Source of the DNA: Candidatus Methanomethylicia archaeon
Lineage (GTDB): Archaea > Thermoproteota > Methanomethylicia > Culexarchaeales > Culexarchaeaceae
Direction: 5' to 3'
DNA: 64,000 nt
Assembly: GCA_038727515.1 (NCBI GenBank)
Contig: JAVYVS010000001.1
Coordinates: 320,001-384,000 of the forward strand
Shown here: positions 1-64,000 of the stretch, in pieces
How positions within the stretch are numbered: position 1 is the first letter of the stretch
How the letters are laid out: each line of letters opens with the position of its first letter
Translations under genes and position numbers: made by a program
The notes under the pieces: model-generated
Seen by the model: only the letters and a program-made list of their open reading frames with translations
The model's database searches: none
Told to the model about the DNA's origin: nothing

Positions 1-1
1 A

Positions 2-97
2 ATGGTTAGGGTAGCAGGGTACAGTGATTACTTCGTAAATCTACCAAAAGGATTACAAGATGAAATAATAGCTAGAACTGAACATAAAGAGTTTTAA
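2..97 (+). CDS. Glycyl radical enzyme (PFL2/HypD-like), C-terminal fragment truncated by window start
   Basis: Manual translation MVRVAGYSDYFVNLPKGLQDEIIARTEHKEF* contains the RVAGY glycyl-radical loop; stop codon abuts the activase gene. Confidence 0.9.
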   Translation: MVRVAGYSDYFVNLPKGLQDEIIARTEHKEF

Positions 98-1017
98 TGA
101 TGATTAAAATGTTAAAGGGAATGATATTTGATATAAAGAGATTTGAAATTCATGATGGACCTGGAATAAGAACAACAGTATTTCTAAAGGGATGCCCATT
201 AAGATGTTGGTGGTGTCATAATCCAGAGGGAATATCACCAACAAAAGAGGTAATGTATTTTGAATATAAATGCATACATTGTAGAACATGTGAAAAATTA
301 TGCCCAAGAAATGCTATAAAAATTGTTGACTTACAACATGTAATAATGAGGGAGAACTGTGATGGATGTGGAATTTGTGCAGAAAATTGTCCTTCAGGAG
401 CATTAAGAACTGTGGGTATGGAAATCACAGCAGAAGAACTAGTTAAAGAAATAGAAAAAGACGTAAAATTATATGACATATCGAATGGTGGAGTAACATT
501 TTCAGGTGGAGAACCACTATATCAACCAGAATTCCTCTTAGAAACATTAAAGAAATGTATGGAAAAAGGAATAAACACAGCTCTAGATACCTCAGGATAT
601 GCACAAAAAAAGGTTTTTGAAAAAGTAATTCCATATGTAAACGTCTTTCTATACGATATAAAAATAATAAATGAAGAGGATAGTTATAGGTATATAGGAG
701 CTACAAGTAAACCTATGCTAGAAAACCTAAGATTATTAATTGAAATGAATAGAGGTAAAGATGTAATATTAAGATTCCCAGTAATACCAAACATAACAGA
801 TACAAAAGAAAACATCAAAGAAATAATGAAATTAATAGAAACATTAAAGGGTATTGAAGAAATAGATCTACTACCATTCCATGATGTAAAAGAGAAATAC
901 ATTAGACTTGGAAAAGAATATAAAATGATGAGTTCAGAACCACCATCACCACAAAAACTAAAATTACTAAAGGAAATGTTTGAAGAGAAGGGTTTAAAAG
1001 TAAAGATAGGTGGATGA
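97..1017 (+). CDS. Glycyl-radical enzyme activating enzyme (radical SAM with ferredoxin insert)
   Basis: HDGPGIRTTVFLKGCPLRCWWCHNPE motif, two CxxCxxCxxxCP motifs, GGVTFSGGEP. Confidence 0.95.
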   Translation: MMIKMLKGMIFDIKRFEIHDGPGIRTTVFLKGCPLRCWWCHNPEGISPTKEVMYFEYKCIHCRTCEKLCPRNAIKIVDLQHVIMRENCDGCGICAENCPSGALRTVGMEITAEELVKEIEKDVKLYDISNGGVTFSGGEPLYQPEFLLETLKKCMEKGINTALDTSGYAQKKVFEKVIPYVNVFLYDIKIINEEDSYRYIGATSKPMLENLRLLIEMNRGKDVILRFPVIPNITDTKENIKEIMKLIETLKGIEEIDLLPFHDVKEKYIRLGKEYKMMSSEPPSPQKLKLLKEMFEEKGLKVKIGG

Positions 1018-1066
1018 ATAAAATTAGTTATCCCAACCTTTAATAATTAAATTATATAAAGTTATT

Positions 1067-2446
1067 TTGAAAGTTATGGATAAAATTAAAATAGCTATTA
1101 TAGGTGCTGGTAGTGCAGTATGGTCTTCTAGGATAATAATAGATCTCCTACTCACAGAAGATCTTTCTAAAAGTAAATTGATTTTAATGGATATAAATGA
1201 AGAAAGACTTAACTTAATTTATGATTTCTCTAGAAGGTATATTTCAGAATTAAAGGTTCAATATTGTGTGGAGAAAACAGTTGATAGGAGAGAAGCTATA
1301 AGAGATGCAGATTTCATTATTAATTCCGCTATGGTTGGTGGACACTTTTATTATGAGAAGATGAGAGAGATAAGTGAAGAACATGGTTATTATAGAGGAA
1401 TAAATAGCGTTGAATGGAATATGGTTTCAGATTACCATACTATTTGGGGTTATTATCAATTTAAATTGGCAATGAATATTGCTAGAGATATTGAAGAATT
1501 AGCTCCAAATGCATGGTTAATACAAATTGCAAATCCAGTTTTCGAATTAACTACATTAATAAGTAGAGAAACAAAGGTTAAAGTTATAGGTTTATGCCAT
1601 GGACATTTAGGATATATTGAATTAGCTGAAGCATTAGAATTAAATAAAGAACTTGTAGAAGCTGAAGTTATAGGATTTAATCATGTAGTTTGGCTTACAA
1701 AATTCAAGTATAACAATGAAGATGCATATCATTTAATTGATGAATGGATAAAATCTAAAGCTGAAAAATACTGGAATAAATGGCGTGTATCACAGGTAAA
1801 CCCATTTGATATTCAAATGTCTCCAGCAGCCATAGACATGTATAAAACCTATGGATTATTCCCAATTGGAGATACAGTTAGAGGGGGGACATGGAAATAT
1901 CATTGGAATCTAAAAACTAAACAATATTGGTATGGCCCCCTTGGAGGACCTGATTCTGAAATTGGGTGGATGATGTATATAACGGGATTAACTAAGAGGA
2001 TGAATGAACTTTCAAAAATCGTCTATAGTCAAAAACCAATAACAAGTTTAATACCACCAATTAAAAGTGGTGAATCTGTTATTCCAATAATAGATTCAAT
2101 AGTCAATGATAAGAGGAATGTATATCAAGTCAATGTGTTAAATCAATCATCAATACCATCAATACCAGACAATGTAGCTGTAGAAATGCCAGTTATAATA
2201 GATGGTAAAGGGATTCATAAAATGAAATTCAATCCACTACCAAAGAAAATAATGAATTACGTTATACAACCTAGAATGATGAGAATGGAATGGGCATTAG
2301 AAGCATACTTAGAGGGGGGAAGAGATGCATTATTTCAATGGTTAATAGTGGATCCAAGAACTAAAAATACAAAACAAGTAGAAGAAACTATAGATGCAAT
2401 ACTATCAATACCAGAAAATATTGAAATGGCAAAATACTTCAAATAA
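1067..2446 (+). CDS. Family 4 glycoside hydrolase (NAD+/Mn-dependent alpha-glucosidase/galactosidase/glucuronidase type)
   Basis: KIAIIGAGSAVW Rossmann start, ANP, GLCHG, GFNH motifs. Confidence 0.9.
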   Translation: MKVMDKIKIAIIGAGSAVWSSRIIIDLLLTEDLSKSKLILMDINEERLNLIYDFSRRYISELKVQYCVEKTVDRREAIRDADFIINSAMVGGHFYYEKMREISEEHGYYRGINSVEWNMVSDYHTIWGYYQFKLAMNIARDIEELAPNAWLIQIANPVFELTTLISRETKVKVIGLCHGHLGYIELAEALELNKELVEAEVIGFNHVVWLTKFKYNNEDAYHLIDEWIKSKAEKYWNKWRVSQVNPFDIQMSPAAIDMYKTYGLFPIGDTVRGGTWKYHWNLKTKQYWYGPLGGPDSEIGWMMYITGLTKRMNELSKIVYSQKPITSLIPPIKSGESVIPIIDSIVNDKRNVYQVNVLNQSSIPSIPDNVAVEMPVIIDGKGIHKMKFNPLPKKIMNYVIQPRMMRMEWALEAYLEGGRDALFQWLIVDPRTKNTKQVEETIDAILSIPENIEMAKYFK

Positions 2447-2498
2447 ACTTAAATTCAATTAGAAACCCATTTATCACACTAAAACAAAATATGTTTTC

Positions 2499-3509
2499 AT
2501 GATGAAACCCAGATTATTCATTACACGTGAACTTTTCACAGACATCATAGACAAGCTTTCAGAATATTATGAAATTGAAATTTGGGATAAGTATACTCCA
2601 CCACCATACCACACTTTACTGGAAAAAGTGAAAGAAATAGATGCATTAGTTTCGCTATTAACAGACAAAATAGATAACAATTTAATAAGTAATGCCAAAA
2701 AATTGAGGATAGTAGCGCAATATGCTGTTGGTTATGATAATATTGATATCGAAAATGCAACTAAACATGGAATATATGTAACAAATACACCTGGAGTTTT
2801 AACTGAATCAACAGCTGAATTAACCTGGGCATTAATACTTGGAGTTGCAAGAAGAATTGTAGAAGCAGATCACTTTGTTAGATGGGGTGAATGGTGGAGG
2901 ACTGGTACAGGATGGCATCCAAAGATGATGCTTGGAATAGAATTAATGAATAAAACCCTTGGAATAATAGGTTTAGGTAGAATTGGAAGTAGAGTGGCGG
3001 AAATAGGTAGAGCATTCAAAATGAAAGTAATATACTTTGATATAAATAGAAATTTTGAAATAGAAGAGAAACTTGGAATTGAATATAAAGGGCTAGATGA
3101 AGTTTTAAAGGAATCAGATGTAATATCTATACATACACCATTAACTAAGGATACATATCATATGATTAATGAAGAAAGATTGAAGCTGATGAAGAAAAAC
3201 GCAATAATAATAAATACTGCTAGAGGTTCAATAATAGATACTAACGCTTTAGTAAAAGCTTTAAGGGAAGGTTGGATTGCAGGAGCTGGAATAGAAGTTT
3301 TTGAAGAAGAACCATTACCACCAAATCATCCATTAACATCATTTAAAAACGTTATATTAACACCACACATTGGAAGCGCAACATATGAAGCAAGACATGC
3401 AATGGCTGAAAAAGTAATGGAAAACTTAATAGCATTCATAAATGGAGAGATACCACCAAACTTAGTAAATAAAGAAGTAATAAAAGTTAGAAAACCAGGC
3501 TTCAAATAA
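2499..3509 (+). CDS. gyaR: Glyoxylate reductase (D-2-hydroxyacid dehydrogenase family)
   Basis: AQYAVGYDNID, TNTPGVLT, GLGRIG, INTARG, TPHIGSAT; resembles archaeal GyaR. Confidence 0.85.
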   Translation: MMKPRLFITRELFTDIIDKLSEYYEIEIWDKYTPPPYHTLLEKVKEIDALVSLLTDKIDNNLISNAKKLRIVAQYAVGYDNIDIENATKHGIYVTNTPGVLTESTAELTWALILGVARRIVEADHFVRWGEWWRTGTGWHPKMMLGIELMNKTLGIIGLGRIGSRVAEIGRAFKMKVIYFDINRNFEIEEKLGIEYKGLDEVLKESDVISIHTPLTKDTYHMINEERLKLMKKNAIIINTARGSIIDTNALVKALREGWIAGAGIEVFEEEPLPPNHPLTSFKNVILTPHIGSATYEARHAMAEKVMENLIAFINGEIPPNLVNKEVIKVRKPGFK

Positions 3510-3565
3510 ACAATCACAATCCTCTTAAAACCTTCTTTAACGGATAGTTTCCAGTGGAATTTTAA

Positions 3566-5227
3566 TTAGAGATTATTTATTTTAGCATATTCCTTTGCTG
3601 CTTCTATAACTTTTTCAGCTTCTTCAGAATACTTCGGTATTGTGTCTTCAACTATACATAATGCTGGTATCACTTTTTCCTTGGGATTTGGTATAAAGAA
3701 TTTTTGATGACCAAATTCATGTACACCAGTACTCCCCCTTCCAGGTGATGGATGTGATAAATGATATGTTGTTCTAACATATTTATGGAAGAAATCAATG
3801 TAGTTCTTTGGAAAAGGAACATGATAGAATGGTATTAATGGGAATAATGCATCATAATATGCTTCACCAAATATTAAGAAATCCTTACCATATCTTGATT
3901 TAAGCTTGTTAACTAATTCCTTTAAACCTTCATACATATCATACCTATAATCATTAACATACAAATGCGGTATATCAAAGAATGCTCCATCAACTTTAAA
4001 TTCATCTGTAATTTTACAAATGGAATTATACAAGTGATCTTGGAATTTCGGATTCCCAAGATTTAACGGTATCCATGTATCATCGCGTTCTCTATCAGCA
4101 TCCCAATCAACCCAATTAGGTGGAACTACACTCAATTCATATTTATCTTTGAAAATTGCTTCCTCCAATCCAAGTTTTTTAACCCATCTAAAACCTGCTG
4201 CTACAGCACCATACATTGGTACTACATGCATTCCAAGTTCATGTGCACCATCAACAAGCTTCTTAAATCCTTCAACTCCACCCAATTCTGGATCTGGTTC
4301 ATAAATGGGATAATCATAGTAATATCTCCCATTAAATCCCGGTAGGAATACTAAAACTCTATAACCTTCAATCCTCTCTGAAATCCATTCCAATATTTTA
4401 AGCATTTTATCAAATGTATTAAATATATACCCAGTCCAATGTTTACCATGCATATTAACAACTAATGAAACTTTCTTCATCCAATCCGGAACATCACCTC
4501 TATCCTCCCAAGATTTAAGCCCCCATTTCTCCTCCATAAAATTCATCCTCATCTTAAAAACATCCCATGGATCACTGCAGAAACCAATTCTCCAAATTGG
4601 AACCTCAATAAAATTAGATAGATTCATAGCTTTTTCCTCATGATACAATTCAATAACGCAAACACCATCTAAATCTCTCCTAATGGCAAAACGTTTAGGT
4701 CTAAAGATTCCATCCATACTTAAAGCATAGAAATATCTATCTAAATCCTTTACATATGTTAAAAGTATTGGTGTAGGTAGACTACGTGTATAACTAGTCC
4801 ATACCCTCGGATAATTCAATACTAAACCTTGATCTAAATTCAAATCTTCAAAATTAAATGAACTAGTTAAAACCTTATCAACATGAATACCTTTAATTAA
4901 GACGCCAAGGGATTTTATCTTCCATTCTTCAAAAGATAAATCACGATGAAGATTTGCATTACCAAATTCAATTTTAGCTTTACACATAATCTCTATGAAA
5001 TTGCCTTTATCATTTAAGCAAGCTTCAAAATAACCATCAATCTTTCCCTTACCACCAGCATAAAAGAAACTATTAGAGTATAATTTCAGCGTATTCTCAT
5101 AATATGAAACTTTAGTCTTTTCAGGATCAACACCATAAATATTGTCAAGTGTAAAAATTCTAAAGGAAAAATCAAAATCTTTAAATCGATGATATTTATC
5201 ACCAAAATTATAACTTAAATCCATCAA
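3566..5227 (-). CDS. Uncharacterised glycoside-hydrolase-like TIM-barrel protein
   Basis: GGVEGFKKLVDGAHELGMHVV and VDGAFFD segments typical of GH (beta/alpha)8 barrels; family not assignable. Confidence 0.55.
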   Translation of the reverse strand: MMDLSYNFGDKYHRFKDFDFSFRIFTLDNIYGVDPEKTKVSYYENTLKLYSNSFFYAGGKGKIDGYFEACLNDKGNFIEIMCKAKIEFGNANLHRDLSFEEWKIKSLGVLIKGIHVDKVLTSSFNFEDLNLDQGLVLNYPRVWTSYTRSLPTPILLTYVKDLDRYFYALSMDGIFRPKRFAIRRDLDGVCVIELYHEEKAMNLSNFIEVPIWRIGFCSDPWDVFKMRMNFMEEKWGLKSWEDRGDVPDWMKKVSLVVNMHGKHWTGYIFNTFDKMLKILEWISERIEGYRVLVFLPGFNGRYYYDYPIYEPDPELGGVEGFKKLVDGAHELGMHVVPMYGAVAAGFRWVKKLGLEEAIFKDKYELSVVPPNWVDWDADRERDDTWIPLNLGNPKFQDHLYNSICKITDEFKVDGAFFDIPHLYVNDYRYDMYEGLKELVNKLKSRYGKDFLIFGEAYYDALFPLIPFYHVPFPKNYIDFFHKYVRTTYHLSHPSPGRGSTGVHEFGHQKFFIPNPKEKVIPALCIVEDTIPKYSEEAEKVIEAAKEYAKINNL

Positions 5228-5282
5228 ATCAATACACCAATAACATTTAAGAGAACCAAAAAATAAAAAATTTAATTTAAAT

Positions 5283-5975
5283 TTATTTAGACTTCTTCTT
5301 TACATCCATGTATATCATTATACAGAGTATCACTATGAATACTGGTATCATGTAGTATGCTGGATAGGATAATAAATATTGCATTCTACCAGTAAATAAT
5401 GTCATCCTGCTGAGTACTGTTCCACCAAATGCACCACCAAATGTGAACATGAGTACATATCTACCAGCTTTAGCTATATATCCCATAGGTTTACGAATAA
5501 CACTTATATCTGTGAAGAAGAAGTATAGGAAAGATGATATAAAGCCTAAGACTATAATTAGATTGTCTATTGGAGTGTATGGTCCAGTGGTTAATGAAAT
5601 TACACTAGCTTTAATCTGTCTAACTATTTGAGCTTCAATAAGTGCTCTCACAGATACACCAGTACCAACACCAACCATCACAGCCATGGAATATCTACTA
5701 ATCCAAGCTTGCTTAACAGTAAATCTTGTGAAAAGCATTATTCCAAGTATTATTGGTATGATAAACCAGTAATTACCTGCAGAAATCCTAGATACACCCT
5801 GATCCAAAATATTCTTCACAGCAAAGGCAACACCATAACCAGCATAAAGACCAACAAAAGTATGTTCAGCAATTCTATACAATATATTTTCCCTATAAAG
5901 TAGACTGTAAATCATCAATGTTAATGCAGCAGCTATTAAACCTGAAATAAGCGAAGCCAATTCCGCAAACTCCAT
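5283..5975 (-). CDS. Four-gene membrane system copy 1, subunit D (multi-pass membrane protein)
   Basis: LYRENxxYRxAE and GRYxxxxxFGxxFG motifs shared with 30230-30895 and 52209-52985; start moved to ATG 5975 (TAATG overlap with upstream stop). Confidence 0.85.
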   Translation of the reverse strand: MEFAELASLISGLIAAALTLMIYSLLYRENILYRIAEHTFVGLYAGYGVAFAVKNILDQGVSRISAGNYWFIIPIILGIMLFTRFTVKQAWISRYSMAVMVGVGTGVSVRALIEAQIVRQIKASVISLTTGPYTPIDNLIIVLGFISSFLYFFFTDISVIRKPMGYIAKAGRYVLMFTFGGAFGGTVLSRMTLFTGRMQYLLSYPAYYMIPVFIVILCIMIYMDVKKKSK

Positions 5976-6781
5976 TATCTCACCCTCCTCCCACCTAACC
6001 AATACTGTAAATTACCAATCACAATCAATATGACAACAAATAAATGCGAAAGTGAAAGAGCATCAGAGGAAGCGCAAGCTTCTCCAGGGCTGGCAATTAA
6101 AACTTCGTATTCAGCTGCAGCTCTAATACCAGCCACCATACCAACCAATTGACCTGCACTAATATATGGCATATATCCAGGGGCATTCATACCCCAAGTC
6201 ATAATTGCCACTGGAACACCATATGGAGTATAGAATTGCCTTATGTAAGGTTCACAATAACCGGTAGCAATAACCAATGCTAGATCCTTAGCAGTCTTAA
6301 CATTCTTCATTAATGGTATTTGCTCTATGGGTGTACCATAAACATCTCTGGGTAGTGCTTTATGAATGTTCTCAGCTATAGCAGCCATAGCAGTTTCATA
6401 ACCAGTAACATAACCAAAATCAACATAATCAACACCATAAGTCTTCTTTTCCAATAAATGAGCAATAGCAGGCTTAATTCTAGTAGCAAAATTTGTTGGA
6501 CCTTCAGCTGTATATAGTGAAATAAGGATTATCTTAACATTTTTACTTAGTAGATGCTTTAGAACTGCAATATTTGAGGGGCCATGTTCAGGCCAACTTG
6601 CAGCTCCAACACCATACTCAAATAATACAACACTACCCGGAGGTAGCGATTCAATTTTATCATACAATGCCTTTACTGGAGCGGTTATTGGTAATGGTAA
6701 TCCTAGAGGTCTAAGTAATGGTGCACCGACTACAATGAATAATAGTAGATACATATACCTTGGGTCAATTTCTTTAACCAT
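5975..6781 (-). CDS. Four-gene membrane system copy 1, subunit C (TM - soluble domain - TM)
   Basis: YGVDYVDFGY and RAAAEYE motifs shared with the other two copies; start moved to ATG 6781 after GGAGGT SD. Confidence 0.85.
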   Translation of the reverse strand: MVKEIDPRYMYLLLFIVVGAPLLRPLGLPLPITAPVKALYDKIESLPPGSVVLFEYGVGAASWPEHGPSNIAVLKHLLSKNVKIILISLYTAEGPTNFATRIKPAIAHLLEKKTYGVDYVDFGYVTGYETAMAAIAENIHKALPRDVYGTPIEQIPLMKNVKTAKDLALVIATGYCEPYIRQFYTPYGVPVAIMTWGMNAPGYMPYISAGQLVGMVAGIRAAAEYEVLIASPGEACASSDALSLSHLFVVILIVIGNLQYWLGGRRVR

Positions 6782-6785
6782 GTTC

Positions 6786-7433
6786 TCAACCTCCACCTCC
6801 AGCTTTAAGCCAAGCACTCTCTCTACCACTAAATGTCCTAATTGCAAGAGCTAGAGCACCTATAGCTGCGCCAACCATTATAGCCCTTTGACCAGCTGTT
6901 ATTGGAACACCCATAGCCCATGCACCCAAGGTAACTATTCCAGGATGTATATAGCCACCTATAGGTGCATTATAGAGTATAACAATTATCCCAGCCACTA
7001 AGAATATAGTTGTCTCAAGATTTCTAGCTCTAAAAGCTCTATATGATGCAGAAGTTATGAAGAAAGCAAGTATAGAGTAGACTGTTGGATCTAATGCAGC
7101 TATTGTCGTCGTATAAAGCCATCTATAACTTGGATGCCCCGTTATTGGTGGAAGTAAACCTAATATTGCCATAAGATACATTAAGAAAAGTGTCCATGCA
7201 CTTAATGCTCTCCTAACAACATCTTTCTCCCTCATAACAACTCGTCCATGAACAATTGTTAAGTTTATAACACCCATAAACATTGCAAATGCTGAAAGAA
7301 TGATAATCCAAACTTGAAGATCTGAAACAGCACTATGTAAAACTGGGATATCGAAAAAGTAATCTGCAAATGCCATAATACCTAGAATTGCAGTTAGGAA
7401 GAGTGGTAATTCACGTCTACGAAGCCAAGACAT
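6786..7433 (-). CDS. Four-gene membrane system copy 1, subunit B (multi-pass membrane protein)
   Basis: YRAFRARN motif; MSWLRRRELPL start matches MSWVRRREIPL of copy 2. Confidence 0.85.
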   Translation of the reverse strand: MSWLRRRELPLFLTAILGIMAFADYFFDIPVLHSAVSDLQVWIIILSAFAMFMGVINLTIVHGRVVMREKDVVRRALSAWTLFLMYLMAILGLLPPITGHPSYRWLYTTTIAALDPTVYSILAFFITSASYRAFRARNLETTIFLVAGIIVILYNAPIGGYIHPGIVTLGAWAMGVPITAGQRAIMVGAAIGALALAIRTFSGRESAWLKAGGGG

Positions 7434-7445
7434 GATACACACCCC

Positions 7446-8231
7446 CTATATACTAAGTAGATCCGTAAACCATTTCCCATACGCCGCTCCTAAAGTTGCT
7501 AAGATTGCTCCAATTATAGCTAACAATGATAGAAACATGCGGCCAAAATCCTCACCCACAATGGTTCCAATCTGCTCTGGATCCTTTGATAAATAGGCGC
7601 TTGCAGCAAAAATCTCTTCACCAATCAATGCATAATCACATACAGCTACGAAGAATGGTATATTATGATAGTTGGCGGTTCCACCAACTTGTACAGCTCC
7701 AGCTTTATATGCATTCTCTAATATCATTAAAGTTTCAGCATAGAATCCTCCAACCATAATAGTTCCAGCAACCTTCTGCCTATGTATTATACCCATGGCT
7801 GTAGTAGCCATTGGAAACTGACTATAAACAAATCTAACCATTTCTGGTCTAAATTTATCAGCTTTACCTTCAGCTTGAAAAGCTAATCTCACATTTTCCA
7901 AAGCCAATGGATAAACATCTTGAACTGCTATGAGCATAATAGGCTCTACATCATACCTTGCAGCTAAAGTAGTAGCATAATTAGTTACTGTAAGCCCAGC
8001 GAGAGTTTGAGCAGTTACACCTTCAATACCTGGAACCATAAGTAATGGTCTACCCATTTCAGCACATCTACCAATAACTTCTTCAATTGCATCAAGTGGA
8101 GCAATCTTACGCAACTTAAATATAGGCTTTCTCCTAGAAAGCCAAAGAGAAGTCAACATGAGAAAACACAGCACTAGAAATATCACAAATTGAGATATTC
8201 TTCCTTGAATTAACAAGAAAATCACTCTCAA
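7446..8231 (-). CDS. Four-gene membrane system copy 1, subunit A (DUF6754-like)
   Basis: LRKIAPLDAIEEVIGRCAEMGRP and PFFVAVCDYALIGEEIFAASAYLSKD; DUF6754 assignment from recalled family consensus. Confidence 0.8.
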   Translation of the reverse strand: MRVIFLLIQGRISQFVIFLVLCFLMLTSLWLSRRKPIFKLRKIAPLDAIEEVIGRCAEMGRPLLMVPGIEGVTAQTLAGLTVTNYATTLAARYDVEPIMLIAVQDVYPLALENVRLAFQAEGKADKFRPEMVRFVYSQFPMATTAMGIIHRQKVAGTIMVGGFYAETLMILENAYKAGAVQVGGTANYHNIPFFVAVCDYALIGEEIFAASAYLSKDPEQIGTIVGEDFGRMFLSLLAIIGAILATLGAAYGKWFTDLLSI

Positions 8232-8271
8232 TAATACTTAAATATACATAACAGATATATAAAAATAACGA

Positions 8272-9840
8272 GTGAAAATGGACTTAAAAAATAAATTAAT
8301 TGAGTTAGACGGAAAAATATTCGATTTTTATGTAAAAAATTTGAAAGAAATGCATGTACCATCCGCAGAAAACATAAACGCAATAATTGAAGAAATAGGA
8401 AAATTAAGGAAAGAAGTACTTGAAGTTAAGGAGTATATATGTGAAGATGATGTGGAAAATATTGTTTGGGCACAACATTTAATTGAATTGCTTGATTGCT
8501 GGGAGATTGGAATTAAAGAAAATACTAGACATCCAAGTAAATATCTCCGTGGAATAGGATTTAGAATCGCCAAAATACTTGAAGATGAAAAAAAGAGTAT
8601 AATTGAGAAAGCAGAAAAGATCAATGGATTATCAACGAAAATTTTAGAGATATTATCAGCAGTATATGAATTATGCCTAAAAGTTAGCGATGAAAAAATT
8701 ATAAGAACGATTAAATGTGCAAATGGATTAAAGAGGGATATAGATAGATACATTAAAATCATTGAAGAAATGATTTTAGAAAAAGAGGAGGAAAGAAAGG
8801 CAAAACAACAAATCATTGAAAAATTAAGTATTATGAGAAATTCAGTGGAAGAATTTGAATTAAAGGTTAAAGGGATCATTGGAGAGAAGAGGGAAATAGT
8901 TGATGAGATACCATATGAAACTCTAATGGAGAAACATTATAGGATACCAATAAAATGGGTATTAAGTTGGTATAAAGAAGAATTGGAGAATGCAAAGAAA
9001 AGATTCCATGAAATGGCAAGTAAATTTGATCCAAATAAAAATCCACTACAAGTATTAAGGGAAAAGATACATATTCCATATGAAAGTCCTGAAGAAATGT
9101 TTAAGGATATGGAGAGATTTCTAGAAATAGCTAAAGAAAATGCTAAAAAGTATTTAGATTTCCCAGATGAAGTTACATGTAAAGTTGTAGGTGTTAAAGA
9201 ATTTGAAAAAGATGTTTATCCAATGGGTCATGCTGGAGGACCAGACCCACTAGAAGGAGGATTAGAAAGCTATGTTGCATTAAACCAATACAATTATAAA
9301 GCATTTTCAAAGGGGTGGCTTATGATGATGGCAATACATGAAGCATATTATGGCCATAATATACATTCAATAAAGATAGGTTTAGCAAACATACCAAAAA
9401 CATTTAAGATAGGTAGTGGAATAGCAACACCAATATCTGAGGGGCTTGCACATAGAGGTGAAGAATTGCTACAACACATATATGGTGATGAAGCATTCCC
9501 ACTACTAGTAGCTTGGAGGAGGATGCAAACAACATTGAGAATATATATTGATATAGGTTTATTCTGTACGAAAACCATAACTCCGAATGATGCAGTTAAA
9601 TTGTATATGGATGTAATGGGATTTGATGAACAAACATCCAGAGGTTTAGTGGAATGGCATTTGGAGAATAGAGGGTATAATGTATGCTATTTCACAGGAT
9701 ATAAAATGATAGAAGAACTACGTAAATATACAAGTATGAGTGAGAAAGATTTTAGTAATACATTGTTCTCAGCTGGATTTATATCAATTAGTAATGCAAA
9801 AAGACTCCTTAAAATAAAGGATAAAATGCCATGGGAATAA
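8272..9840 (+). CDS. DUF885-family putative metallopeptidase
   Basis: HEAYYGH, SEGLAHRGE and C-terminal YFTGYKMIEELR match the DUF885 layout. Confidence 0.7.
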   Translation: MKMDLKNKLIELDGKIFDFYVKNLKEMHVPSAENINAIIEEIGKLRKEVLEVKEYICEDDVENIVWAQHLIELLDCWEIGIKENTRHPSKYLRGIGFRIAKILEDEKKSIIEKAEKINGLSTKILEILSAVYELCLKVSDEKIIRTIKCANGLKRDIDRYIKIIEEMILEKEEERKAKQQIIEKLSIMRNSVEEFELKVKGIIGEKREIVDEIPYETLMEKHYRIPIKWVLSWYKEELENAKKRFHEMASKFDPNKNPLQVLREKIHIPYESPEEMFKDMERFLEIAKENAKKYLDFPDEVTCKVVGVKEFEKDVYPMGHAGGPDPLEGGLESYVALNQYNYKAFSKGWLMMMAIHEAYYGHNIHSIKIGLANIPKTFKIGSGIATPISEGLAHRGEELLQHIYGDEAFPLLVAWRRMQTTLRIYIDIGLFCTKTITPNDAVKLYMDVMGFDEQTSRGLVEWHLENRGYNVCYFTGYKMIEELRKYTSMSEKDFSNTLFSAGFISISNAKRLLKIKDKMPWE

Positions 9841-9845
9841 ATACA

Positions 9846-10385
9846 TCAACTCCTCCTATACATTAAAATAAGCCAATAAAATACTCCAAACATGAACAAT
9901 ATAGAACAAAAAATGTAGATACTGTATGTTAGCTCTGGATGATATAGTGGATTATATGTTAATGGATAGAATGGTTGTATATCATCATATAATGGAGAAT
10001 CAAATAAAACATGCAGCAAAGTTCCGAGAATTCCAGAGTAGAGGAAACAGTTTAACGAACACTCCACATCAAACTCCAACCTAAAAGTTTTGTATAAATC
10101 ATGAAAGCTATTTTCAAGGAAATACATGAAAAACCCTAAAAACAAACCAATAATGAATGCCAATATGAATGTATGCATAATTCCATGAAATGAATACCTT
10201 GAAAAAAGTAAAAAGGAGAAAATATGTTCTAAATCTAAAACAATATTCCCAAGAATGAATGTGGGTATATGTAGACGTTTTTTAAACATTAAACCAAGGA
10301 ATATTCCTGGACCAAGATGAAATGGAGTGAATGGCGTAAAAATCACCATATATATGTCTGGAATAAATAAATTTCTTAAGCTCAA
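9846..10385 (-). CDS. Membrane metal-dependent hydrolase-like protein (DUF4184/YdjM-like)
   Basis: PFTPFHLGP, DLEH, HGIMHTF, HVLFDS motifs and hydrophobic helices. Confidence 0.7.
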   Translation of the reverse strand: MSLRNLFIPDIYMVIFTPFTPFHLGPGIFLGLMFKKRLHIPTFILGNIVLDLEHIFSFLLFSRYSFHGIMHTFILAFIIGLFLGFFMYFLENSFHDLYKTFRLEFDVECSLNCFLYSGILGTLLHVLFDSPLYDDIQPFYPLTYNPLYHPELTYSIYIFCSILFMFGVFYWLILMYRRS

Positions 10386-10443
10386 AAATAGATAAAAGTT
10401 AAGTATATTTGCCAGATTTCAAGTAAAATGATGAGTTTGATAG

Positions 10444-10780
10444 TGGAAAATAGAGGGGAGAATGCTAAACTTTAGACATAGCAGCAACAATTATTATCAT
10501 TAACAAGCAATAATAAATGTTGGGGAAACACATCAAAATATCCCACAATTGATCGGAAGAAAAGCTATATGGATTCACACTAAAACAGGACAAAAGTTTA
10601 TTGGGAAAATAGAGGTTACAATGTATGTTACTTTACAGAATATAAGATGATAGAAGAACTAAGGAAACATACGGACATAAGTGAAAAAGATTTAAGCAAC
10701 ACACTATTTTCAGTTGGATTCATATAAATAAATAATGTTAAAAACTCTTAAGAATAAAGGATAAAATGGTATGGGAATAA
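10444..10780 (+). pseudogene. Chimeric relic: degenerate 5' half of L35Ae gene fused to degenerate 3' end of DUF885 gene
   Basis: 10450-10610 aligns to about 10880-11046 (IEGRMLNFRHSSNNYYH*QAIINVGE...QLIGRKAIWIHTKTGQKFIGK); 10601-10780 aligns to 9661-9840; internal stops and indels. Confidence 0.85.
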
Positions 10781-10869
10781 ACCTTTAACATCATCACATA
10801 GCATCTTTAAAGCGTAAAATTAAAACAAAAATTTAATACTGTAAATCTTATGAATCAATAAGTAGTGTA

Positions 10870-11139
10870 ATGGTGATGACAATGGAGGGTATAGTACTCT
10901 CCATTAAACGTGGAAATAACAAGTATAATCCTAGACAAGTGATATTGAAGGTTGGTGAAGATGCTTCAAAAATATTCCATCAATTAATTGGAAGAAAAGT
11001 TGTTTGGACGCATCCAAAGACAGGTAAAAAATTTATTGGTAAAATAATTAGATTGCATGGTAAAGGAAAATATGTAATAGCATACTTTAGAAAGCAACCT
11101 CCATTTCAATTTATTGGAGAAAGAGTTCAAATAATATAA
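10870..11139 (+). CDS. rpl35ae: 50S ribosomal protein L35Ae (eL33)
   Basis: LIGRKVVW...GKIIRLHGKGKYVIAYFRKQPP..FIG. Confidence 0.85.
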   Translation: MVMTMEGIVLSIKRGNNKYNPRQVILKVGEDASKIFHQLIGRKVVWTHPKTGKKFIGKIIRLHGKGKYVIAYFRKQPPFQFIGERVQII

Positions 11140-11148
11140 GGGCGTAAA

Positions 11149-11322
11149 TTAATGAAAACTTAAAGTAAAAGTCCTATTTTTAACATTCATAAATTCTCTA
11201 CTTAAAAATTCATTTAAAGCTTTAATTATAATTTCACTTCTAGAAGAATATCTCCCTATTCTAACTAGTAAATCTATTTCCTGTACAACATCATTGGGGA
11301 GGGTTATACGTATAGTTTTCAT
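11149..11322 (-). CDS. Ribbon-helix-helix (CopG/Arc/MetJ) DNA-binding protein
   Basis: MKTIRITLP...IDLLV..G.YSSRSEII; start moved to ATG 11322. Confidence 0.8.
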   Translation of the reverse strand: MKTIRITLPNDVVQEIDLLVRIGRYSSRSEIIIKALNEFLSREFMNVKNRTFTLSFH

Positions 11323-11584
11323 AGGATTCACCTGCAAAAAAATGGTATAAGAAACTATATAATTACCCATTTATTGCAAAAATTCAAAATAAATATTGTA
11401 TTTACAACATATAAGTCTTTTGAATTTTATACTCCCATTAAAAATTTACTTAATTGAAACAAAATACCAGTAGTAAATACATGAATATTTCGATGAATGT
11501 TAAATAGTAGTAAATCAATGAATCGATTTATCAGTTTCCAAGACTAAATAAACATATTAAACCATTTAAAAAAAGGTTAAATTA

Positions 11585-12037
11585 TTATCTCCTTAAAAGT
11601 TTCTTGAATCTTGGATGTAACTTACCTATAACCAAAAGATCTTCTAAATCTTTCACAACCTCTGGTAGAGTCCTCAATATATCAGTGAAAGTTACTATCC
11701 CAACAAGTTTACCCTTATCCATTATGGGAAGCCTCTTTATATTGTGATTAACCATGAATTTAGCTGCATAAACTAGATCCATATCAGGATCACCATATAT
11801 TAATGGTTTAGACATAACTTTAGAAACTTTAGTAGTTCTAGGATCTAAACATGGAACTATAACTCTCTTAAGAAGATCTCTTTCAGTAATAATACCAGTA
11901 GGTTTCCCATCTTTAGTTACCACTAAACATCCAATGTTATATTGAGACATTATATCAGCGGCTTTCATAACAGTTTCTTCTTCCTCTATGGTTTTTACCT
12001 CTCTTACCGCTATATCAATTATCCTAAGCATAGACAC
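11585..12037 (-). CDS. CBS-domain pair protein
   Basis: Two CBS repeats (IGCLVV...GIITERD; IKRLPI...GIVTFTD). Confidence 0.9.
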   Translation of the reverse strand: MSMLRIIDIAVREVKTIEEEETVMKAADIMSQYNIGCLVVTKDGKPTGIITERDLLKRVIVPCLDPRTTKVSKVMSKPLIYGDPDMDLVYAAKFMVNHNIKRLPIMDKGKLVGIVTFTDILRTLPEVVKDLEDLLVIGKLHPRFKKLLRR

Positions 12038-12153
12038 CTATGAAAATTATTTACATATAAGTTAATAATATTTTAGATGGAATTATGCTCAACAATTTTA
12101 CAGGATACAATTATAGCTTTAAGAAGAAGAAATTGTTAACACGTTACACTGCT

Positions 12154-12972
12154 ATGGATATATTAGAAGCAGTGAAATCAAGATATGAGAAAGTAAAGAT
12201 GAGTTTTGATCTAGGATTATCGGAGGAAGAAGTAAATGTTAAAAAGGAAGATTCCTATGTGATTGTAGATGGATGCATATTTGATTTAAAGGTTTTAGAA
12301 GAAATTTTAGAGAAAGACTATGTATACATTTTGAATGATGAAAAATCGTTGGAGAAAGTGGCATTTTATGCTGATGGAAAATACTATAAACTTAAATGTG
12401 TAGCAAGAAATTCAGCACCAACATTAGAGATAAATGGTATTAATATGCATAGAATTGTTGGAGTAACACCATGGGAAGATGCATTAATGAAGGTTAAAGC
12501 AGCAAAAGTTGGTTATGGAATGAGAGTTCTTGATATATGTACTGGACTTGGATATACTGCTATAGCATCGATAAATATGGGTGCAAGTATGGTATTAAGT
12601 ATTGAAAAAGATTTAAATGTTATTAGAATAGCTGAATTAAATCCTTGGTCTAAAGGTTTAGAAGATCATAGAATTAAGATAATTATTGAGGATGCAAGTA
12701 GGATTATACGTGAGATCGAAGAAGAATCCTTTGATAGAATCATACATGATCCACCTAGAATATCATTGGCAGGAGAACTATATAGTAGTGAATTCTATAT
12801 TGAATTGTACAGAGTTTTGAAGAAAAATGGAATTTTATATCATTATACAGGTCAACCTGGAATAAAACGTAGGAAGGATATTGTTAAGGGGGTTTCAAAG
12901 AGGATTATGGAAGCAGGATTTAAAGTAAAAGTTAGGAGAGATCTTTTAGGTATTTTAGCATTTAAAGATTAA
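12154..12972 (+). CDS. Predicted archaeal SAM-dependent methyltransferase
   Basis: PTLEINGINMH, VLDICTGLGYTA, IIHDPPR; start moved to ATG 12154. Confidence 0.8.
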   Translation: MDILEAVKSRYEKVKMSFDLGLSEEEVNVKKEDSYVIVDGCIFDLKVLEEILEKDYVYILNDEKSLEKVAFYADGKYYKLKCVARNSAPTLEINGINMHRIVGVTPWEDALMKVKAAKVGYGMRVLDICTGLGYTAIASINMGASMVLSIEKDLNVIRIAELNPWSKGLEDHRIKIIIEDASRIIREIEEESFDRIIHDPPRISLAGELYSSEFYIELYRVLKKNGILYHYTGQPGIKRRKDIVKGVSKRIMEAGFKVKVRRDLLGILAFKD

Positions 12973-14186
12973 AGCTTCTTTGAAGCTCCATCTAAAACAA
13001 GTTTTAAATATCTATTTAGCATCGGCGGCAAATCAGGTATTCCAATATCCATGAAACCTCTAATTAGTATTGATATAGCTTCATCTTCATTAAAGCCTCT
13101 AGCCATTAGATAATATATTTCATCTTCAGATAATTTGCCGATGGCTGCTTCATGAGATAAAGTTGCATCCATAATCTTAGCCTCCAATTGTGGTATAGCT
13201 CGTATAATGGATTTTGTAGATAACAATAACCCTCTACACTCTAAATGACCTCTACACTCACGTCCTTCACCAACAATTAAACCTCTAGAAATAATCTTAG
13301 ATTCATCCTTAGCAATATTTTTAGATATTATCTCAACCCTACTTCCATCACCCTTCAAATACGCAGCTCCACCAACATCAAAAATACTATTGTTGGAAGC
13401 TAAAATAACAGAAATTAAACTTGCCCTAGAATTTACACCATTTAAATAAACAATTGGCATTGTTTGAATACTCTTAGCAGGATTAACATTAACGTATACA
13501 TTTATAAATGAAGCACCATCCTCTACAACAACACCAGTTCTAGGTCTAACATCAATACCCTCACTCCAAGAATGTATCATAGTATAAGTCAATTTGCCAC
13601 CTTTCTTAACATAAAATTCAGATACACCAACATGTAAACCTTCATTAATTCTAGGTGAAGCACAACCAGTTAGAACATTTAATTCAGCATTTTCTTCAAC
13701 AATTATGATGTTATGCACATTTTGCGATAATCCACCAGTCTTAAGATAAAAGCATGCTTGAACTGGAAGTTCAACTTTAACACCACTTTTAACTCTAATA
13801 AAAACCCCACCGCCACCCTTAAGTTCAGAAAGAGCAGTAAACTTATCCATATCAACATCTAGAGCCCTCCAATAATAATCTAAAAGCCAATCATATGTTT
13901 CAAGAGCTTTAGAAATAGACATAACCTCAACACTTTGATGCAAAGATTCTTCAAAAACTATTGATGAATCTATTTGAAGATAATTCCCAGCTCTACCTTT
14001 ACCACTTACATCTACACCAATACTAGAAGCTTTCTCCTCTAAATCTCTACTAATAAATTCATGTACTTCAGAAGAAAATTTGAATCTTGAAATATCCAAA
14101 TCAAGACCTACACTGGGAGGTTTATCAATAGATTTCTTAGCCCTCTCCTTAACATCCTTTATCTTTCCATCTTCTCCTCTATACAT
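12969..14186 (-). CDS. sufB: SufB/SufD-family Fe-S scaffold (archaeal minimal SufCB/SmsB type)
   Basis: QNVHNIIIVEE, HVGVSEFYV, GHLECRGLLL, LSHEAAIGK, YLMARG. Confidence 0.9.
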   Translation of the reverse strand: MYRGEDGKIKDVKERAKKSIDKPPSVGLDLDISRFKFSSEVHEFISRDLEEKASSIGVDVSGKGRAGNYLQIDSSIVFEESLHQSVEVMSISKALETYDWLLDYYWRALDVDMDKFTALSELKGGGGVFIRVKSGVKVELPVQACFYLKTGGLSQNVHNIIIVEENAELNVLTGCASPRINEGLHVGVSEFYVKKGGKLTYTMIHSWSEGIDVRPRTGVVVEDGASFINVYVNVNPAKSIQTMPIVYLNGVNSRASLISVILASNNSIFDVGGAAYLKGDGSRVEIISKNIAKDESKIISRGLIVGEGRECRGHLECRGLLLSTKSIIRAIPQLEAKIMDATLSHEAAIGKLSEDEIYYLMARGFNEDEAISILIRGFMDIGIPDLPPMLNRYLKLVLDGASKKL

Positions 14187-14908
14187 TTAGAACACACCTC
14201 AAAACCGTGAATCCTAATATTACTTATAATTTCATCAGGTTTACCAGAGCATGCAATAACACCATCAATAATTACATGAGCACGATCAGCACGAATATAA
14301 TTTAATATATAACCTAAATGTGTGACAATCAATATAGACTTCTTCCTCAAACTAGGTTTAACATTTAAACCAAAAAATTCATTAATCACATTAGCTATTA
14401 AAACAAGATTCTCCACATCAACACCAGAATCAGGTTCATCAAATAATGCAAAATCAGGGGACTGTATTAAAATTTGCAAGATTTCACATTTCTTCATTTC
14501 ACCACCAGAAAAACCAACATTAAGTTCACGATCAAGAAGATTACTCATATTCAATTTATTAACTAATTCATCAATATTCACATTACTCTTAAATCTAAAT
14601 GAAAGTTCCTTTAAAAAATCCCTAAGTTTTATACCTTTAATCTTTGGAGGAAATTGAAAACCAACACCAATACCCATCTTAACTCTATCATGAATAGGCA
14701 TATTAGTAATATCAATACCTTTAAAACTAATAGTACCCTGAACAATCTTAAACCTAGGATCACCAATAATAGCATTTATAAGTGTAGTTTTACCAGAACC
14801 ATTAGGTCCAAGCAAAACATGAACCTCACCTGGATTAATCCTTAAATTAACTCCCTTCAAAACTCTTTTACCAGAAATTTCAACATGTAAATCCTTAACT
14901 TCCAACAT
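14159..14908 (-). CDS. sufC: SufC-type ABC ATPase
   Basis: GPNGSGKT, LNVGFSGGEMKK, DEPDSGVD; overlaps sufB. Confidence 0.9.
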   Translation of the reverse strand: MLEVKDLHVEISGKRVLKGVNLRINPGEVHVLLGPNGSGKTTLINAIIGDPRFKIVQGTISFKGIDITNMPIHDRVKMGIGVGFQFPPKIKGIKLRDFLKELSFRFKSNVNIDELVNKLNMSNLLDRELNVGFSGGEMKKCEILQILIQSPDFALFDEPDSGVDVENLVLIANVINEFFGLNVKPSLRKKSILIVTHLGYILNYIRADRAHVIIDGVIACSGKPDEIISNIRIHGFEVCSKCIEEKMER

Positions 14909-15063
14909 ACAATCACAATTAAGAGTTGCATACTAATAAATTTCTATGTCTAAACATTGATGATCAAAGTTATTCAATAATGCACAAAACATTTACACAT
15001 CACTCACTTCTCATCAACATAACTATAAACATAATTTATTTTAATATTTAAAAAATGTACAAG

Positions 15064-16977
15064 TTACTTTTTATCGAATTTTAATGGTGAAACATAATCT
15101 CCATATTTTTCTCTAACTTCCTTTAATCTCTCCTTTTCCTCTCTAAGTATTTGGAATAATAGACTTGGTGTATCAGGTACACCTTCATAGATCTTCCATA
15201 TTCTTTCTATTTTAGCTAAATGTTGTGGTATTCTAACAGTAAACTCCTTTTCATATAATTGTAATGGATACTCTTTATTTAGAACTTTACCAAATAGTTT
15301 CACTAAATCTTCATATATTGGTATTCTTCCAGTGGGAAGCTCTATAAATCCAATGTCATCGTGAACTCTTAATTCCATCCATTTCAACCAAACCTTCTTA
15401 TCTATCTTCTCTGCAAGATACTTACCATTTTCATCCCTAAGGAAATAATTAACTCCAAATACTTTAGGTTTAATCTTAAGTTTTTCTCCAAATTTAAAGT
15501 GTAGTTCAGTGAATTTACCAATGGAAATAGATATGAAATCAAGTATTGCATATGGGTTGAATTCTCTTTCACCAGCTCTGCCAAGAACTGCTGTTGTTCT
15601 TTCAGATTCTAAAGCAGCACCCTTCATAACTATACCATGCTCCCAACTAAACCCTTCCTCCACTGGGACCCATGTATCTGAATCTCTACCACCAAAAATC
15701 ATTCCACCAACAGGTACACCATCCGGGTCCTCTATCTTTGGATCTAAATTCTTGAGATATCTTATGTGAGTTGTAAATCTTGCATTAGTGTGTGATGGAG
15801 GTATAAGGCTACCGGATTCATCTTTTTTCGTTGGCCACCATACACCAGCATAATTCAATCCACCTTTTGGTTCACCAATTTTACCATTCCACCAAACTTC
15901 ACCATTACCCATGAGAAGTATATTTGAGAATATTACTTCAGTTTCAGGGGATGTTAAGATTTCATACATTTCAGGATCATCAGTTGGATTAACACCATCA
16001 ATAATGCCAAACATACCAATTTCAGGATTTATTGCCCTTGGAATACCATTAACCTCTCTTATAATTGCAAGATCATCACCAATAACAGTATCAGACATTA
16101 AAGCGGTTGAAGTTTTTCCGCATCCAGCTGGGAAAGCTCCAGTAAGATATGTTATTCTATCGCCTGGACCTTTAACACCAACAATAAACATATGTTCTGA
16201 AAGCCAACCCTCTAAGTAACCTCTGTAAACTGTTAATCTTAATGCAAGCTTCTTTAAACCCACAGTATTACCAGCATATTGGGTATTAGCACTATAGACG
16301 GTATCATCAATTAAATCAATGAATATCCTCCTCTTATCAATATTTTTACTCCAACCATACTCATTTAATTCACCAGCTGAATGTAGAAAACGCATATACT
16401 CTATTTCAGAACCCTTTTCAACAAAAATATCATAACCCAATCTATACAATATATTCTCACTATGCATAACATATGCTGAATCAGTAACTTGAACAGCATA
16501 AAGTGAAAGTGGAGATTTCTTTGGACCTAAACAATAAAATCCAATAAACATATCTTTACCTCTCATTATACCCTTCAAAATACTCTTTATTTCATTTAAA
16601 CCATCACTTCTAACCATGGTATTTAAAAGTGGAATTCCACTTGCATCTTCAATCAATATTCTCGTATTCTTTCTATCTCTAGCAAGATCCTTAATACCAT
16701 CAAAATGAACTGTATGCATAGCATATTTCGATGGAAGTTCCTCTCCACGTTCAAGAGCTATACGTCTAAAATACTCTATATCCTCGTCACTACCAGTATT
16801 CACATATACAGATGAAGGTTCACATAAAACTATTATATCTGCAATCCATCTATGAAGTTCAGAATTATTGATCTTCAAAAAATTATTTAAGTGTCTAGAA
16901 TCCATTTTAGATTTAAGAACTGAAAGAACGTCATAATCTCCTTCCACTAATCTCTCACGATACTTCATATCTGACAA
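15064..16977 (-). CDS. pckG: Phosphoenolpyruvate carboxykinase (GTP)
   Basis: TQYAGNTVGLKKLALR, WLSEHM, GAFPAGCGKTS, GDD, FGGRD motifs. Confidence 0.95.
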   Translation of the reverse strand: MSDMKYRERLVEGDYDVLSVLKSKMDSRHLNNFLKINNSELHRWIADIIVLCEPSSVYVNTGSDEDIEYFRRIALERGEELPSKYAMHTVHFDGIKDLARDRKNTRILIEDASGIPLLNTMVRSDGLNEIKSILKGIMRGKDMFIGFYCLGPKKSPLSLYAVQVTDSAYVMHSENILYRLGYDIFVEKGSEIEYMRFLHSAGELNEYGWSKNIDKRRIFIDLIDDTVYSANTQYAGNTVGLKKLALRLTVYRGYLEGWLSEHMFIVGVKGPGDRITYLTGAFPAGCGKTSTALMSDTVIGDDLAIIREVNGIPRAINPEIGMFGIIDGVNPTDDPEMYEILTSPETEVIFSNILLMGNGEVWWNGKIGEPKGGLNYAGVWWPTKKDESGSLIPPSHTNARFTTHIRYLKNLDPKIEDPDGVPVGGMIFGGRDSDTWVPVEEGFSWEHGIVMKGAALESERTTAVLGRAGEREFNPYAILDFISISIGKFTELHFKFGEKLKIKPKVFGVNYFLRDENGKYLAEKIDKKVWLKWMELRVHDDIGFIELPTGRIPIYEDLVKLFGKVLNKEYPLQLYEKEFTVRIPQHLAKIERIWKIYEGVPDTPSLLFQILREEKERLKEVREKYGDYVSPLKFDKK

Positions 16978-17020
16978 TATGTATAATACGAATAAAAGTT
17001 TAACGTGTAAATAGTAGTTA

Positions 17021-18067
17021 TTATTTTTCAGCTATGAATATCCTAGTCCTCAAATCACCATGTAAAACATATCTTTCATGTAGTATGTTAAATCCAGCTG
17101 TGAGGAGGGCTTTACGCATAACACCCTCCTTTAAAGTTATTATAACAAGTCTTCCACCATCATTCATACATTTATAAGCTTCAGATGCAAAAAGTGAGTA
17201 AAGCTTTTTAACACCAATTTTAGGATCCATCCTAATTCCATATGGAGGATTGGATACAATCCTATCAATACCACGAATAAAATCAGAAAGACGGGTGCAA
17301 TCACCTTTCATTAGAGTTATAAGATTGGATACTCCAGCAGCTTCAGCATTAGCTTTAGCGCCTTCAATAAACCTCTCATTAATATCTAAACCATAAAGCT
17401 TAAGTTTAGAACCCATATGTAGAGCAGCTTCAATCAATATAGTTCCACCACCAACCATAGGATCTACAAACACATTTCCTTCCAATGGATTTGAAAGTCT
17501 AACCATACCATAAGCAATGGTAGGTCTTAAAGCAGCTGGATGTTCAAAAACCCTATAACCACGCTTATGCAGAGATTCCCTACTTATAGAAATTTCAACA
17601 ATACATTTATCATGAACTACATCAACAATAAATTCAACATCAAAACCCTCTAAATCAACCTTATTTCCACATTTATCAACTATAGCTTGACCAGCAACCC
17701 TCTGAATATCTATAGAAGTATAATCATGCACACCAATTCTCTCACTAGTAACCCTAAAACTTGCATTGGGAGGTAGGAAATCCCTTAAATCCATAGAGTA
17801 AATAGTATTATAAATTTCATTTAAACCATCTTTAGAAGTTGAAACAGTGAAAATAGAAATATGCCTCCTAATATGATGTATAGACCTCAAACTAAAAACA
17901 TCATTAATATTTGAATCAGGGATATCAGCTAAAACTCTACCTTGAATATTTAAAGGCTTTAAAACAACATCTAAAGAACGAAATTTCTCTTTTAATTCAA
18001 GTTCCACAATATCCTCTAAACCAGGTGGACAAGTAAACATCAACTTCATAGAAACCACATAGATCAT
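17021..18067 (-). CDS. trm14: THUMP-domain tRNA guanine-N2 methyltransferase (Trm14-like)
   Basis: THUMP domain, LHKRGYR..HPAALRP, DPMVGGGTILIE, NPPYG. Confidence 0.8.
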   Translation of the reverse strand: MIYVVSMKLMFTCPPGLEDIVELELKEKFRSLDVVLKPLNIQGRVLADIPDSNINDVFSLRSIHHIRRHISIFTVSTSKDGLNEIYNTIYSMDLRDFLPPNASFRVTSERIGVHDYTSIDIQRVAGQAIVDKCGNKVDLEGFDVEFIVDVVHDKCIVEISISRESLHKRGYRVFEHPAALRPTIAYGMVRLSNPLEGNVFVDPMVGGGTILIEAALHMGSKLKLYGLDINERFIEGAKANAEAAGVSNLITLMKGDCTRLSDFIRGIDRIVSNPPYGIRMDPKIGVKKLYSLFASEAYKCMNDGGRLVIITLKEGVMRKALLTAGFNILHERYVLHGDLRTRIFIAEK

Positions 18068-18855
18068 TTACCAACGAATTTCTCAGATTCCTCTTTAACA
18101 CGTTTAATCTTCTTTGAAACATCACTTGGTAGAGCAACATCTTCAACTCTTTCACTAACCCTACCAATAATTTCAAGTCCAACATAAGGTTCAATATTAA
18201 TCTCATGCAGATGTAAAGAATGTTGAGTTTGCCTCATCTTCTCAATGATAAGATACCTCTTAAGTTGACCACCACGTATAAAACGTCTAAATCTAATAAT
18301 ACCATCAGCAACATGCTCTAAACCCCAACCAAAAGCTTCAGAAGTAGTTATAGCATACTGTGAAGTGGCAAAAATAGTGAAATCCCATTTATAGAGAACC
18401 TTCTTAACATAATATGAATATCTCCTAGCCATAGCAGGTTTATCAAGCCAAAATGCACTCATAGAATCAATTACAAGTCTAGCTCTCCCATAACCCAAAA
18501 CCCTTTTAGCCTCTAAAACTTTATTTACAAGTTCATCAATAGTAAGAACATTCAAACTCCATTGATCTTCTTTACCCATTAATGCATCAATAATTATAAG
18601 CTTACCATCATCAATATAATTAGAGAATTTAAATCCAAATTGCTCAGCTTGTCTAATAATAGACTCTCTGGATTCCTCAGTGGTAACATAAATACATTTA
18701 TCACCATCTAAAACTCCACGATTAATAAAATGTATACATAAAATAGTTTTACCAGTACCAGGCTCACCAGTTACAGCTACAAAAAACCCCCTAGGAATAC
18801 CACCTTCAAGAATTTCATCTAAACCTTTAATTCCAGTGGATAATCTTTCAATCAT
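18064..18855 (-). CDS. Archaeal single-domain KaiC-family ATPase
   Basis: STGIKGLDEIL.GG, GEPGTGKT, YVTTEE, IDSMS, EHVADGII, EKMR. Confidence 0.9.
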   Translation of the reverse strand: MIERLSTGIKGLDEILEGGIPRGFFVAVTGEPGTGKTILCIHFINRGVLDGDKCIYVTTEESRESIIRQAEQFGFKFSNYIDDGKLIIIDALMGKEDQWSLNVLTIDELVNKVLEAKRVLGYGRARLVIDSMSAFWLDKPAMARRYSYYVKKVLYKWDFTIFATSQYAITTSEAFGWGLEHVADGIIRFRRFIRGGQLKRYLIIEKMRQTQHSLHLHEINIEPYVGLEIIGRVSERVEDVALPSDVSKKIKRVKEESEKFVGK

Positions 18856-18954
18856 TAAATATACAATAATAAAATAAACACATAAAACTTCCTAGGTAAA
18901 CATCTTTTAATGAAAACAGTATTTCATGAGATTCTTTATAAATAAATTTTTCAA

Positions 18955-20208
18955 ATGAAGTTAGAAGGTGAAATAATGGAAATATGGAAAATGGCCTTTA
19001 GAAATATTAGTAGAAGAAAGTTGAGGACTACATTAACAGTTTTAGGAATAGTTGTTGGAGTAAGTTTAATGTTAGCATTATTTTCATTGGTTTCAGGAAT
19101 GGATGTAAGAGTAACACAAATGGTTAGAGCTTTAGGTGGAGCAGACATAACAATATACAATGCCACATTTCCTGGAAGAGGAGGACAACCTTTCGGTGGT
19201 TTTGGAACAATAATGCGGGGGACACTACCAATAGAATTATTACAACAAATAAATCAAATACCAGGGGTATACATTGCTTCACCACAATTATCCTTCATGG
19301 GCTATCTTGGATCATCAAGGATAACAATTTATGGGATAGATCCTTCAACATATGATGAAGTTACTGGAGGATTAAACATAATTGAGGGGAGGGGATTAAA
19401 ACAAGAAGATAAAAATAAAATAGTTCTTGGAAAAACAATAGTCGAAGCATTAAATATAACTATTGGAAGTAAAGTTAAAATTGGGATATCAGCAACAGAA
19501 CAAGAAGATTTTGAAGTTGTAGGAGTATTTGAAACTGGAGTGATGTTTCAAGAAAATGCTGGATATATAACGTTAGAAGATGCACAAAGATTAACAGGTT
19601 ATATGGGACAAATAAGTCAAATACTTGTGAAATGTGAAGACCCATATATAGTTAGTGAAGTTGCAAACACAATATCAAATCTTATACCTGGAGTCAGAAT
19701 TACAACACCTACAGCCATGATAACACAAGCCACACAACTACTGAATACATTAACCATGTTCTTTGCAACAATAGGCTTAGTAGCACTATTAGCTGGAAGC
19801 TTCGGTGTAATGAATACTATGTTTATGGCTATATCCGAAAGAACACGTGAAATTGGAATATTAAAAGCCATAGGAGCAAGAAATAGAGAAATCTTGAAGA
19901 TGTTTCTAGCAGAAGCAATAATTATAGGAGCTCTAGGTGGAGGAATAGGGATAATTATAGGTGCAATCATAACATACATATTACCAATGTTTATACCAGG
20001 ATTCATAGGGATAGCCCCATTCATTGGTGGAACTACCGCTAGAGGTATTAGACAAATTAGAACAACACAAACATTTACACCAACACTAACACCCATAAAT
20101 ATTGCATTATGTTTCTCACTTGGAGTACTTGTAGGATTATTAGCTGGATTATATCCAGCCTGGAGAGCTTCAAAAATGAAACCTGTGGAGGCATTAAGAC
20201 ATGTATAA
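18955..20208 (+). CDS. ABC transporter permease (MacB/FtsX/LolE family)
   Basis: RTTLTVLGIVVGV, ERTREIGILKAIGA, YPAWRASKMKPVEALR. Confidence 0.9.
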   Translation: MKLEGEIMEIWKMAFRNISRRKLRTTLTVLGIVVGVSLMLALFSLVSGMDVRVTQMVRALGGADITIYNATFPGRGGQPFGGFGTIMRGTLPIELLQQINQIPGVYIASPQLSFMGYLGSSRITIYGIDPSTYDEVTGGLNIIEGRGLKQEDKNKIVLGKTIVEALNITIGSKVKIGISATEQEDFEVVGVFETGVMFQENAGYITLEDAQRLTGYMGQISQILVKCEDPYIVSEVANTISNLIPGVRITTPTAMITQATQLLNTLTMFFATIGLVALLAGSFGVMNTMFMAISERTREIGILKAIGARNREILKMFLAEAIIIGALGGGIGIIIGAIITYILPMFIPGFIGIAPFIGGTTARGIRQIRTTQTFTPTLTPINIALCFSLGVLVGLLAGLYPAWRASKMKPVEALRHV

Positions 20209-20890
20209 AGGTAAAAGTATTGTAAAAGTAATCAATCTAGTGAAGATATACAAACGCGGTAAAATAGAAGTACCAGCATTAAGAGGCATAAATTTAGAGA
20301 TACCTACAGGAAAAATAATTGGGATAGCTGGACCCTCAGGATCTGGGAAAACTACAATGCTAAACATTATAGGAGGATTAGATACCCCTACGAAGGGTAA
20401 AGTATACGTAGATGATATAGATATAACCACATTAAATGAAAAAGAATTATCTGAATATAGATTGAAAAAAGTGGGATTTATTTTTCAATTTCACAATTTA
20501 ATACCGGTATTAACTGCATTAGAAAATGTTGAAGTACCAATGATATTATCAAAGATACCAAAGGAGGAAAGAAAGAGGAGGGCTATGGAATTATTGAAAA
20601 TGGTTGGACTTGAAGATAGAGTAAACCATAAACCAGATGAAATGAGTGGAGGAGAACAACAGAGGGTAGCTATAGCAAGAGCATTAGCCAATGATCCATC
20701 AATAATATTAGCAGATGAACCCACAGGAAACATAGATACTGACACTACAATAAAAATAATGAATCTAATAGTAAACTTGAATAAACATATGAATAAGACA
20801 TTTATAATAGCAACCCACGATCCAATAGTTATGGAAAAGTGTGAGAAAGTACATAAAATAAGGGATGGAAGAATACTAGAGGAAACTTGA
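20201..20890 (+). CDS. ABC transporter ATP-binding protein (LolD/MacB family)
   Basis: GPSGSGKT, GFIFQ, MSGGEQQRV, LADEPTGN. Confidence 0.95.
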   Translation: MYKGKSIVKVINLVKIYKRGKIEVPALRGINLEIPTGKIIGIAGPSGSGKTTMLNIIGGLDTPTKGKVYVDDIDITTLNEKELSEYRLKKVGFIFQFHNLIPVLTALENVEVPMILSKIPKEERKRRAMELLKMVGLEDRVNHKPDEMSGGEQQRVAIARALANDPSIILADEPTGNIDTDTTIKIMNLIVNLNKHMNKTFIIATHDPIVMEKCEKVHKIRDGRILEET

Positions 20891-21015
20891 AACCAACAAT
20901 TTCAACATTATTAATCTTAATCAAAATACCCATACTAAATAAATCACAAAATTTAAAGATTCTATAGGAATAATCAAGTACAATACCCTAGCATTATTGT
21001 CATGGTGAATTTACC

Positions 21016-22224
21016 ATGATAATTACAAAGGAAGAAGAAATGATGCTTAATGGAGAAAGAGGTGAAGGTGTTCAAAAAGCTATGGAGATAATTGTAGCTT
21101 TAGGTAAAATATATGGTGCTAAAAATCTCATAAAAATTGAGAGTGCACATATATCAGGTGTAAGTTATAAGAATTTAGGGGATGAAGGATTAGAATTCCT
21201 AGAGGAGATAGCTAATACTGGGGTTAAAGTAAGTGTGAAAACCACATTAAATCCTGCTGGAATAGATTTAGATTTCTGGGAAACCCTTGGATTTAAAAGA
21301 GATTTTGCTGAAAAACAGATTAAGATAATTAAAGCCTATGAGAAAATGGGTGTTAAAACTACATGTACATGTACACCATATCTTACTGAGAATAAACCAA
21401 ATTTGGGAAAACATGTAGCTTGGGGTGAATCATCAGCAATAATATATGTAAATTCAGTTTTAGGAGCTAGAACTAATAGGGAAAGTGGTATATCAGCATT
21501 AGCATCAGCAATAACCGGTAGAACTGCAAATTATGGATTACATTTAGACGAAAATAGATTAGCAGATTATAAGATAAATGTTAAATGTGAAGTAAAGGGG
21601 ATATCTGATTTTGGAGCTTTAGGATATCTCATTGGTAAAAAAATAGGTAATAAAATTCCATATATTATTGGTGTAAAAAGTGCAAGTTTAGATGAATTGA
21701 AAGCTTTGGGAGCAGCTATGGCTGCAAGTGGAGCCATAGGATTATTTCATATAGAAGGGATTACACCTGAAACAAACATGAAGAATATGATTAAAGAAAA
21801 CATAGAAGAAATAGAAATCACAAGTTTAAAGGAAGCTTATGAAACATTGAATTCCGACGTTAAAGATATAGATCTTGTAAGTATTGGATGTCCACATACA
21901 TCAATTAATGAAATAACTGAAATAGCTAGATTAATTAGGGGAAGAAAGATTAAAACAGAACTTTGGATAACAACATCTAGATACTTATACAATGAAGCAA
22001 AAAAGCAAGGATTAATAGATGTTATAAATGAAGCTGGTGGAAAAGTTATTAGGGATACATGTATAATTGTAGCTCCAATAGAAGATTTAGGCTTTAAAAC
22101 ATTAGCTACAAATAGTGGTAAAATGGCTCTACTCGCACCATTACACTCAAAAGTTAAAGTTAGATTTGGAAATCTAAATCAATGTATAAAAGCAGCTTTA
22201 GAGGGGGAGTGGATTGATAATTAA
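21016..22224 (+). CDS. Aconitase X large subunit (probable phosphomevalonate dehydratase)
   Basis: AHISGVSY, TCTPY, WGESSA, GARTNRE, IGCPH, DTC. Confidence 0.85.
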   Translation: MIITKEEEMMLNGERGEGVQKAMEIIVALGKIYGAKNLIKIESAHISGVSYKNLGDEGLEFLEEIANTGVKVSVKTTLNPAGIDLDFWETLGFKRDFAEKQIKIIKAYEKMGVKTTCTCTPYLTENKPNLGKHVAWGESSAIIYVNSVLGARTNRESGISALASAITGRTANYGLHLDENRLADYKINVKCEVKGISDFGALGYLIGKKIGNKIPYIIGVKSASLDELKALGAAMAASGAIGLFHIEGITPETNMKNMIKENIEEIEITSLKEAYETLNSDVKDIDLVSIGCPHTSINEITEIARLIRGRKIKTELWITTSRYLYNEAKKQGLIDVINEAGGKVIRDTCIIVAPIEDLGFKTLATNSGKMALLAPLHSKVKVRFGNLNQCIKAALEGEWIDN

Positions 22225-22600
22225 AGGTAGAATTATAAAAGCGGGAAATGTTGAAGGAGAAGCATTAGTTTCCATGGAGCCAATAGCATTCTTTGGAGGA
22301 GTAGATCCAGAAACGGGGAAAATAATTGAGAGAAATCATCCATTGGAAGGGGAAATTATAAGTGGGAAAATACTTGTATTCCCACATGGGAAAGGGTCTA
22401 CTGTTGGAACATATATACTATATAGAATGAAAAAGAAGGGCACAGCACCTAAAGCAATAATAAATGAAGAATGTGAACCAATAATAGCTGTTGGAACAAT
22501 AATATCAGATATACCATGTATAGATAAAGTGGATATAAAGAAAATTAAAAGTGGAGATAAAATAAGAATTGAAGGAGACACCATATACGTAAATGAATAA
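22214..22600 (+). CDS. Aconitase X small (swiveling) subunit, DUF126
   Basis: FFGGVDPETG, GKGSTVG; overlaps large subunit. Confidence 0.85.
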   Translation: MIIKGRIIKAGNVEGEALVSMEPIAFFGGVDPETGKIIERNHPLEGEIISGKILVFPHGKGSTVGTYILYRMKKKGTAPKAIINEECEPIIAVGTIISDIPCIDKVDIKKIKSGDKIRIEGDTIYVNE

Positions 22601-22631
22601 ATAGTTTAATAGTTTAAGTTAACATTAAAAA

Positions 22632-23711
22632 TTATAGTTTGGATTTAACTACATCCTCAAGATTTTTGAGCATTTCGTATATATCCTTGAATTCAATATA
22701 CCCCATATTACCTATTCTAAAGGTTTTATCCTTTATCTTTCCATATCCATGTGCTAATTCAAAACCTCTTTCCCTCATGACTTCATACACTTCATCTCCA
22801 GTCATACCCTTAGGAGCATTAATACAACTTACAGTTGGACTTTCAAATCCTTTACGTGGAAATAGTGTTAAACCAATTTTCTGAACACCTTCACGTATAA
22901 TCCTATTTCTCTCACGATAAAGCTCAAAATAATTGTATTTGCCACCCCATTCATCCCTTATAATTTTTAGAATCCTCCTTAAAGCAAGCATTTGAGGTAT
23001 TGGTGGAGTAGTTGGCGTAGAAAAACGTTCATTATACTTCTTATATAACACAAAATCAAAATACCAACCTTTATTCTTCATATTTGCTGACTTCTTTAAT
23101 GCCAATTCACTTACACTCGCTATAGCTAATCCAGGAGGTATACCAAAACATTTTTGAGAACTTGTAAAACATACATCTATACCCCACCTATCAACTTTAA
23201 TATCAGTTCCACCCATTGAACTAACAGCATCTACAAATAGAAGTTTCCCATGGGATTTAACTACTTCAGCAAGTTTCTCCAATGGATTAATCAACCCTAC
23301 ACTAGTCTCATTATGAGTTATTGCAACAGCTTCCACGTCAGGATTCCTTTTTAAAGCATCATCAAGAAGATCTGGTAAAATAGGTTCACCTAAAGGAACC
23401 TCTAAAACCACAACTTCCCTACCATTAGCCTTAGCCACCTCCACATACCTCTCACCAAAACTTCCATTCACACATATAAGCATCTTCTTCTCAACACAAT
23501 TCCTCACGGAAGCCTCCATAAAACCTGTTCCAGAACTTGGAAAGAAGAAGATTTCACCTTCAGTCTCCAAGAAATCCTTCAATAAAGTTAAAAGCTCAGA
23601 GTGAAGGTCAATGTAATCTTTACTTCTATGACTAAACATCTGTCGACCCATTTCCTCTAAAACTTGAGGATAACATGCCACCGGACCTACAGTAAACAGT
23701 TTCAACTCCAA
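22632..23711 (-). CDS. Class V aminotransferase (serine-pyruvate/alanine-glyoxylate type)
   Basis: SHRS, HNETSVG, VDAVSS, SSQKCFG.PPG, FRIGNMG. Confidence 0.9.
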   Translation of the reverse strand: MELKLFTVGPVACYPQVLEEMGRQMFSHRSKDYIDLHSELLTLLKDFLETEGEIFFFPSSGTGFMEASVRNCVEKKMLICVNGSFGERYVEVAKANGREVVVLEVPLGEPILPDLLDDALKRNPDVEAVAITHNETSVGLINPLEKLAEVVKSHGKLLFVDAVSSMGGTDIKVDRWGIDVCFTSSQKCFGIPPGLAIASVSELALKKSANMKNKGWYFDFVLYKKYNERFSTPTTPPIPQMLALRRILKIIRDEWGGKYNYFELYRERNRIIREGVQKIGLTLFPRKGFESPTVSCINAPKGMTGDEVYEVMRERGFELAHGYGKIKDKTFRIGNMGYIEFKDIYEMLKNLEDVVKSKL

Positions 23712-23876
23712 TCAAAACACCAAAAAGAATAGATTAAAATGAGTATAAAATGTTAACTATTCACATAAATCAGAACATAAATGAGTGGGAAAAGCACAAC
23801 TTAGGTAAATAGGAGATTCCACATCCCTTTAAATTTTAAACCTTTAAATATTTTGTACATGTAGAGATTATAGGGT

Positions 23877-24545
23877 ATGGTTGTATTGGAATCCTTAAAG
23901 AAAGAATTTCTTAATCTCCTAGATAGAGACTTGGAATTCCGTTACGCAGTTGCTGGTTACCTTGGATTATCTGAAATACTGAAAAAACTTGATTTGCTGG
24001 TTGAAGAACAAGTTAAACTCAGAGAAGAACAAACGAAAATCTTGACTGAAATAACAAGAATATGGACTGAAATAACAAAGATCTGGACTGAAATAGCAAG
24101 ATTAAGGGAAGACTTTAATAGAGCTTTCAAACAATTAGACTCTAGACTTTCTAGAGTTGAACGAACATTAGAAAAAATCACGCTAGAGATTGAAGATGAG
24201 GCTAGAATTATGATTAAATATAGGCTTAAGAATATAGGTTGTGAAATTGATGTTTTTCCAATAATCCTACCAGATTTAGAGATAAATATTTACGGAGCTT
24301 CTGACGAATTATGTATTATCGGCGAAGCTTCTGTTAGAGCTTCTTCAAGCATTATTGATGAAATTAATCGTAATATTGATAAAATGAGAAATCTATATCC
24401 CAATATGCTTAGGCCGAAGATCATTAAAGTTGTTTACACTAGTTTAGCAATGCCTGATTTAATTGAAAGAGCCGAAAAGGAGGGGATATGGGTTTTAAAG
24501 GCCACTGGCGATATCGTTAAGCCTAAGGATTTACCGCTAAATTAA
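23877..24545 (+). CDS. Archaeal coiled-coil protein with C-terminal degenerate PD-(D/E)XK-like domain (PaREP/DUF3782-like)
   Basis: D.EFRYAVAGYLG N-terminus, heptad repeats, EINIYG...IGEASVR. Confidence 0.65.
   Translation: MVVLESLKKEFLNLLDRDLEFRYAVAGYLGLSEILKKLDLLVEEQVKLREEQTKILTEITRIWTEITKIWTEIARLREDFNRAFKQLDSRLSRVERTLEKITLEIEDEARIMIKYRLKNIGCEIDVFPIILPDLEINIYGASDELCIIGEASVRASSSIIDEINRNIDKMRNLYPNMLRPKIIKVVYTSLAMPDLIERAEKEGIWVLKATGDIVKPKDLPLN
24045..24104 (+). repeat. About 3 imperfect 21-bp tandem repeats encoding heptads TEITRIW/TEITKIW/TEIARL
   Basis: actgaaataacaagaatatgg actgaaataacaaagatctgg actgaaatagcaagatta. Confidence 0.85.
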
Positions 24546-24780
24546 TTTTGATACACCATTTCCTGGATTAATTATTTCCAACATGTAAACTTAAAATCAT
24601 ATTGAACTTAGGAAACTGGGTAGCTTATTTTTAGTTTTAAATTAAACGTTTTCACAGAGCTATCTCTTCATTTTCTCCCAATAACTATTGAAGTAAAAAT
24701 GAGTTTAATTCTACATAGATAATAGATTTAAAATGGTAAATGTTAAGTGTAATTTTAATTTAATTATTTGAGGGTTCTAA

Positions 24781-25350
24781 ATGTCTATCAAAAAGATCGT
24801 GTATTTCGATGAACCAGGTCCACAAAATACAGATGAAACTTTGAAATTAGCTAAAGAACGTGCAGATGAACTTGGTATAAAGAAGATAATAGTGGCAAGT
24901 ACAACCGGTGAAACTGGAGTAAAAGCTTCAGAAGTATTTAAGGGATACGATCTAATCGTTGTTAGTCACGTGGCATGGTTTAGAGGTCCAGATGTAGAAG
25001 AATTCTCAAAGGAAAATTATGAGAAGATAATTAGAAATGGTGGAAAAGTTGTTACTGCTACACATGCATTTGGAGGTATTGGAAGAGCTATTAGAAGAAA
25101 GTTTAATACTATAGAGGTAGATGAAATCATAGCCAATGTATTAAGGCTTTTCGGTCAAGGGATGAAGGTTGCATGTGAAATAACATGTATGGCTGTAGAT
25201 GCTGGATATGTAAAGCCCGGGGAAGAAGTTATTAGTATTGCTGGAACTGGTAGAGGAGCGGATACAGCAATAGTAATAAAGGCGGCAAATACACATGAAT
25301 TCTTTGAAACAAAAATAAAGGAGATAATATGTAAACCATTAAAAACTTGA
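24781..25350 (+). CDS. Pyruvate-kinase C-terminal-like alpha/beta protein (MTH1675-like)
   Basis: YFDEPGPQNT, VASTTGETG, FGQGMKVACE, GTGRGADTA. Confidence 0.85.
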   Translation: MSIKKIVYFDEPGPQNTDETLKLAKERADELGIKKIIVASTTGETGVKASEVFKGYDLIVVSHVAWFRGPDVEEFSKENYEKIIRNGGKVVTATHAFGGIGRAIRRKFNTIEVDEIIANVLRLFGQGMKVACEITCMAVDAGYVKPGEEVISIAGTGRGADTAIVIKAANTHEFFETKIKEIICKPLKT

Positions 25351-25353
25351 AAA

Positions 25354-26103
25354 TCATATTTTTAACAATCTTTTTATATTCTCCCCCATTATAAGCCTTC
25401 TATAATTTTCATCAATACCAGTAAGTTCAATTGTCTTTAACTCAAATTTTATATGTCCAAATGGCATTTGAGAACTAAATAAAAGTCTATTGGGATCCAT
25501 AGTTTCAGGTATACGTTTAAGGAACATATCTATTCCTTGATGTCCACCTCGTAATGGATAAGTTTCTAGGAATAGATTTTGTAGGTTTTGTGACATTGGG
25601 GATCTTGTGGAGAGTATTGCAGCTATAGAGGATTGCCCAGTAATGAAATTAACATTTTGATTCATATATGCTAAGAATACAACTCCTTCCGCTGAATAAA
25701 ATTGAGATGATGAACTCTTAATGTATAATGGTACTTCAAGTTTACCAGCTAATTCAATAACAGGTTTAACTATGGGTGAAGTTATAGAGAAAGATTCATT
25801 TTGTGGATCTATGTATAATGCTTTAAATCCCCATTCAATAATTGCCTTTTTAGCTTTTTCAAATTCAGAAATTCCAAACCATGGATTTAAACGGTAAACA
25901 CCAATTAATCTATCACATTTCTTAGTAGCTTCATAAACATAATTATTACCAGAATCATAGTAGGGTCCAGGTGGAGGTGCAACTACTACAGCCATATCAA
26001 CCATATTTTCATCCATAATCCTCAATAATTCTTCATACGTGAATTTTCCACGTCTAAAATATATGCTTTCACCAATAAATACATGGGCATCTATAACAAC
26101 CAT
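25354..26103 (-). CDS. Amidohydrolase_2-family protein with degenerate metal ligands
   Basis: IDAHVF start and TIM-barrel layout paralogous to the neighbour; most His/Asp ligands substituted. Confidence 0.75.
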   Translation of the reverse strand: MVVIDAHVFIGESIYFRRGKFTYEELLRIMDENMVDMAVVVAPPPGPYYDSGNNYVYEATKKCDRLIGVYRLNPWFGISEFEKAKKAIIEWGFKALYIDPQNESFSITSPIVKPVIELAGKLEVPLYIKSSSSQFYSAEGVVFLAYMNQNVNFITGQSSIAAILSTRSPMSQNLQNLFLETYPLRGGHQGIDMFLKRIPETMDPNRLLFSSQMPFGHIKFELKTIELTGIDENYRRLIMGENIKRLLKI

Positions 26104-26876
26104 TATAAACCCCTCCTCTTCTTAATATCATCTAAAATTCTTTTAGCATTCAATCCAAGTATAAGCTCCCTATCTCTATCCGAGAGATCTGCAAGTTTAA
26201 TTTTTAAAGTTTCAAGTTCAATACAGCCCTGAGGGAAATCTGAAGCATACAAAACCTTTTCTGGACCTGCAAGTTCCACTGCTTTCTCAATAGCACTTAT
26301 ACTATGACATAGAGCTGTATCAACATAAACATTATCAAACCATCTAGCTATTAGAATTGCATCCATATAGAAGGATTTACCAAGATGCCCTAAGATTATT
26401 GGAATCTCTGGGAAATGCTCAGCTAAATATCCTACAGCTGTAGGATGTGAATAATCAGCTTCACCAGTATGTAGTAATAGTAATCCACCATACTCCTTAA
26501 GTTTATCCATTATTGGAAAAATTAATTCCCTATTATCAGGTGAAACAGCTTCATTCCTTAGATGTATCTTTATACCCCAAAAACCATTTTTCAATGCCCA
26601 TTCAGCTTCTTCAATAGCTTTAACTCTAAGATGAGGATTAACTCTAGCAACACAATAAAATCTTTCTGGATATTTCCTTTGAACATCCAGTAAAAATAGA
26701 TTTGCTTCACTATAACTCCTATCCCCAGAAATAGATGAGTATGGTGGTGTTGTAATCATAGCAGTCATACCAATATCATCCATAAGCTTAATACGTTCTT
26801 CAGGGGTTACTGGAGGTAAATCTTTACCGGGAGGACCGAAGTGTGTATGTGCATCAATATAAATCAATTCATCCAC
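26103..26876 (-). CDS. Amidohydrolase_2-family metallohydrolase
   Basis: DAHTH, GIKIH, LHTG, LGHLG, ASDFP. Confidence 0.85.
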   Translation of the reverse strand: MDELIYIDAHTHFGPPGKDLPPVTPEERIKLMDDIGMTAMITTPPYSSISGDRSYSEANLFLLDVQRKYPERFYCVARVNPHLRVKAIEEAEWALKNGFWGIKIHLRNEAVSPDNRELIFPIMDKLKEYGGLLLLHTGEADYSHPTAVGYLAEHFPEIPIILGHLGKSFYMDAILIARWFDNVYVDTALCHSISAIEKAVELAGPEKVLYASDFPQGCIELETLKIKLADLSDRDRELILGLNAKRILDDIKKRRGL

Positions 26877-27723
26877 CCCTCAAAGACTTTAATGCATCTT
26901 CTTCAGAAACATTATGTGATTTTACATTAAAAGTTTTGAAAGCTTCAATAAATTTACAGAACCAATCAACAAGTTCATCCACCAATTTCATACCAAGTTC
27001 AACATTAACCTTAGAAAAATCTTTAACATCTGGAATTACATTTGGCAATACTTCAGTCATAGAACCAGTATCAGAAACATCAGAAGTCTTAAGTGAAATC
27101 CTTATTATACCACCCATAAATCTAGCTGAATTCAAACTTTCAAGTTGAATTTCGTCATGAACTTGCTTTGTGGAGGAAAGTATAGCATAGTTAAGATTTA
27201 CAGCTTCAGGTTTTAAAGCAAGCATTAAAGCTGTTTCAGCATAACCAGCATGAGTTTGAGCAGGTTGACCTAAAATAGTTTTACCCATACCACTAAGAAT
27301 ATCCCACCATTGACAAACAACACATAAAATACCAAACTTTTCACGAGCATACCTACAGACTTCAAGTAATGAATTTAAATTTCCACCATGACCATTAATA
27401 AACAAAACTTTAGAAACACCATGCTTACTTAAAGACTCTAAAATATCCATTAAAACAGCTCTAAAAGTATTTGGAGATAAAGTTATAGTACCCGGGAAAT
27501 CCATATGATGAACTGCAACACCATAAGGTAATACTGGTAGAACTGGAATATTTGTACGTTCACCTACACGCCTAGAAAGCTCCCAAGCAATAATCCAATC
27601 AGTCCCTAAACCAAGATGTAAACCATGCTGCTCAAAAGAACCAACTGGAATAATAACCATTCCAATAGAAGATAAAACCTTACCAGCTTCAATCCAACTC
27701 ATAGCAGAAAGATCATGAGTCAA
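26869..27723 (-). CDS. Creatininase/MftE-family amidohydrolase
   Basis: GSFEQHG.HL..GTD, FPGT, NGHGGN, HAG..ET. Confidence 0.9.
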   Translation of the reverse strand: MTHDLSAMSWIEAGKVLSSIGMVIIPVGSFEQHGLHLGLGTDWIIAWELSRRVGERTNIPVLPVLPYGVAVHHMDFPGTITLSPNTFRAVLMDILESLSKHGVSKVLFINGHGGNLNSLLEVCRYAREKFGILCVVCQWWDILSGMGKTILGQPAQTHAGYAETALMLALKPEAVNLNYAILSSTKQVHDEIQLESLNSARFMGGIIRISLKTSDVSDTGSMTEVLPNVIPDVKDFSKVNVELGMKLVDELVDWFCKFIEAFKTFNVKSHNVSEEDALKSLRGG

Positions 27724-27813
27724 TTAAATCACCATCAACAATTATAACTATAACATCTATTTAACATTTAAAATCTATAATACAGTTTAAATGTAAACGT
27801 AACATAATATTCT

Positions 27814-29631
27814 ATGAATAACATGATGAAAAATATTAATGAAATTCTAGAGGAAGAATACTCAATACAAGAGCTAATGGAATTTCTAACAAAACTAAGT
27901 TATTACCATAGAATTCAGGGAAGTGATGGAATAGAAGAAGCTGGAGAATACATAAAAACGGCATTAATAGAGAGGAGTGGAAGAAATATTGAATTAAAAA
28001 GATATAGTTATAGTGTACCCTATGGATCATATGATCCAGTTACTGGATGGAAAGTGAAGGATGGAGAATTAAGATTGATAAAACCAAAAGAAGAATTATT
28101 ACATACATTTAAAAATTCCAGAACCTTAGTGATGGCACATAGCCCAGGTGGAGTAGTAGAAGCAGAAGTTGTACACGTTGGAAATGGAGTAGATCCATCA
28201 AATTATGATAAAATTGATGTAAAGGGTAAAATAGTATTGGCATATGGTTATGGTGGCATAGTATATAGGAATGCAGAATTGAAAGGTGCATGTGGATTAC
28301 TTGTTTATAGGAGAAGTGGAACTGAAGACTCAGTTCCATATATGGGATTATTTCTAACACCTGAAGAAGCAAAGGAAGCTAGAATACCTGCAGTAACAGT
28401 TTCAAGAGCTACAGCCAATAGATTAATACAATTAATTGAGAGAGGAGAAAAACCAGTTGTAAGAATATCTGTTGAAGCTGAATATAGAAGTGAAGCTTGG
28501 ATTCCAGTTGTGACAATGAGCATTGGAGGTGGAAGTGGAGAAATCCATTTAACAGCACATTATTGTCATCCAGCTGGAACGGTAAATGATAATGTTAGTG
28601 GTTCAGCAGCATTAATGGAATTAGCTTTAACCTTTAATAGAGCTATAGAGAAAAAATTGATTGAAGAACCAGATAAACATATCATAAAATTCATTTGGAT
28701 ACCTGAATATGCAGGATCACTAGCATATATGTTGAATGAAAAACCAACGGTAGTATTCAATATAAATTTGGATATGATTGGAGAAAAACAGGAATTAACT
28801 GGATCAACAATAAACTTTGTTAGATCACCACCAAAAATATACCATCCATATGAAGCTGTAGCATACTATACATTTAGAAGAGCATTATCATTAAGTGAAG
28901 AGATAGGATCTCATAGAAGAGCATTATCATATAAATTCGATTTAACACCATATCAAACTGGAAGCGACCATGATGTATACATACAATTGGAGATACCAGC
29001 CATAATGATATTACAATGGCCAGATTTATATTACCATAGCGATCAAGATACAGTAGATAAATTTGATCCAAAAATAGCAAAGCGAATAGCAGTAGCAGCT
29101 GGAGAAACAGCATATAAAATAGCTAAAAGGGGTTTTGAAGATGAAATAAAAATTTATGCTAAAGCATACTTCCATGAATACATTGCAAATGAAATGATAT
29201 ATACCAATAAAGAGTATCTAGACGAAAGATATAGGTACCTAATTAAGACAATTGGGGAGAAAACACTACAAATAGTTAAAGATGAATATTTAGAAAAACT
29301 ACTCAGAGAAATCGAATTGGAGGGGGAGGAAATGGTTGAAGGAGAAAAATATGTGTATAAAGGTCCTGTGGGAATACTGTCTACAAGAAGAATATATAGA
29401 GCAATTGGATGGAATAAATACATTGAACTAGAAAAGCAATTTGAAAGAATGCCACTACTATCAAGGATTATGGGAACAGTAATCCCATTATATATGAGGA
29501 AACCCATGAGCATAAATGAATTGCAAAAAACAATATTAATGGAGTTTGGAGTTAAAATTGAAAAAGAAAATTTGGAAACAATCCTAAAGATACTTGAAGA
29601 AGCAAAAATTGTAGAAAAATTAAATAAATAA
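27814..29631 (+). CDS. M28-family peptidase with PA domain (DUF4910-like)
   Basis: YHRIQGS, PA insert, AHYCHP, NDNVSG, NLDMIG, GSDH, YHSDQD. Confidence 0.8.
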   Translation: MNNMMKNINEILEEEYSIQELMEFLTKLSYYHRIQGSDGIEEAGEYIKTALIERSGRNIELKRYSYSVPYGSYDPVTGWKVKDGELRLIKPKEELLHTFKNSRTLVMAHSPGGVVEAEVVHVGNGVDPSNYDKIDVKGKIVLAYGYGGIVYRNAELKGACGLLVYRRSGTEDSVPYMGLFLTPEEAKEARIPAVTVSRATANRLIQLIERGEKPVVRISVEAEYRSEAWIPVVTMSIGGGSGEIHLTAHYCHPAGTVNDNVSGSAALMELALTFNRAIEKKLIEEPDKHIIKFIWIPEYAGSLAYMLNEKPTVVFNINLDMIGEKQELTGSTINFVRSPPKIYHPYEAVAYYTFRRALSLSEEIGSHRRALSYKFDLTPYQTGSDHDVYIQLEIPAIMILQWPDLYYHSDQDTVDKFDPKIAKRIAVAAGETAYKIAKRGFEDEIKIYAKAYFHEYIANEMIYTNKEYLDERYRYLIKTIGEKTLQIVKDEYLEKLLREIELEGEEMVEGEKYVYKGPVGILSTRRIYRAIGWNKYIELEKQFERMPLLSRIMGTVIPLYMRKPMSINELQKTILMEFGVKIEKENLETILKILEEAKIVEKLNK

Positions 29632-29633
29632 AC

Positions 29634-30176
29634 TTATTTTTTGATTTTCAAAAGAGATTCATCCACATATACCCCAAGAATCCTACCGAAATACAATGTA
29701 TGATAATTGCCAGCTGGGTAAATACTTTCTTCAATAGTTTTCTCTAAACTTCCAGGGGTAACTTCAGATTTAAATGAAATCCTACATTCATAATGTATTG
29801 GGCATTGAGCAATATATGGAACGGAAATATTATAACTTGGAACAGCACTTAAACCAAGATCCTTAAATTTATCACGATCTCTACCTGAATAAGTCCCACA
29901 ATACTCCAAAACGTTCTCCATACCATCACTGGGAACATTAACAGTAAATTCCCCACGTTCTTCAAGCAACTTATATGTATACCTAGACTTCCTAACAGCA
30001 ATTACAAAAAACGGTTCCCTCCACATTCTACCAATAAGACCCCAACCAATAGTCATAACATTTGGAATATTGTTCAAACCCATAGAAACTAATAGAAGTC
30101 CACCCTTATTCATTCTACTAATAGTTTCATCAACAAACATATAATAATCCACAGCAACCCTAACCATAAGGGTCAA
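29634..30176 (-). CDS. Flavin reductase-like FMN-binding protein
   Basis: NVMTIGWG, R.SRYT, GTYSGRDRDK, YHTLYFG. Confidence 0.85.
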   Translation of the reverse strand: MTLMVRVAVDYYMFVDETISRMNKGGLLLVSMGLNNIPNVMTIGWGLIGRMWREPFFVIAVRKSRYTYKLLEERGEFTVNVPSDGMENVLEYCGTYSGRDRDKFKDLGLSAVPSYNISVPYIAQCPIHYECRISFKSEVTPGSLEKTIEESIYPAGNYHTLYFGRILGVYVDESLLKIKK

Positions 30177-30229
30177 AAATAATATAAACTTTAAAGATAA
30201 AACATTTACGAAAAAAAGTTAATTTAAGT

Positions 30230-30895
30230 TTAAGATTTTCTACGTTTATAAACGTCAAACACCACTAGCAATACTGCAACTATCAACAATACGTTTTGAG
30301 GATATTTTGCCAAAAATGCTGCACGTTCAATGGTGAAAATCTGATTAGCATATAATGTTGCACCAAAAGTAGAGCCAAAAGCTAACATCATACTCCACCT
30401 ACCAATCCTAGCTAAACCACCAATCCAACCCTTATGTTCAATGGTAAATGTAAAGTAACTCACTGTAGCAATACAAGCAATTGTAGCAATAATATGATTA
30501 ATCAAATCTATGGTAGACAACCCTGAAAATTTAACACCTAAACCCTCTATTTGCCCTATAATCATAACTGGAATAGCTCTACTCACAGCATAACCAGAAC
30601 CTGCACCAGCAATAGCAGCCATAGCCCATCTACTCAAAAACAAATACTTCTTTGAGTAAATAGTGTATAGAAGTAAACCTAAGATTGCAGGTATTATAAG
30701 CCAAAACTTACCTTGAATTAAAGGTTGTAGCCAAATGCGATTCAAAGTGGATAGAGAAATGTACAATGTATAACCCATGCCAAAACCGACCATAAGAACT
30801 TCAGCAATCCTATAAAATACGTTCTCCCTATATAGTAGACTCCAAGCCATCAAAGTTAATGCACCAACAATAAGTGGAGTAACAAATTCACTCAT
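30230..30895 (-). CDS. Four-gene membrane system copy 2, subunit D
   Basis: SLLYRENVFYRIAE, IGRWSMMLAFGSTFG. Confidence 0.85.
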   Translation of the reverse strand: MSEFVTPLIVGALTLMAWSLLYRENVFYRIAEVLMVGFGMGYTLYISLSTLNRIWLQPLIQGKFWLIIPAILGLLLYTIYSKKYLFLSRWAMAAIAGAGSGYAVSRAIPVMIIGQIEGLGVKFSGLSTIDLINHIIATIACIATVSYFTFTIEHKGWIGGLARIGRWSMMLAFGSTFGATLYANQIFTIERAAFLAKYPQNVLLIVAVLLVVFDVYKRRKS

Positions 30896-30897
30896 AT

Positions 30898-31707
30898 TCA
30901 CCTACCCCCCAACTTCTTCTTTAAATAACCATAATTTGCCACAATAGTCAATATAACACCCAAAGAAACTGTTAGAGATGCAGCATCCATAAAAGCTGTG
31001 GCTTCACCCTTAATACCCATGAGCTGTTCATATTCAGCAGCACCCCTACTACCCCTAATAAGAGAATACAATTGACCAGTATTTATATAGGGCATAACCT
31101 GTGGAACAATATCTGAGGATAAAACGCCAATAATGGTTTCAACTTTTCCGGAAAACTGCCTCATCCATGGATCCACCCAAGTTAGACAAGCGAAAATGTA
31201 CATCTTAAAATCACTAATCGTATTAAAAGCATTCATTATGGGCATATTAACAGTGGGATTACCGTAGTAATCTCTTTCAAACATTTTAGGATTAGATACA
31301 AAAGCAGCCATACCAGTTTCAAAACCTGGAATATAACCTAAAACAACGTAATCAGTACCATAAACAGCACCCTTCAAATCAATTTCTCCAAGAATTCTAT
31401 GAGCAATAGCAGGACCATTGGGATCGAAAGCTATCATAACAATTCTAGCGCGTTTAATGAATAAATGCTGCATAATATCCCTCATAGCTATTCCAAGCTC
31501 AACCCATTCACCTGGAGTAAAATCAAAACTTATCAAGACGAGATCGCCAGGTTTCAAGGATTCAATTGCATAATAAGTCTTATTGGTTAAATAGAATTGT
31601 GGCAATGGTATACCTATAGGTCTAAAAGCTGGTAGAAATGTTAAGAATAATACCACAAGGAAAATTATCTGCCTATCATATTTAGACATAAAGGTGTGCC
31701 AATCCAT
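30898..31707 (-). CDS. Four-gene membrane system copy 2, subunit C
   Basis: YGTDYVVLGY, RGAAEYE; start moved to ATG 31707 after GGGGTGA SD. Confidence 0.85.
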   Translation of the reverse strand: MDWHTFMSKYDRQIIFLVVLFLTFLPAFRPIGIPLPQFYLTNKTYYAIESLKPGDLVLISFDFTPGEWVELGIAMRDIMQHLFIKRARIVMIAFDPNGPAIAHRILGEIDLKGAVYGTDYVVLGYIPGFETGMAAFVSNPKMFERDYYGNPTVNMPIMNAFNTISDFKMYIFACLTWVDPWMRQFSGKVETIIGVLSSDIVPQVMPYINTGQLYSLIRGSRGAAEYEQLMGIKGEATAFMDAASLTVSLGVILTIVANYGYLKKKLGGR

Positions 31708-31711
31708 CCCA

Positions 31712-32326
31712 TCACCCCGTATACGCCCGTTCATAACCCAATAAAACACGAATAGCAATTGCAATAGTCCCCAATGCAACCCCAATTATAACACCTCTAC
31801 TAGCACCCATATTTGGAACGTCAAGTATCCAATTAGCCACAGTTATAGTCTGTGGTATAACAACTTCAAATACTGGTGCATACATCATCATTAAGAATAC
31901 AGCTGCAAATGCAAAGAATGCAGCATCAAGATTCCTAATTCTAAATGCTCGGTATATAGCGGTATAATTGTAGAAGGCTGTAAAACATATTATTGCAATA
32001 GAAAGTGGTGTGTAAATTTCATTATACAAATAATCTGCAAAAGACGGTGCTAGATAATATGATAGAAATAACATTAACATTGCAATGAAGAAAATTATGC
32101 TTACAAAATATCCCTTACGCCTTTGCATGATAATCTTACCATGATACATACATAATGCTATGAGACCTGTACCCAGAGCAAAGGTAGACATTATTAGAAC
32201 CCAATTGGAAAGCTCAGTATTTGCTTCAGCTAGGAATGGTATCTTCAAGTAGTATTGTAGTAGAGAAATGAAAAATGTTACTGCAAATATGATTAATGGG
32301 ATTTCTCTACGTCTAACCCAACTCAA
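31712..32326 (-). CDS. Four-gene membrane system copy 2, subunit B
   Basis: YRAFRIRNLDAA, SRGVIIGVALG. Confidence 0.85.
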   Translation of the reverse strand: MSWVRRREIPLIIFAVTFFISLLQYYLKIPFLAEANTELSNWVLIMSTFALGTGLIALCMYHGKIIMQRRKGYFVSIIFFIAMLMLFLSYYLAPSFADYLYNEIYTPLSIAIICFTAFYNYTAIYRAFRIRNLDAAFFAFAAVFLMMMYAPVFEVVIPQTITVANWILDVPNMGASRGVIIGVALGTIAIAIRVLLGYERAYTG

Positions 32327-32339
32327 CGATTACACCCCC

Positions 32340-33098
32340 TTATATCCTAAAAATCTTTGAAAGATCAAATCCCAATCCACCAAGTATGAAAGCTAAAATT
32401 GAAAGTACAATAACTATGGCTCTAACTATATCTGAAGCTATGACACTACCAAGTTGTGGAAGATCTTTTGAAACATATGCACCAGCAACAAGAAGTTCTT
32501 CAGCAATTAAACCATAATCACACAATGAAACAACATATGGTACTTGATACAGCCTTCCGGTTCCACCAACCTGTATTGCACCAGCTCTCGCACCAGCTTC
32601 AGCCAAAATGATAGTCTCCCAATATAAAGCACCTAAAAGGAAGTTTGCAGCAGGCTTCTCACGCTCATAAATACCCATAACAGTAGCCATCAAAGCCGTT
32701 TGAGTGGGAATATACAAAATCTGCTCAGGTTTATAATTCTCTCTAAAAGCAGCTTTAAACATATCTTCAGCTATGGGAACTATAGCTGGAACTGCCGCTA
32801 GATACGTTAATGAAGCTTTATATTCCGCAGCCTTTCTAGCAACATAATTCAATAATGACAAACCAGCCAGTGTTTGAGGCATAACATCACCACTCAAACC
32901 ACCAACACCAGTAGAATAGAATATTGGCCTACCAGTTTCCACAGCTCTACCAATAGCCTCATCAATTGCATCAAGACCTGGAATACGCCTAATCTTTGGA
33001 GGCTTACCACGCTTAACAGTATACCTCATAAAGAAGATGTATAAAGCAAAAGAGGTAATCAATAGAGCAAAACTAAAATATAGTCCCTCTTTAATCAT
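32340..33098 (-). CDS. Four-gene membrane system copy 2, subunit A (DUF6754-like)
   Basis: IRRIPGLDAIDEAIGRAVETGRP, CDYGLIAEELLVAGAYVSKD. Confidence 0.8.
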   Translation of the reverse strand: MIKEGLYFSFALLITSFALYIFFMRYTVKRGKPPKIRRIPGLDAIDEAIGRAVETGRPIFYSTGVGGLSGDVMPQTLAGLSLLNYVARKAAEYKASLTYLAAVPAIVPIAEDMFKAAFRENYKPEQILYIPTQTALMATVMGIYEREKPAANFLLGALYWETIILAEAGARAGAIQVGGTGRLYQVPYVVSLCDYGLIAEELLVAGAYVSKDLPQLGSVIASDIVRAIVIVLSILAFILGGLGFDLSKIFRI

Positions 33099-33232
33099 AT
33101 TATCAACCCTTTAGAAAACCTCATAACAATTTCTAGATAAAATAGTATTTAAAAATTATGATACAATTTTTGTTGCTATAAATGAAAAATGTTTTAAATA
33201 TAATCATAGATATTGGTATATAGTGTTAAATC

Positions 33233-34915
33233 ATGACAAAATTTAAAATAGCAATAGTTAATGGTAGGATAGTCGATGGTACGGGAAATCCATGGTATAA
33301 GGCAAATATAGGTATAGATGATGGGAAAATAACTTTGATAACCAAATCAAAGATAAGTGGAGAATTATTGATAGATGCCAATAATTGTATAGTTTCCCCC
33401 GGATTCATAGACATACATTCACATTCAGATATGGGATTTAGAAATCTGATATATAATAAAGCTATGAATAGGGTTATGCAAGGAATAACTACAGAAGCTG
33501 TTGGAAATTGTGGATTTTCAGCATATGGATGGACGAGGGAGTATGCGGAAAAATATCAAGAGAGATTAAAGAAGTTTGGAGTTGAGTATGTAATTGATTG
33601 GACTAGATTAAGTGAATGGAAGAAGAAGGTGGAGGAGAGGGGATATGCAATAAACATTGCACCATTCGTTGGTTTTGGAACAATAAGAACAAGTGTACTT
33701 GGGGAAGAAGGTGAAGGAGGAGAAAGATCTGAAGTAAGTTGTGAAGAATTAAATAGTATGAAGAAGCTGCTTAGAGAAGCTATGGATGATGGAGCTTTCG
33801 GATTAACTGCAGGTTTAGAATATAGTGTACAGAGAAATGCTTACACTGAGGAATTAATAGAAATGTGTAAAGTGGTTGCAGAATACAATGGTTTATTCAT
33901 GGCTCACATAAGATCGGAAGAAGAAATGCTAATAGAAGCTGTAAAGGAATTCATAAGGATATGTGAAGAATCAGGGATCTCTGGATCCATATCACATCAT
34001 AAAGCATGCCACCCCAATAGTTGGGGGAAACCATTCGAAACTGTAAGATTAATAAGAGAAGCTAGAAGGAGGGGTGTAGACGTCATATGTGATCAATATC
34101 CATGGCTTAAAGTTGCAATAAGAAACGTAGGGGAATTCTTCAGAATTGAAGGAGAAGAAGAATTATCATTGGATGAAAGGGAAAAGATAATTGAATATAT
34201 GAAGGATGAAGAAAAATGGAAAAAGGTTAAGGAGGAAGCTATAAAGAAGGATGAAATGGAGAAAGAGTATATAGAAAAGAAGAAGAAGGAATTCGTTAAA
34301 AGAGGTATGCCATTTAGAATGCCTTGGAGCCCAATCACATACTTTGTAGTAGCATACTCAAAAACACACCCAGAATTCGTAAACAAAAACTTCACAGAAA
34401 TAGCGAAAATAATGGGTTTAGAAGATCCATGGGAAGCCATGAGAAAACTATACATAATGGATAATGGAGAAACCACAGCAGCTGAAGGATACATGAGGGA
34501 AGAAGACGTAATAGAAATAATGAAACAACCATTCACAACAATATCAACAGATGGATCAGCCGAAGATGAACCAAAATCATTACACCCGAGAAGCTATGGA
34601 ACATATCCACAATTCCTAGGATACTATGTTAGAGAGAAAAAGATTGTAGAATTAGAGGAAGCCATTAGAAAAATAACATCATTACCAGCAAGATTTCTAA
34701 ACCTAAAGGATAGAGGATTAATAAGAGAAGGCTACTGGGCAGACATAGTAATATTCGATGAAAACGAAATAGAAAACTTAGCAACATATGAAAAACCATG
34801 CACATATCCAAAAGGAATAAAATACGTCATTGTAAATGGAGAAATAGTAATGGAAAACGGTAAACACACAGGAAAACTACCAGGAAAAGTATTAAAATAT
34901 AACACCAAAACATAA
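33233..34915 (+). CDS. N-acyl-D-amino-acid deacylase (D-aminoacylase) family amidohydrolase
   Basis: PGFIDIHSHSD, GNCG, AHIR, SHHK, STDG, HPRSYGTYP. Confidence 0.9.
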   Translation: MTKFKIAIVNGRIVDGTGNPWYKANIGIDDGKITLITKSKISGELLIDANNCIVSPGFIDIHSHSDMGFRNLIYNKAMNRVMQGITTEAVGNCGFSAYGWTREYAEKYQERLKKFGVEYVIDWTRLSEWKKKVEERGYAINIAPFVGFGTIRTSVLGEEGEGGERSEVSCEELNSMKKLLREAMDDGAFGLTAGLEYSVQRNAYTEELIEMCKVVAEYNGLFMAHIRSEEEMLIEAVKEFIRICEESGISGSISHHKACHPNSWGKPFETVRLIREARRRGVDVICDQYPWLKVAIRNVGEFFRIEGEEELSLDEREKIIEYMKDEEKWKKVKEEAIKKDEMEKEYIEKKKKEFVKRGMPFRMPWSPITYFVVAYSKTHPEFVNKNFTEIAKIMGLEDPWEAMRKLYIMDNGETTAAEGYMREEDVIEIMKQPFTTISTDGSAEDEPKSLHPRSYGTYPQFLGYYVREKKIVELEEAIRKITSLPARFLNLKDRGLIREGYWADIVIFDENEIENLATYEKPCTYPKGIKYVIVNGEIVMENGKHTGKLPGKVLKYNTKT

Positions 34916-35219
34916 AACCACTAAAAATAAAATATGTAAATTTGTAGAAAATTTATGGATTAATTGTGATTTGTAAAATGGAAGAACCAGCTTTTTGAGC
35001 TAATCCGTGAAAATTGATGTGGAGATTATGATTATCCAGAATTTAAAGAAATCAAACAGTTTTATAAATAATTTTTCGCAGAATAATTTCACACTTTACA
35101 ATATAATGAACATTTTCAACCATTTTAACGTAAATATTCATAGTGTTTACTGCGTTTTACATACACCAAAACTAAATCGTGATAGATAATTATTTTATAC
35201 CAAAACAACAAAATGTAAT

Positions 35220-36659
35220 GTGGCGATATATGTGGAAAAAGAAAAGGAGTATGCATTAAATTGGATAGAGAGTAATAGGGATAGGATAATATTGTTAAGT
35301 GATACTGTGTGGGAATATGCGGAATTAGGTTTGAAAGAATTTAAGTCTTCTAAGCTTCTTGCTGATGAACTTGAGAAGCATGGGTTTAAGGTTGAAATGG
35401 ATATTGCAGGTATGCCCACAGCCTTTGTAGCTACATGGGGATCTGGTCAACCTGTTATTGGCGTTATGGGTGAATATGATGCTTTGCCTAATCTTTCACA
35501 GAAGAAGGTTTCATGGAAAGAACCAATAGTTGAAGGGGGACCGGGACATGGATGTGGACATAATATTCATGGTGTTAGTGGGCTTGCAGCTGCAATAGCT
35601 GTTAGGTATGCCATGGAAAGATTTGGTATTAAAGGGACTATTAGGTTTTACGGTTGCCCAGCTGAAGAGAACTTTAGTGGAAAAGTGTTTATGGTTAGAG
35701 ATGGTTATTTTAACAATGTAGATGCTGTTATAAGTCATCATCCAAGTACAATGAATGGAGCAACTCTAATGAGCAGTTTAGCGAACAATTCAGTGAAATT
35801 CCACTTTTATGGTAAATCTTCACATGCTGGAAGTAATCCAGAAGCTGGTAGGAGTGCTTTGGATGCTGTTGAGCTTATGAATGTTGGTGTTAATTATATG
35901 AGGGAGCATGTTATACAGGATGCTAGAATCCACTATATTATTGAGAGAGGTGGAGGCCAACCAAACATTGTCCCTGACTATGCTAGAAGCTGGTATCTAA
36001 TAAGAGCTCCGGAAAGAGAACAAGTTGATCAAATTTATAATTGGATTTTGGATATAGCTAAAGGAGCAGCATTAATGACACAAACACAATACAAAGTAGA
36101 ATTCATAAAGGGGGTATACAATAAAATACCAAATAAAGTGATAGCTGAATTAATAGTTAAGAACATGAGGGAAATAGGTTTACCAAAGTATAGTGAGGAA
36201 GATTTAAAGTTTGCACAGGAAATAGCTAAAACAATACCATTAGAGGCAAAGATAAACCAATTGAGAAATTCGAAAAGACCTGGGTGGGAGAAGCTTATTG
36301 ATAAATTGATTGATGATGAGATTCCAGACCCTTGGGGTGAAGGTGAAGTAAGCCATGGCTCTACAGATGTATCAGACGTAAGTTGGCAAGCACCCACTGT
36401 AGAGTTTAGTACTGCAGCATGGGTTTTGGGGACTCCTGGGCATTCATGGCAGAATGTTGCTCAAAGTGCAGTTGGTTTAGGACATAAATCATTAATATTT
36501 GCAGCAAAAACCATGGCAGCAACAATAATAGACTTAATGATGAAAAATGAAATCTTAGAAAAAGCGAAAAAGGAGCATAAAGATAGACTTAAAGGAAGAA
36601 TATACAAATCTCCACTACCGCCAGATCATAAACCACCATTAGATGCATGGGAGAAATAA
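35220..36659 (+). CDS. M20-family amidohydrolase (AbgB/p-aminobenzoyl-glutamate hydrolase-like), paralogue 1
   Basis: GEYDAL, GHGCGHN, GCPAEE, GRSALDAVELM, GSTDVSDVSW, PGHSWQ. Confidence 0.9.
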   Translation: MAIYVEKEKEYALNWIESNRDRIILLSDTVWEYAELGLKEFKSSKLLADELEKHGFKVEMDIAGMPTAFVATWGSGQPVIGVMGEYDALPNLSQKKVSWKEPIVEGGPGHGCGHNIHGVSGLAAAIAVRYAMERFGIKGTIRFYGCPAEENFSGKVFMVRDGYFNNVDAVISHHPSTMNGATLMSSLANNSVKFHFYGKSSHAGSNPEAGRSALDAVELMNVGVNYMREHVIQDARIHYIIERGGGQPNIVPDYARSWYLIRAPEREQVDQIYNWILDIAKGAALMTQTQYKVEFIKGVYNKIPNKVIAELIVKNMREIGLPKYSEEDLKFAQEIAKTIPLEAKINQLRNSKRPGWEKLIDKLIDDEIPDPWGEGEVSHGSTDVSDVSWQAPTVEFSTAAWVLGTPGHSWQNVAQSAVGLGHKSLIFAAKTMAATIIDLMMKNEILEKAKKEHKDRLKGRIYKSPLPPDHKPPLDAWEK

Positions 36660-36819
36660 TAGAAACTCAACCATAACAATTAAAATTATAAATTTTTATA
36701 AACTCACTAAATCATCATCTTTACTATTCCAAAATTTTATAGTCATCCACTTTACATATAATCAACGATCCAATCAAAATAAATTGTTAAAATTATGTTA
36801 ATAATTGGAGTTTACTAGC

Positions 36820-38055
36820 TTATGGTAGTCTATTTACTTCAATTTTACCTTCTTTCATGACTAATTTTATGTTTTCGATATTTCTTAAGATTCTTATATC
36901 TTCAAGTGGATTACCCTTTACTACAATTATATCTGCTAATTTTCCGGTTTCTATTGTTCCAATTTTATTTAATAAACCACATGCTTCAGCTGAAATTTTT
37001 GTGGCTGAAACTATTGCATCCATAGGTTTAAATCCGATTTTATCAACTAATAATTCTAGTTCCATAGCATTTGTTCCAAGTTTCCATAATTCTGGTCCAC
37101 CGAAATCTGTTCCTACAGCTATTTTAACTCCAGCTTCATAAGCCATTTTCACACTCTTTATGTGGCTTTCAAAAGCTTCTGCTGCCTTCATTAAACCCCA
37201 CTCCACAATTCCAACTTCTTTTCCACGTGTAACTATTTGGTGAACAATGGATAGTGTTGGTACTAATATAACATCTCTTTCCTTCATCATTCTGATAGCT
37301 TCTTCATCAAGGTATATTCCATGATCAATTGTTTTTACACCAGCAGATATAGCAATTTTTATTCCTTGAGTTCCCTGAGCATGAGCAGTCACAAAAGTTC
37401 CAACTTTTTGCGCTTCATCAACAATTGCTTTAATTTCTTCATATGAGAATTGAGTGTGTTCTGGTCTATCACGCATGGACATAACGCCTCCAGTGGCACA
37501 GATCTTAATGAAATCTGCACCTTCTCTTAAAGCGTATCTAGCAGCTCTACGGCAATCGTCTACACCATCACATATCGTTGGAATCTTTTCTTTAACCCAA
37601 TTTATCGGTAGGAAGTGTACATCCCCATGACCAAAAGTTTGACTTAGAACATAACCTGAAGCAATCACCCTAGGACCTCTAATACTACCCTCATTAATAG
37701 CAAATTTTAGGTATAATCCATTAGTTCCACCACAATCTTTAACTGTTGTAAAACCAGCATCCAGTAGAGCTGAAGCATCACTTACACATCTCAAAAGTTT
37801 AACTTGATCTGGAATTGTAAAATTCTCCTCTAACTTATGGGTTCTAGTACCCATGAAATGCATATGTGCATCTATAAGTCCAGGCATAATTGTTAAACCA
37901 TTTAAATCAATAATTTTAGCATCACTGGGAATTTTAACTTCACCACTAACACCAACAGCCTTAATTATACCACCATCAATAACCACAATAGCTTTATCTA
38001 ATGGAGGGCTACCAGTACCATCAATTAAAAATCCATTCACTAAAGCCAAAATCAT
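36820..38055 (-). CDS. Amidohydrolase_1 metal-dependent hydrolase (Xaa-Pro dipeptidase-like)
   Basis: PGLIDAHMH, GHGD, IKICATGGV, AHA, IDHG, VGTD. Confidence 0.9.
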   Translation of the reverse strand: MILALVNGFLIDGTGSPPLDKAIVVIDGGIIKAVGVSGEVKIPSDAKIIDLNGLTIMPGLIDAHMHFMGTRTHKLEENFTIPDQVKLLRCVSDASALLDAGFTTVKDCGGTNGLYLKFAINEGSIRGPRVIASGYVLSQTFGHGDVHFLPINWVKEKIPTICDGVDDCRRAARYALREGADFIKICATGGVMSMRDRPEHTQFSYEEIKAIVDEAQKVGTFVTAHAQGTQGIKIAISAGVKTIDHGIYLDEEAIRMMKERDVILVPTLSIVHQIVTRGKEVGIVEWGLMKAAEAFESHIKSVKMAYEAGVKIAVGTDFGGPELWKLGTNAMELELLVDKIGFKPMDAIVSATKISAEACGLLNKIGTIETGKLADIIVVKGNPLEDIRILRNIENIKLVMKEGKIEVNRLP

Positions 38056-38152
38056 AGATAAATCACCATATGAACATTATGTTTATAAGTGGTAAATAAA
38101 GACAATGAAACACAAAAGTTAACATCATTTTAAAATAATATTTGAAATGAGT

Positions 38153-39694
38153 TTATTCTAATCCTATGGGTAAACCATCTCCACGGATATCTGTATATCC
38201 AATTTTCAATTTATCACGAACTTCAACTATTGATGCAACACCAATTCTAGATGGGTAATCAATTATTCTATATTTAAACCCTTTAAGTTCACCACTAATA
38301 TATCCCTTTTCACATTCAACATTAATTCCTCCGGGTTCCCATCTAAATCTTGGAGTTTCAAGAGCTAATTGTGGATGTAAACCATAATCTAAGATGCAAT
38401 TTATTATTTGAGCATGTAATAGTGGTCTTAAATGTCCTCCTGAAAGGCCCATGGCCATCCATCTAGATCCATAATTGATTAAAGTTGCTGATAATGTATG
38501 TAAAGGTTTCTTCATAGGTTCAAGTTTATTGACGTGGTTATCAGTTAATGTAAAGGATGATCCACGGGAGTTTAATGTGATATTGTATGTGGGTTCAGTA
38601 ATATATGAACCAAAATTATGGAATATGCTTTGAATACATGAAACTATATAATCTTTATCATCAGCTATAGCGAAATAAGTAGTATCGCTTTGAGAAGGAA
38701 GGGTATAACCCCTATCATTAATGTCTTGCTTCCTTAGATTTTCTAGAAATTCCTCAGATAACAATTTATCTACACTAACAGACATAAATCTAGGGTCACT
38801 TACATAATGATCTCTAACTTTATAGGCTTTTACAGATGCCTCAAGAATACATTGAACCCTATCCATGGATAACAATGGAATACTGCTAAACATTACATTT
38901 TCAATAAGCTTAAGGATGTGTAATGTAGTTATACCTTGAGAATTTGGAGGCATCTCATATATACTCCAACCTTTATAATCAATCTTTATTGGTTGTTGAA
39001 ATTCACTATGATAATACTTTAAATCATCTAACTCCATTACACCACCAAGAGATTTAATATAATCAACAATTTTTACTGCAATATCCCCTTCATAGAAGTT
39101 TCTCGCATCTTCAGCAATCAATCTTAAAGCTTGAGCCAAACCTTTAAAAGATAGTATATCACCTTCATTTGGAAAACCAGCATCTAAACAATAAGTAGTT
39201 CTAGAACCAATATCCTTAATTAATTCTCCACCAAAATTACGTAAAGCTCTACAAAAACTCCTATGTGCAGGAAACCCTTCTTCTGCAAGTTTAATTGATG
39301 GCGCTAATAAATCACTCCACTCCATTGATCCAAAAGCTCTCCATAAACCATATAATCCATCAACCATTCCAGGTATAGTTATAGAATATACACTATGAAT
39401 TGGCATTGAAGTAAACCCTAAATTACGCATATAATCCACAGTTAAATTCTTAGGGGAATATCCACTACCATTGATAACATGAACATTACCATTTGGATCA
39501 CGTATGATAGCAAAGAAATCCCCTCCTAAACCAGATAAATGTGGTAAAACAACTCCAAGGGTAAAACCCACTGCTACAGTAGCATCAATAGCATTACCAC
39601 CAGATCTAAGAATATTTGCACCAATACTTGAAGCCAATGGACTTTCAGAAGCTACAACACCATGAACAGAATAAAATGGTGCACATAAATACAT
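38153..39694 (-). CDS. ggt: Gamma-glutamyltransferase family (Ntn hydrolase)
   Basis: GGNAIDA, GLGGD, PPNSQG, DTT autocleavage Thr, KKPLHTL. Confidence 0.9.
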   Translation of the reverse strand: MYLCAPFYSVHGVVASESPLASSIGANILRSGGNAIDATVAVGFTLGVVLPHLSGLGGDFFAIIRDPNGNVHVINGSGYSPKNLTVDYMRNLGFTSMPIHSVYSITIPGMVDGLYGLWRAFGSMEWSDLLAPSIKLAEEGFPAHRSFCRALRNFGGELIKDIGSRTTYCLDAGFPNEGDILSFKGLAQALRLIAEDARNFYEGDIAVKIVDYIKSLGGVMELDDLKYYHSEFQQPIKIDYKGWSIYEMPPNSQGITTLHILKLIENVMFSSIPLLSMDRVQCILEASVKAYKVRDHYVSDPRFMSVSVDKLLSEEFLENLRKQDINDRGYTLPSQSDTTYFAIADDKDYIVSCIQSIFHNFGSYITEPTYNITLNSRGSSFTLTDNHVNKLEPMKKPLHTLSATLINYGSRWMAMGLSGGHLRPLLHAQIINCILDYGLHPQLALETPRFRWEPGGINVECEKGYISGELKGFKYRIIDYPSRIGVASIVEVRDKLKIGYTDIRGDGLPIGLE

Positions 39695-39819
39695 GGAAGA
39701 ATATATGTAAAATTTATGTTTTAAACATTACCATGAAATATCTAAATCACCAAAATAAAAGTATCAATCACCATTTAAATGGGAAATCATATATCTACTG
39801 AAAACAAATTGAATATAAT

Positions 39820-40323
39820 ATGAAAATTGCAATAGTCTATTACAGTAAAACTGGTACCACGAGAAGTATTGTAAATAGGATATGGAAAGAATTGGAAAAA
39901 GAAAATGTGAATGTTAGAGTATTTGAATTAAAACATGAAAATGAATATGCAAATACACTACTACATTTAAATCCAAGACTAATATATGAAACACTATCAG
40001 ATAAAACTATTAAGATAGTGGGAGATGAAGAATTCCATGAAGATGAATTCAACCTTATAATAATAGGTTCACCAATATGGTATGGTAGGGAAACACCAAT
40101 CATACGAAGATTCATAAAGAAATATGCAAATAAAATAAAGACACCAATAATACTCTTAACAACATCAAAACTGGACATAGACTACTCAAAAAACTTAAAG
40201 ATGAAGCTTGAAGCTATGGGGTATAACGTTATATCAAATATATCCATAACAACTAAAAATGTGAATTCTTCAATAAGTAAACTTATTGAAGAATTGAAAA
40301 ACATTTTAAGTAAAATTAGTTAA
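39820..40323 (+). CDS. Flavodoxin-like protein
   Basis: VYYSKTGTT, IIGSPIWYG. Confidence 0.8.
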   Translation: MKIAIVYYSKTGTTRSIVNRIWKELEKENVNVRVFELKHENEYANTLLHLNPRLIYETLSDKTIKIVGDEEFHEDEFNLIIIGSPIWYGRETPIIRRFIKKYANKIKTPIILLTTSKLDIDYSKNLKMKLEAMGYNVISNISITTKNVNSSISKLIEELKNILSKIS

Positions 40324-40342
40324 TTAAGGTACAGTGAGATAA

Positions 40343-41074
40343 ATGTACTGGATATTAGAGGAATTAACTTGGGAAGAAGCTAAAGAAGCCATAAAAACAG
40401 CTGATTACATAATCCTACCAACTGGAAGTTTAGAGCAGCATGGATTACACCTACCATTAAATGTTGATAATATAAGAGCAGATAACTTAACGAATGAAAT
40501 ACTAAAGAGAGCAGATAAATACAATTTAAAACTAATAAAACTTCCAACATTAACATATGGATGTTCAGAGCATCACATGTATTTCCCTGGAACAGTAACA
40601 CTTGAATTAGATACTTACATTAAAGTTGTTAGAGATATTGCATATAGCATGTATAGACATGGAGCCAAAAGATTTCTAATACTTAATTATCATGGTGGAA
40701 ATATTCAACCATTAAATATTGCGATACAAATCATAAGAAAAGAAACTGGTATGAAAACGTATTTAATACATTGGACTCAGTACGCTAGAGATCTAATTGA
40801 TAAATGGGCTAAACCAGGATGGGGACATGCATGTGAACATGAGACAAGTATGATAATGTACTATAGACCAGAATTGGTTAGGAAAAATAAGATTGTAAAG
40901 CCAAAGATAAAAATGACTACACCAATAAGTGAATTCAGATATTTCCATGAAATAACAGATACTGGAGGTATAGGTGATCCAACAATAGCAAAACCAGAAT
41001 ATGCTGAAATGATAATTGGAGAAGTAAGTGAAAGAATACTAAAAATATTAAGTGAAACATTAAAAACTGAATAA
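40343..41074 (+). CDS. Creatininase-family amidohydrolase
   Basis: GSLEQHGLHLP..D, SEHH..FPGT, HGGN, HACEHET. Confidence 0.9.
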   Translation: MYWILEELTWEEAKEAIKTADYIILPTGSLEQHGLHLPLNVDNIRADNLTNEILKRADKYNLKLIKLPTLTYGCSEHHMYFPGTVTLELDTYIKVVRDIAYSMYRHGAKRFLILNYHGGNIQPLNIAIQIIRKETGMKTYLIHWTQYARDLIDKWAKPGWGHACEHETSMIMYYRPELVRKNKIVKPKIKMTTPISEFRYFHEITDTGGIGDPTIAKPEYAEMIIGEVSERILKILSETLKTE

Positions 41075-41079
41075 AATTT

Positions 41080-42264
41080 TCATTTACCTTTTTGTAGATA
41101 TTTCCCGAAATTAATGAATAATACTAACGCGATGAAATATAGTACAATAGCAACTATAAAGATTATTGATAAACCAAGAGAAGTAATCAATATGGATAAT
41201 ATTACTGGCATAATAATACCAATTAAACTCATTGGCACAAACTCTAAACTATAGGCTGTACCTCTATATTCAGGTTTAACTATACATGCAACAATCGAAC
41301 TTGTAATAGGCATAGTCATACTACTAAAGAAGCCATAGGTAAGATACATTAAAACTATTATGTAAATTGATGGGGAAAATATTATTCCAAAAATGGAGAG
41401 GATTAACATAGATATAATAAATGTAAATGAATTTCTAAGACCAAATTTATCTCCAATAAAACCTCCAACTAAATTACTGATTAACCCTAGAAGTGGACTT
41501 AAACCAAAAATAATACTTGAAATTGCAGGATCCAGCCCTCTCTCATAGGTAAAATAGCTAGTGATGTATGTAGAAATAGATGTGCCGGCGGCATCTCTAA
41601 AAAGCATAATAATTAAGAAGAAGATGAAGACAGAATTTAAAACTTCTTTAAAAGATGATTTAACACTCACCTTAGAATTATCAGATTTACTTTTAATGCC
41701 TTCACTAATACCAAAATCAATTTTAACAATAATAGAAACAATGATAGATATTAGTATTGGGATAATCCAAACTAAATATGCATATTTCCAGCCAAATCGA
41801 TTTAACACTAAGCCAAGGGTTAATGGGCCTATAGCTACACCTAAAGTTCCACTTGCACCATGAAATCCCATACCTCTACTCCTAAAATTTGATGGTAGAA
41901 TATTTGCAGCAGCACTTAAAGCAGGTGGATGATAAAGTGTTGAAGCTATAGAAGTTAATGAAAAACCAAGGACGATGAACTCTATAGAATTTGTAGATAA
42001 AATTATGACTCCAGCTAGAAACTCAAGGAATAAACTTATGGAAATTACCTTTGTAGCACCAAAACGATCAGCAATTAAACCACTTGGAATAGATAAGAGT
42101 AGGGAGGAAAGCCTTGGAATGGCTACAATTAAACTAACAATTAAAAAGGGTAATTCATATTCACTTTTTATTATGGGTATTAAAGCTAGAGGAAGTTCCG
42201 TATAAACATGAAGTAGAGTATGTGAAAAACATAGGAAGACCAGCTTAAATTTGAAATCCCCCAA
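41080..42264 (-). CDS. MFS transporter
   Basis: About 12 hydrophobic helices; GLIADRFG and GFIGDKFG motif A, YHPP. Confidence 0.9.
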   Translation of the reverse strand: MGDFKFKLVFLCFSHTLLHVYTELPLALIPIIKSEYELPFLIVSLIVAIPRLSSLLLSIPSGLIADRFGATKVISISLFLEFLAGVIILSTNSIEFIVLGFSLTSIASTLYHPPALSAAANILPSNFRSRGMGFHGASGTLGVAIGPLTLGLVLNRFGWKYAYLVWIIPILISIIVSIIVKIDFGISEGIKSKSDNSKVSVKSSFKEVLNSVFIFFLIIMLFRDAAGTSISTYITSYFTYERGLDPAISSIIFGLSPLLGLISNLVGGFIGDKFGLRNSFTFIISMLILSIFGIIFSPSIYIIVLMYLTYGFFSSMTMPITSSIVACIVKPEYRGTAYSLEFVPMSLIGIIMPVILSILITSLGLSIIFIVAIVLYFIALVLFINFGKYLQKGK

Positions 42265-42340
42265 TAAGCATCACCATTATAATCACATCTAAAATAGACT
42301 TTATCAATTATGTTGTAAACAAAATAAATTTATCGCAAAA

Positions 42341-42736
42341 TTAGCATTTAGAACTCTCTACAACTTCAAAGTGTACATGCCTACCATCTTTATCAAAAAC
42401 AGCAATGCAATCAACACCATTATAAGGGTATGCAATGATAACCATGATTACACCATACATACCACTATAATCCTCCACGGAGGGTTCTAAAATTCCAGAG
42501 GGATGGGAGTGTAAACTCCCAATTATAGTTAAATCGATTGGTATCATAGAAGGATTAAAACTAACAAAACCTTTACCAAGAGTAGTTAATGGAGGAAATA
42601 AGAATTCATATATTAGAAAGCCATCCCTAAATCTCTTACCCCTCAACAATAGGAATATCTCCCTTGGATGCATATCCCTAGCATATGAAAGGAGAGAGTA
42701 GAGTACATTTTCACAAAAATATATTTTCAAAGGCAT
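42341..42736 (-). CDS. JAMM/MPN+ metalloprotease (desampylase-like)
   Basis: HPRE...HSHPSGILEPSVED JAMM motif; start moved to ATG 42736. Confidence 0.85.
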   Translation of the reverse strand: MPLKIYFCENVLYSLLSYARDMHPREIFLLLRGKRFRDGFLIYEFLFPPLTTLGKGFVSFNPSMIPIDLTIIGSLHSHPSGILEPSVEDYSGMYGVIMVIIAYPYNGVDCIAVFDKDGRHVHFEVVESSKC

Positions 42737-42834
42737 CACCAACAATGAGAAAAAACCGTAAATATATAGACTCAACCAAATATAAACCTTAAATAATTTA
42801 GGTGGAGGTATAAATAAATTATTTTGGTGAATAT

Positions 42835-45054
42835 ATGAAAAACTTGAAAGAAAAGACATTAACACTTCTACTAACCTTAATAATGATTTTAACATTAACA
42901 AAAGCAAGCTTTATTGAACTAAACGTGAAAGCAGAAACACTCACATATTACGCTGAAAAAATTAAATTCCCCCTTCACAGCCTTCCAGAACCAGTTTTAA
43001 ATGGTGGAATTTTCAATGTAACGATTAAAATGGATTCCAATGTTAAATGGATTAAAGCAGAAGTATATAATGAAACACATAGATTAAATGCAAATCTATT
43101 AAAGGCAAACTACATATCTGAAAAAGGTATTTGGCAATTAAGTTTCAAATTAACAAATGAGTATAGTGAAGGTGTATATAATTTAGATTTAATCTATGAG
43201 GGAGGAATATTATCTCAACCTAGATGTCTATGGATACTTCCAGAGTGGCCTGAGAAACTAGACATACTTGCATGTGGAGATGTTAAACCTGAAGGATTAC
43301 CATACTTTTGGGAGATGATGTATGAAGCCAACCTAATAAACCCAGATTTAATAATATTCTTAGGAGACTTAGTAAATGTACCAACAGTAACACTACAATG
43401 GATAAAATTCCTAGAACCATATATGATGTTCAAAGACCCAATGTATGTTACCGCTGGAAACCATGAGTATGAAGATATTGGAAGTGCAAAACTCTATGAA
43501 AATATAATTGGACCATTAAATTACAGTATAACCATAGGAAAATTCCTACTCGTGAGTTTAGACACCGATAAAGATGGATGGGTGAGAATGGAGAGATTAA
43601 AATGGCTTGAAAACATTTTAAAAGAAAACAAAGAGAAAACGAAAATAATATTCTTCCACTTCCCATTATTTACAGAAAAACTAAAGGAGTGGGGAATAGG
43701 ATATTTAAATATAACCTCATGGACAGATATAGACTACTATATAGAAAAAGGATATTTGTTCGGAGACCCATCAGACTATCTTTCATGGAAAGGTCATCCA
43801 AACGAAGCAAAAGAACTATTTAGATTAATAATAGAATACGATGTCAGACTAATACTATCAGAACACATACATTCAGATTTAAATGTAATAGTATTTAATA
43901 ACTCAACTGGAAAGAAACATTACTTCATAACTCCAGCAGCATTGGCATACGACATACCAAATTACGATATAAGAGGTTTCAAACTTATAAGGATATATAG
44001 CAATGGAACAATAGATGAAAATACACTATACAATCCTGGAACAGGATTATTTAAATATCCAAACTCAATACCCATAGACTCTGGAACAACAACATCCTAT
44101 AAACCTAAAACACCATATAAACTCGGCTACCTAGAATACTATTATACACCATCAAATAACGGTTCATCACATGTAGTATCAATAGTAATATCTAATGAAT
44201 TAAATATAACAATAACAAATCCAAGGATAATATTCCAAGTACCAGCAGATATACCAATAACAAAATATAAATGGCATCCCTACCAGCCACAATTCAAATA
44301 TGTGGAAAAAGATGGGAAATACTATATAATACTAACAAATATAACTATTCCAGCAAAAAGTAGAATGTACTTTACAATTGAAAGCATAGAAGATAAAGAT
44401 ACACCACAAATAAAATTTGTAAATATACCGCAAAATATAGACAAGAATAAATGGGTTAAAATAACTATTGAAGCATTTGATAGTGGATGGGGAGTAAAAG
44501 AAGTAGAGGTAGAATATAAAACAAGCGAGGGAAACTGGCAGAAAACAAACATAATTGACTTAGTAAAAGCCGAAAATGGGAGAATAACATATGATGTATG
44601 GATACCACCCATACCAATAGATACAATAATGACACTAAAAGCCACAGTTATAGATCTCTCTGGAAAAACTGCGGAGACAACTACAAATGTAATTGTTGGA
44701 CAACCAAAACCGAAATACACATTAAAAATACTATCATCACCAATAGAAGGATTAACGGTAACTATCAATGGAACAACTGTAACAACACCTTACACAGCAA
44801 CATTAGAAGAAGCAAAATACATAATAACAATACCACAAGAATTAACCATTGCAGGAAAACAATATAAATTTGAGAAATGGAGTGATGGAAATACTCAAAC
44901 CACTAGAACAATAGTATTAAATCAAAATCAAACATTAACCATATACTACACATCAATAGAACCAACACAAATACCGTCAATAACCTACATAGCAATACCA
45001 TTAGTCATCATAATAATAGCACTAGTAATTATCGTAAAGATTAGGAAAACATAG
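42835..45054 (+). CDS. Secreted, C-terminally membrane-anchored calcineurin-like metallophosphoesterase with beta-rich extracellular domains
   Basis: Signal peptide, GDL, GNHE, HFP, HIH motifs, Thr-rich beta domains, C-terminal TM followed by KIRKT. Confidence 0.8.
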   Translation: MKNLKEKTLTLLLTLIMILTLTKASFIELNVKAETLTYYAEKIKFPLHSLPEPVLNGGIFNVTIKMDSNVKWIKAEVYNETHRLNANLLKANYISEKGIWQLSFKLTNEYSEGVYNLDLIYEGGILSQPRCLWILPEWPEKLDILACGDVKPEGLPYFWEMMYEANLINPDLIIFLGDLVNVPTVTLQWIKFLEPYMMFKDPMYVTAGNHEYEDIGSAKLYENIIGPLNYSITIGKFLLVSLDTDKDGWVRMERLKWLENILKENKEKTKIIFFHFPLFTEKLKEWGIGYLNITSWTDIDYYIEKGYLFGDPSDYLSWKGHPNEAKELFRLIIEYDVRLILSEHIHSDLNVIVFNNSTGKKHYFITPAALAYDIPNYDIRGFKLIRIYSNGTIDENTLYNPGTGLFKYPNSIPIDSGTTTSYKPKTPYKLGYLEYYYTPSNNGSSHVVSIVISNELNITITNPRIIFQVPADIPITKYKWHPYQPQFKYVEKDGKYYIILTNITIPAKSRMYFTIESIEDKDTPQIKFVNIPQNIDKNKWVKITIEAFDSGWGVKEVEVEYKTSEGNWQKTNIIDLVKAENGRITYDVWIPPIPIDTIMTLKATVIDLSGKTAETTTNVIVGQPKPKYTLKILSSPIEGLTVTINGTTVTTPYTATLEEAKYIITIPQELTIAGKQYKFEKWSDGNTQTTRTIVLNQNQTLTIYYTSIEPTQIPSITYIAIPLVIIIIALVIIVKIRKT

Positions 45055-45155
45055 ACCATAAAATTGAATTCAATATTTTAAAACATACTCCTTTTTATGT
45101 TTTTATGGGAGTATTGTAGTTAAAAATAATTGGCAGGTTTCATAAAATATTTACT

Positions 45156-45965
45156 GTGAATAAAATAAAAATAATTGTTGCACCAAATTTAAAGCTACCA
45201 AATCTTGAAGTATCAAGTCGAATAATTGAAGATTCAGAATATAACACACTATTAGTGAATATTTATGAGGAAATTGAACCTCAAGTAAAAGCTTTATCAG
45301 ATGGAAAAATAACTTTCAAAGATTTTATAGATAGAATCTCAAAGATTAAATTCATGATTCACCCCATAGGAAGCTGGTTATACCCAATAGAACCAATAAT
45401 AAGAAGTTTAGAGGGAATTAAAAGAAAAAGGAGAATTGAAGTATATTGTTATAAAAATTTAGAATATGAGAAACGCCTCCACGAAATAACAACGGAAATA
45501 TCCATATTAATAGCTAAAAGTAAAATTTTTGGAAAAATAAATGTTAAAGAATGGAAGAAGAAATTGATGGATAGAATAATTTTGAAGGATGAAGCTTTGA
45601 GGGTTGAAGCAAATAGAATTCATATAAAAGCTGATGGGATAAGCCTATGCATATCAAATCTTTCAGGATATAAACTTGGTGAAATACTTTCTAAGATGGG
45701 TGATGAAGTAGAGGTAGAAGAAGTTATGGATGAATATTATCCAACACCATTAGAAGAATTGGAAATGAAGATTAGGGATGGCAGAGTAGGTGATAAGGAG
45801 GTGGAGGAAGGTGTAAAGAAACATTTAGAATACATAGAGAAATATGTTTTAACTAGTGAAAATATAGATCAAGCGTATTATCGATGGTTGTATGATAATT
45901 ATCCACAGATTAGAGGTAAAATAGATTTAAATGAATTAAACCTCTTAAATAAATTCAAAAAGTAA
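45156..45965 (+). CDS. Hypothetical protein
   Basis: 269-aa ORF filling the gap, host-like composition; no motif recognised. Confidence 0.6.
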   Translation: MNKIKIIVAPNLKLPNLEVSSRIIEDSEYNTLLVNIYEEIEPQVKALSDGKITFKDFIDRISKIKFMIHPIGSWLYPIEPIIRSLEGIKRKRRIEVYCYKNLEYEKRLHEITTEISILIAKSKIFGKINVKEWKKKLMDRIILKDEALRVEANRIHIKADGISLCISNLSGYKLGEILSKMGDEVEVEEVMDEYYPTPLEELEMKIRDGRVGDKEVEEGVKKHLEYIEKYVLTSENIDQAYYRWLYDNYPQIRGKIDLNELNLLNKFKK

Positions 45966-45966
45966 A

Positions 45967-47016
45967 TTAACCATAATATCTACCCACTATAGGTATCTTT
46001 TCACCACATTTTGGACAAGTATTATCTGGACCTAGATTATATTCAATAATTGAAAATACATATCTCTTAATTAACAATGTGGAACATTTTGGGCAATAAG
46101 TATTTTCCTTATCATGACCTGGAACATTACCAATATAAACATAGTTTAAACCTTCATCATAACCAATTCTCCATGCTTTCTCTAAAATTTCCACTGGAGT
46201 TCTAGAGGGATATAAACCATATTCCAATGCCTTATATGCAGGATAATATTGTGTAACATGCCAAGGAGTATCTTCTCCAAGTTCACGTTTAATTCTACCC
46301 GCAATACCCCTAAGGCAATCTTCATCATCATTAACTCCAGGTATAATTAATGTGGTTATTTCCACGTGAACACCACGCTTCTTAAATTCAATACAATTCC
46401 TCCAAACTTTCTCAACATCAGCACCACAATACTTTAATACAGCTTCATAATCACCCTTAATATCAACATTAACCGCATCCAATCCACTATCACAAAGAAG
46501 TTTTAAAGCTTCAAGACTCATATAACCATTAGTTACAAAGGTATTATAATATCCACGATTCTTAGCAAGTTTAAAAACATCAATTGAATATTCAAGGAAT
46601 AATGTTGGTTCATTAAAGGACATGCTTGTCCCAATACAATCATACCTATCAATCATATCAACAAATCTCTCAGGTGAAATATAATTACTCCACCTTAAAT
46701 CTGGAGGAAATTTACTTATCATATAATTTTGACACCATGGACATGTGAAATTACAAGACCAACTACCCATAGTTAAAGCATAACTGCCAGGGTAGAAATG
46801 AAATAATGGCTTTTTCTCAATGGGATTTGCACTAATTGAAGATACATCACCATATATTAAGGTATAGAATTTACCATTCAAATTCAATCTAGTTTTACAA
46901 AAACCTTTAGAATTATTTTCAACTATACAAAATCTTTCACAGGTTTTACATTTAACATCTCCATTAAGTTTATCATATAATAGTGCTTCTCTAAAACATG
47001 GATTTCCCCTAAACAT
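45967..47016 (-). CDS. amrS: AmmeMemoRadiSam-system radical SAM enzyme
   Basis: N-terminal CxxC..C, PIEKKPLFHFYPG, CNFTCPWCQN, YIGNVPG, C-terminal CPxC...CPxCG. Confidence 0.9.
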   Translation of the reverse strand: MFRGNPCFREALLYDKLNGDVKCKTCERFCIVENNSKGFCKTRLNLNGKFYTLIYGDVSSISANPIEKKPLFHFYPGSYALTMGSWSCNFTCPWCQNYMISKFPPDLRWSNYISPERFVDMIDRYDCIGTSMSFNEPTLFLEYSIDVFKLAKNRGYYNTFVTNGYMSLEALKLLCDSGLDAVNVDIKGDYEAVLKYCGADVEKVWRNCIEFKKRGVHVEITTLIIPGVNDDEDCLRGIAGRIKRELGEDTPWHVTQYYPAYKALEYGLYPSRTPVEILEKAWRIGYDEGLNYVYIGNVPGHDKENTYCPKCSTLLIKRYVFSIIEYNLGPDNTCPKCGEKIPIVGRYYG

Positions 47017-47025
47017 GATGGATCA

Positions 47026-48822
47026 CTAGAGAATCTTACGTAAATTTTCGATTAATATTTCTTCATTATTTGGAGTTTTAATAAATAAAGCAACATTCTT
47101 CCTTCTAGTTGCTTTATGTGATATAAAGAGCCATTCACCAGTATCCAATTGTGCGGTTTTATCAAGGATTTCAGGGCTAATCCCCGAAGCATCAGCAATA
47201 ACATGTCTATCATAACTTCTAGGAAGAGTTCCAGCATAATAACTATGTAATTGCTGTATAGCATTAACATTTAATCTAGCAACCCTCTGAGTACTAATCC
47301 AACCGTGAATCCTATACTTCCTACCCTGCCTTAAAAGTCTTTCAACATCAACATTAGATTGAAAAGTTAAATCCTCCTTTCTAACTTCATCTGGAATGAA
47401 TTCTTGTGCTTCATCTAAAACAATCAAAACCCTAGGACCACCAAAACTCTTCTTCCTCAAGGAGAAGAGAGCACCAATAAACTTAGATGTAAAATCTCTA
47501 GCTTGCATTGGATCTGGAACATATGCTACCATAAGCTTACAATTACCCTCCATAACCAATTTAGCAATATCCCAAGGGGAATATCCATAACCAAAATCTT
47601 CTCCACCAACATTAATGAGTTTATCTCTAAAGATCTCTAAAATACCATTAAACTTAGTTCTAGATCTACTGGCATCTAATCTAGCTAGAACATCATCAAT
47701 CATTCTAATAATACTATTTTTAACCTCTCTATACTCATCTTTAACAGCAATCTCATGAAAACTAATATCTTGAGGGAGTTTACTAGTTAATGTAATTAAC
47801 TTGGAATACATTTCTGAAGCTAGAAGCTTTGTAAGTTGATTTTGATCATTCCTCAAATCATCTATTAACTCAACCATATAACTAAGCTTATCACTTTTAC
47901 GTTCACCCAAATCTATTTTACAAATCCTATTACTACCAATTAAATTTAGAATCTGGTATTCTAAAGACTCCCTTATACCACTATTCCCAAACAATTTATC
48001 TTCTAAACTTTCAGGAATTACTTGTGATGCAAGAAATGATTCTACAGCATCATCGCTTCCAATAAAATCTTCAGTGGAAAATATCATGCCATTCTTAATG
48101 ATCTCATCAAGAAGATTAATACTATATTCCCCAGCAACATCAATTATAAATATTGAAGTATTCCTAAGATTATTTAAAACCTTCCTGATAATTAGAGAAG
48201 TTAAATTAGATTTACCACAACCAGTAAATCCAAAAACACCACCATGAAACTTTATTAAATTCAATAAATCAATCTTCAATGTATGTTGAAAACCAATAAG
48301 TTCACCAAGTTCAACGCCACCTTCAACATTAACGAGTCTATCGATAGCCCATGAAGATAATAGATGAGCTCTAGCACCTACAAGAGGCATAATATTGGGA
48401 TCATATTTAAACTCTACATCCCCATCACGAATACACATAACATAACCAGTATATACACTACCAATATCAATCCAAGTATCTTCAGAATCCCCCCACATAG
48501 AGTAAATCTTCAATAGAAAATCATCCCTTAAAGCTTTAGGCATACTAACATCCATTGAAAGCTCTTGTATATGTAAAGGTCTAACACTAAAAGTCTCATA
48601 TATAAGGTAATCAACTCTATCCTCAGTAGGTCTTTCCACAGCAATAAAAGAAGGTTTAGAAAGTCTATCAAGAACCGCTAAATTAAAGGATGCTTCAAAA
48701 ATCCCAATAATACTCTTTAAAACAATCTTACCCTCTTCATAAGAGGTCTTTATAGAGGTTTCCCTAAGTCTAGCATTAAATGCACCATTAAGATCATTAA
48801 ACCAAGGATTATCCAAACTCAT
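47026..48822 (-). CDS. HerA/FtsK-family ATPase (DUF87)
   Basis: GFTGCGKSN Walker A, IDVAGEY, LDEAQEF Walker B, RQGRKY, STQR; start moved to ATG 48822. Confidence 0.85.
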   Translation of the reverse strand: MSLDNPWFNDLNGAFNARLRETSIKTSYEEGKIVLKSIIGIFEASFNLAVLDRLSKPSFIAVERPTEDRVDYLIYETFSVRPLHIQELSMDVSMPKALRDDFLLKIYSMWGDSEDTWIDIGSVYTGYVMCIRDGDVEFKYDPNIMPLVGARAHLLSSWAIDRLVNVEGGVELGELIGFQHTLKIDLLNLIKFHGGVFGFTGCGKSNLTSLIIRKVLNNLRNTSIFIIDVAGEYSINLLDEIIKNGMIFSTEDFIGSDDAVESFLASQVIPESLEDKLFGNSGIRESLEYQILNLIGSNRICKIDLGERKSDKLSYMVELIDDLRNDQNQLTKLLASEMYSKLITLTSKLPQDISFHEIAVKDEYREVKNSIIRMIDDVLARLDASRSRTKFNGILEIFRDKLINVGGEDFGYGYSPWDIAKLVMEGNCKLMVAYVPDPMQARDFTSKFIGALFSLRKKSFGGPRVLIVLDEAQEFIPDEVRKEDLTFQSNVDVERLLRQGRKYRIHGWISTQRVARLNVNAIQQLHSYYAGTLPRSYDRHVIADASGISPEILDKTAQLDTGEWLFISHKATRRKNVALFIKTPNNEEILIENLRKIL

Positions 48823-48885
48823 TAAATAAACCCAAATAATAATCAATACACAATGAAAAATATTTTTTATGTTTAAAATCATAAA

Positions 48886-49185
48886 TTAATATCTAATTCG
48901 AAAATCTTTAAACTCCCCCTTATAATCTTCCCAAATAACTTCCACACGATCTACACGGGCAAGTGGAGGACCTTCATGAGCCCATTCAATAACTCTTTTA
49001 ACAGCATCTTCAGGACCCTCAAGAACGGCTTCAACTCTACCATCAGAAGTATTCCTAACCCAACCACAAACTCCAAAACGAGAAGCTACAAAACGCATAT
49101 TAGATCTAAAAAATACACCTTGAACTCTACCAGAAATAAATATGTGAGCTCTAACCATCTTAACAGAAGACAGAAGTACCACCAA
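48886..49185 (-). CDS. acyP: Acylphosphatase
   Basis: [26 protein letters not shown]. Confidence 0.95.
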
Positions 49186-49280
49186 AACAAAATGTGAAAT
49201 TTAATGAAATAAACTTAACCACTAGTAACTAAAAACGAAATCCTATATATTATTAAAGCTAAGATATTGTTGGTGGAAAA

Positions 49281-51098
49281 TTGAATCTAAGTGAAGAAAC
49301 AAAGCAGTTAAGGAATTCCCTAAATCATTTAGTGAGAATATTTGAAAATAGAATAAGGGATATCAGTAGAATATCGTATTATGGAGAATTCATAAGGGAA
49401 TATAGAAGTGAAGGAATATATGAAAAGTTTAAGGAATTCTTTGGAGAAGGAGAATTTAAAATTCTGGGGATAGATGGCTCACTCACACAAGAAAGAAGAA
49501 TTGAAATGTTAATATTCTATGTTTGCGCAGTTGGATTTTATGGTAAACTTACCATTAAAAATTCAGAGGTAAAAATAGATGTTAGTAGAGCAGCTGAAGA
49601 AGCAACAGTAAATCTATCAACAAGCATACCATTATGGCTTGAAGATATATCAAATATAGATCCAAACTTTGAATACATCTTAAACGATTTTGAATTAATA
49701 AAAACAATAGATAGCATACCATACGCGCTAATGACAATGAGTGAACTAAAATTGGCATATGACCAATTAAATTCAGAAGAAGTCAAAGTAGTAGTATTAG
49801 ATAGAATGCTATCTGGAACTTATGGTCCAGCTGCAAGAGACTTTAGAAATTTAGTAAAGAGAAATAAATCGGTGATATGTAAAATAGAAACCCCATATGG
49901 CAATCCAACAATGCTAGACATAAATTTAGCTGGATACATAGGTCCAGGAGGAATTTACATACCATGTAGAGATCCATACCTACCATATTTTGCAATAAAA
50001 AGATTAATTGAAAAAATGCAAAAGGGGGAAGAGAAATTTAAAAAGAGAGATCTACCAAGGATTTTAGATTTAAATGAAAGTTTAACTAAAGAAGCTCTAA
50101 AAGACATATTGAAACTAAATGTTAAGTATAATGGTATCCTATTAAATGATGAAGGAGAATATATAACGTTAAATAAAGATGTAATGAATTATTGGAATAG
50201 AGTATGGTATGCTACAGAAAAACTATTAAACAAGATATATAACTCTAGAGAGAAGCATCCTCTAACAATAGATGAAGAGGAATGGATGACGACACTAGAC
50301 TTAAACACAATAAACCTATACATACTATACTCTATAATAGATAAAGCAGTAAAAGATGGAAAACTATTAATTGGAATAGTTAAGGATACCAATTCAACAG
50401 ATCTCATGAGATCGATGATACCATACATATTAACCAATAAAAATGAGTTAATGCTACCACCAAGATTTAGAAGTGATAAAGCGCTTCTCTCACTTATAAG
50501 CGCTATAAATTATAGAAGTATAAAAGTTCCATGGAGAACAATAGAATATGATTCATTCATGGCAACCATAATACAAGAGGAATTAGATGAAGCATTAGAA
50601 GCAGCATTTAAAGCTGCAAGAGAAATTATTGGAAGAGAGCAATTCACGTTAAAGGGATACTTCCAATTAAGATCATTAAGAGAAGATCCATCGATAAGAA
50701 GCAATATATTTGCATATGATAGACCAATATACCCAAAATATGATTACAAAATGATTAAAAAAGTGGAATGCATACAATTTGGAGAGAAGATATCTGCTGA
50801 ACCAATAATAGAATTGAAAAATGATGAAAACATTATTGGAGATATAATACTACATATATTATACAATTCTGATAATCCAAATGTACTTGAAGAAATGGGC
50901 CATAACCATCTACTATTTCTAGCAGATAAAATGGCTAAGATTATGAGTAGAAATGCTTCAAAAATAATATCTGGATTAACAAGTCTAGATCTTATGACGA
51001 CAACAAAGAAGTATAAGGCATATTTCATAGCTAGAAGATTTAGAGATATGAGGAGTGAAATAGAACATTTAAGAGAAATGAAAGCAAAACAAATCTAA
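49281..51098 (+). CDS. NurA-like nuclease, unusually long
   Basis: GIDGS, MSE, VLDRML, IGIVKD, GHNHLLFLADKMAK follow NurA RNase-H-fold motif order. Confidence 0.75.
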   Translation: MNLSEETKQLRNSLNHLVRIFENRIRDISRISYYGEFIREYRSEGIYEKFKEFFGEGEFKILGIDGSLTQERRIEMLIFYVCAVGFYGKLTIKNSEVKIDVSRAAEEATVNLSTSIPLWLEDISNIDPNFEYILNDFELIKTIDSIPYALMTMSELKLAYDQLNSEEVKVVVLDRMLSGTYGPAARDFRNLVKRNKSVICKIETPYGNPTMLDINLAGYIGPGGIYIPCRDPYLPYFAIKRLIEKMQKGEEKFKKRDLPRILDLNESLTKEALKDILKLNVKYNGILLNDEGEYITLNKDVMNYWNRVWYATEKLLNKIYNSREKHPLTIDEEEWMTTLDLNTINLYILYSIIDKAVKDGKLLIGIVKDTNSTDLMRSMIPYILTNKNELMLPPRFRSDKALLSLISAINYRSIKVPWRTIEYDSFMATIIQEELDEALEAAFKAAREIIGREQFTLKGYFQLRSLREDPSIRSNIFAYDRPIYPKYDYKMIKKVECIQFGEKISAEPIIELKNDENIIGDIILHILYNSDNPNVLEEMGHNHLLFLADKMAKIMSRNASKIISGLTSLDLMTTTKKYKAYFIARRFRDMRSEIEHLREMKAKQI

Positions 51099-51105
51099 GA
51101 AGAAA

Positions 51106-52176
51106 ATGCTATACATACTACATACCACAGGACAATGTAATTTAAACTGTAAATATTGTGGTGGAAGTTTTCCACAAAGATTAGTTCCATGGAGAATAGA
51201 ATATGAAATTGAAGATTTACAAAGATTTATGGAGGGAGACCCAAATCCAATAATAGCATTCTATGGCGGAGAACCACTATTAAACAGTAAATTTATAATG
51301 GAAGTAATGGATGAAATACCAAATGCAAAATATGTTATACAAACAAATGCCACATTAATAGAGAATTTAAAATACGAATACTGGTTGAAATTTGATGCAA
51401 TACTACTTTCCATAGATGGAAGAAGAGAAATTACAGATTATTATAGGGGTAAGGGAGTATATGATAAAGTTATTGAAGCAGGGAGGAAACTTAGAGAAAT
51501 AGGTTATAAAAAGGATTTAATAGCTAGGATGACAGTCACAGAGAAATCGAAAATATATGTAGAAGTAAAACACCTAATATCAACAGGTATTTTTGACCAT
51601 ATACATTGGCAATTAAATGTTATTTGGAGTAGAAAATGGAGGAATTTCAGAGATTGGAGTAAAAACTATGTATATGGAGTGAAAATGTTAATTAAAGAAT
51701 GGTTGAAAAATGCTGAGGAAGGAAGAATAATAGGCATAGCACCAATACTTGGAATATTAAAAACAGCATTACAAGATTTAAAGATTGAAAGTCCACCCTG
51801 CGGTTCAGGTAGAACTTCAATAAGCATATCCAGTAATGGTAAAATATATGCATGCCCAATAGCAGTAGATGCAAAATGGGCTGAAATTGGAGACTTATGG
51901 AACAATAATTGGAAAAATGTAAAAAGGATATCCATAGGTGAACCATGCATAAAATGTGAATACTACAATTATTGTGGTGGAAGATGCCTATATGCATACA
52001 TGGAGAAATTATGGGGTGAAAGGGGATTCAAAGAAATATGCAATATAACAAAGAAAACAATAAAAGAAGTTTTAAAGGTAAAAGAAAAAGTTTTTAAAAA
52101 TATAAGATATGGAGAGATAAATCTATACGATATAATTTACCCAAAATTTAATAATACAATTGAGATAATACCATAA
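51106..52176 (+). CDS. Radical SAM/SPASM protein (AF0577/TIGR04084-like putative peptide-modifying family)
   Basis: CNLNCKYCGGS, FYGGEPL, SPASM cysteines (CGSG, ACP, CxxCxxxxxCGGRC), C-terminal NTIEIIP. Confidence 0.85.
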   Translation: MLYILHTTGQCNLNCKYCGGSFPQRLVPWRIEYEIEDLQRFMEGDPNPIIAFYGGEPLLNSKFIMEVMDEIPNAKYVIQTNATLIENLKYEYWLKFDAILLSIDGRREITDYYRGKGVYDKVIEAGRKLREIGYKKDLIARMTVTEKSKIYVEVKHLISTGIFDHIHWQLNVIWSRKWRNFRDWSKNYVYGVKMLIKEWLKNAEEGRIIGIAPILGILKTALQDLKIESPPCGSGRTSISISSNGKIYACPIAVDAKWAEIGDLWNNNWKNVKRISIGEPCIKCEYYNYCGGRCLYAYMEKLWGERGFKEICNITKKTIKEVLKVKEKVFKNIRYGEINLYDIIYPKFNNTIEIIP

Positions 52177-52208
52177 TTTTATATCAAAAATTTAAAAAAA
52201 GAATAAAT

Positions 52209-52985
52209 TTAATTAGATGCTGGAATTGTTGCTGGTTTCATAGCAGCCTTTTTCTTCTTATAATCAGTGTATATAATGTATAATAAGCCTAAGCAACATA
52301 TTGCAGTCATTATTGGAGCGTAAACACCAGATTCAGGGGTACCTATACCACTAGCCTTCCATGGGAAATATCTACTACCAAGCAATAATTGGAACCTTTG
52401 TATAAGTAGAGATTCTCTACCCATAACTGTATTAGCGAAGGACGCACCTAAAGCGGCTAAAATTACATATCTACCAGCTTTATTTAAATTCTTTAATGGA
52501 CCTTTAAGCTCAGTGGTAAATATGAAGAAGAATATTGCTAGTACAGCACCAAAGAATAATACAAATCTATTAAACGTGGTGAAAGGATCGGCAGCAAACA
52601 ATGATGTACCTATAGCAGCATTTATTTGACCAACGAAATCTGATCTAATAGTACCCCTTAAACCAGTTCCAAGACCATAACCAATACCAATAGCTATAGG
52701 TATCCTGTATAACCAGAAATACTTTCTTGAGAAGAAGAAGTAATAGCATAATCCTATAAGAGCCCATGGAAATACGAAATCCCATCTACCACGATAAACA
52801 ACTGGGTTATATAGGTAATTCTGGAAGAACCATAAGTCGTATGAAACACCATAACCAACACTTATACCAACGTATAAGTGCTCTACAAATCTAAATAGTG
52901 GGTTTTCCCTATATAAGTATGATAGACAACCAAAGCTTACGAATACAGCAGTCCATACGAAAATTAGTTCTTGTAATGTCACCAT
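52209..52985 (-). CDS. Four-gene membrane system copy 3, subunit D
   Basis: SYLYRENPLFRFVEH, AGRYVILAALGASFA; start moved to ATG 52985. Confidence 0.85.
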   Translation of the reverse strand: MVTLQELIFVWTAVFVSFGCLSYLYRENPLFRFVEHLYVGISVGYGVSYDLWFFQNYLYNPVVYRGRWDFVFPWALIGLCYYFFFSRKYFWLYRIPIAIGIGYGLGTGLRGTIRSDFVGQINAAIGTSLFAADPFTTFNRFVLFFGAVLAIFFFIFTTELKGPLKNLNKAGRYVILAALGASFANTVMGRESLLIQRFQLLLGSRYFPWKASGIGTPESGVYAPIMTAICCLGLLYIIYTDYKKKKAAMKPATIPASN

Positions 52986-52989
52986 ACTT

Positions 52990-53877
52990 TCACCCACCTC
53001 CACGAGACTTTTTAGCAAAATAACTTAGATTGCCAAGTATAATACCTACAACAAGTAGATAATGTACTGCTGATTGAGCATTCATCGCTTGTGGTGCACC
53101 AGTTAACCCAAATTCACCAAGTAAAGTTTCATATTCAGCCGCACCCCTAAGACTATTAAGAATACCAATATAACCAATTTCACCCTTCTTACCAGCCTCA
53201 TAGTATGGTAAATACCCGGGAACTGAAACCCCAGGAAGACATGCGGCGAATACTAATGCAGGTGGAAGTTTCTTGGTAGCCCAATATTGTAGGTATGTTT
53301 CAGGTCCAGGGGAACCAGCAGCAAAAGATACAACTAGAGAAGCATACTTTATGCCATCAAACTTTTGTACTAGCTCCAAATTTTCTATGGGATTACCATA
53401 ATAATCCTTAGTCATAGCTTGGGTAATGGTGTCGAAAATTCTTATTATTAGAGCTGTAGTTGCTAGATAACCTAAGTTCACCCAATGCTTTCCATACTCT
53501 TTAGTAATAATGCGAGTTGGATTTTCAGGATCTAAACCAGTATGATCAATACTCTTCCATATTTCATCAGCCATTATCGGACCATCACTCCACATACCCA
53601 AAACAATAATATACAAGGGTCTCTTAACCACATGTCTAAATACAGCAATAGCTTGTGGATGTATCTCTGCGTGAGCACCACCATAATCAAATGATAAAAC
53701 AACTAACGATCCTGCTGGAAGCTTTTCAATATAATTATATAGGCCAAGGGTGTATTCAGTTATACTTAATGGTGATGGAGCAACAATAGCCACGGGTATT
53801 GCTATGCATATCGCGGTTAATAGGTATAGCCATCTAGGATCTAAAGCTTCAAGAAATTCATACCAAGGTCTACTCAA
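52990..53877 (-). CDS. Four-gene membrane system copy 3, subunit C
   Basis: LDPRWLYLL, YGKHWVNLGY, RGAAEYE; probable TTG start 53877 after GGAGGTGA. Confidence 0.85.
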   Translation of the reverse strand: MSRPWYEFLEALDPRWLYLLTAICIAIPVAIVAPSPLSITEYTLGLYNYIEKLPAGSLVVLSFDYGGAHAEIHPQAIAVFRHVVKRPLYIIVLGMWSDGPIMADEIWKSIDHTGLDPENPTRIITKEYGKHWVNLGYLATTALIIRIFDTITQAMTKDYYGNPIENLELVQKFDGIKYASLVVSFAAGSPGPETYLQYWATKKLPPALVFAACLPGVSVPGYLPYYEAGKKGEIGYIGILNSLRGAAEYETLLGEFGLTGAPQAMNAQSAVHYLLVVGIILGNLSYFAKKSRGGG

Positions 53878-53878
53878 T

Positions 53879-54595
53879 CTACTCACCTCCAGCAAGTGTT
53901 GGTCTACGCTCATAAGCAAATATGACTCTAACACCATAAGCAATACTGCCAATAGCCGTACATAAAACAACGCCACGCATAGCAGAAGTATTTATGTAAT
54001 CCATTATCCAAGCTCTAATAGGTTCAAAGAATGGGAATAATGCTGAATTTATTGGTGCATTACCCATTAAGACTAAAAATCCAGTTATTAATAATATTGC
54101 TGCATCAATATTCCTAGCTCTAAAAGCTCTATAACCAGCTGAAATTATGAAAAATCCAAGTAATGCAAACATCATACTACTAGCAACACTACTCACACAC
54201 CAATATAGATAGTTCCAGACGACTGCCGTAGAATCATAAATCCATTTAGGTACCACAGCACCCTTTGGATCTAATGCATATCTACCACCAAGAGTGCTTA
54301 TAATTGCCATGAATGGTATCATAATTAAGACTATAAGGCTAAATTGCCATGGACCACGTCTACGAGAAACATTCCTATAATGAATCCTAAATACATTTAT
54401 TGCACCAATACCAATAGCCATCGCACCCATAGCATTAAAGTAATCTAACATTGTAGTTTCAAGATAGCTGGATGTACTGAAAGTTCCAACTCTAATATCA
54501 ATGTACCACTCAAATACGTAAATTATCCCAAATACAAATGCTAATATTATTGGTATAGACCTTTTATAATCAAGTAATAGTGATTTAAATCCCAT
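53879..54595 (-). CDS. Four-gene membrane system copy 3, subunit B
   Basis: YRAFRARNIDAA, MRGVVLCTAIG. Confidence 0.85.
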   Translation of the reverse strand: MGFKSLLLDYKRSIPIILAFVFGIIYVFEWYIDIRVGTFSTSSYLETTMLDYFNAMGAMAIGIGAINVFRIHYRNVSRRRGPWQFSLIVLIMIPFMAIISTLGGRYALDPKGAVVPKWIYDSTAVVWNYLYWCVSSVASSMMFALLGFFIISAGYRAFRARNIDAAILLITGFLVLMGNAPINSALFPFFEPIRAWIMDYINTSAMRGVVLCTAIGSIAYGVRVIFAYERRPTLAGGE

Positions 54596-54605
54596 CTAGC
54601 TCACC

Positions 54606-55409
54606 TCACTTAGCCAATAAATCTAATATAAACCTACTTCCACTACATATAGCGATAATACCTATCAACAACATAACCAATGCTATATACCTCCCAATAT
54701 CATGAGCAAATAATACACCAATTATTTTTGGATCTCTAGTTATATATGCTGCAGCTGCATAAAGCTCTTCACCGATTAAAGCATAATCACATGCAGCAAC
54801 GAAGAATGGCATTTGAACAGTGGCTGTGGTTCCAGCAATCTGTATTGCACCAATATTATAGCCAGCTTCAGCAAGCTCTAAAGATTCAGCATAGAAATAG
54901 CCTAAGAAGAAGTTTGCTGCAGGCCTCTCCCTCTGGAATATTCCAAGAACACCTGAAGCAAATGCAAATTGCTCACTGGCAATAAACCTAACCATTTCAG
55001 GTTGATACATATCTGCTTTACCTTCAGCTGCATAAGCTTGTTTTACAATACCTTCAGCAGCCATATAAACAGTGTAATACCTATTGGCTACAATTATGGG
55101 GATACCATATCTAGCAGTCTTTCTGGCAACATCTCCAAGTATTGATAGAGCAGCTAAAGTGTTTAAATCACCTATACCATGCATACCTGGAGTAAAGAAT
55201 ACTGGTCTACCCATCTCTGTAGCTCTACCAATAGCTTCATCCACAGCTTCAACAGCAGGAATCTTTCTAACCCTAACTTTTTCCGGTCTACGTTTAGAAA
55301 ATTCTAGTGCAAAAATCGTTAAAGCCCCAAGAATCATCAACATTACGCCTTGTGCCATACGCCCAGATATAACCCTAAACTCTATTTGGGCTAAATCCAG
55401 CAGTATCAT
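54606..55409 (-). CDS. Four-gene membrane system copy 3, subunit A (DUF6754-like)
   Basis: VRKIPAVEAVDEAIGRATEMGRP, PFFVAACDYALIGEELYAAAAYITRD. Confidence 0.8.
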   Translation of the reverse strand: MILLDLAQIEFRVISGRMAQGVMLMILGALTIFALEFSKRRPEKVRVRKIPAVEAVDEAIGRATEMGRPVFFTPGMHGIGDLNTLAALSILGDVARKTARYGIPIIVANRYYTVYMAAEGIVKQAYAAEGKADMYQPEMVRFIASEQFAFASGVLGIFQRERPAANFFLGYFYAESLELAEAGYNIGAIQIAGTTATVQMPFFVAACDYALIGEELYAAAAYITRDPKIIGVLFAHDIGRYIALVMLLIGIIAICSGSRFILDLLAK

Positions 55410-55533
55410 ATTTCTCCTCTCAAAAAAATTTTTAGTTTTAAAAGTATCTTAAAATTAAATTTTTGAATAAATCTATATATATTTTACTATTATAAAATAA
55501 AATTTTCAGGAAATTATTCATAATTAGGAAAAA

Positions 55534-55998
55534 TTAATTAAGTTTGTATAGTTTCCAGTATTCTACAACTCTACCGTCGCTTAGAAATTCTGGTCCTCCA
55601 ACCATTTTAGCTGTGTAACCTAAGCTTTTTAGTGCTGCAAACATGAGTGATGTGGATATATGTGCTGGAACTCTACCAAGTTTAATAAGTTTTTGAGCTC
55701 CATCAGCAATAGCTGGATTTAACATAATGTACTTCACAGTATCATTAGAAATTTTTTCAACACTTATATCTTCAACGTATCCTGAATCTTTAAGCCATTT
55801 AGCTAATGTAGATAAAACTTTAAATGGATCTTTATCCCTTAATTCTTCAATAAAATTCTTAGCTTCTTCAAAAACTATTTCACCACACTTCCAAACAATA
55901 CTCCAAGTATTTTCACCAATTAAATCGTATATGGCATAATATACGCCATATATCACTAGATCAAAGAATTTAGGATCTATACGAATTTTTCCAGTCAA
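55534..55998 (-). CDS. Hypothetical protein (possibly V4R/H-NOX-like small ligand-binding fold)
   Basis: Intact 154-aa ORF; fold is a guess from the helix-helix-strand pattern only. Confidence 0.5.
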   Translation of the reverse strand: MTGKIRIDPKFFDLVIYGVYYAIYDLIGENTWSIVWKCGEIVFEEAKNFIEELRDKDPFKVLSTLAKWLKDSGYVEDISVEKISNDTVKYIMLNPAIADGAQKLIKLGRVPAHISTSLMFAALKSLGYTAKMVGGPEFLSDGRVVEYWKLYKLN

Positions 55999-56089
55999 AT
56001 AGACACCGGAAATACGTATATAACTTCTAAATAAAAATTGTACGATAAATGATTAAATAAATTTAAATCATAAACTGAAATATATAGGT

Positions 56090-56377
56090 TTGATGGAAAT
56101 ACAAAATGAAAATGATGGAATATTGGTGAAGGTGAAATTCGCATCATATCTTAAGGAGTTAATTGGTAAAAGTGTAATAGAATTGAAATTAAGTGAAAAT
56201 ACTAGTGTAGGAGAATTAATAGATATTTTAAAGGAGAAGTGGCCGTTTATAAAAAAGATCGATATAGAAGGGGAGGGCCCAATAATATTACTCTTAAATA
56301 ATAAACCAACAAGTAGAATTGAAAAACTTAAATATGGAGATGAAATAGAAATAATACCGCCTGCAATTGGAGGATGA
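56090..56377 (+). CDS. MoaD/ThiS/SAMP ubiquitin-like protein
   Basis: VKVKFAS.LKE, LKYGDEIEIIPPAIGG with C-terminal di-glycine. Confidence 0.9.
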   Translation: MMEIQNENDGILVKVKFASYLKELIGKSVIELKLSENTSVGELIDILKEKWPFIKKIDIEGEGPIILLLNNKPTSRIEKLKYGDEIEIIPPAIGG

Positions 56378-56431
56378 TTATCAATAGGAAACTATTTAAA
56401 TTAAATACTAGATTCGTCATAAGGATAATAT

Positions 56432-56776
56432 ATGGAGAAAGTGGTGCACTACACAAAAATTGAGAGAGAAGAAGTAAAGAGTGAAGATGCAAAGGGTATA
56501 CATGTTAGATGGTTAATATCAGACAGAGATGGAGCACCAAACTTTGCTATGAGATTATTTGAGATAAATCCAAAGGGAAATTCACCGAAACATCAACATT
56601 CATATGAACATGAAATATTCATTCTTGAAGGGAATGGTAAAGTTGTGATAAATGATAAGGAATATGAGATTTCCCAGGGATACGTTGTATTTATCCCACC
56701 AAATGCAAAACATACAATAATAAACACTGGAGACAAACCACTAAAATTCATATGCTTAATACCAATATTAAAATAA
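56432..56776 (+). CDS. Cupin-domain protein
   Basis: GAPNFAMRLF, HQHSYEHEIFIL.G.G, PPN..H. Confidence 0.9.
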   Translation: MEKVVHYTKIEREEVKSEDAKGIHVRWLISDRDGAPNFAMRLFEINPKGNSPKHQHSYEHEIFILEGNGKVVINDKEYEISQGYVVFIPPNAKHTIINTGDKPLKFICLIPILK

Positions 56777-56850
56777 ACATAAATAAAATTCAATTTTTAC
56801 ATAATATAGATAATTTAATAAATAAAGACATGGCATAGTATTTTTGAATA

Positions 56851-57909
56851 GTGGTTAAAATGGGAGGAATACTTTTTATTGGAACTGGAAGTGCAGGTGA
56901 AAGAATACTCTCAATTGCCTATGCAACATTCAAAAATTTAAGATCAAAAGAAAATTACTTTATAGCAGTAAATACTAGCAAGAAGGATCATGAAAGAGTA
57001 CAATCATATTTTGATGAAAGAGGGATAAAGGATCACTCAAACTTCCTATTTGAAACCATTGGAGAAGAAACTTTAAGTGGATATGGAGCTGGAAAAGATC
57101 CGAAGCTTGGTCAAAGTGCATATGAAGCCGATAAAGAAAAATTGCTAAAGAGATTGAAATCATTACATAAAAAGGAGAATTTCAAAATAGCAATACCGCT
57201 CTCAAGTTTAGGGGGTGGATGTGGAACAATGGTTGTAGGGGAATTAGCCAGTGATATAAAAAATGAAATTGGGATAAGGGTTATACCAATATGTACAATA
57301 CCATTTAGAAGGGAGGGAGATCTACTAATTGGAAATGCTCTACTTGGTTTAAGAAATCTATTGGATAAAGGTCTTAATCCACTGATATTTGATAATGAAT
57401 TAATGATGAGATTTAGTCAAACAGTGGGTGAAGGTGTAGATAGAGCAAACATTATAATTACATCATTAATATCAAGTTTAGTAGATCTCGTGGAATATGG
57501 AGGATTCTCAAATCCACCAATAGACATAATAGATTTAACAAGACTAGTAATACCACAATGCGGATTTTTCACAGTAGCATACTTAGATAATTTAAGGGAT
57601 TTCAAGAGGAAGTGGAAAGACTTATTTGAATTTAATAAATCACTGGTTTCACAACCAATAACGCAAACAAATTGTTTCATAATGTTTAAAGCGAGAAGTT
57701 TTCCACATGAAGTAGTTGAAGATGGGTTATCATATCTTAGAGTAAAGTATAATGCTAAAGAAATTATACCAACAACAATAGAAGATAAAAGTTTTGCAGG
57801 TTACACCATAGCAGCAATGATATGGGGAATGTCTATAGAGGGTATAAAACCACCATTAAAAACAAAGAGACCATTGGGAGAGGAAATAAGGAAGATGCTT
57901 AAAATATAA
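56851..57909 (+). CDS. Divergent FtsZ/CetZ/tubulin-superfamily GTPase
   Basis: IGTGSAG, AVNT, GYGAGKDP, LGGGCGT, TIPFRREG, FDNE, IDIIDL in FtsZ loop order. Confidence 0.8.
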   Translation: MVKMGGILFIGTGSAGERILSIAYATFKNLRSKENYFIAVNTSKKDHERVQSYFDERGIKDHSNFLFETIGEETLSGYGAGKDPKLGQSAYEADKEKLLKRLKSLHKKENFKIAIPLSSLGGGCGTMVVGELASDIKNEIGIRVIPICTIPFRREGDLLIGNALLGLRNLLDKGLNPLIFDNELMMRFSQTVGEGVDRANIIITSLISSLVDLVEYGGFSNPPIDIIDLTRLVIPQCGFFTVAYLDNLRDFKRKWKDLFEFNKSLVSQPITQTNCFIMFKARSFPHEVVEDGLSYLRVKYNAKEIIPTTIEDKSFAGYTIAAMIWGMSIEGIKPPLKTKRPLGEEIRKMLKI

Positions 57910-57923
57910 ACTTAAAATCTTTT

Positions 57924-58499
57924 TTAGATATACTCAGAAAGTAAACGTTTATCAGAAATTTTAGGAAGTTTCTGAGAAGCATTAACCACTCCAAAATGAG
58001 AGTAATCCACATAACCAAGGGAAATCAGCTTTTTCAAAACACCATCAGGATTAGAAATACCCATATCAGATAAATCCTTAAGAAATCTAATTACACCAAC
58101 ACTTCTATACCTATTTAAATACTCTATAGATCTCCTTAAATCTGGATCCTTCATCCAATCAACATCAGACTTCTTTAAATCTTCAACTCTAGATGTAACA
58201 ATATCACTAGTTGCCTTGTCCTCATGTTTAATTTTTGAAGCCTCCTCAGAATGAGTCATTACTGAAATAATTTTAGGAACAGAAAAACTGCAAAGTAAAT
58301 CTTCAACTTCAATAAATCCTTGAGGCGCCGAAATCTTCCCATCCTTCAAAAGATCACTTAAAATTACAGTTAAAGTAGCTAAACCTATACCTTCACCTTT
58401 AGCCCAATTCCTCAAATCTTCAAAAGAGAGTTCACCAACACACTTAATACGATCATAAACCTTATCCAATAAGATTTTATAATATCCACCAGAAGACAA
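57924..58499 (-). CDS. Hypothetical protein, probable two winged-helix domains with charged linker
   Basis: Two helix-helix-helix-(G.I/G.V)-strand units. Confidence 0.5.
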   Translation of the reverse strand: MSSGGYYKILLDKVYDRIKCVGELSFEDLRNWAKGEGIGLATLTVILSDLLKDGKISAPQGFIEVEDLLCSFSVPKIISVMTHSEEASKIKHEDKATSDIVTSRVEDLKKSDVDWMKDPDLRRSIEYLNRYRSVGVIRFLKDLSDMGISNPDGVLKKLISLGYVDYSHFGVVNASQKLPKISDKRLLSEYI

Positions 58500-58564
58500 T
58501 GGATTTCACCAAAACCAAAGTAATTATTAATCTTCAAAGATATAAATTATTTATTGAGTAATTT

Positions 58565-58969
58565 ATGCCTAGAAGATTAAGTGAAGGTTCTCGTACCACA
58601 GGATACATGTATTTCAATGTAAATGAAGTAAAAACAAATATGGATTTAGATGAAATACTGAAGATAATCTTTAGTAGAGCAGAGGAATATAGGAGAATAT
58701 CAAAAATAATATTGGAGGGAATAAAGGAGATAGCAGTAAAGGATGATAGAGAAACTTTAACAATAAACTCAGAAGAAATGTCAAAATTGATATATGAAAG
58801 AATTGGATCTAAAAAGAAGAGTATAGCGTATAGGGTTATATCACAATTCCTAATACCAATGGGATTAATATCATATAGACGTGAAGATGGAACATATACA
58901 ATCTCACAAAACTTTAGAAATGCATTAGTAAAAATTGGAACAGCATATGTTAGATGGATGAAAAGATGA
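58565..58969 (+). CDS. Hypothetical protein, probable winged-helix DNA-binding domain
   Basis: AYRVISQFLIPMGLISY...GTYTIS pattern. Confidence 0.55.
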   Translation: MPRRLSEGSRTTGYMYFNVNEVKTNMDLDEILKIIFSRAEEYRRISKIILEGIKEIAVKDDRETLTINSEEMSKLIYERIGSKKKSIAYRVISQFLIPMGLISYRREDGTYTISQNFRNALVKIGTAYVRWMKR

Positions 58970-60033
58970 TGAACATCGAAGAGTGTATAAATAGGGTAAT
59001 TCAAGAGAGAGAGAAATTTAGTGTAATTGCATTACATGACTACTTTATAGATCACTTCGTATACATGAAAGAAGATTTAAACAATTTAATGGAGGAAATG
59101 ATTGAAACAGCAAAACGTGGTGGAGGAAACATTTTCAAAAATGAGCAAAGTATTATAAGAGGGGGATGTGCAGCAAACTTTTCAGCAGCTATAGCAAAAC
59201 TTGGTGTAAAAGTTAAGTTAATAACGTATGCGGATAAAATTGGATTAGAAATTTTAAAGAGAGATGCTATTGATGTAGACTTAAGTCATTTAAAGATATG
59301 TGAAAAACAAGCTATAACAACAATAATAGAAACAATATACATGGATAGGAAAATTAACATTATGATAAGCTATCCAGGGATACTCTCAAACTTCGGTTTA
59401 AATAAACTAGATCCAAAGGATTGGGAGAGCATACTTAACTCAGATTTTGTATGTATGTTTACGTGGAATGTAAATGAAAAGGGTAATGAACTTATAGAAG
59501 GAGTTTCAAGAAGAGTAAAGGAAAGTGGAAGAGGAAGAGTGTACATAGATTTAGGAGATCCAAGACGTAAAATAAGTGAATTAAGAGAATTGTTAAATAA
59601 AATCATGAAAGAGGAACTTGTGGATGCAATAAGCCTAAATGAAAATGAATTTGATATAGTGAGTAAGATAGTATTTGGGGAAAGGATAAGTTACTTGAAA
59701 GATTTAAGAGAAGAACTTATAAAATTATCAAAGGAATTGAATACTAGATTGGATGTACATACACCAGAATATTCAGCTACATCAGTAAATGAAAAATTAA
59801 CTATTGTCCCATGCTTTAAAGTAAATGTAAAGAGAACCACAGGAGCTGGAGATGCATGGAATGCAGGTAACATATTGGGGTGGGGTTCTAAATTAGATGA
59901 TTATAGTAGATTATTAATAGCAAATGCAGTAGCAGCAATATACATATCTAAAGATGCCCCGATTCATCCAGATATATGGGAGTTAAAGGAATTCATAATG
60001 AAGATGGGAAGATATTATTTTAATATATCATAA
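58954..60033 (+). CDS. PfkB/ribokinase-family carbohydrate kinase
   Basis: GGCAAN, LNENE, TTGAGDAWNAG. Confidence 0.85.
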   Translation: MDEKMMNIEECINRVIQEREKFSVIALHDYFIDHFVYMKEDLNNLMEEMIETAKRGGGNIFKNEQSIIRGGCAANFSAAIAKLGVKVKLITYADKIGLEILKRDAIDVDLSHLKICEKQAITTIIETIYMDRKINIMISYPGILSNFGLNKLDPKDWESILNSDFVCMFTWNVNEKGNELIEGVSRRVKESGRGRVYIDLGDPRRKISELRELLNKIMKEELVDAISLNENEFDIVSKIVFGERISYLKDLREELIKLSKELNTRLDVHTPEYSATSVNEKLTIVPCFKVNVKRTTGAGDAWNAGNILGWGSKLDDYSRLLIANAVAAIYISKDAPIHPDIWELKEFIMKMGRYYFNIS

Positions 60034-60124
60034 CCTTATTTTAAAAAAATGTTACATTAAACATAGAAAAATTTAAATTCATCATCAACACATAAGATTA
60101 TGACAATAAATCAAGGTGAATAAA

Positions 60125-60268
60125 ATGGTTAAATGTAAAAAGTGTGGAACAGAGGTAAGTGCACCATTAAAGACTTGGGTTCTAGCACCGAAAGGTAGAA
60201 GACCTGTAACAATGGGCTTATACAAATGCCCTGCATGTGGAGCATACTTTAGAGCTGGAGCAAAATAA
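60125..60268 (+). CDS. Cren7/CC1-like small chromatin protein with CxxC...CxxC zinc ribbon (47 aa, absent from ORF track)
   Basis: Manual translation MVKCKKCGTEVSAPLKTWVLAPKGRRPVTMGLYKCPACGAYFRAGAK*; WxLAPKGR..V.(M/I)GL(Y/F)...G.YFR is the Cren7 signature; GGTGA SD upstream. Confidence 0.85.
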   Translation: MVKCKKCGTEVSAPLKTWVLAPKGRRPVTMGLYKCPACGAYFRAGAK

Positions 60269-60330
60269 AATTCCTTTAAATTTTTTATTTAACAGCAAAT
60301 TTTATACCCACAAATATAATATAGTTAAAC

Positions 60331-61755
60331 ATGAATCCAAAGGATATAGCATTAAATTGGATTGAAGAAAATAAGGGGAGGATAATATCACTAAGCGATA
60401 CAATATGGGAATATGCGGAACTGGGATTGGAAGAATTTAAGTCTTCTAAGCTTCTTGCTGATGAACTTGAGAAGCATGGGTTTAAGGTTGAAATGGGTAT
60501 TGCAGGTATGCCCACAGCCTTTGTAGCTACATGGGGATCTGGAAAACCCATTATTGGAATATTAGGAGAATATGATGCATTAGCAGGATTATCACAAAAA
60601 AGAGTGCCATGGAAGGAACCAATAGTTGAAGGAGCACCTGGACATGGATGTGGACATAATATTTTTGCTGCAGCAACAGTAGGAGGAGCAATAGCATTAA
60701 AGGAAGCTATGGAAAAGGGGAAATTGAATGGGAAAATAAAATACTTTGGATGTCCAGCAGAAGAAACATTAATAGGAAAAGTATTCATGGCTAGAGAGGG
60801 AGTATTTAAAGGATTAGATTTTGCAATAAACTATCACCCATCAGCTTTCAACACAATACATCTAGGAACGACAAACGCAATGAATTCAGCTAAGTTTCAT
60901 TTTTTTGGTAGGGCTTCTCATGCTGGTGGTAGTCCTGAGTTTGGTAGGAGTGCTTTGGATGCTGTTGAGCTTATGAATGTTGGTGTTAATTATTTGAGGG
61001 AGCATGTTGTTCAGGATGCTAGGATTCATTATGTTATTGAGAGGGGTGGTGGTCAGCCTAATATTGTTCCTGATTATGCTAGGAGTTGGTATTATGTGAG
61101 GGCTCCTGAGAGGGAGCAGGTTGAGGAGATTTATAATTGGATTCTTGATATTGCTAAGGGAGCAGCATTAATGACACAAACACAACATAGAGTAGAATTC
61201 ATAACTGGATGTTATAATATGATACAAAATAAAACTTTAGCTTTAACTTGCTTAAAGGTAATGCGTGAAATAGGAGCACCAAAATTCGATGATAAAGATT
61301 ATGAATTTGCTAAGAAGATTCATGAAACAATACCAATAGAACAAAAGAGGAATATGCTTCAAAGGATGAAAATACCAAATTGGGAGAAACTTATGGATGT
61401 AGTATTAGATGAAGAAGTTAGAGATCCATGGGATGAAGGGGAAGTAAGTCATGGATCTACAGATGTTGGAGATGTAAGTTGGCATACACCAACATTATCA
61501 TTTGGAACAACATGTTTCGTATTAGGATCACCTGGACATTCATGGCAAAACGTTGCAACATCAGGAGTAGGCATAGGACATAAAGGTTGTATATATGCTG
61601 CGAAGATTATTGCATTAACTTCAATAGAAATAATTTCAAACCAAAAACTCATTGAAGAAGCATGGAAAGAATTTAAAGAGAAAACTAAAGGTAGAGAGTA
61701 TAAGTCACCAATACCACCGGAAATTAAAGAACCACCAAGACTATTCATGAAATAA
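60331..61755 (+). CDS. M20-family amidohydrolase (AbgB-like), paralogue 2
   Basis: Same motifs as 35220-36659. Confidence 0.9.
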   Translation: MNPKDIALNWIEENKGRIISLSDTIWEYAELGLEEFKSSKLLADELEKHGFKVEMGIAGMPTAFVATWGSGKPIIGILGEYDALAGLSQKRVPWKEPIVEGAPGHGCGHNIFAAATVGGAIALKEAMEKGKLNGKIKYFGCPAEETLIGKVFMAREGVFKGLDFAINYHPSAFNTIHLGTTNAMNSAKFHFFGRASHAGGSPEFGRSALDAVELMNVGVNYLREHVVQDARIHYVIERGGGQPNIVPDYARSWYYVRAPEREQVEEIYNWILDIAKGAALMTQTQHRVEFITGCYNMIQNKTLALTCLKVMREIGAPKFDDKDYEFAKKIHETIPIEQKRNMLQRMKIPNWEKLMDVVLDEEVRDPWDEGEVSHGSTDVGDVSWHTPTLSFGTTCFVLGSPGHSWQNVATSGVGIGHKGCIYAAKIIALTSIEIISNQKLIEEAWKEFKEKTKGREYKSPIPPEIKEPPRLFMK

Positions 61756-61791
61756 TTAAACTTAAATACAAATTTTTCATTAGAATTCTAC

Positions 61792-62883
61792 ATGTATAGT
61801 TTAAGTGAAGAAAGTATACAGTTTCTAAAGGAAATTTTGGAAGAATTTGGACCATCAGGATTTGAAGATAGAGTTTTAAAAAGGATAAGGAATAGGATGG
61901 AGAAATATTCAGATCAAGTAATAAAGGATAATTTGAATTCATTGATCTTTGTAAAAAGAGGATCAAGTGAAAGACCAAAAGTTATAGTGGCAGGACATGT
62001 AGATGAAGTGGGATTTGTAGTAACCTCTATAACAAAAGATGGATATTTAACATTTACAAATCTCGGTGGATGGTTTGATCAAGTATTATTAGCACAAAAA
62101 GTTATAATAATGACAAATAAAGGACCAGTTCTAGGAGTAATAACTTCAAAGCCTCCACATCTATTAACGCCAGAAGAAAGACAAAAAGTCGTTACAATGA
62201 GACAAATGTACATAGATGTAGGAGCAACATCAGAAGAAGAAGTAAGGAATATGGGTATAAGAATTGGAGATCCAATAGCACCATATCCAACCTTCCAAAT
62301 ATCAAATACTGGAAAAACAATATTTGCAAAAGCTTTTGATGATAGAATTGGAGCTTTCATAGCCATGGAAGCGTTAAAATACATAAAGGAAAACAATATT
62401 GAACATCCAAACACATACTATGCAGCAGCAACAGTACAGGAAGAAGTTGGTTTAAGAGGAGCTGAAACAGTTAGATGGGTTGCAGATCATGATGTAGCAA
62501 TAGTAACAGAAGTAGATATTGCAGGAGATGTACCTGGAATATCAGCTGGAGAAGCACAATCAAAACTTGGTAAAGGACCAACAATAGTAACCCTAGATAA
62601 TACAATGATACCAAATCAGAAATTAAAGGAGTTTGTAATAAAAGTTGCAGAAGAAGAAAAGATACCATATCAATTAACGGTGGTTAGAGGAGGAACTGAT
62701 GCTGGAAGATTACACATGTATAGAGAAGGTAGACCTAGCATAGTTCTTGGAGTACCTACAAGACATATACATAGCCATGTTGGAATAATACATAGAGATG
62801 ATTTAGAAAATGCAGTAAAACTAGTAATTGCATTAATCAAAAGATTAGATGAGAAAACAGTCAAAAGCTTTAGCGAACTATAA
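61792..62883 (+). CDS. M42-family (TET-like) aminopeptidase
   Basis: GPSGFE, GHVDEVG, KAFDDRIG, QEEVGLRGA, GGTDAG, RHIHS. Confidence 0.92.
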   Translation: MYSLSEESIQFLKEILEEFGPSGFEDRVLKRIRNRMEKYSDQVIKDNLNSLIFVKRGSSERPKVIVAGHVDEVGFVVTSITKDGYLTFTNLGGWFDQVLLAQKVIIMTNKGPVLGVITSKPPHLLTPEERQKVVTMRQMYIDVGATSEEEVRNMGIRIGDPIAPYPTFQISNTGKTIFAKAFDDRIGAFIAMEALKYIKENNIEHPNTYYAAATVQEEVGLRGAETVRWVADHDVAIVTEVDIAGDVPGISAGEAQSKLGKGPTIVTLDNTMIPNQKLKEFVIKVAEEEKIPYQLTVVRGGTDAGRLHMYREGRPSIVLGVPTRHIHSHVGIIHRDDLENAVKLVIALIKRLDEKTVKSFSEL

Positions 62884-62906
62884 ATTAAATTTAAACATCA
62901 ACTTTT

Positions 62907-63566
62907 TTAAAAATAACCTTTAACTTCAAACTCTAATAATTTAACTACCCATAATAGATTACTTAATCTTTTAAATGCAATATTCTTTGCAAATTCAGTA
63001 TTCATTGACTCAGGTATATGGATGAGTTTAGAGAAAACATGATCTAAAGTATAATTAGAATCATCAATACTTCTAAACCTAGGTGTAAATTCAGGTTCAA
63101 AATATAATATTCTATCACTAAATTCACCATAAATAATCATTCTAGCAAATCCTATAATACCAAGAGCATCCAATCTATCAGCATCTTGAAGAACCATGGA
63201 AATCAAATTATTAGATTTAACCTTAGAACTCCAACTATGCTCTCGTATAGCATTACATATAATCTCAATATCATTAAGATTCAATCCACAATCCAAAAGA
63301 AAATATCTAGCATATTCAGCAGATTTATATGCATGATCCTCTTTAACACCATACAATGGTATCGAAATATCATGAAGTAAACATGCTAATGTTAAAAGAA
63401 ATTTATCATAATCTGAAACTCCAATATTTTCAGCAATGGTTAAAGCATTATTTAAAACACGTTTAACATGGAGAAAATCATGTGAAGAAGGATAATTCCC
63501 TCTACAACTATTATAGATATCTAAAACCTTACTTTCAACAACTCTAACAATATCATTAAAATCCAT
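62907..63566 (-). CDS. HD-domain phosphohydrolase
   Basis: SHDFLHVKRV, LLHD, H, QDADRLDALG. Confidence 0.9.
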   Translation of the reverse strand: MDFNDIVRVVESKVLDIYNSCRGNYPSSHDFLHVKRVLNNALTIAENIGVSDYDKFLLTLACLLHDISIPLYGVKEDHAYKSAEYARYFLLDCGLNLNDIEIICNAIREHSWSSKVKSNNLISMVLQDADRLDALGIIGFARMIIYGEFSDRILYFEPEFTPRFRSIDDSNYTLDHVFSKLIHIPESMNTEFAKNIAFKRLSNLLWVVKLLEFEVKGYF

Positions 63567-63616
63567 TTAAACCACACTTATAATAACTATAAATCAACAT
63601 ATAATTAATTTCCATC

Positions 63617-64000
63617 CTATGGGAATAAACCAATCATAAAAGCTAAACCAAACCTTAATAATCGTAATGGGTTATTGACAACATCAATAAAATGTTCATC
63701 ATAATCCAGATGGGAAAGAAGAGAATTATCAAATTTAAGTCTACAACCACCTTTAATCAAACTCTTAAAAGCAAAATTATTGAATTTCAAAAGAATTCTA
63801 ACCAATCTAAATGAAAATTTAAATTTATTAGATAAACTCCAAAATAAATTGGAGTATAGAGAGTTAAAGGAATTGAAATTAAGGGAACCCTTAAGATATG
63901 AGTTAATTAAAGTGGAAAGAACTCTAGAAAATAGGCATATTGGGTATAATCCACCTCCAGTAAGAGGTTTATTCATTTGAATAGCATCACCAATAGCTAA
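63617..64000 (-). CDS. Geranylgeranyl-reductase-family FAD oxidoreductase, C-terminal fragment truncated by window end
   Basis: Frame stays open to the window edge: LAIGDAIQMNKPLTGGGL matches GDAxxxxKPxTGGG. Confidence 0.75.
   Translation of the reverse strand, partial: LAIGDAIQMNKPLTGGGLYPICLFSRVLSTLINSYLKGSLNFNSFNSLYSNLFWSLSNKFKFSFRLVRILLKFNNFAFKSLIKGGCRLKFDNSLLSHLDYDEHFIDVVNNPLRLLRFGLAFMIGLFP

Follow-up and report, generated by a model that had tools for sequence, protein, structure and literature searches.

The window, a 64,000-nucleotide stretch of archaeal DNA, carries the same four co-oriented genes, A-B-C-D, on the minus strand at each of three places, and the ORF lists and translations agree with the coordinates, order and strand that the first-pass annotation had proposed. 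The starts of the 12 genes were set to codons preceded by Shine-Dalgarno sites. In copy 1, A (7446..8231, 261 aa; all genes given here are on the minus strand) is a DUF6754 protein (PF20539, E 3.8e-69) predicted to consist of a transmembrane (TM) helix, a cytoplasmic Rossmann-like domain and a second TM helix; a cluster of basic residues follows TM1, and the AF2 model has a pLDDT of 92.8. It is followed by B (6786..7433, 215 aa), with six predicted TM helices, both termini inside and a YRAFRARN motif after TM4 on the predicted cytoplasmic face, and by C (5975..6781, 268 aa; AF2 pLDDT 95.7), predicted from charge distribution to hold an extracytoplasmic alpha/beta domain between two TM helices. 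D (5283..5975, 230 aa) is a polytopic membrane protein with an LYRENxxYRxAEH motif. Neither C nor D matched any family, and B had no Pfam or NCBIfam match.

Copy 2 comprises A (32340..33098, 252 aa), a DUF6754 protein (PF20539, E 1.2e-61) with 38-42% identity to A1 and A3, B (31712..32326, 204 aa; 32% identity to B1, E 7e-37), C (30898..31707, 269 aa from an ATG after the site GGGGTGATGG; 35% identity to C1, E 4e-47) and D (30230..30901, 223 aa from a GTG; 33% identity to D1, E 4e-33). An alternative ATG lies two codons inside the GTG start of this D gene. Copy 3 is made up of A (54606..55409, 267 aa), whose DUF6754 match is the strongest Pfam match of the three copies (PF20539, E 1.9e-91), B (53879..54595, 238 aa), in which the outer TM3-TM4 loop is longer, C (52990..53877, 295 aa from a TTG after the site GGAGGTGAG) and D (52209..52985, 258 aa). 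Gaps within the three operons range from -4 to 13 nt, and every internal junction has a ribosome-binding site of the GGAGG/GGGGTG type.

All-against-all BLASTP of the 12 window proteins gave identities of 38-42% between A paralogues (E 1e-53 to 1e-64), 28-32% between B (E 1e-20 to 1e-37), 27-35% between C (E 1e-21 to 1e-47) and 29-33% between D (E 1e-20 to 1e-33), with no significant match between families; at the sequence level this likeness is far beyond chance. The copies had been described as diverged and sharing motifs, and these motifs are indeed real, being kept across 67-78 homologues per family: DEAxGRxxExGRP, CDYxLIGEE and AY in A, YRAFRAR in B, YGxDYVxLGY and GAAEYE in C, and (Y/F)LY(R/K)(E/D)NP.Y..AEH in D. 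The suggested resemblance of A to DUF6754 holds as well, since A1, A2 and A3 match PF20539 end to end with 233, 209 and 306 bits (E 1e-62 to 2e-92) against a gathering score of 27 bits. B, C and D, which the first-pass annotation could not name, match nothing in Pfam, NCBIfam or PDB sequences. The Pfam entry for DUF6754 covers one subunit only and gives no function, and our literature search found no paper naming it; no curated family includes B-D, the conserved order of the four genes or the association with an ATPase described below.

Each unit is predicted to combine two polytopic proteins (B and D) with two bitopic ones, the A domain lying inside and the C domain outside, with about 16 predicted TM helices over the four subunits. 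The basic stretch after TM1, together with a signal peptide and an FN3-like domain ahead of TM1 in bacterial forms of A, places the A domain in the cytoplasm in the topology prediction, and the charge distribution places the C domain outside. The outer TM3-TM4 loop of B takes FG-GAP/VCBS or other insertions, which are large in bacterial homologues. Among the paralogues of this genome, the cytoplasmic parts are the most conserved (mean pairwise identity 0.47 for the A domain and 0.42 for the inner loops of B) and the outer parts the least (0.33 for the C domain and 0.26 for the outer loops of B), as would be expected if the units shared a partner on the inside but bound different ligands on the outside. 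Charged residues in or near the membrane are conserved in B and D, as are acidic, His and Asn residues in the outer domain and last helix of C. The AF2 model of the A domain aligns with RCK/KTN (TrkA-N) domains (1lss, Z 10.0, rmsd 4.3 Å over 127 residues; 4gx0, Z 9.9, rmsd 3.6 Å over 131 residues). Short-chain dehydrogenases, GT-B halves and SIS domains match equally well, so this likeness is generically Rossmann-like, and A has neither a Pfam TrkA_N match nor a GxGxxG motif. Overall, the A and C models match generic Rossmann-like folds only (Z about 8-10), which counts against the interpretation that we favor below.

Known transporter classes were compared with the units at several levels. 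Family searches found no ABC, MFS, TRAP or ECF component, binding protein or redox motif in the operons, as had been stated earlier. The 12 proteins have no ABC_tran, BPD_transp or ABC2 match in Pfam/NCBIfam; sub-threshold TMD0_ABC matches occur in 14 of 78 B homologues. At the sequence level, B and D have no Pfam/NCBIfam match to EcfT (CbiQ) or to S components, nor do they match OAD_beta (PF03977), and MFS, TRAP, TTT and other secondary carriers gave nothing at E <= 0.1 in Pfam/NCBIfam. The four family profiles had no PDB sequence match. That no subunit resembles a known transporter by sequence also counts against our reading. In layout, the units recall binding-protein-dependent ABC importers, in that two polytopic proteins are combined with one alpha/beta domain outside and another in the cytoplasm, and single lobes of periplasmic sugar-binding proteins are matched by the C model (Z about 8). 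However, they lack Walker A, the ABC signature and BPD_transp or ABC2 membrane domains, and C, unlike the binding proteins of these importers, is one-lobed with a TM anchor at each end.

The description of three paralogous operons is correct for the window but not for the genome (1.59 Mb, Culexarchaeales-like, 93.6% complete), which holds eight diverged A-B-C-D operons, all in the same gene order, without tandem arrays and in full synteny with a second genus. Orthologues of ABCD in another genus are 82-92% identical, versus 58-90% for most flanking genes, and the seven intact archaeal copies group together on long branches as a single clade (support 0.96-0.97). Loss of the four-gene linkage in other genomes had been named beforehand as an observation that would speak against a common system; instead, in 80 bacterial loci, which span more than 15 phyla, the order holds in essentially every case where no contig end interrupts it, with 56 single units as well as tandem arrays of two or three. 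Carriers include archaea and both monoderm and diderm bacteria, and the system is common in uncultured FCB-group phyla, Bacillota, Planctomycetota and some archaea. Genomes of the archaeal order contain 2-8 units, and Bacillota genomes, at 1.4-2.3 Mb, as many as 16; the B family comprises 3267 representative clusters at 50% identity. These copy numbers, the divergence and the wide B family suggest a behavior typical of transporters.

The operons themselves contain no ATPase, as the first-pass annotation had noted, but this does not extend to the whole genome: a single GlmL-like ASKHA gene (C1:553923-555782; full-length PF13941 match, E 1e-121) lies about 170 kb from the window, flanked by genes for a barrel-hybrid/KOW partner and a small two-TM membrane protein, and this module co-occurs with the units. 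Among 41 archaeal relatives, a GlmL-like gene above the cut-off was found in 10 of 11 DUF6754 carriers and in none of 29 non-carriers, all of other orders, and in a sample of one Bacillota class the partner protein was present in 59 of 59 carriers versus 8 of 92 non-carriers; these counts were taken among kin and are not independent, and the archaeal pattern may reflect one event. The sole carrier without such a gene above the cut-off is a genome that is 57% complete. Moreover, the module was found in all five bacterial carrier genomes checked, as in every near-complete carrier genome searched, and the GlmL-like and partner genes are adjacent in a second archaeal lineage (G148). In 18 of the 80 bacterial loci the GlmL-like gene lies on the same strand within 6 kb, and nine of these have the arrangement GlmL-partner-A-B-C-D. 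The archaeal and bacterial ATPases share 49-61% identity, and their ASKHA phosphate and adenosine motifs do not vary. GlmL-family proteins are known as reactivating chaperones of B12 mutases, not for driving transport (PMC4682846), which counts against the interpretation favored below. Like GlmL/MutL and Or-4, the archaeal protein matches PF13941 over its full length and keeps the ASKHA nucleotide motifs; unlike them, it is extended at the C terminus by about 130 aa, has no mutase neighbor and travels with the partner protein and ABCD units. The GlmL equivalog NF040745 (209.5 vs a cut-off of 475 bits), the Or-4 equivalog NF040744 (207.8 vs 600 bits) and TIGR01319 (143 vs 204 bits) were all rejected.

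Judged from sequence, ABCD most probably represents a novel type of modular uptake machinery. The interpretation that we favor, tentatively but as a serious prospect, is one in which membrane units, each with its own substrate specificity, all draw on a single ATPase module, following an ECF-like logic with unrelated parts. Each four-gene cluster would encode one membrane unit, and the eight units of this genome would be substrate-specific modules of one system, all powered by the GlmL-like actin-fold (ASKHA) ATPase with its barrel-hybrid/KOW partner and small two-TM protein. C and the outer loops of B, together with those of A in diderm bacteria, might capture the nutrient, while B and D would provide the passage across the membrane; the conserved cytoplasmic face, made up of the A domain plus the basic B loops, might dock the shared module, which would then drive import. 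From these patterns we infer solute transport by ABCD as well as physical assembly, coupling to ATP and the direction of transport; peptide-, acyl-amino-acid- or glycoside-type compounds would be candidate substrates of the window copies. The closest parallel is the group II ECF system (EcfA-A'-T plus scattered S components), in which one ATPase module likewise serves many diverged membrane units located beside metabolic genes. No sequence relation to ECF transporters was found, however, and the ATPase is actin-fold rather than ABC; each ABCD unit comprises four proteins and exposes soluble domains on either side of the membrane, and the genome encodes an EcfT-like protein separately. It is possible, though a more speculative proposal, that ABCD with the GlmL-like protein, its partner and the small membrane protein represents an undescribed class of primary active transporters, in which an actin-fold ATPase energizes interchangeable units. 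That the ATPase of such a class would be actin-fold and not ABC, P-type or V/F-type is put forward with the same reserve, and this archaeon, with eight units and one motor in 1.6 Mb, could conceivably be its minimal example.

Other readings were weighed against these data. The first-pass annotation regarded ABCD as a solute transporter whose operons include no ATPase; on this view ABCD would be a secondary transporter, working alone on an ion gradient, with the GlmL-like module unrelated or only regulatory. The lack of an ATPase in all eight operons, the roughly 60 of 80 bacterial loci without a GlmL-like gene within 6 kb, the RCK/KTN-type regulatory domains among the best fold matches of the A domain (Z about 10) and the charges that B and D conserve within or close to the membrane would all fit. 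However, in each of two separate clades the module and the units occur together almost without exception, direct GlmL-partner-ABCD operons are known in bacteria, and the A cytoplasmic domain is the most conserved part of the paralogues, suggesting a common partner; co-occurrence and operon linkage make a purely ATPase-free transporter less likely, and we consider this reading improbable. A machine that does not import appears somewhat less unlikely. It would use ATP to handle, modify or export envelope glycans, lipids or proteins, or act as a reactivase-like chaperone of membrane-bound enzymes, the paralogues serving different clients. Indeed, the GlmL relatives are chaperone-like reactivases (PMC4682846), the FN3-like and FG-GAP/VCBS outer domains of bacterial forms are typical of macromolecule binders, GT-B half-domains are among the fold matches of both soluble domains, and the conserved acidic, His and Asn residues of C would also be in keeping with it. 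Yet the neighbors of the units are catabolic enzymes, not envelope-synthesis or secretion genes, 8-16 copies in small genomes suit substrate families better, and the archaeal, monoderm and diderm carriers have unlike envelopes.

Sensor or receptor units, whose outer domains would detect ligands and pass the signal on, via the conserved A domain, to the common ASKHA module, could explain many diverged outer faces opposite one shared inner module, and weak 7TMR-DISM matches occur in 11 of 78 B members. These matches are far below curated cut-offs, however, no kinase, cyclase, HTH or chemotaxis output domain was found in or beside the units, and four subunits with about 16 TM helices exceed the needs of sensing, making this explanation very unlikely. 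More improbable still is an energy-converting role, in which at least some units would pair in the membrane with soluble enzymes, replacing for instance the absent beta subunit of a biotin-dependent decarboxylase. One unit outside the window lies directly downstream of genes for BCCP and an OadA-like carboxyltransferase, as it does in five further genomes of this order, and neither OAD_beta (PF03977) nor biotin carboxylase was found in the genome at 93.6% completeness. This context is nevertheless seen at one of the eight units only, the others adjoin hydrolases and unrelated enzymes, and the same facts fit the import of biotin or of an acid substrate, as BioY was not found in the genome either.

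If a shared-motor uptake system is the true explanation, a whole class of membrane machines, with 3267 clusters for B alone, has been overlooked. ABCD may then be the main nutrient uptake route in its carriers (the eight units here compare with only four BPD-type ABC permease genes in the genome), the metabolism reconstructed for these lineages would have to be revised, and an actin-fold ATPase driving transport would be a new principle of energy coupling. This genome offers a clean test case, with one putative motor for eight units, none of them in a tandem array, and full synteny with a second genus. Should ABCD turn out not to be a transporter, a strictly conserved membrane system of six or seven proteins with no studied member would still merit experiment.

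Gene context bears on the uptake reading in both directions. The catabolic neighbors, the recurring pair of hydrolase genes described next and the presence of only four BPD-type ABC permease genes speak for it, and the heterogeneous bacterial flanks and the lack of riboswitch control speak against it. The hydrolase neighbors pointed out earlier are a local feature, with an Amidohydro_3 and M20 pair that adjoins window copy 2 and also two units in an unrelated Bacillota genome, a recurrence that involves non-orthologous units and common enzyme families and may be due to chance. They are not a general trait, as the flanks of the 80 bacterial loci are heterogeneous (160 Pfam families among 127 neighbors). 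No riboswitch controls any unit examined; at one Bacillota locus a TPP riboswitch is positioned after D, which places this unit outside the thiamine regulon.

The ABCD system is real, ancient, widespread and unstudied, and the observation behind it is solid. Each of the three clusters in the window, copy 1 (5283-8231), copy 2 (30230-33098) and copy 3 (52209-55409), consists of four co-oriented minus-strand genes, as confirmed by ORF lists and translations. After the starts of B, C and D were reset to codons 3' of strong GGAGG/GGGGTG-type sites, intra-operon gaps ranged from -4 to 13 nt. All-against-all BLASTP of the window copies gave identities of 38-42% between the A proteins, 28-32% for B, 27-35% for C and 29-33% for D (within-family E-values 1e-20 to 1e-64) and no match across the four families. 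Subunit A, which the first-pass annotation had likened to DUF6754, indeed belongs to this Pfam family (E 1e-62 to 2e-92), and the HMMER-type family check that it had proposed returned zero Pfam or NCBIfam matches for B, C and D. The motifs quoted there for A to D are real: when 67-78 homologues are aligned, they make up the best-conserved columns. The four-protein unit and its paralogy had therefore been read correctly. No mention of DUF6754 was found in the literature searched.

The genome that carries the window is 1.59 Mb long, with 33% G+C and 93.6% completeness. Its cysteinyl-tRNA synthetase and the one from 'Candidatus Culexarchaeum nevadense' share 74% identity, which makes the organism either one of the Culexarchaeales (Methanomethylicia, Thermoproteota) or closely related to them. 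A count of three paralogous operons is right for the window but not for this genome, in which tblastn revealed eight complete A-B-C-D operons. In the eighth, outside the window, the gene for A (L023:10164-10979, i.e. G000:C1:633963-634778) is interrupted by an in-frame TAA that leaves ORFs of 149 and 101 aa, and B, C and D are intact; the interruption may reflect either pseudogenisation or faulty assembly. Over its full length, and in inverted orientation, the window is collinear with G003:C1:994000-1064000 from another genus of the same family. The 12 window subunits are 82-92% identical to their orthologues there, and most neighbours 58-90%. This conservation, together with the synteny, indicates that the three window copies are old paralogues under strong constraint. 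Two sister-family genomes have units, but not synteny, in common with the window. In a concatenated ABCD tree, midpoint-rooted and with a bacterial sample limited to the best 80 loci, the seven intact copies of the genome form one clade (support 0.96-0.97), and the archaeal clade sits beside Bacillota-type units without the FN3 extension. This topology fits one acquisition of the archaeal units followed by expansion. Inter-subunit correlation of pairwise identities (r ~0.9) was discarded as a sign of co-evolution, as it is driven by one recent duplicate pair (73% identity). DUF6754 was present in all 11 same-order genomes searched except one (45% complete), with 2-8 copies each, and was not found in any of 29 genomes of the class's other orders; a phylum sample of 201 genomes contained it in only two further lineages.

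In bacteria, more than 547 DUF6754 loci were found, in WOR-3, Fermentibacteria, Cloacimonadota, Zixibacteria, Eisenbacteria, Poribacteria and Brocadiaceae, and also in Bacillota, Armatimonadota, Nitrospirota and others. HMMs built solely from the paralogues of our archaeon were run on the best 80 bacterial loci, and 56 of them showed the A-B-C-D order as a single unit. Others of these loci contain two or three units in tandem, and nearly every deviation falls at the end of a contig. A loss of four-gene linkage in other genomes, which would have spoken against the first-pass annotation, was clearly not seen. When 1.84 billion representatives were searched with the B profile, it matched 3267 clusters (50% identity). 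Carriers of B homologues include the named planctomycete Thalassoroseus pseudoceratinae and Symbiobacterium-related Bacillota. Within one Bacillota class, the family is carried by 59/151 genomes, reaching 16 copies in genomes of 1.4-2.3 Mb.

The anatomy of the subunits places soluble domains on both sides of the membrane. A consists of a TM segment, a domain of ~190 aa at about residues 36-225 and a second TM segment, with a basic cluster after TM1. In many bacterial A proteins, a signal peptide and an FN3-like domain of ~100 aa lie N-terminal of TM1, so the DUF6754 domain must be cytoplasmic. This domain was modelled by AF2 (pLDDT 92.8) as a six-stranded Rossmann-like fold, whose invariant Gly, Thr, Glu and Asp lie at the C-terminal strand ends according to model and alignment; these ends are the usual ligand site of Rossmann-like folds. 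C has a similar layout, with a domain of ~215 aa between two TM segments (pLDDT 95.7), and since basic residues are found at both of its termini, its alpha/beta domain lies outside. B is predicted to have six hydrophobic segments with both ends inside, and its inner face to carry the YRAFRARN motif and a C-terminal G-x-E-R. The outer TM3-TM4 loop of B is an insertion hotspot of many sizes, with homologues of 260-630 aa (P0018, P0033 and many matches of the B profile); the insertion consists of FG-GAP/VCBS repeats in Zixibacteria and of a long acidic helical region in Planctomycetota. D is polytopic, with a less clearly resolved topology.

Comparison with known structures did not link the subunits to a characterised protein. 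PDB sequence-profile searches with all four families gave nothing meaningful, and Foldseek gave no convincing match for the A and C models (TM 0.2-0.35). A wide VIA-align search returned only generic Rossmann-like matches, with best Z values of 10.3 for A and 9.5 for C, a level which the tool describes as common background. These were short-chain dehydrogenases, RCK/KTN domains and GT-B halves for A (Z ~10), and MT0777 (Z 9.5) and single lobes of periplasmic sugar-binding proteins (Z ~8) for C. A and C have a broad fold class in common, each matching 1kjn at Z 9.5; paralogy has no sequence support for A and C (hhalign probability 2%) or for B and D (7%). Matches of B to TMD0_ABC (14/78 members) or 7TMR-DISM (11/78) and of D to DUF3704 (19/67) were far below cut-offs and were dismissed as noise. 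The 545-aa protein P0057, with a C-terminal half of B followed by a sodium:solute symporter domain (PF00474), was likewise rejected as a B-symporter fusion; it occurs on one metagenome contig and probably arose from chimeric assembly or from faulty gene calling. In predictions of the A+B+C+D complex, D as partner scored 0.77-0.79 and the partner-replaced controls 0.00, yet a control in which C was replaced scored 0.78, so that these scores count neither for nor against a complex.

The first-pass annotation had seen no ATPase, which holds for the operons but very probably not for the ABCD system, and its reading of the energy source was in this respect incomplete. Indeed, our archaeon has exactly one gene for a GlmL-like actin-fold (ASKHA) ATPase of PF13941 (619 aa, E 1e-121), ~170 kb beyond the window, hence eight units to one putative motor. 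Upstream on the same strand lies a gene for a 148-aa protein with two hydrophobic segments. Downstream, a 384-aa partner is encoded that matches RnfC_N barrel-hybrid and KOW domains weakly, and next comes a gene for an M55 D-aminopeptidase. Among 41 relatives, a single-copy gene above the PF13941 cut-off was found in 10/11 DUF6754 carriers (the exception is 57% complete) and in none of the remaining relatives. In a separate archaeal lineage (G148), the DUF6754 and PF13941 genes are adjacent. The GlmL-like gene was also present in 5/5 bacterial carrier genomes checked, of which the WOR-3 and Poribacteria chromosomes have one copy each, far from the units. In the Bacillota class sample, the partner was found in 59/59 carriers compared with 8/92 non-carriers (three of the 8 weakly). 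Moreover, in 18/80 bacterial loci a GlmL-like gene lies in the 6-kb flank and is invariably co-oriented with the units, and nine of the 80 show the order GlmL-partner-A-B-C-D. The GlmL-like proteins of the archaeon and of bacteria are 49-61% identical, with no variation in the ASKHA phosphate and adenosine motifs; the aspartate of DxGSTT(T)K is likewise invariant. The archaeal protein scores below the equivalog cut-offs for GlmL itself (209 vs 475 bits) and for Or-4 (208 vs 600 bits), and both assignments were rejected.

Several features point to modular uptake by diverged membrane units that would have one ATP-driven motor in common: the four-protein unit is strictly conserved and has soluble domains on both membrane faces, diverged paralogues are numerous in each genome, the outer decorations vary, and the cytoplasmic ATPase module is highly conserved and present once per genome. 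What goes beyond gene content, topology and co-occurrence is what we infer from them. Among the paralogues of our archaeon, the inner parts are most alike (mean pairwise identity 0.47 for the A domain and 0.42 for the B inner loops) and the outer parts least alike (0.33 for the C domain and 0.26 for the B outer loops), an asymmetry to be expected if the paralogues had an inner partner in common but bound different ligands outside. An ATPase-free secondary carrier, as first proposed, matches the operons, which contain no ATPase, but is at odds with the co-occurrence of the GlmL-like module. The same genome has ~23 ABC ATPase domains and ~18 MFS genes but just four genes for BPD-type permeases, and the Culexarchaeia genome paper describes transporters only generally, as 'peptide and amino acid transporters' (PMC9723716).

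Roles other than uptake were also considered. Two observations keep a machine that handles envelope, glycans or proteins, or a chaperone-like system, among the alternatives: relatives of GlmL are known as reactivases (PMC4682846), and FN3 and FG-GAP decorations are present on the bacterial forms. A sensor role would find no output domain in or beside the units. An energy-converting role is suggested by only one unit, outside the window (L025:5982-10969, i.e. G000:C2:283981-288968), which lies directly behind genes for a BCCP and an OadA-like carboxyltransferase on the same strand, an adjacency shared by five more genomes of this order (six in all). Neither OAD_beta nor biotin carboxylase was found in the 93.6% complete genome, so that the carboxyltransferase/BCCP pair stands without both usual partners; BioY was not found either. 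Import of biotin or of the acid would explain this context equally well.

Hydrolase neighbours had been taken as a hint to the substrates. The contexts of the window copies are catabolic, but at family level this hint does not hold, as the neighbours across the best 80 bacterial loci are very mixed; hydrolases thus inform on individual paralogues at most. On that level, the neighbours make glycosides candidate substrates of copy 1, N-acyl-D/L-amino acids or dipeptides of copy 2, and biotin or oxaloacetate of the unit behind the BCCP and OadA-like genes. Near copy 1 are genes for a GH4 glycosidase, a 2-hydroxyacid dehydrogenase and a DUF885 protein. On the same strand, 55 nt downstream of D1, a 553-aa protein (3566-5227, minus strand) is encoded, which has no Pfam/NCBIfam family, a weak match to an alpha-amylase catalytic domain (2wc7, E 9e-4) and 73% identity to its counterpart in the syntenic genome; judged from sequence, this is a candidate for an unclassified glycosidase, possibly in one transcript with copy 1. 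Copy 2 and an Amidohydro_3 (D-aminoacylase-like) gene are arranged head to head; after the latter comes an M20 peptidase gene, and the flanks of copy 2 contain genes for M28, creatininase and Amidohydro_2 proteins. A similar arrangement recurs in an unrelated genome, from Bacillota, that has at least 14 units: there, an M20 and Amidohydro_3 pair stands head to head with one unit, and an Amidohydro_3 gene follows another. The encoded enzymes share 32-36% identity with their window counterparts, but the units in question are not orthologous. Two M20-family peptidase paralogues, 67% identical, are present 25 kb apart in the window (35220-36659 and 60331-61755, both plus strand).

Riboswitches were searched with Rfam, with none in the window and none in 12 bacterial loci. 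A TPP riboswitch (62.7 bits) was located at L191:9093-9192 of a Bacillota genome, between D and thiD-thiM-thiE; the thiamine genes there are under TPP control and the unit in front is not. Adjacency to ThiD, also seen tail-to-tail at the L023 copy, was therefore rejected as substrate evidence. Copy 3 adjoins radical-SAM genes and genes of unknown family, among them those for a 605-aa protein (49281-51098, plus strand; 71% identity in G003) and a 154-aa protein (55534-55998, minus strand), both without Pfam/NCBIfam match. A 352-aa tubulin/FtsZ-family GTPase (56851-57909, plus strand) is 92% identical in G003 and is among the best-conserved genes of the window.

Follow-up and report, generated by a model that had tools for sequence, protein, structure and literature searches.

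The A+B and C+D halves of a four-gene cassette in this archaeal genome are well supported, as a prediction from sequence, as topological mirror images of one another. We tentatively suggest that the four genes specify a single unit of a membrane complex that is widespread, uncharacterised and built from four subunits, a proposal which, taken jointly with that architecture and with the uptake model set out below, we hold at a little short of even confidence.

The four-gene cassette

The genes of subunits A, B, C and D are real, forming four co-directional minus-strand open reading frames placed as in the preliminary description (Table 1). Successive genes are separated by 12 nt and 4 nt and then joined by a TAATG overlap, indicating tight coupling, and a GGAGG-like stretch lies ahead of each of the three junctions. 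There are three cassettes in the window (the whole 64,000-nt stretch of DNA analysed) and eight in the entire 1.59-Mb archaeal genome, while a 2.3-Mb Bacillota genome contains 13. The second copy in the window is embedded in a gene island coding for amidohydrolases and peptidases. The gene order A-B-C-D is retained in 71 of 80 loci, drawn from Bacillota, Planctomycetota, Zixibacteria, Cloacimonadota, Ignavibacteria, Armatimonadota and Bathyarchaeia. A metagenome-assembled genome of Symbiobacterium thermophilum contains the cassette.

Subunit A is the most conserved, with a mean pairwise identity of 42-43% compared to 32-36% for B, C and D. It is a full-length member of Pfam family PF20539 (DUF6754; E-value 3.8e-69; bit score 233.1, the gathering cut-off being 27; match to profile positions 9-251 of 257), which has eight matches in the genome, and it matches no other Pfam family, TrkA_N included. 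B, C and D fall into no Pfam or NCBIfam family; relatives of C number 2897 cluster representatives in the 50% library. A literature search on DUF6754, PF20539 and PF13941 found no paper, and comparison of sequence profiles with PDB chains found no solved relative of the cassette.

Table 1. Positions of the cassettes, their subunits and selected features within the window.
Feature	Position	Strand	Remarks
Cassette copy 1	A 7446-8231, B 6786-7433, C 5975-6781, D 5283-5975	minus	
Cassette copy 2	30230..33098	minus	A 32340-33098, B 31712-32326, C 30898-31710, D 30230-30901
Cassette copy 3	52209..55409	minus	A 54606-55409, B 53879-54595, C 52990-53877, D 52209-52985
Subunit A	7446..8231	minus	261 aa as listed; DUF6754; true start may be a few codons downstream
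Basic cluster SRRKPIFKLRK of A	8106..8138	minus	Residues 32-42, immediately past TM1
Rossmann-like domain of A, predicted cytoplasmic	7584..8105	minus	Approximately residues 43-216; α0 then six β-α units
Subunit B	6786..7433	minus	215 aa from ATG at 7433; GTG at 7442 in the ORF list
TM3-TM4 loop of B	7092..7151	minus	Predicted outside; low K+R
Subunit C	5975..6781	minus	268 aa from ATG at 6781
C-terminal tail GGRRVR of C	5978..5995	minus	Past TM2
Subunit D	5283..5975	minus	230 aa from ATG at 5975, which overlaps the C stop as TAATG
Internal repeat unit 1 of D	5709..5861	minus	Gly-rich helix TM2, loop, TM3
Internal repeat unit 2 of D	5505..5681	minus	Gly-rich helix TM4, loop, TM5

Predicted mirror-image topology

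The layout originally proposed for both A and C, an α/β domain of about 200 residues held between two transmembrane (TM) helices, is borne out by AF2 models (pLDDT 93.6 and 96.6, respectively), in which a six-stranded Rossmann-like domain lies between TM1 and TM2 and the order of elements, TM-α0-(β-α)x6-TM, is identical in the two subunits. The six basic clusters from which opposite orientations had been deduced, in three A and three C copies, are present as quoted, and the charge bias they illustrate is family-wide. In the A family (n=97) the 15 residues past TM1 contain 4.68 Lys+Arg, compared to 1.3 in the N-terminal tail. The C family (n=94) shows the converse, with 4.6 and 3.7 Lys+Arg in its two tails against 1.2 and 2.0 in the flanks of the domain; the figure for the C-terminal tail of around nine residues is, more exactly, 3.71. 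A is predicted to have its domain in the cytoplasm and both termini outside, and C to have its N-terminus and basic C-terminal tail inside and its domain outside the cell, assignments that rest on this bias over some 90 homologues of each and on natural fusions and insertions.

For B and D, helix number and orientation derive from hydrophobicity, charge bias and natural fusions only; the ESM Atlas contained no model of either, and adjoining clusters were uninformative. B, which bears a conserved YRAFRARN sequence past TM4 (conservation over 89 homologues), has a loop-by-loop Lys+Arg content alternating 2.8/1.1/3.6/1.1/3.0/1.0 and is predicted to comprise six helices with both termini inside. 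The six-helix core of D is predicted to have both termini outside. The opposite orientations claimed for the A/C and B/D pairs are consequently upheld at the level of prediction, with the charge bias extending over 80-97 homologues.

Support beyond charge is provided by long forms of A, insertions in B, a B-C fusion and extensions of D. Long A forms have a signal-peptide-like N-terminus and an additional domain before TM1. Longer relatives of B contain big FG-GAP/VCBS, WD40 or other domains inserted at the TM3-TM4 loop (P0288, P0271, P0283, P0309); a profile search yielded 42 long B forms, compared to none in an earlier single-sequence search. A single protein, P0274, is a direct B-C fusion; no A-B fusion was seen, since no match in the long-B profile search carried DUF6754. 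In the C relative P0136, TM2 is followed by a basic loop, a further TM helix and a domain. Finally, a seventh helix and Lys-rich tail follow the D core in six of the eight local copies, copy 1 included, compared to only two of 75 copies from other genomes. Given the sides assigned to the A and C domains, together with B predicted N-in and D N-out, the mirror-image architecture stands as a prediction.

Tests of common descent

The preliminary description went further, treating A and C, and B and D, as paralogues in a duplicated AB/CD complex. Under this explanation an ancestral gene pair, encoding a two-TM protein with a domain and a six-TM protein, underwent tandem duplication, with one of the resulting copies turned over in the membrane, giving inverted pseudo-symmetry. 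It accords with the alternating gene order, with the paired sizes (261/268 and 215/230 residues) and helix counts (2/2 and 6/6), with the common order of secondary structure in A and C, and with the predicted inversion of both pairs, which inversion of a whole unit requires. Nevertheless, no A/C or B/D profile comparison was significant, and we consider the explanation unlikely, though deserving of serious attention.

The comparisons employed hhalign with profiles built from 3, 8, 80-97 and 112-149 sequences each, and scores lay at or near those of shuffled controls. For A and C, P was 0.18 with 8 sequences and 0.025-0.066 with 90-150 sequences (probabilities 2-12%); for B and D, P was 0.49 and 0.018 (probability 2.5%). 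Between 1 and 6 of 40 shuffled controls scored as high as the real comparisons and, against B, a reversed D profile outscored D itself. The matches most favourable to paralogy were weak, co-linear ones between the A and C domains, with a best P of 0.0023 for the N-terminal halves (score 20.9, compared to 10.9 +/- 2.8 for shuffles) and 0.01 for whole domains. Since non-colinear pairs in this comparison of domain halves and tails also gave P values down to 0.005, block-shuffle and reversal controls were constructed.

The C-terminal alignment of A and C that had been made by eye proved sound in its register: it pairs the equivalent β5, α5, β6, α6 and TM2, and hhalign recovers its last part (A 214-244 with C 228-259). 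Its score, however, is not above chance, being 15.7 compared to 11.9 +/- 2.3 for block-shuffles, three of 40 of which reach it. Comparing each of the six β-α units of A with each of those of C revealed no preference for the in-register pairs; the diagonal ranked 158th of 720 permutations and the highest cell, unit 6 of A with unit 3 of C, was out of register. When all 1455 long ORFs in the genome were ranked by their match to the A-domain and C-domain profiles, the outcome was mixed (p 0.58 and 0.007), C copies not being enriched among matches to the A profile (p 0.58).

An Arg-initiated, Gly-rich last helix is indeed present in both B and D, as first described, but the two segments give an hhalign score of 12.0, in the range of unrelated pairs, and the likeness is not specific because D has three such helices. 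Two of D's hairpins form an internal repeat (Table 1): unit 1 matches unit 2 over 52 columns with a probability of 74% and P of 2.8e-5, the score of 25.9 comparing with 11.8 +/- 1.8 for shuffles, none of 40 reaching it. This repeat, contrary to what paralogy would suggest, has no counterpart signal in B, none of whose segments matched the repeat units above background by hhalign. A same-orientation or permuted relationship of B and D was considered and rejected, comparison of the three hairpins of each having produced nothing above background.

Structurally, the A and C domains both superpose on the same small Rossmann proteins, their best neighbours in common being 1kjn_B and TrkA/KTN domains, a point in favour of paralogy; Foldseek searches of either against the PDB gave no match at E <= 0.001. 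Against this, the Rossmann-like fold is the commonest α/β fold, and what A and C have in common is of the generic Rossmann type. Turning over a protein that bears a 200-residue domain would, moreover, require export of the domain. Common descent of A with C and of B with D is not supported, the sequences showing no reliable signal of an ancient A-B to C-D duplication.

Proposed function and genomic setting

As a working model, which jointly with the architecture falls slightly below an even chance in our judgement, the cassette would be the substrate-specific membrane unit of a modular, probably ATP-coupled uptake system. The substrate would be received by the variable domain of C on the outside, B and D would together form the path across the membrane, and the strongly conserved inside domain of A would connect the cassette with one cytoplasmic module used in common. 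This module, serving all eight cassettes, would consist of a long GlmL/MutL-type actin-fold ATPase and a partner protein. No ATPase was found among A-D themselves with Pfam and NCBIfam, and no nucleotide or phosphoryl-transfer motif could be named in A.

The candidate ATPase (PF13941, actin/ASKHA fold) is encoded once per genome, here at 553923-555782 of contig C1, with its partner protein at 552755-553909. Of 301 genomes of the phylum, seven contain full-length DUF6754, and exactly these seven contain full-length PF13941; the co-occurrence in this archaeal sample represents few independent lineages. All five bacterial genomes checked, which were picked for carrying the cassette, also have the long ATPase. 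In other settings GlmL-type proteins are associated with B12 mutases, and the pairing of cassette and ATPase could therefore be metabolic.

The strict co-occurrence in the genomes checked weakens the suggestion, made in the preliminary description, of a secondary carrier or channel. In its fullest form this would be a self-contained carrier or gated channel, with the RCK/KTN-like domain of A as a ligand-sensing regulator and the ATPase association incidental. Mirror topology is common in carriers, and in this genome the ATPase gene adjoins no cassette. Yet 17 of 80 loci have the ATPase gene adjacent to the cassette and on the same strand, the pairing with a long PF13941 protein is one-to-one in every genome checked, A lacks a TrkA_N match, and 8-13 diverged copies per small genome fit substrate-specific uptake better than ion gating. 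We consider such a carrier or channel improbable.

The genes near the local cassettes encode GH4, a GH-like protein, DUF885, M20 and M28 peptidases, an amidohydrolase and a creatininase, and only two ABC importers of the classical, binding-protein-dependent kind are encoded in the genome. TonB-dependent receptors are encoded downstream of the cassette in three diderm loci. In five related FCB-group loci, PTS Enzyme I and PGI lie upstream of the cassette; a PTS-like reading was dropped for the present genome, which has no Enzyme I.

This setting also bears on a non-transport role, in which the complex, anchored in the membrane, would work as an enzyme, a sensor or a machine for envelope assembly, its two Rossmann-like domains binding nucleotides or sugar donors, one on each side. 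The A and C domains do resemble halves of GT-B glycosyltransferases, and the very high conservation of A is enzyme-like. However, domains on opposite faces cannot make one GT-B cleft, there is no glycosyltransferase family match, TonB-dependent receptors are adjacent in the diderm loci, and many diverged copies per genome lie beside differing hydrolase genes. Such a role seems to us very improbable.

A bolder version of the uptake model combines it with paralogy: the cassette would be the membrane unit of a primary-active importer of a new class, powered by an actin-fold ATPase, and the A+B and C+D halves would be ancient inverted duplicates, of which one would supply the inside docking domain for the shared motor and the other the outside receptor domain. 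We view this as distinctly doubtful.

Were the uptake model correct, a large set of anaerobes and thermophiles, most of them uncultured (Bathyarchaeia, Bacillota, Zixibacteria, Cloacimonadota, Planctomycetota and others) would import peptides, amides or sugars through an unclassified class of transporter, and metabolic reconstructions of these organisms would miss their main importers (here eight cassettes compared to two classical ABC importers). An actin-fold ATPase powering solute transport would be unprecedented, as would, as a case of topology inversion, mirror-image halves each with a large folded domain. The sober result is narrower: a mirror architecture well supported as a prediction, with common descent not supported.

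Comparison with known systems

PF20539 (DUF6754) is a catalogue entry without an assigned function and covers A alone among the four subunits. The KTN/RCK domains of Trk, Ktr and MthK show no sequence-family match to A or C; they are soluble or C-terminal, whereas the A and C domains are clamped between two membrane helices, and no RCK domain is known outside the cell, where that of C is predicted to lie. The small archaeal Rossmann-like protein MT0777 (PDB code 1kjn) differs in being soluble; it has 152 residues and, at 8-9% identity, no recognisable relationship in sequence. Type I periplasmic solute-binding proteins of the ribose/sugar family consist of two hinged lobes, whereas C consists of one lobe without a hinge, is anchored through a helix at both ends and is unrelated to them in sequence.

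RnfA/RnfE and NqrD/NqrE (PF02508) resemble B and D in being two six-helix subunits of similar size and opposite predicted orientation within one multi-subunit complex. Unlike B and D, however, the Rnf/Nqr partners can be recognised as homologues of one another, and they are not accompanied by paired two-helix, domain-bearing subunits. B and D gave no match to PF02508 at E-values up to 1 in Pfam and nothing in NCBIfam beyond one 10-bit chance row, nor was a conserved cysteine pair seen. Known inverted paralogue pairs (RnfA/RnfE, NqrD/NqrE, EmrE-type) have short loops only.

The resemblance to Group II ECF transporters and MsiK-type shared-ATPase ABC importers is one of logic only, because A-D have no PF00005, PF00528 or ECF family match and none resembles EcfT, an S component or an ABC permease. 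The candidate ATPase is likewise of the actin/ASKHA rather than the ABC fold, and its coupling to the cassette is something that we infer. In their logic the systems are nonetheless alike: many membrane units, eight in the present genome, would be served by one candidate energising module, and the cassettes, as in those importers, lie amid catabolic genes.

Organisation and distribution of the cassette

Subunits A to D are encoded by four ORFs, all co-directional, on the minus strand of the window at 5283-8231. A is a full-length match to PF20539 (DUF6754; 233 bits), and no family match was found for B, C or D in Pfam or NCBIfam. Two further complete copies lie in the window, and the whole 1.59-Mb genome has eight in total, with the order A-B-C-D in every one. 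One of the eight A genes, beside intact B, C and D, bears a single in-frame TAA and may be a recent pseudogene or reflect a sequencing error. Between A, at its listed start, and the divergent DUF885 gene there are only around 40 nt (8232-8271), scant space for two archaeal promoters, so that A may in fact start further downstream or both genes may give leaderless transcripts. Cassette 3 is flanked by ORFs of 605 and 154 aa without Pfam match, the former followed by a radical SAM protein; a tubulin/FtsZ-family protein nearby may be a CetZ-like paralogue.

Coordinates of the cassettes and associated features (G000:C1, source genome outside the window; L0xx, loci from other genomes; others, window)
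Feature	Position	Strand	Remarks
A	7446-8231	-	
B	6786-7433	-	ATG at 7433 behind GGGGGTG stretch; ORF list start is GTG at 7442
C	5975-6781	-	ATG start, 4 nt past stop of B
D	5283-5975	-	ATG overlaps stop of C as TAATG; GGAGG stretch ahead
DUF885 gene	from 8272		divergent from A
Cassette 2	30230-33098		tblastn
Cassette 3	52209-55409		tblastn
ORF, 605 aa	49281-51098	+	
Radical SAM protein	51106-52176		
ORF, 154 aa	55534-55998	-	
Tubulin/FtsZ family, 352 aa	56851-57909	+	PF00091, E 6e-15
A with TAA	G000:C1:633999-634742		
ATPase	G000:C1:553923-555782		
ABC importer locus	G000:C1:435454-437500		
ABC importer locus	G000:C1:530461-532451		
Enzyme I-family gene	L044:3043-5886		example
Restriction-modification pair	L044:7408-9295		
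Cys-rich paralogues	L045:6808-8196		
TonB-dependent receptor	L033:9843-12602		
TonB-dependent receptor	L034:9999-12749		
TonB-dependent receptor	L037:9908-12607		

The family is widespread: C alone has 2897 representatives at 50% identity, and relatives of A occur in Bacillota, Chloroflexota, Zixibacteria, Bathyarchaeota and others. The A-B-C-D order is retained in 71 of the 80 loci sampled from other genomes, and tandem cassettes occur in five loci. A is the most conserved subunit, with a mean pairwise identity of 42-43% versus 32-36% for B, C and D. In L044 an N6/N4 DNA methylase and an MjaI-type endonuclease sit between B and C, splitting the operon of an otherwise intact cassette. The L045 cassette appears disrupted or replaced: behind A, two tandem, secreted-looking Cys-rich paralogues with a dockerin-like DxDxD stretch stand where B, C and D would be expected.

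Predicted membrane topology

Topology was assessed from the distribution of Lys and Arg in around 80-97 homologues per subunit, drawn from the 80 loci and the eight local copies. All six basic clusters cited in the preliminary description are present in the sequences, and the wider sample predicts that A and C carry their domains on opposite sides of the membrane.

Lys+Arg content of segments and predicted topology
Subunit	Rich	Poor	Prediction
A	15 residues after TM1, 4.68	N-tail 1.32, C-tail 1.23	domain inside
B	N-tail 2.8, loop 2-3 3.6, loop 4-5 3.0	loops 1-2, 3-4, 5-6: 1.1, 1.1, 1.0	six helices, N-in, C-in
C	N-tail 4.61, C-tail 3.71	domain flanks 1.24 and 1.99	domain outside
D	loop 3-4 2.84, loop 5-6 3.16	loop 4-5 0.97	six-helix core, N-out, C-out

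Several independent lines agree with this topology. Long forms of A (P0159, P0212, P0238 and P0270) have a signal-peptide-like start and an extra domain (around 90-190 residues) ahead of TM1. Pfam matches to FG-GAP/VCBS occur in 16 of 42 long B forms, and in all four inspected the extra domain (FG-GAP/VCBS, WD40 and two others) lies in the TM3-TM4 loop. In the protein P0274, B is fused directly to C and no helix is added, placing the C-terminal end of B and the N-terminal end of C on the same side. In P0136, C runs on into a loop very rich in basic residues, a third helix and one more domain. Of the eight local copies of D, six have a seventh helix that ends in a Lys-rich tail. If A+B and C+D mirror each other, an A-B fusion would be impossible unless a helix were added; none was seen, DUF6754 being absent from all matches of the long-B profile search. 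As a prediction, the opposite orientation proposed earlier for the two pairs thus has good support from residue bias, extensions, insertions and fusion.

Relationships among the subunits

AlphaFold2 gave confident models from deep alignments (pLDDT 93.6 for A, 96.6 for C) with an identical order of elements, namely a TM helix, helix a0, six beta-alpha units and a long TM helix, so that the layout of an alpha/beta domain between TM helices, described initially from the sequence, is real. The 1kjn chain (152 residues) is almost fully covered by both, 133 and 136 residues aligning, and A and C must therefore have at least 117 equivalent positions in common. Both are generic Rossmann-like domains and very probably similar in structure, contrary to the refuting case named in the preliminary description, but the fold is too widespread to establish common descent.

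A true duplication of A-B into C-D with inversion, which would be compatible with the uptake system proposed below, is the weightiest alternative but an unlikely one. P values from hhalign for A against C were 0.54 (3 sequences each), 0.18 (8 each), 0.066 (97 and 94) and 0.025 (112 and 149; probability 2%), and the best deep alignment is co-linear over beta1-alpha1-beta2-alpha2-beta3. The N-terminal domain halves gave P 0.0023, scoring 20.9 versus 10.9 +/- 2.8 for shuffles (reached by 1/40); non-colinear segment pairs gave P down to 0.005, and whole domains a z of only about 2. The C-terminal alignment made by eye does pair equivalent elements (beta5, alpha5, beta6, alpha6, TM2), but its score, 15.7 versus 11.9 +/- 2.3 for block-shuffled profiles, was reached by 3 of 40 shuffles and does not exceed chance. 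When the six beta-alpha units were compared 6x6, the diagonal sum ranked 158th of 720 permutations, with the top cell out of register. Ranking the genome's 1455 long ORFs by A profile gave no enrichment of C copies (p 0.58); the C profile enriched A copies just mildly (p 0.007, best rank 38).

For B and D, no signal of relatedness was found: hhalign gave P 0.49 at first and 0.018 once the profiles were deep. Their score of 19.5 versus 15.4 +/- 2.8 was reached by 6 of 40 shuffles, a reversed D profile scored 24.6, and the segments described as Arg-initiated, Gly-rich last helices scored 12.0, a background value. D does contain an internal repeat, its Gly-rich TM2 + TM3 matching Gly-rich TM4 + TM5 (probability 74%, P 2.8e-5; 25.9 versus 11.8 +/- 1.8, reached by 0/40 shuffles). 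No segment of B matches the repeat units.

Association with an actin-fold ATPase

The commonest flanking family is PF13941 (GlmL/MutL, actin-fold, around 600-640 aa), on the cassette strand in 17 loci and followed in all three inspected by a partner of around 370-450 aa, that of L011 having an RnfC_N-type barrel. In a sample of 301 genomes from the phylum to which the window belongs, seven have full-length DUF6754 and exactly those seven have full-length PF13941, with 1-8 cassettes and one ATPase per genome. PF13941 is also present in all five bacterial carriers checked; one 2.3-Mb genome has 13 DUF6754 genes. The source genome's single ATPase and its partner are distant from all cassettes, beside peptidase and decarboxylase genes.

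We infer that the cassette is part of a modular uptake system, in which substrate would bind the variable outside domain of C, B and D would build the membrane path, and the conserved inside domain of A would couple to the shared ATPase module. Gene structure, conservation and co-occurrence are what the data show directly; fold and topology are predicted, whereas transport, the parts played by the subunits and the coupling to ATP are inferred. Second in weight among the alternatives, and improbable, is a carrier or channel that works on its own, regulated by A. The least probable of the three alternatives is an enzyme or sensor complex not engaged in transport. The local cassettes lie amid genes for GH4, a GH-like protein, DUF885, M20 and M28 peptidases, an amidohydrolase and a creatininase. 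Only two loci for classical ABC importers of the binding-protein-dependent kind, with BPD_transp_1 permeases, were found in the genome, versus eight DUF6754 cassettes.

Three related diderm loci (L033, L034 and L037) have, 1-1.5 kb downstream from the D start, genes for TonB-dependent outer-membrane receptors made up of CarboxypepD_reg, Plug and barrel domains. Five related loci of the FCB group (L042, L044, L045, L055 and L076, from Zixibacteria and Ignavibacteria) have a PTS Enzyme I-family gene directly upstream of A, with a bifunctional PGI (SIS) gene between the two in both loci inspected, L044 and L045; the source genome has no Enzyme I.

Comparison with known systems

The DUF6754 label aside, nothing characterised is kin to the cassette proteins: a literature search yielded no papers on the DUF6754 system, and a PDB-chain profile search no solved relatives. 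In its logic the cassette is like ECF or shared-ATPase ABC systems, and in its topology like the inverted pairs of Rnf/Nqr; it fails the tests that define each group.
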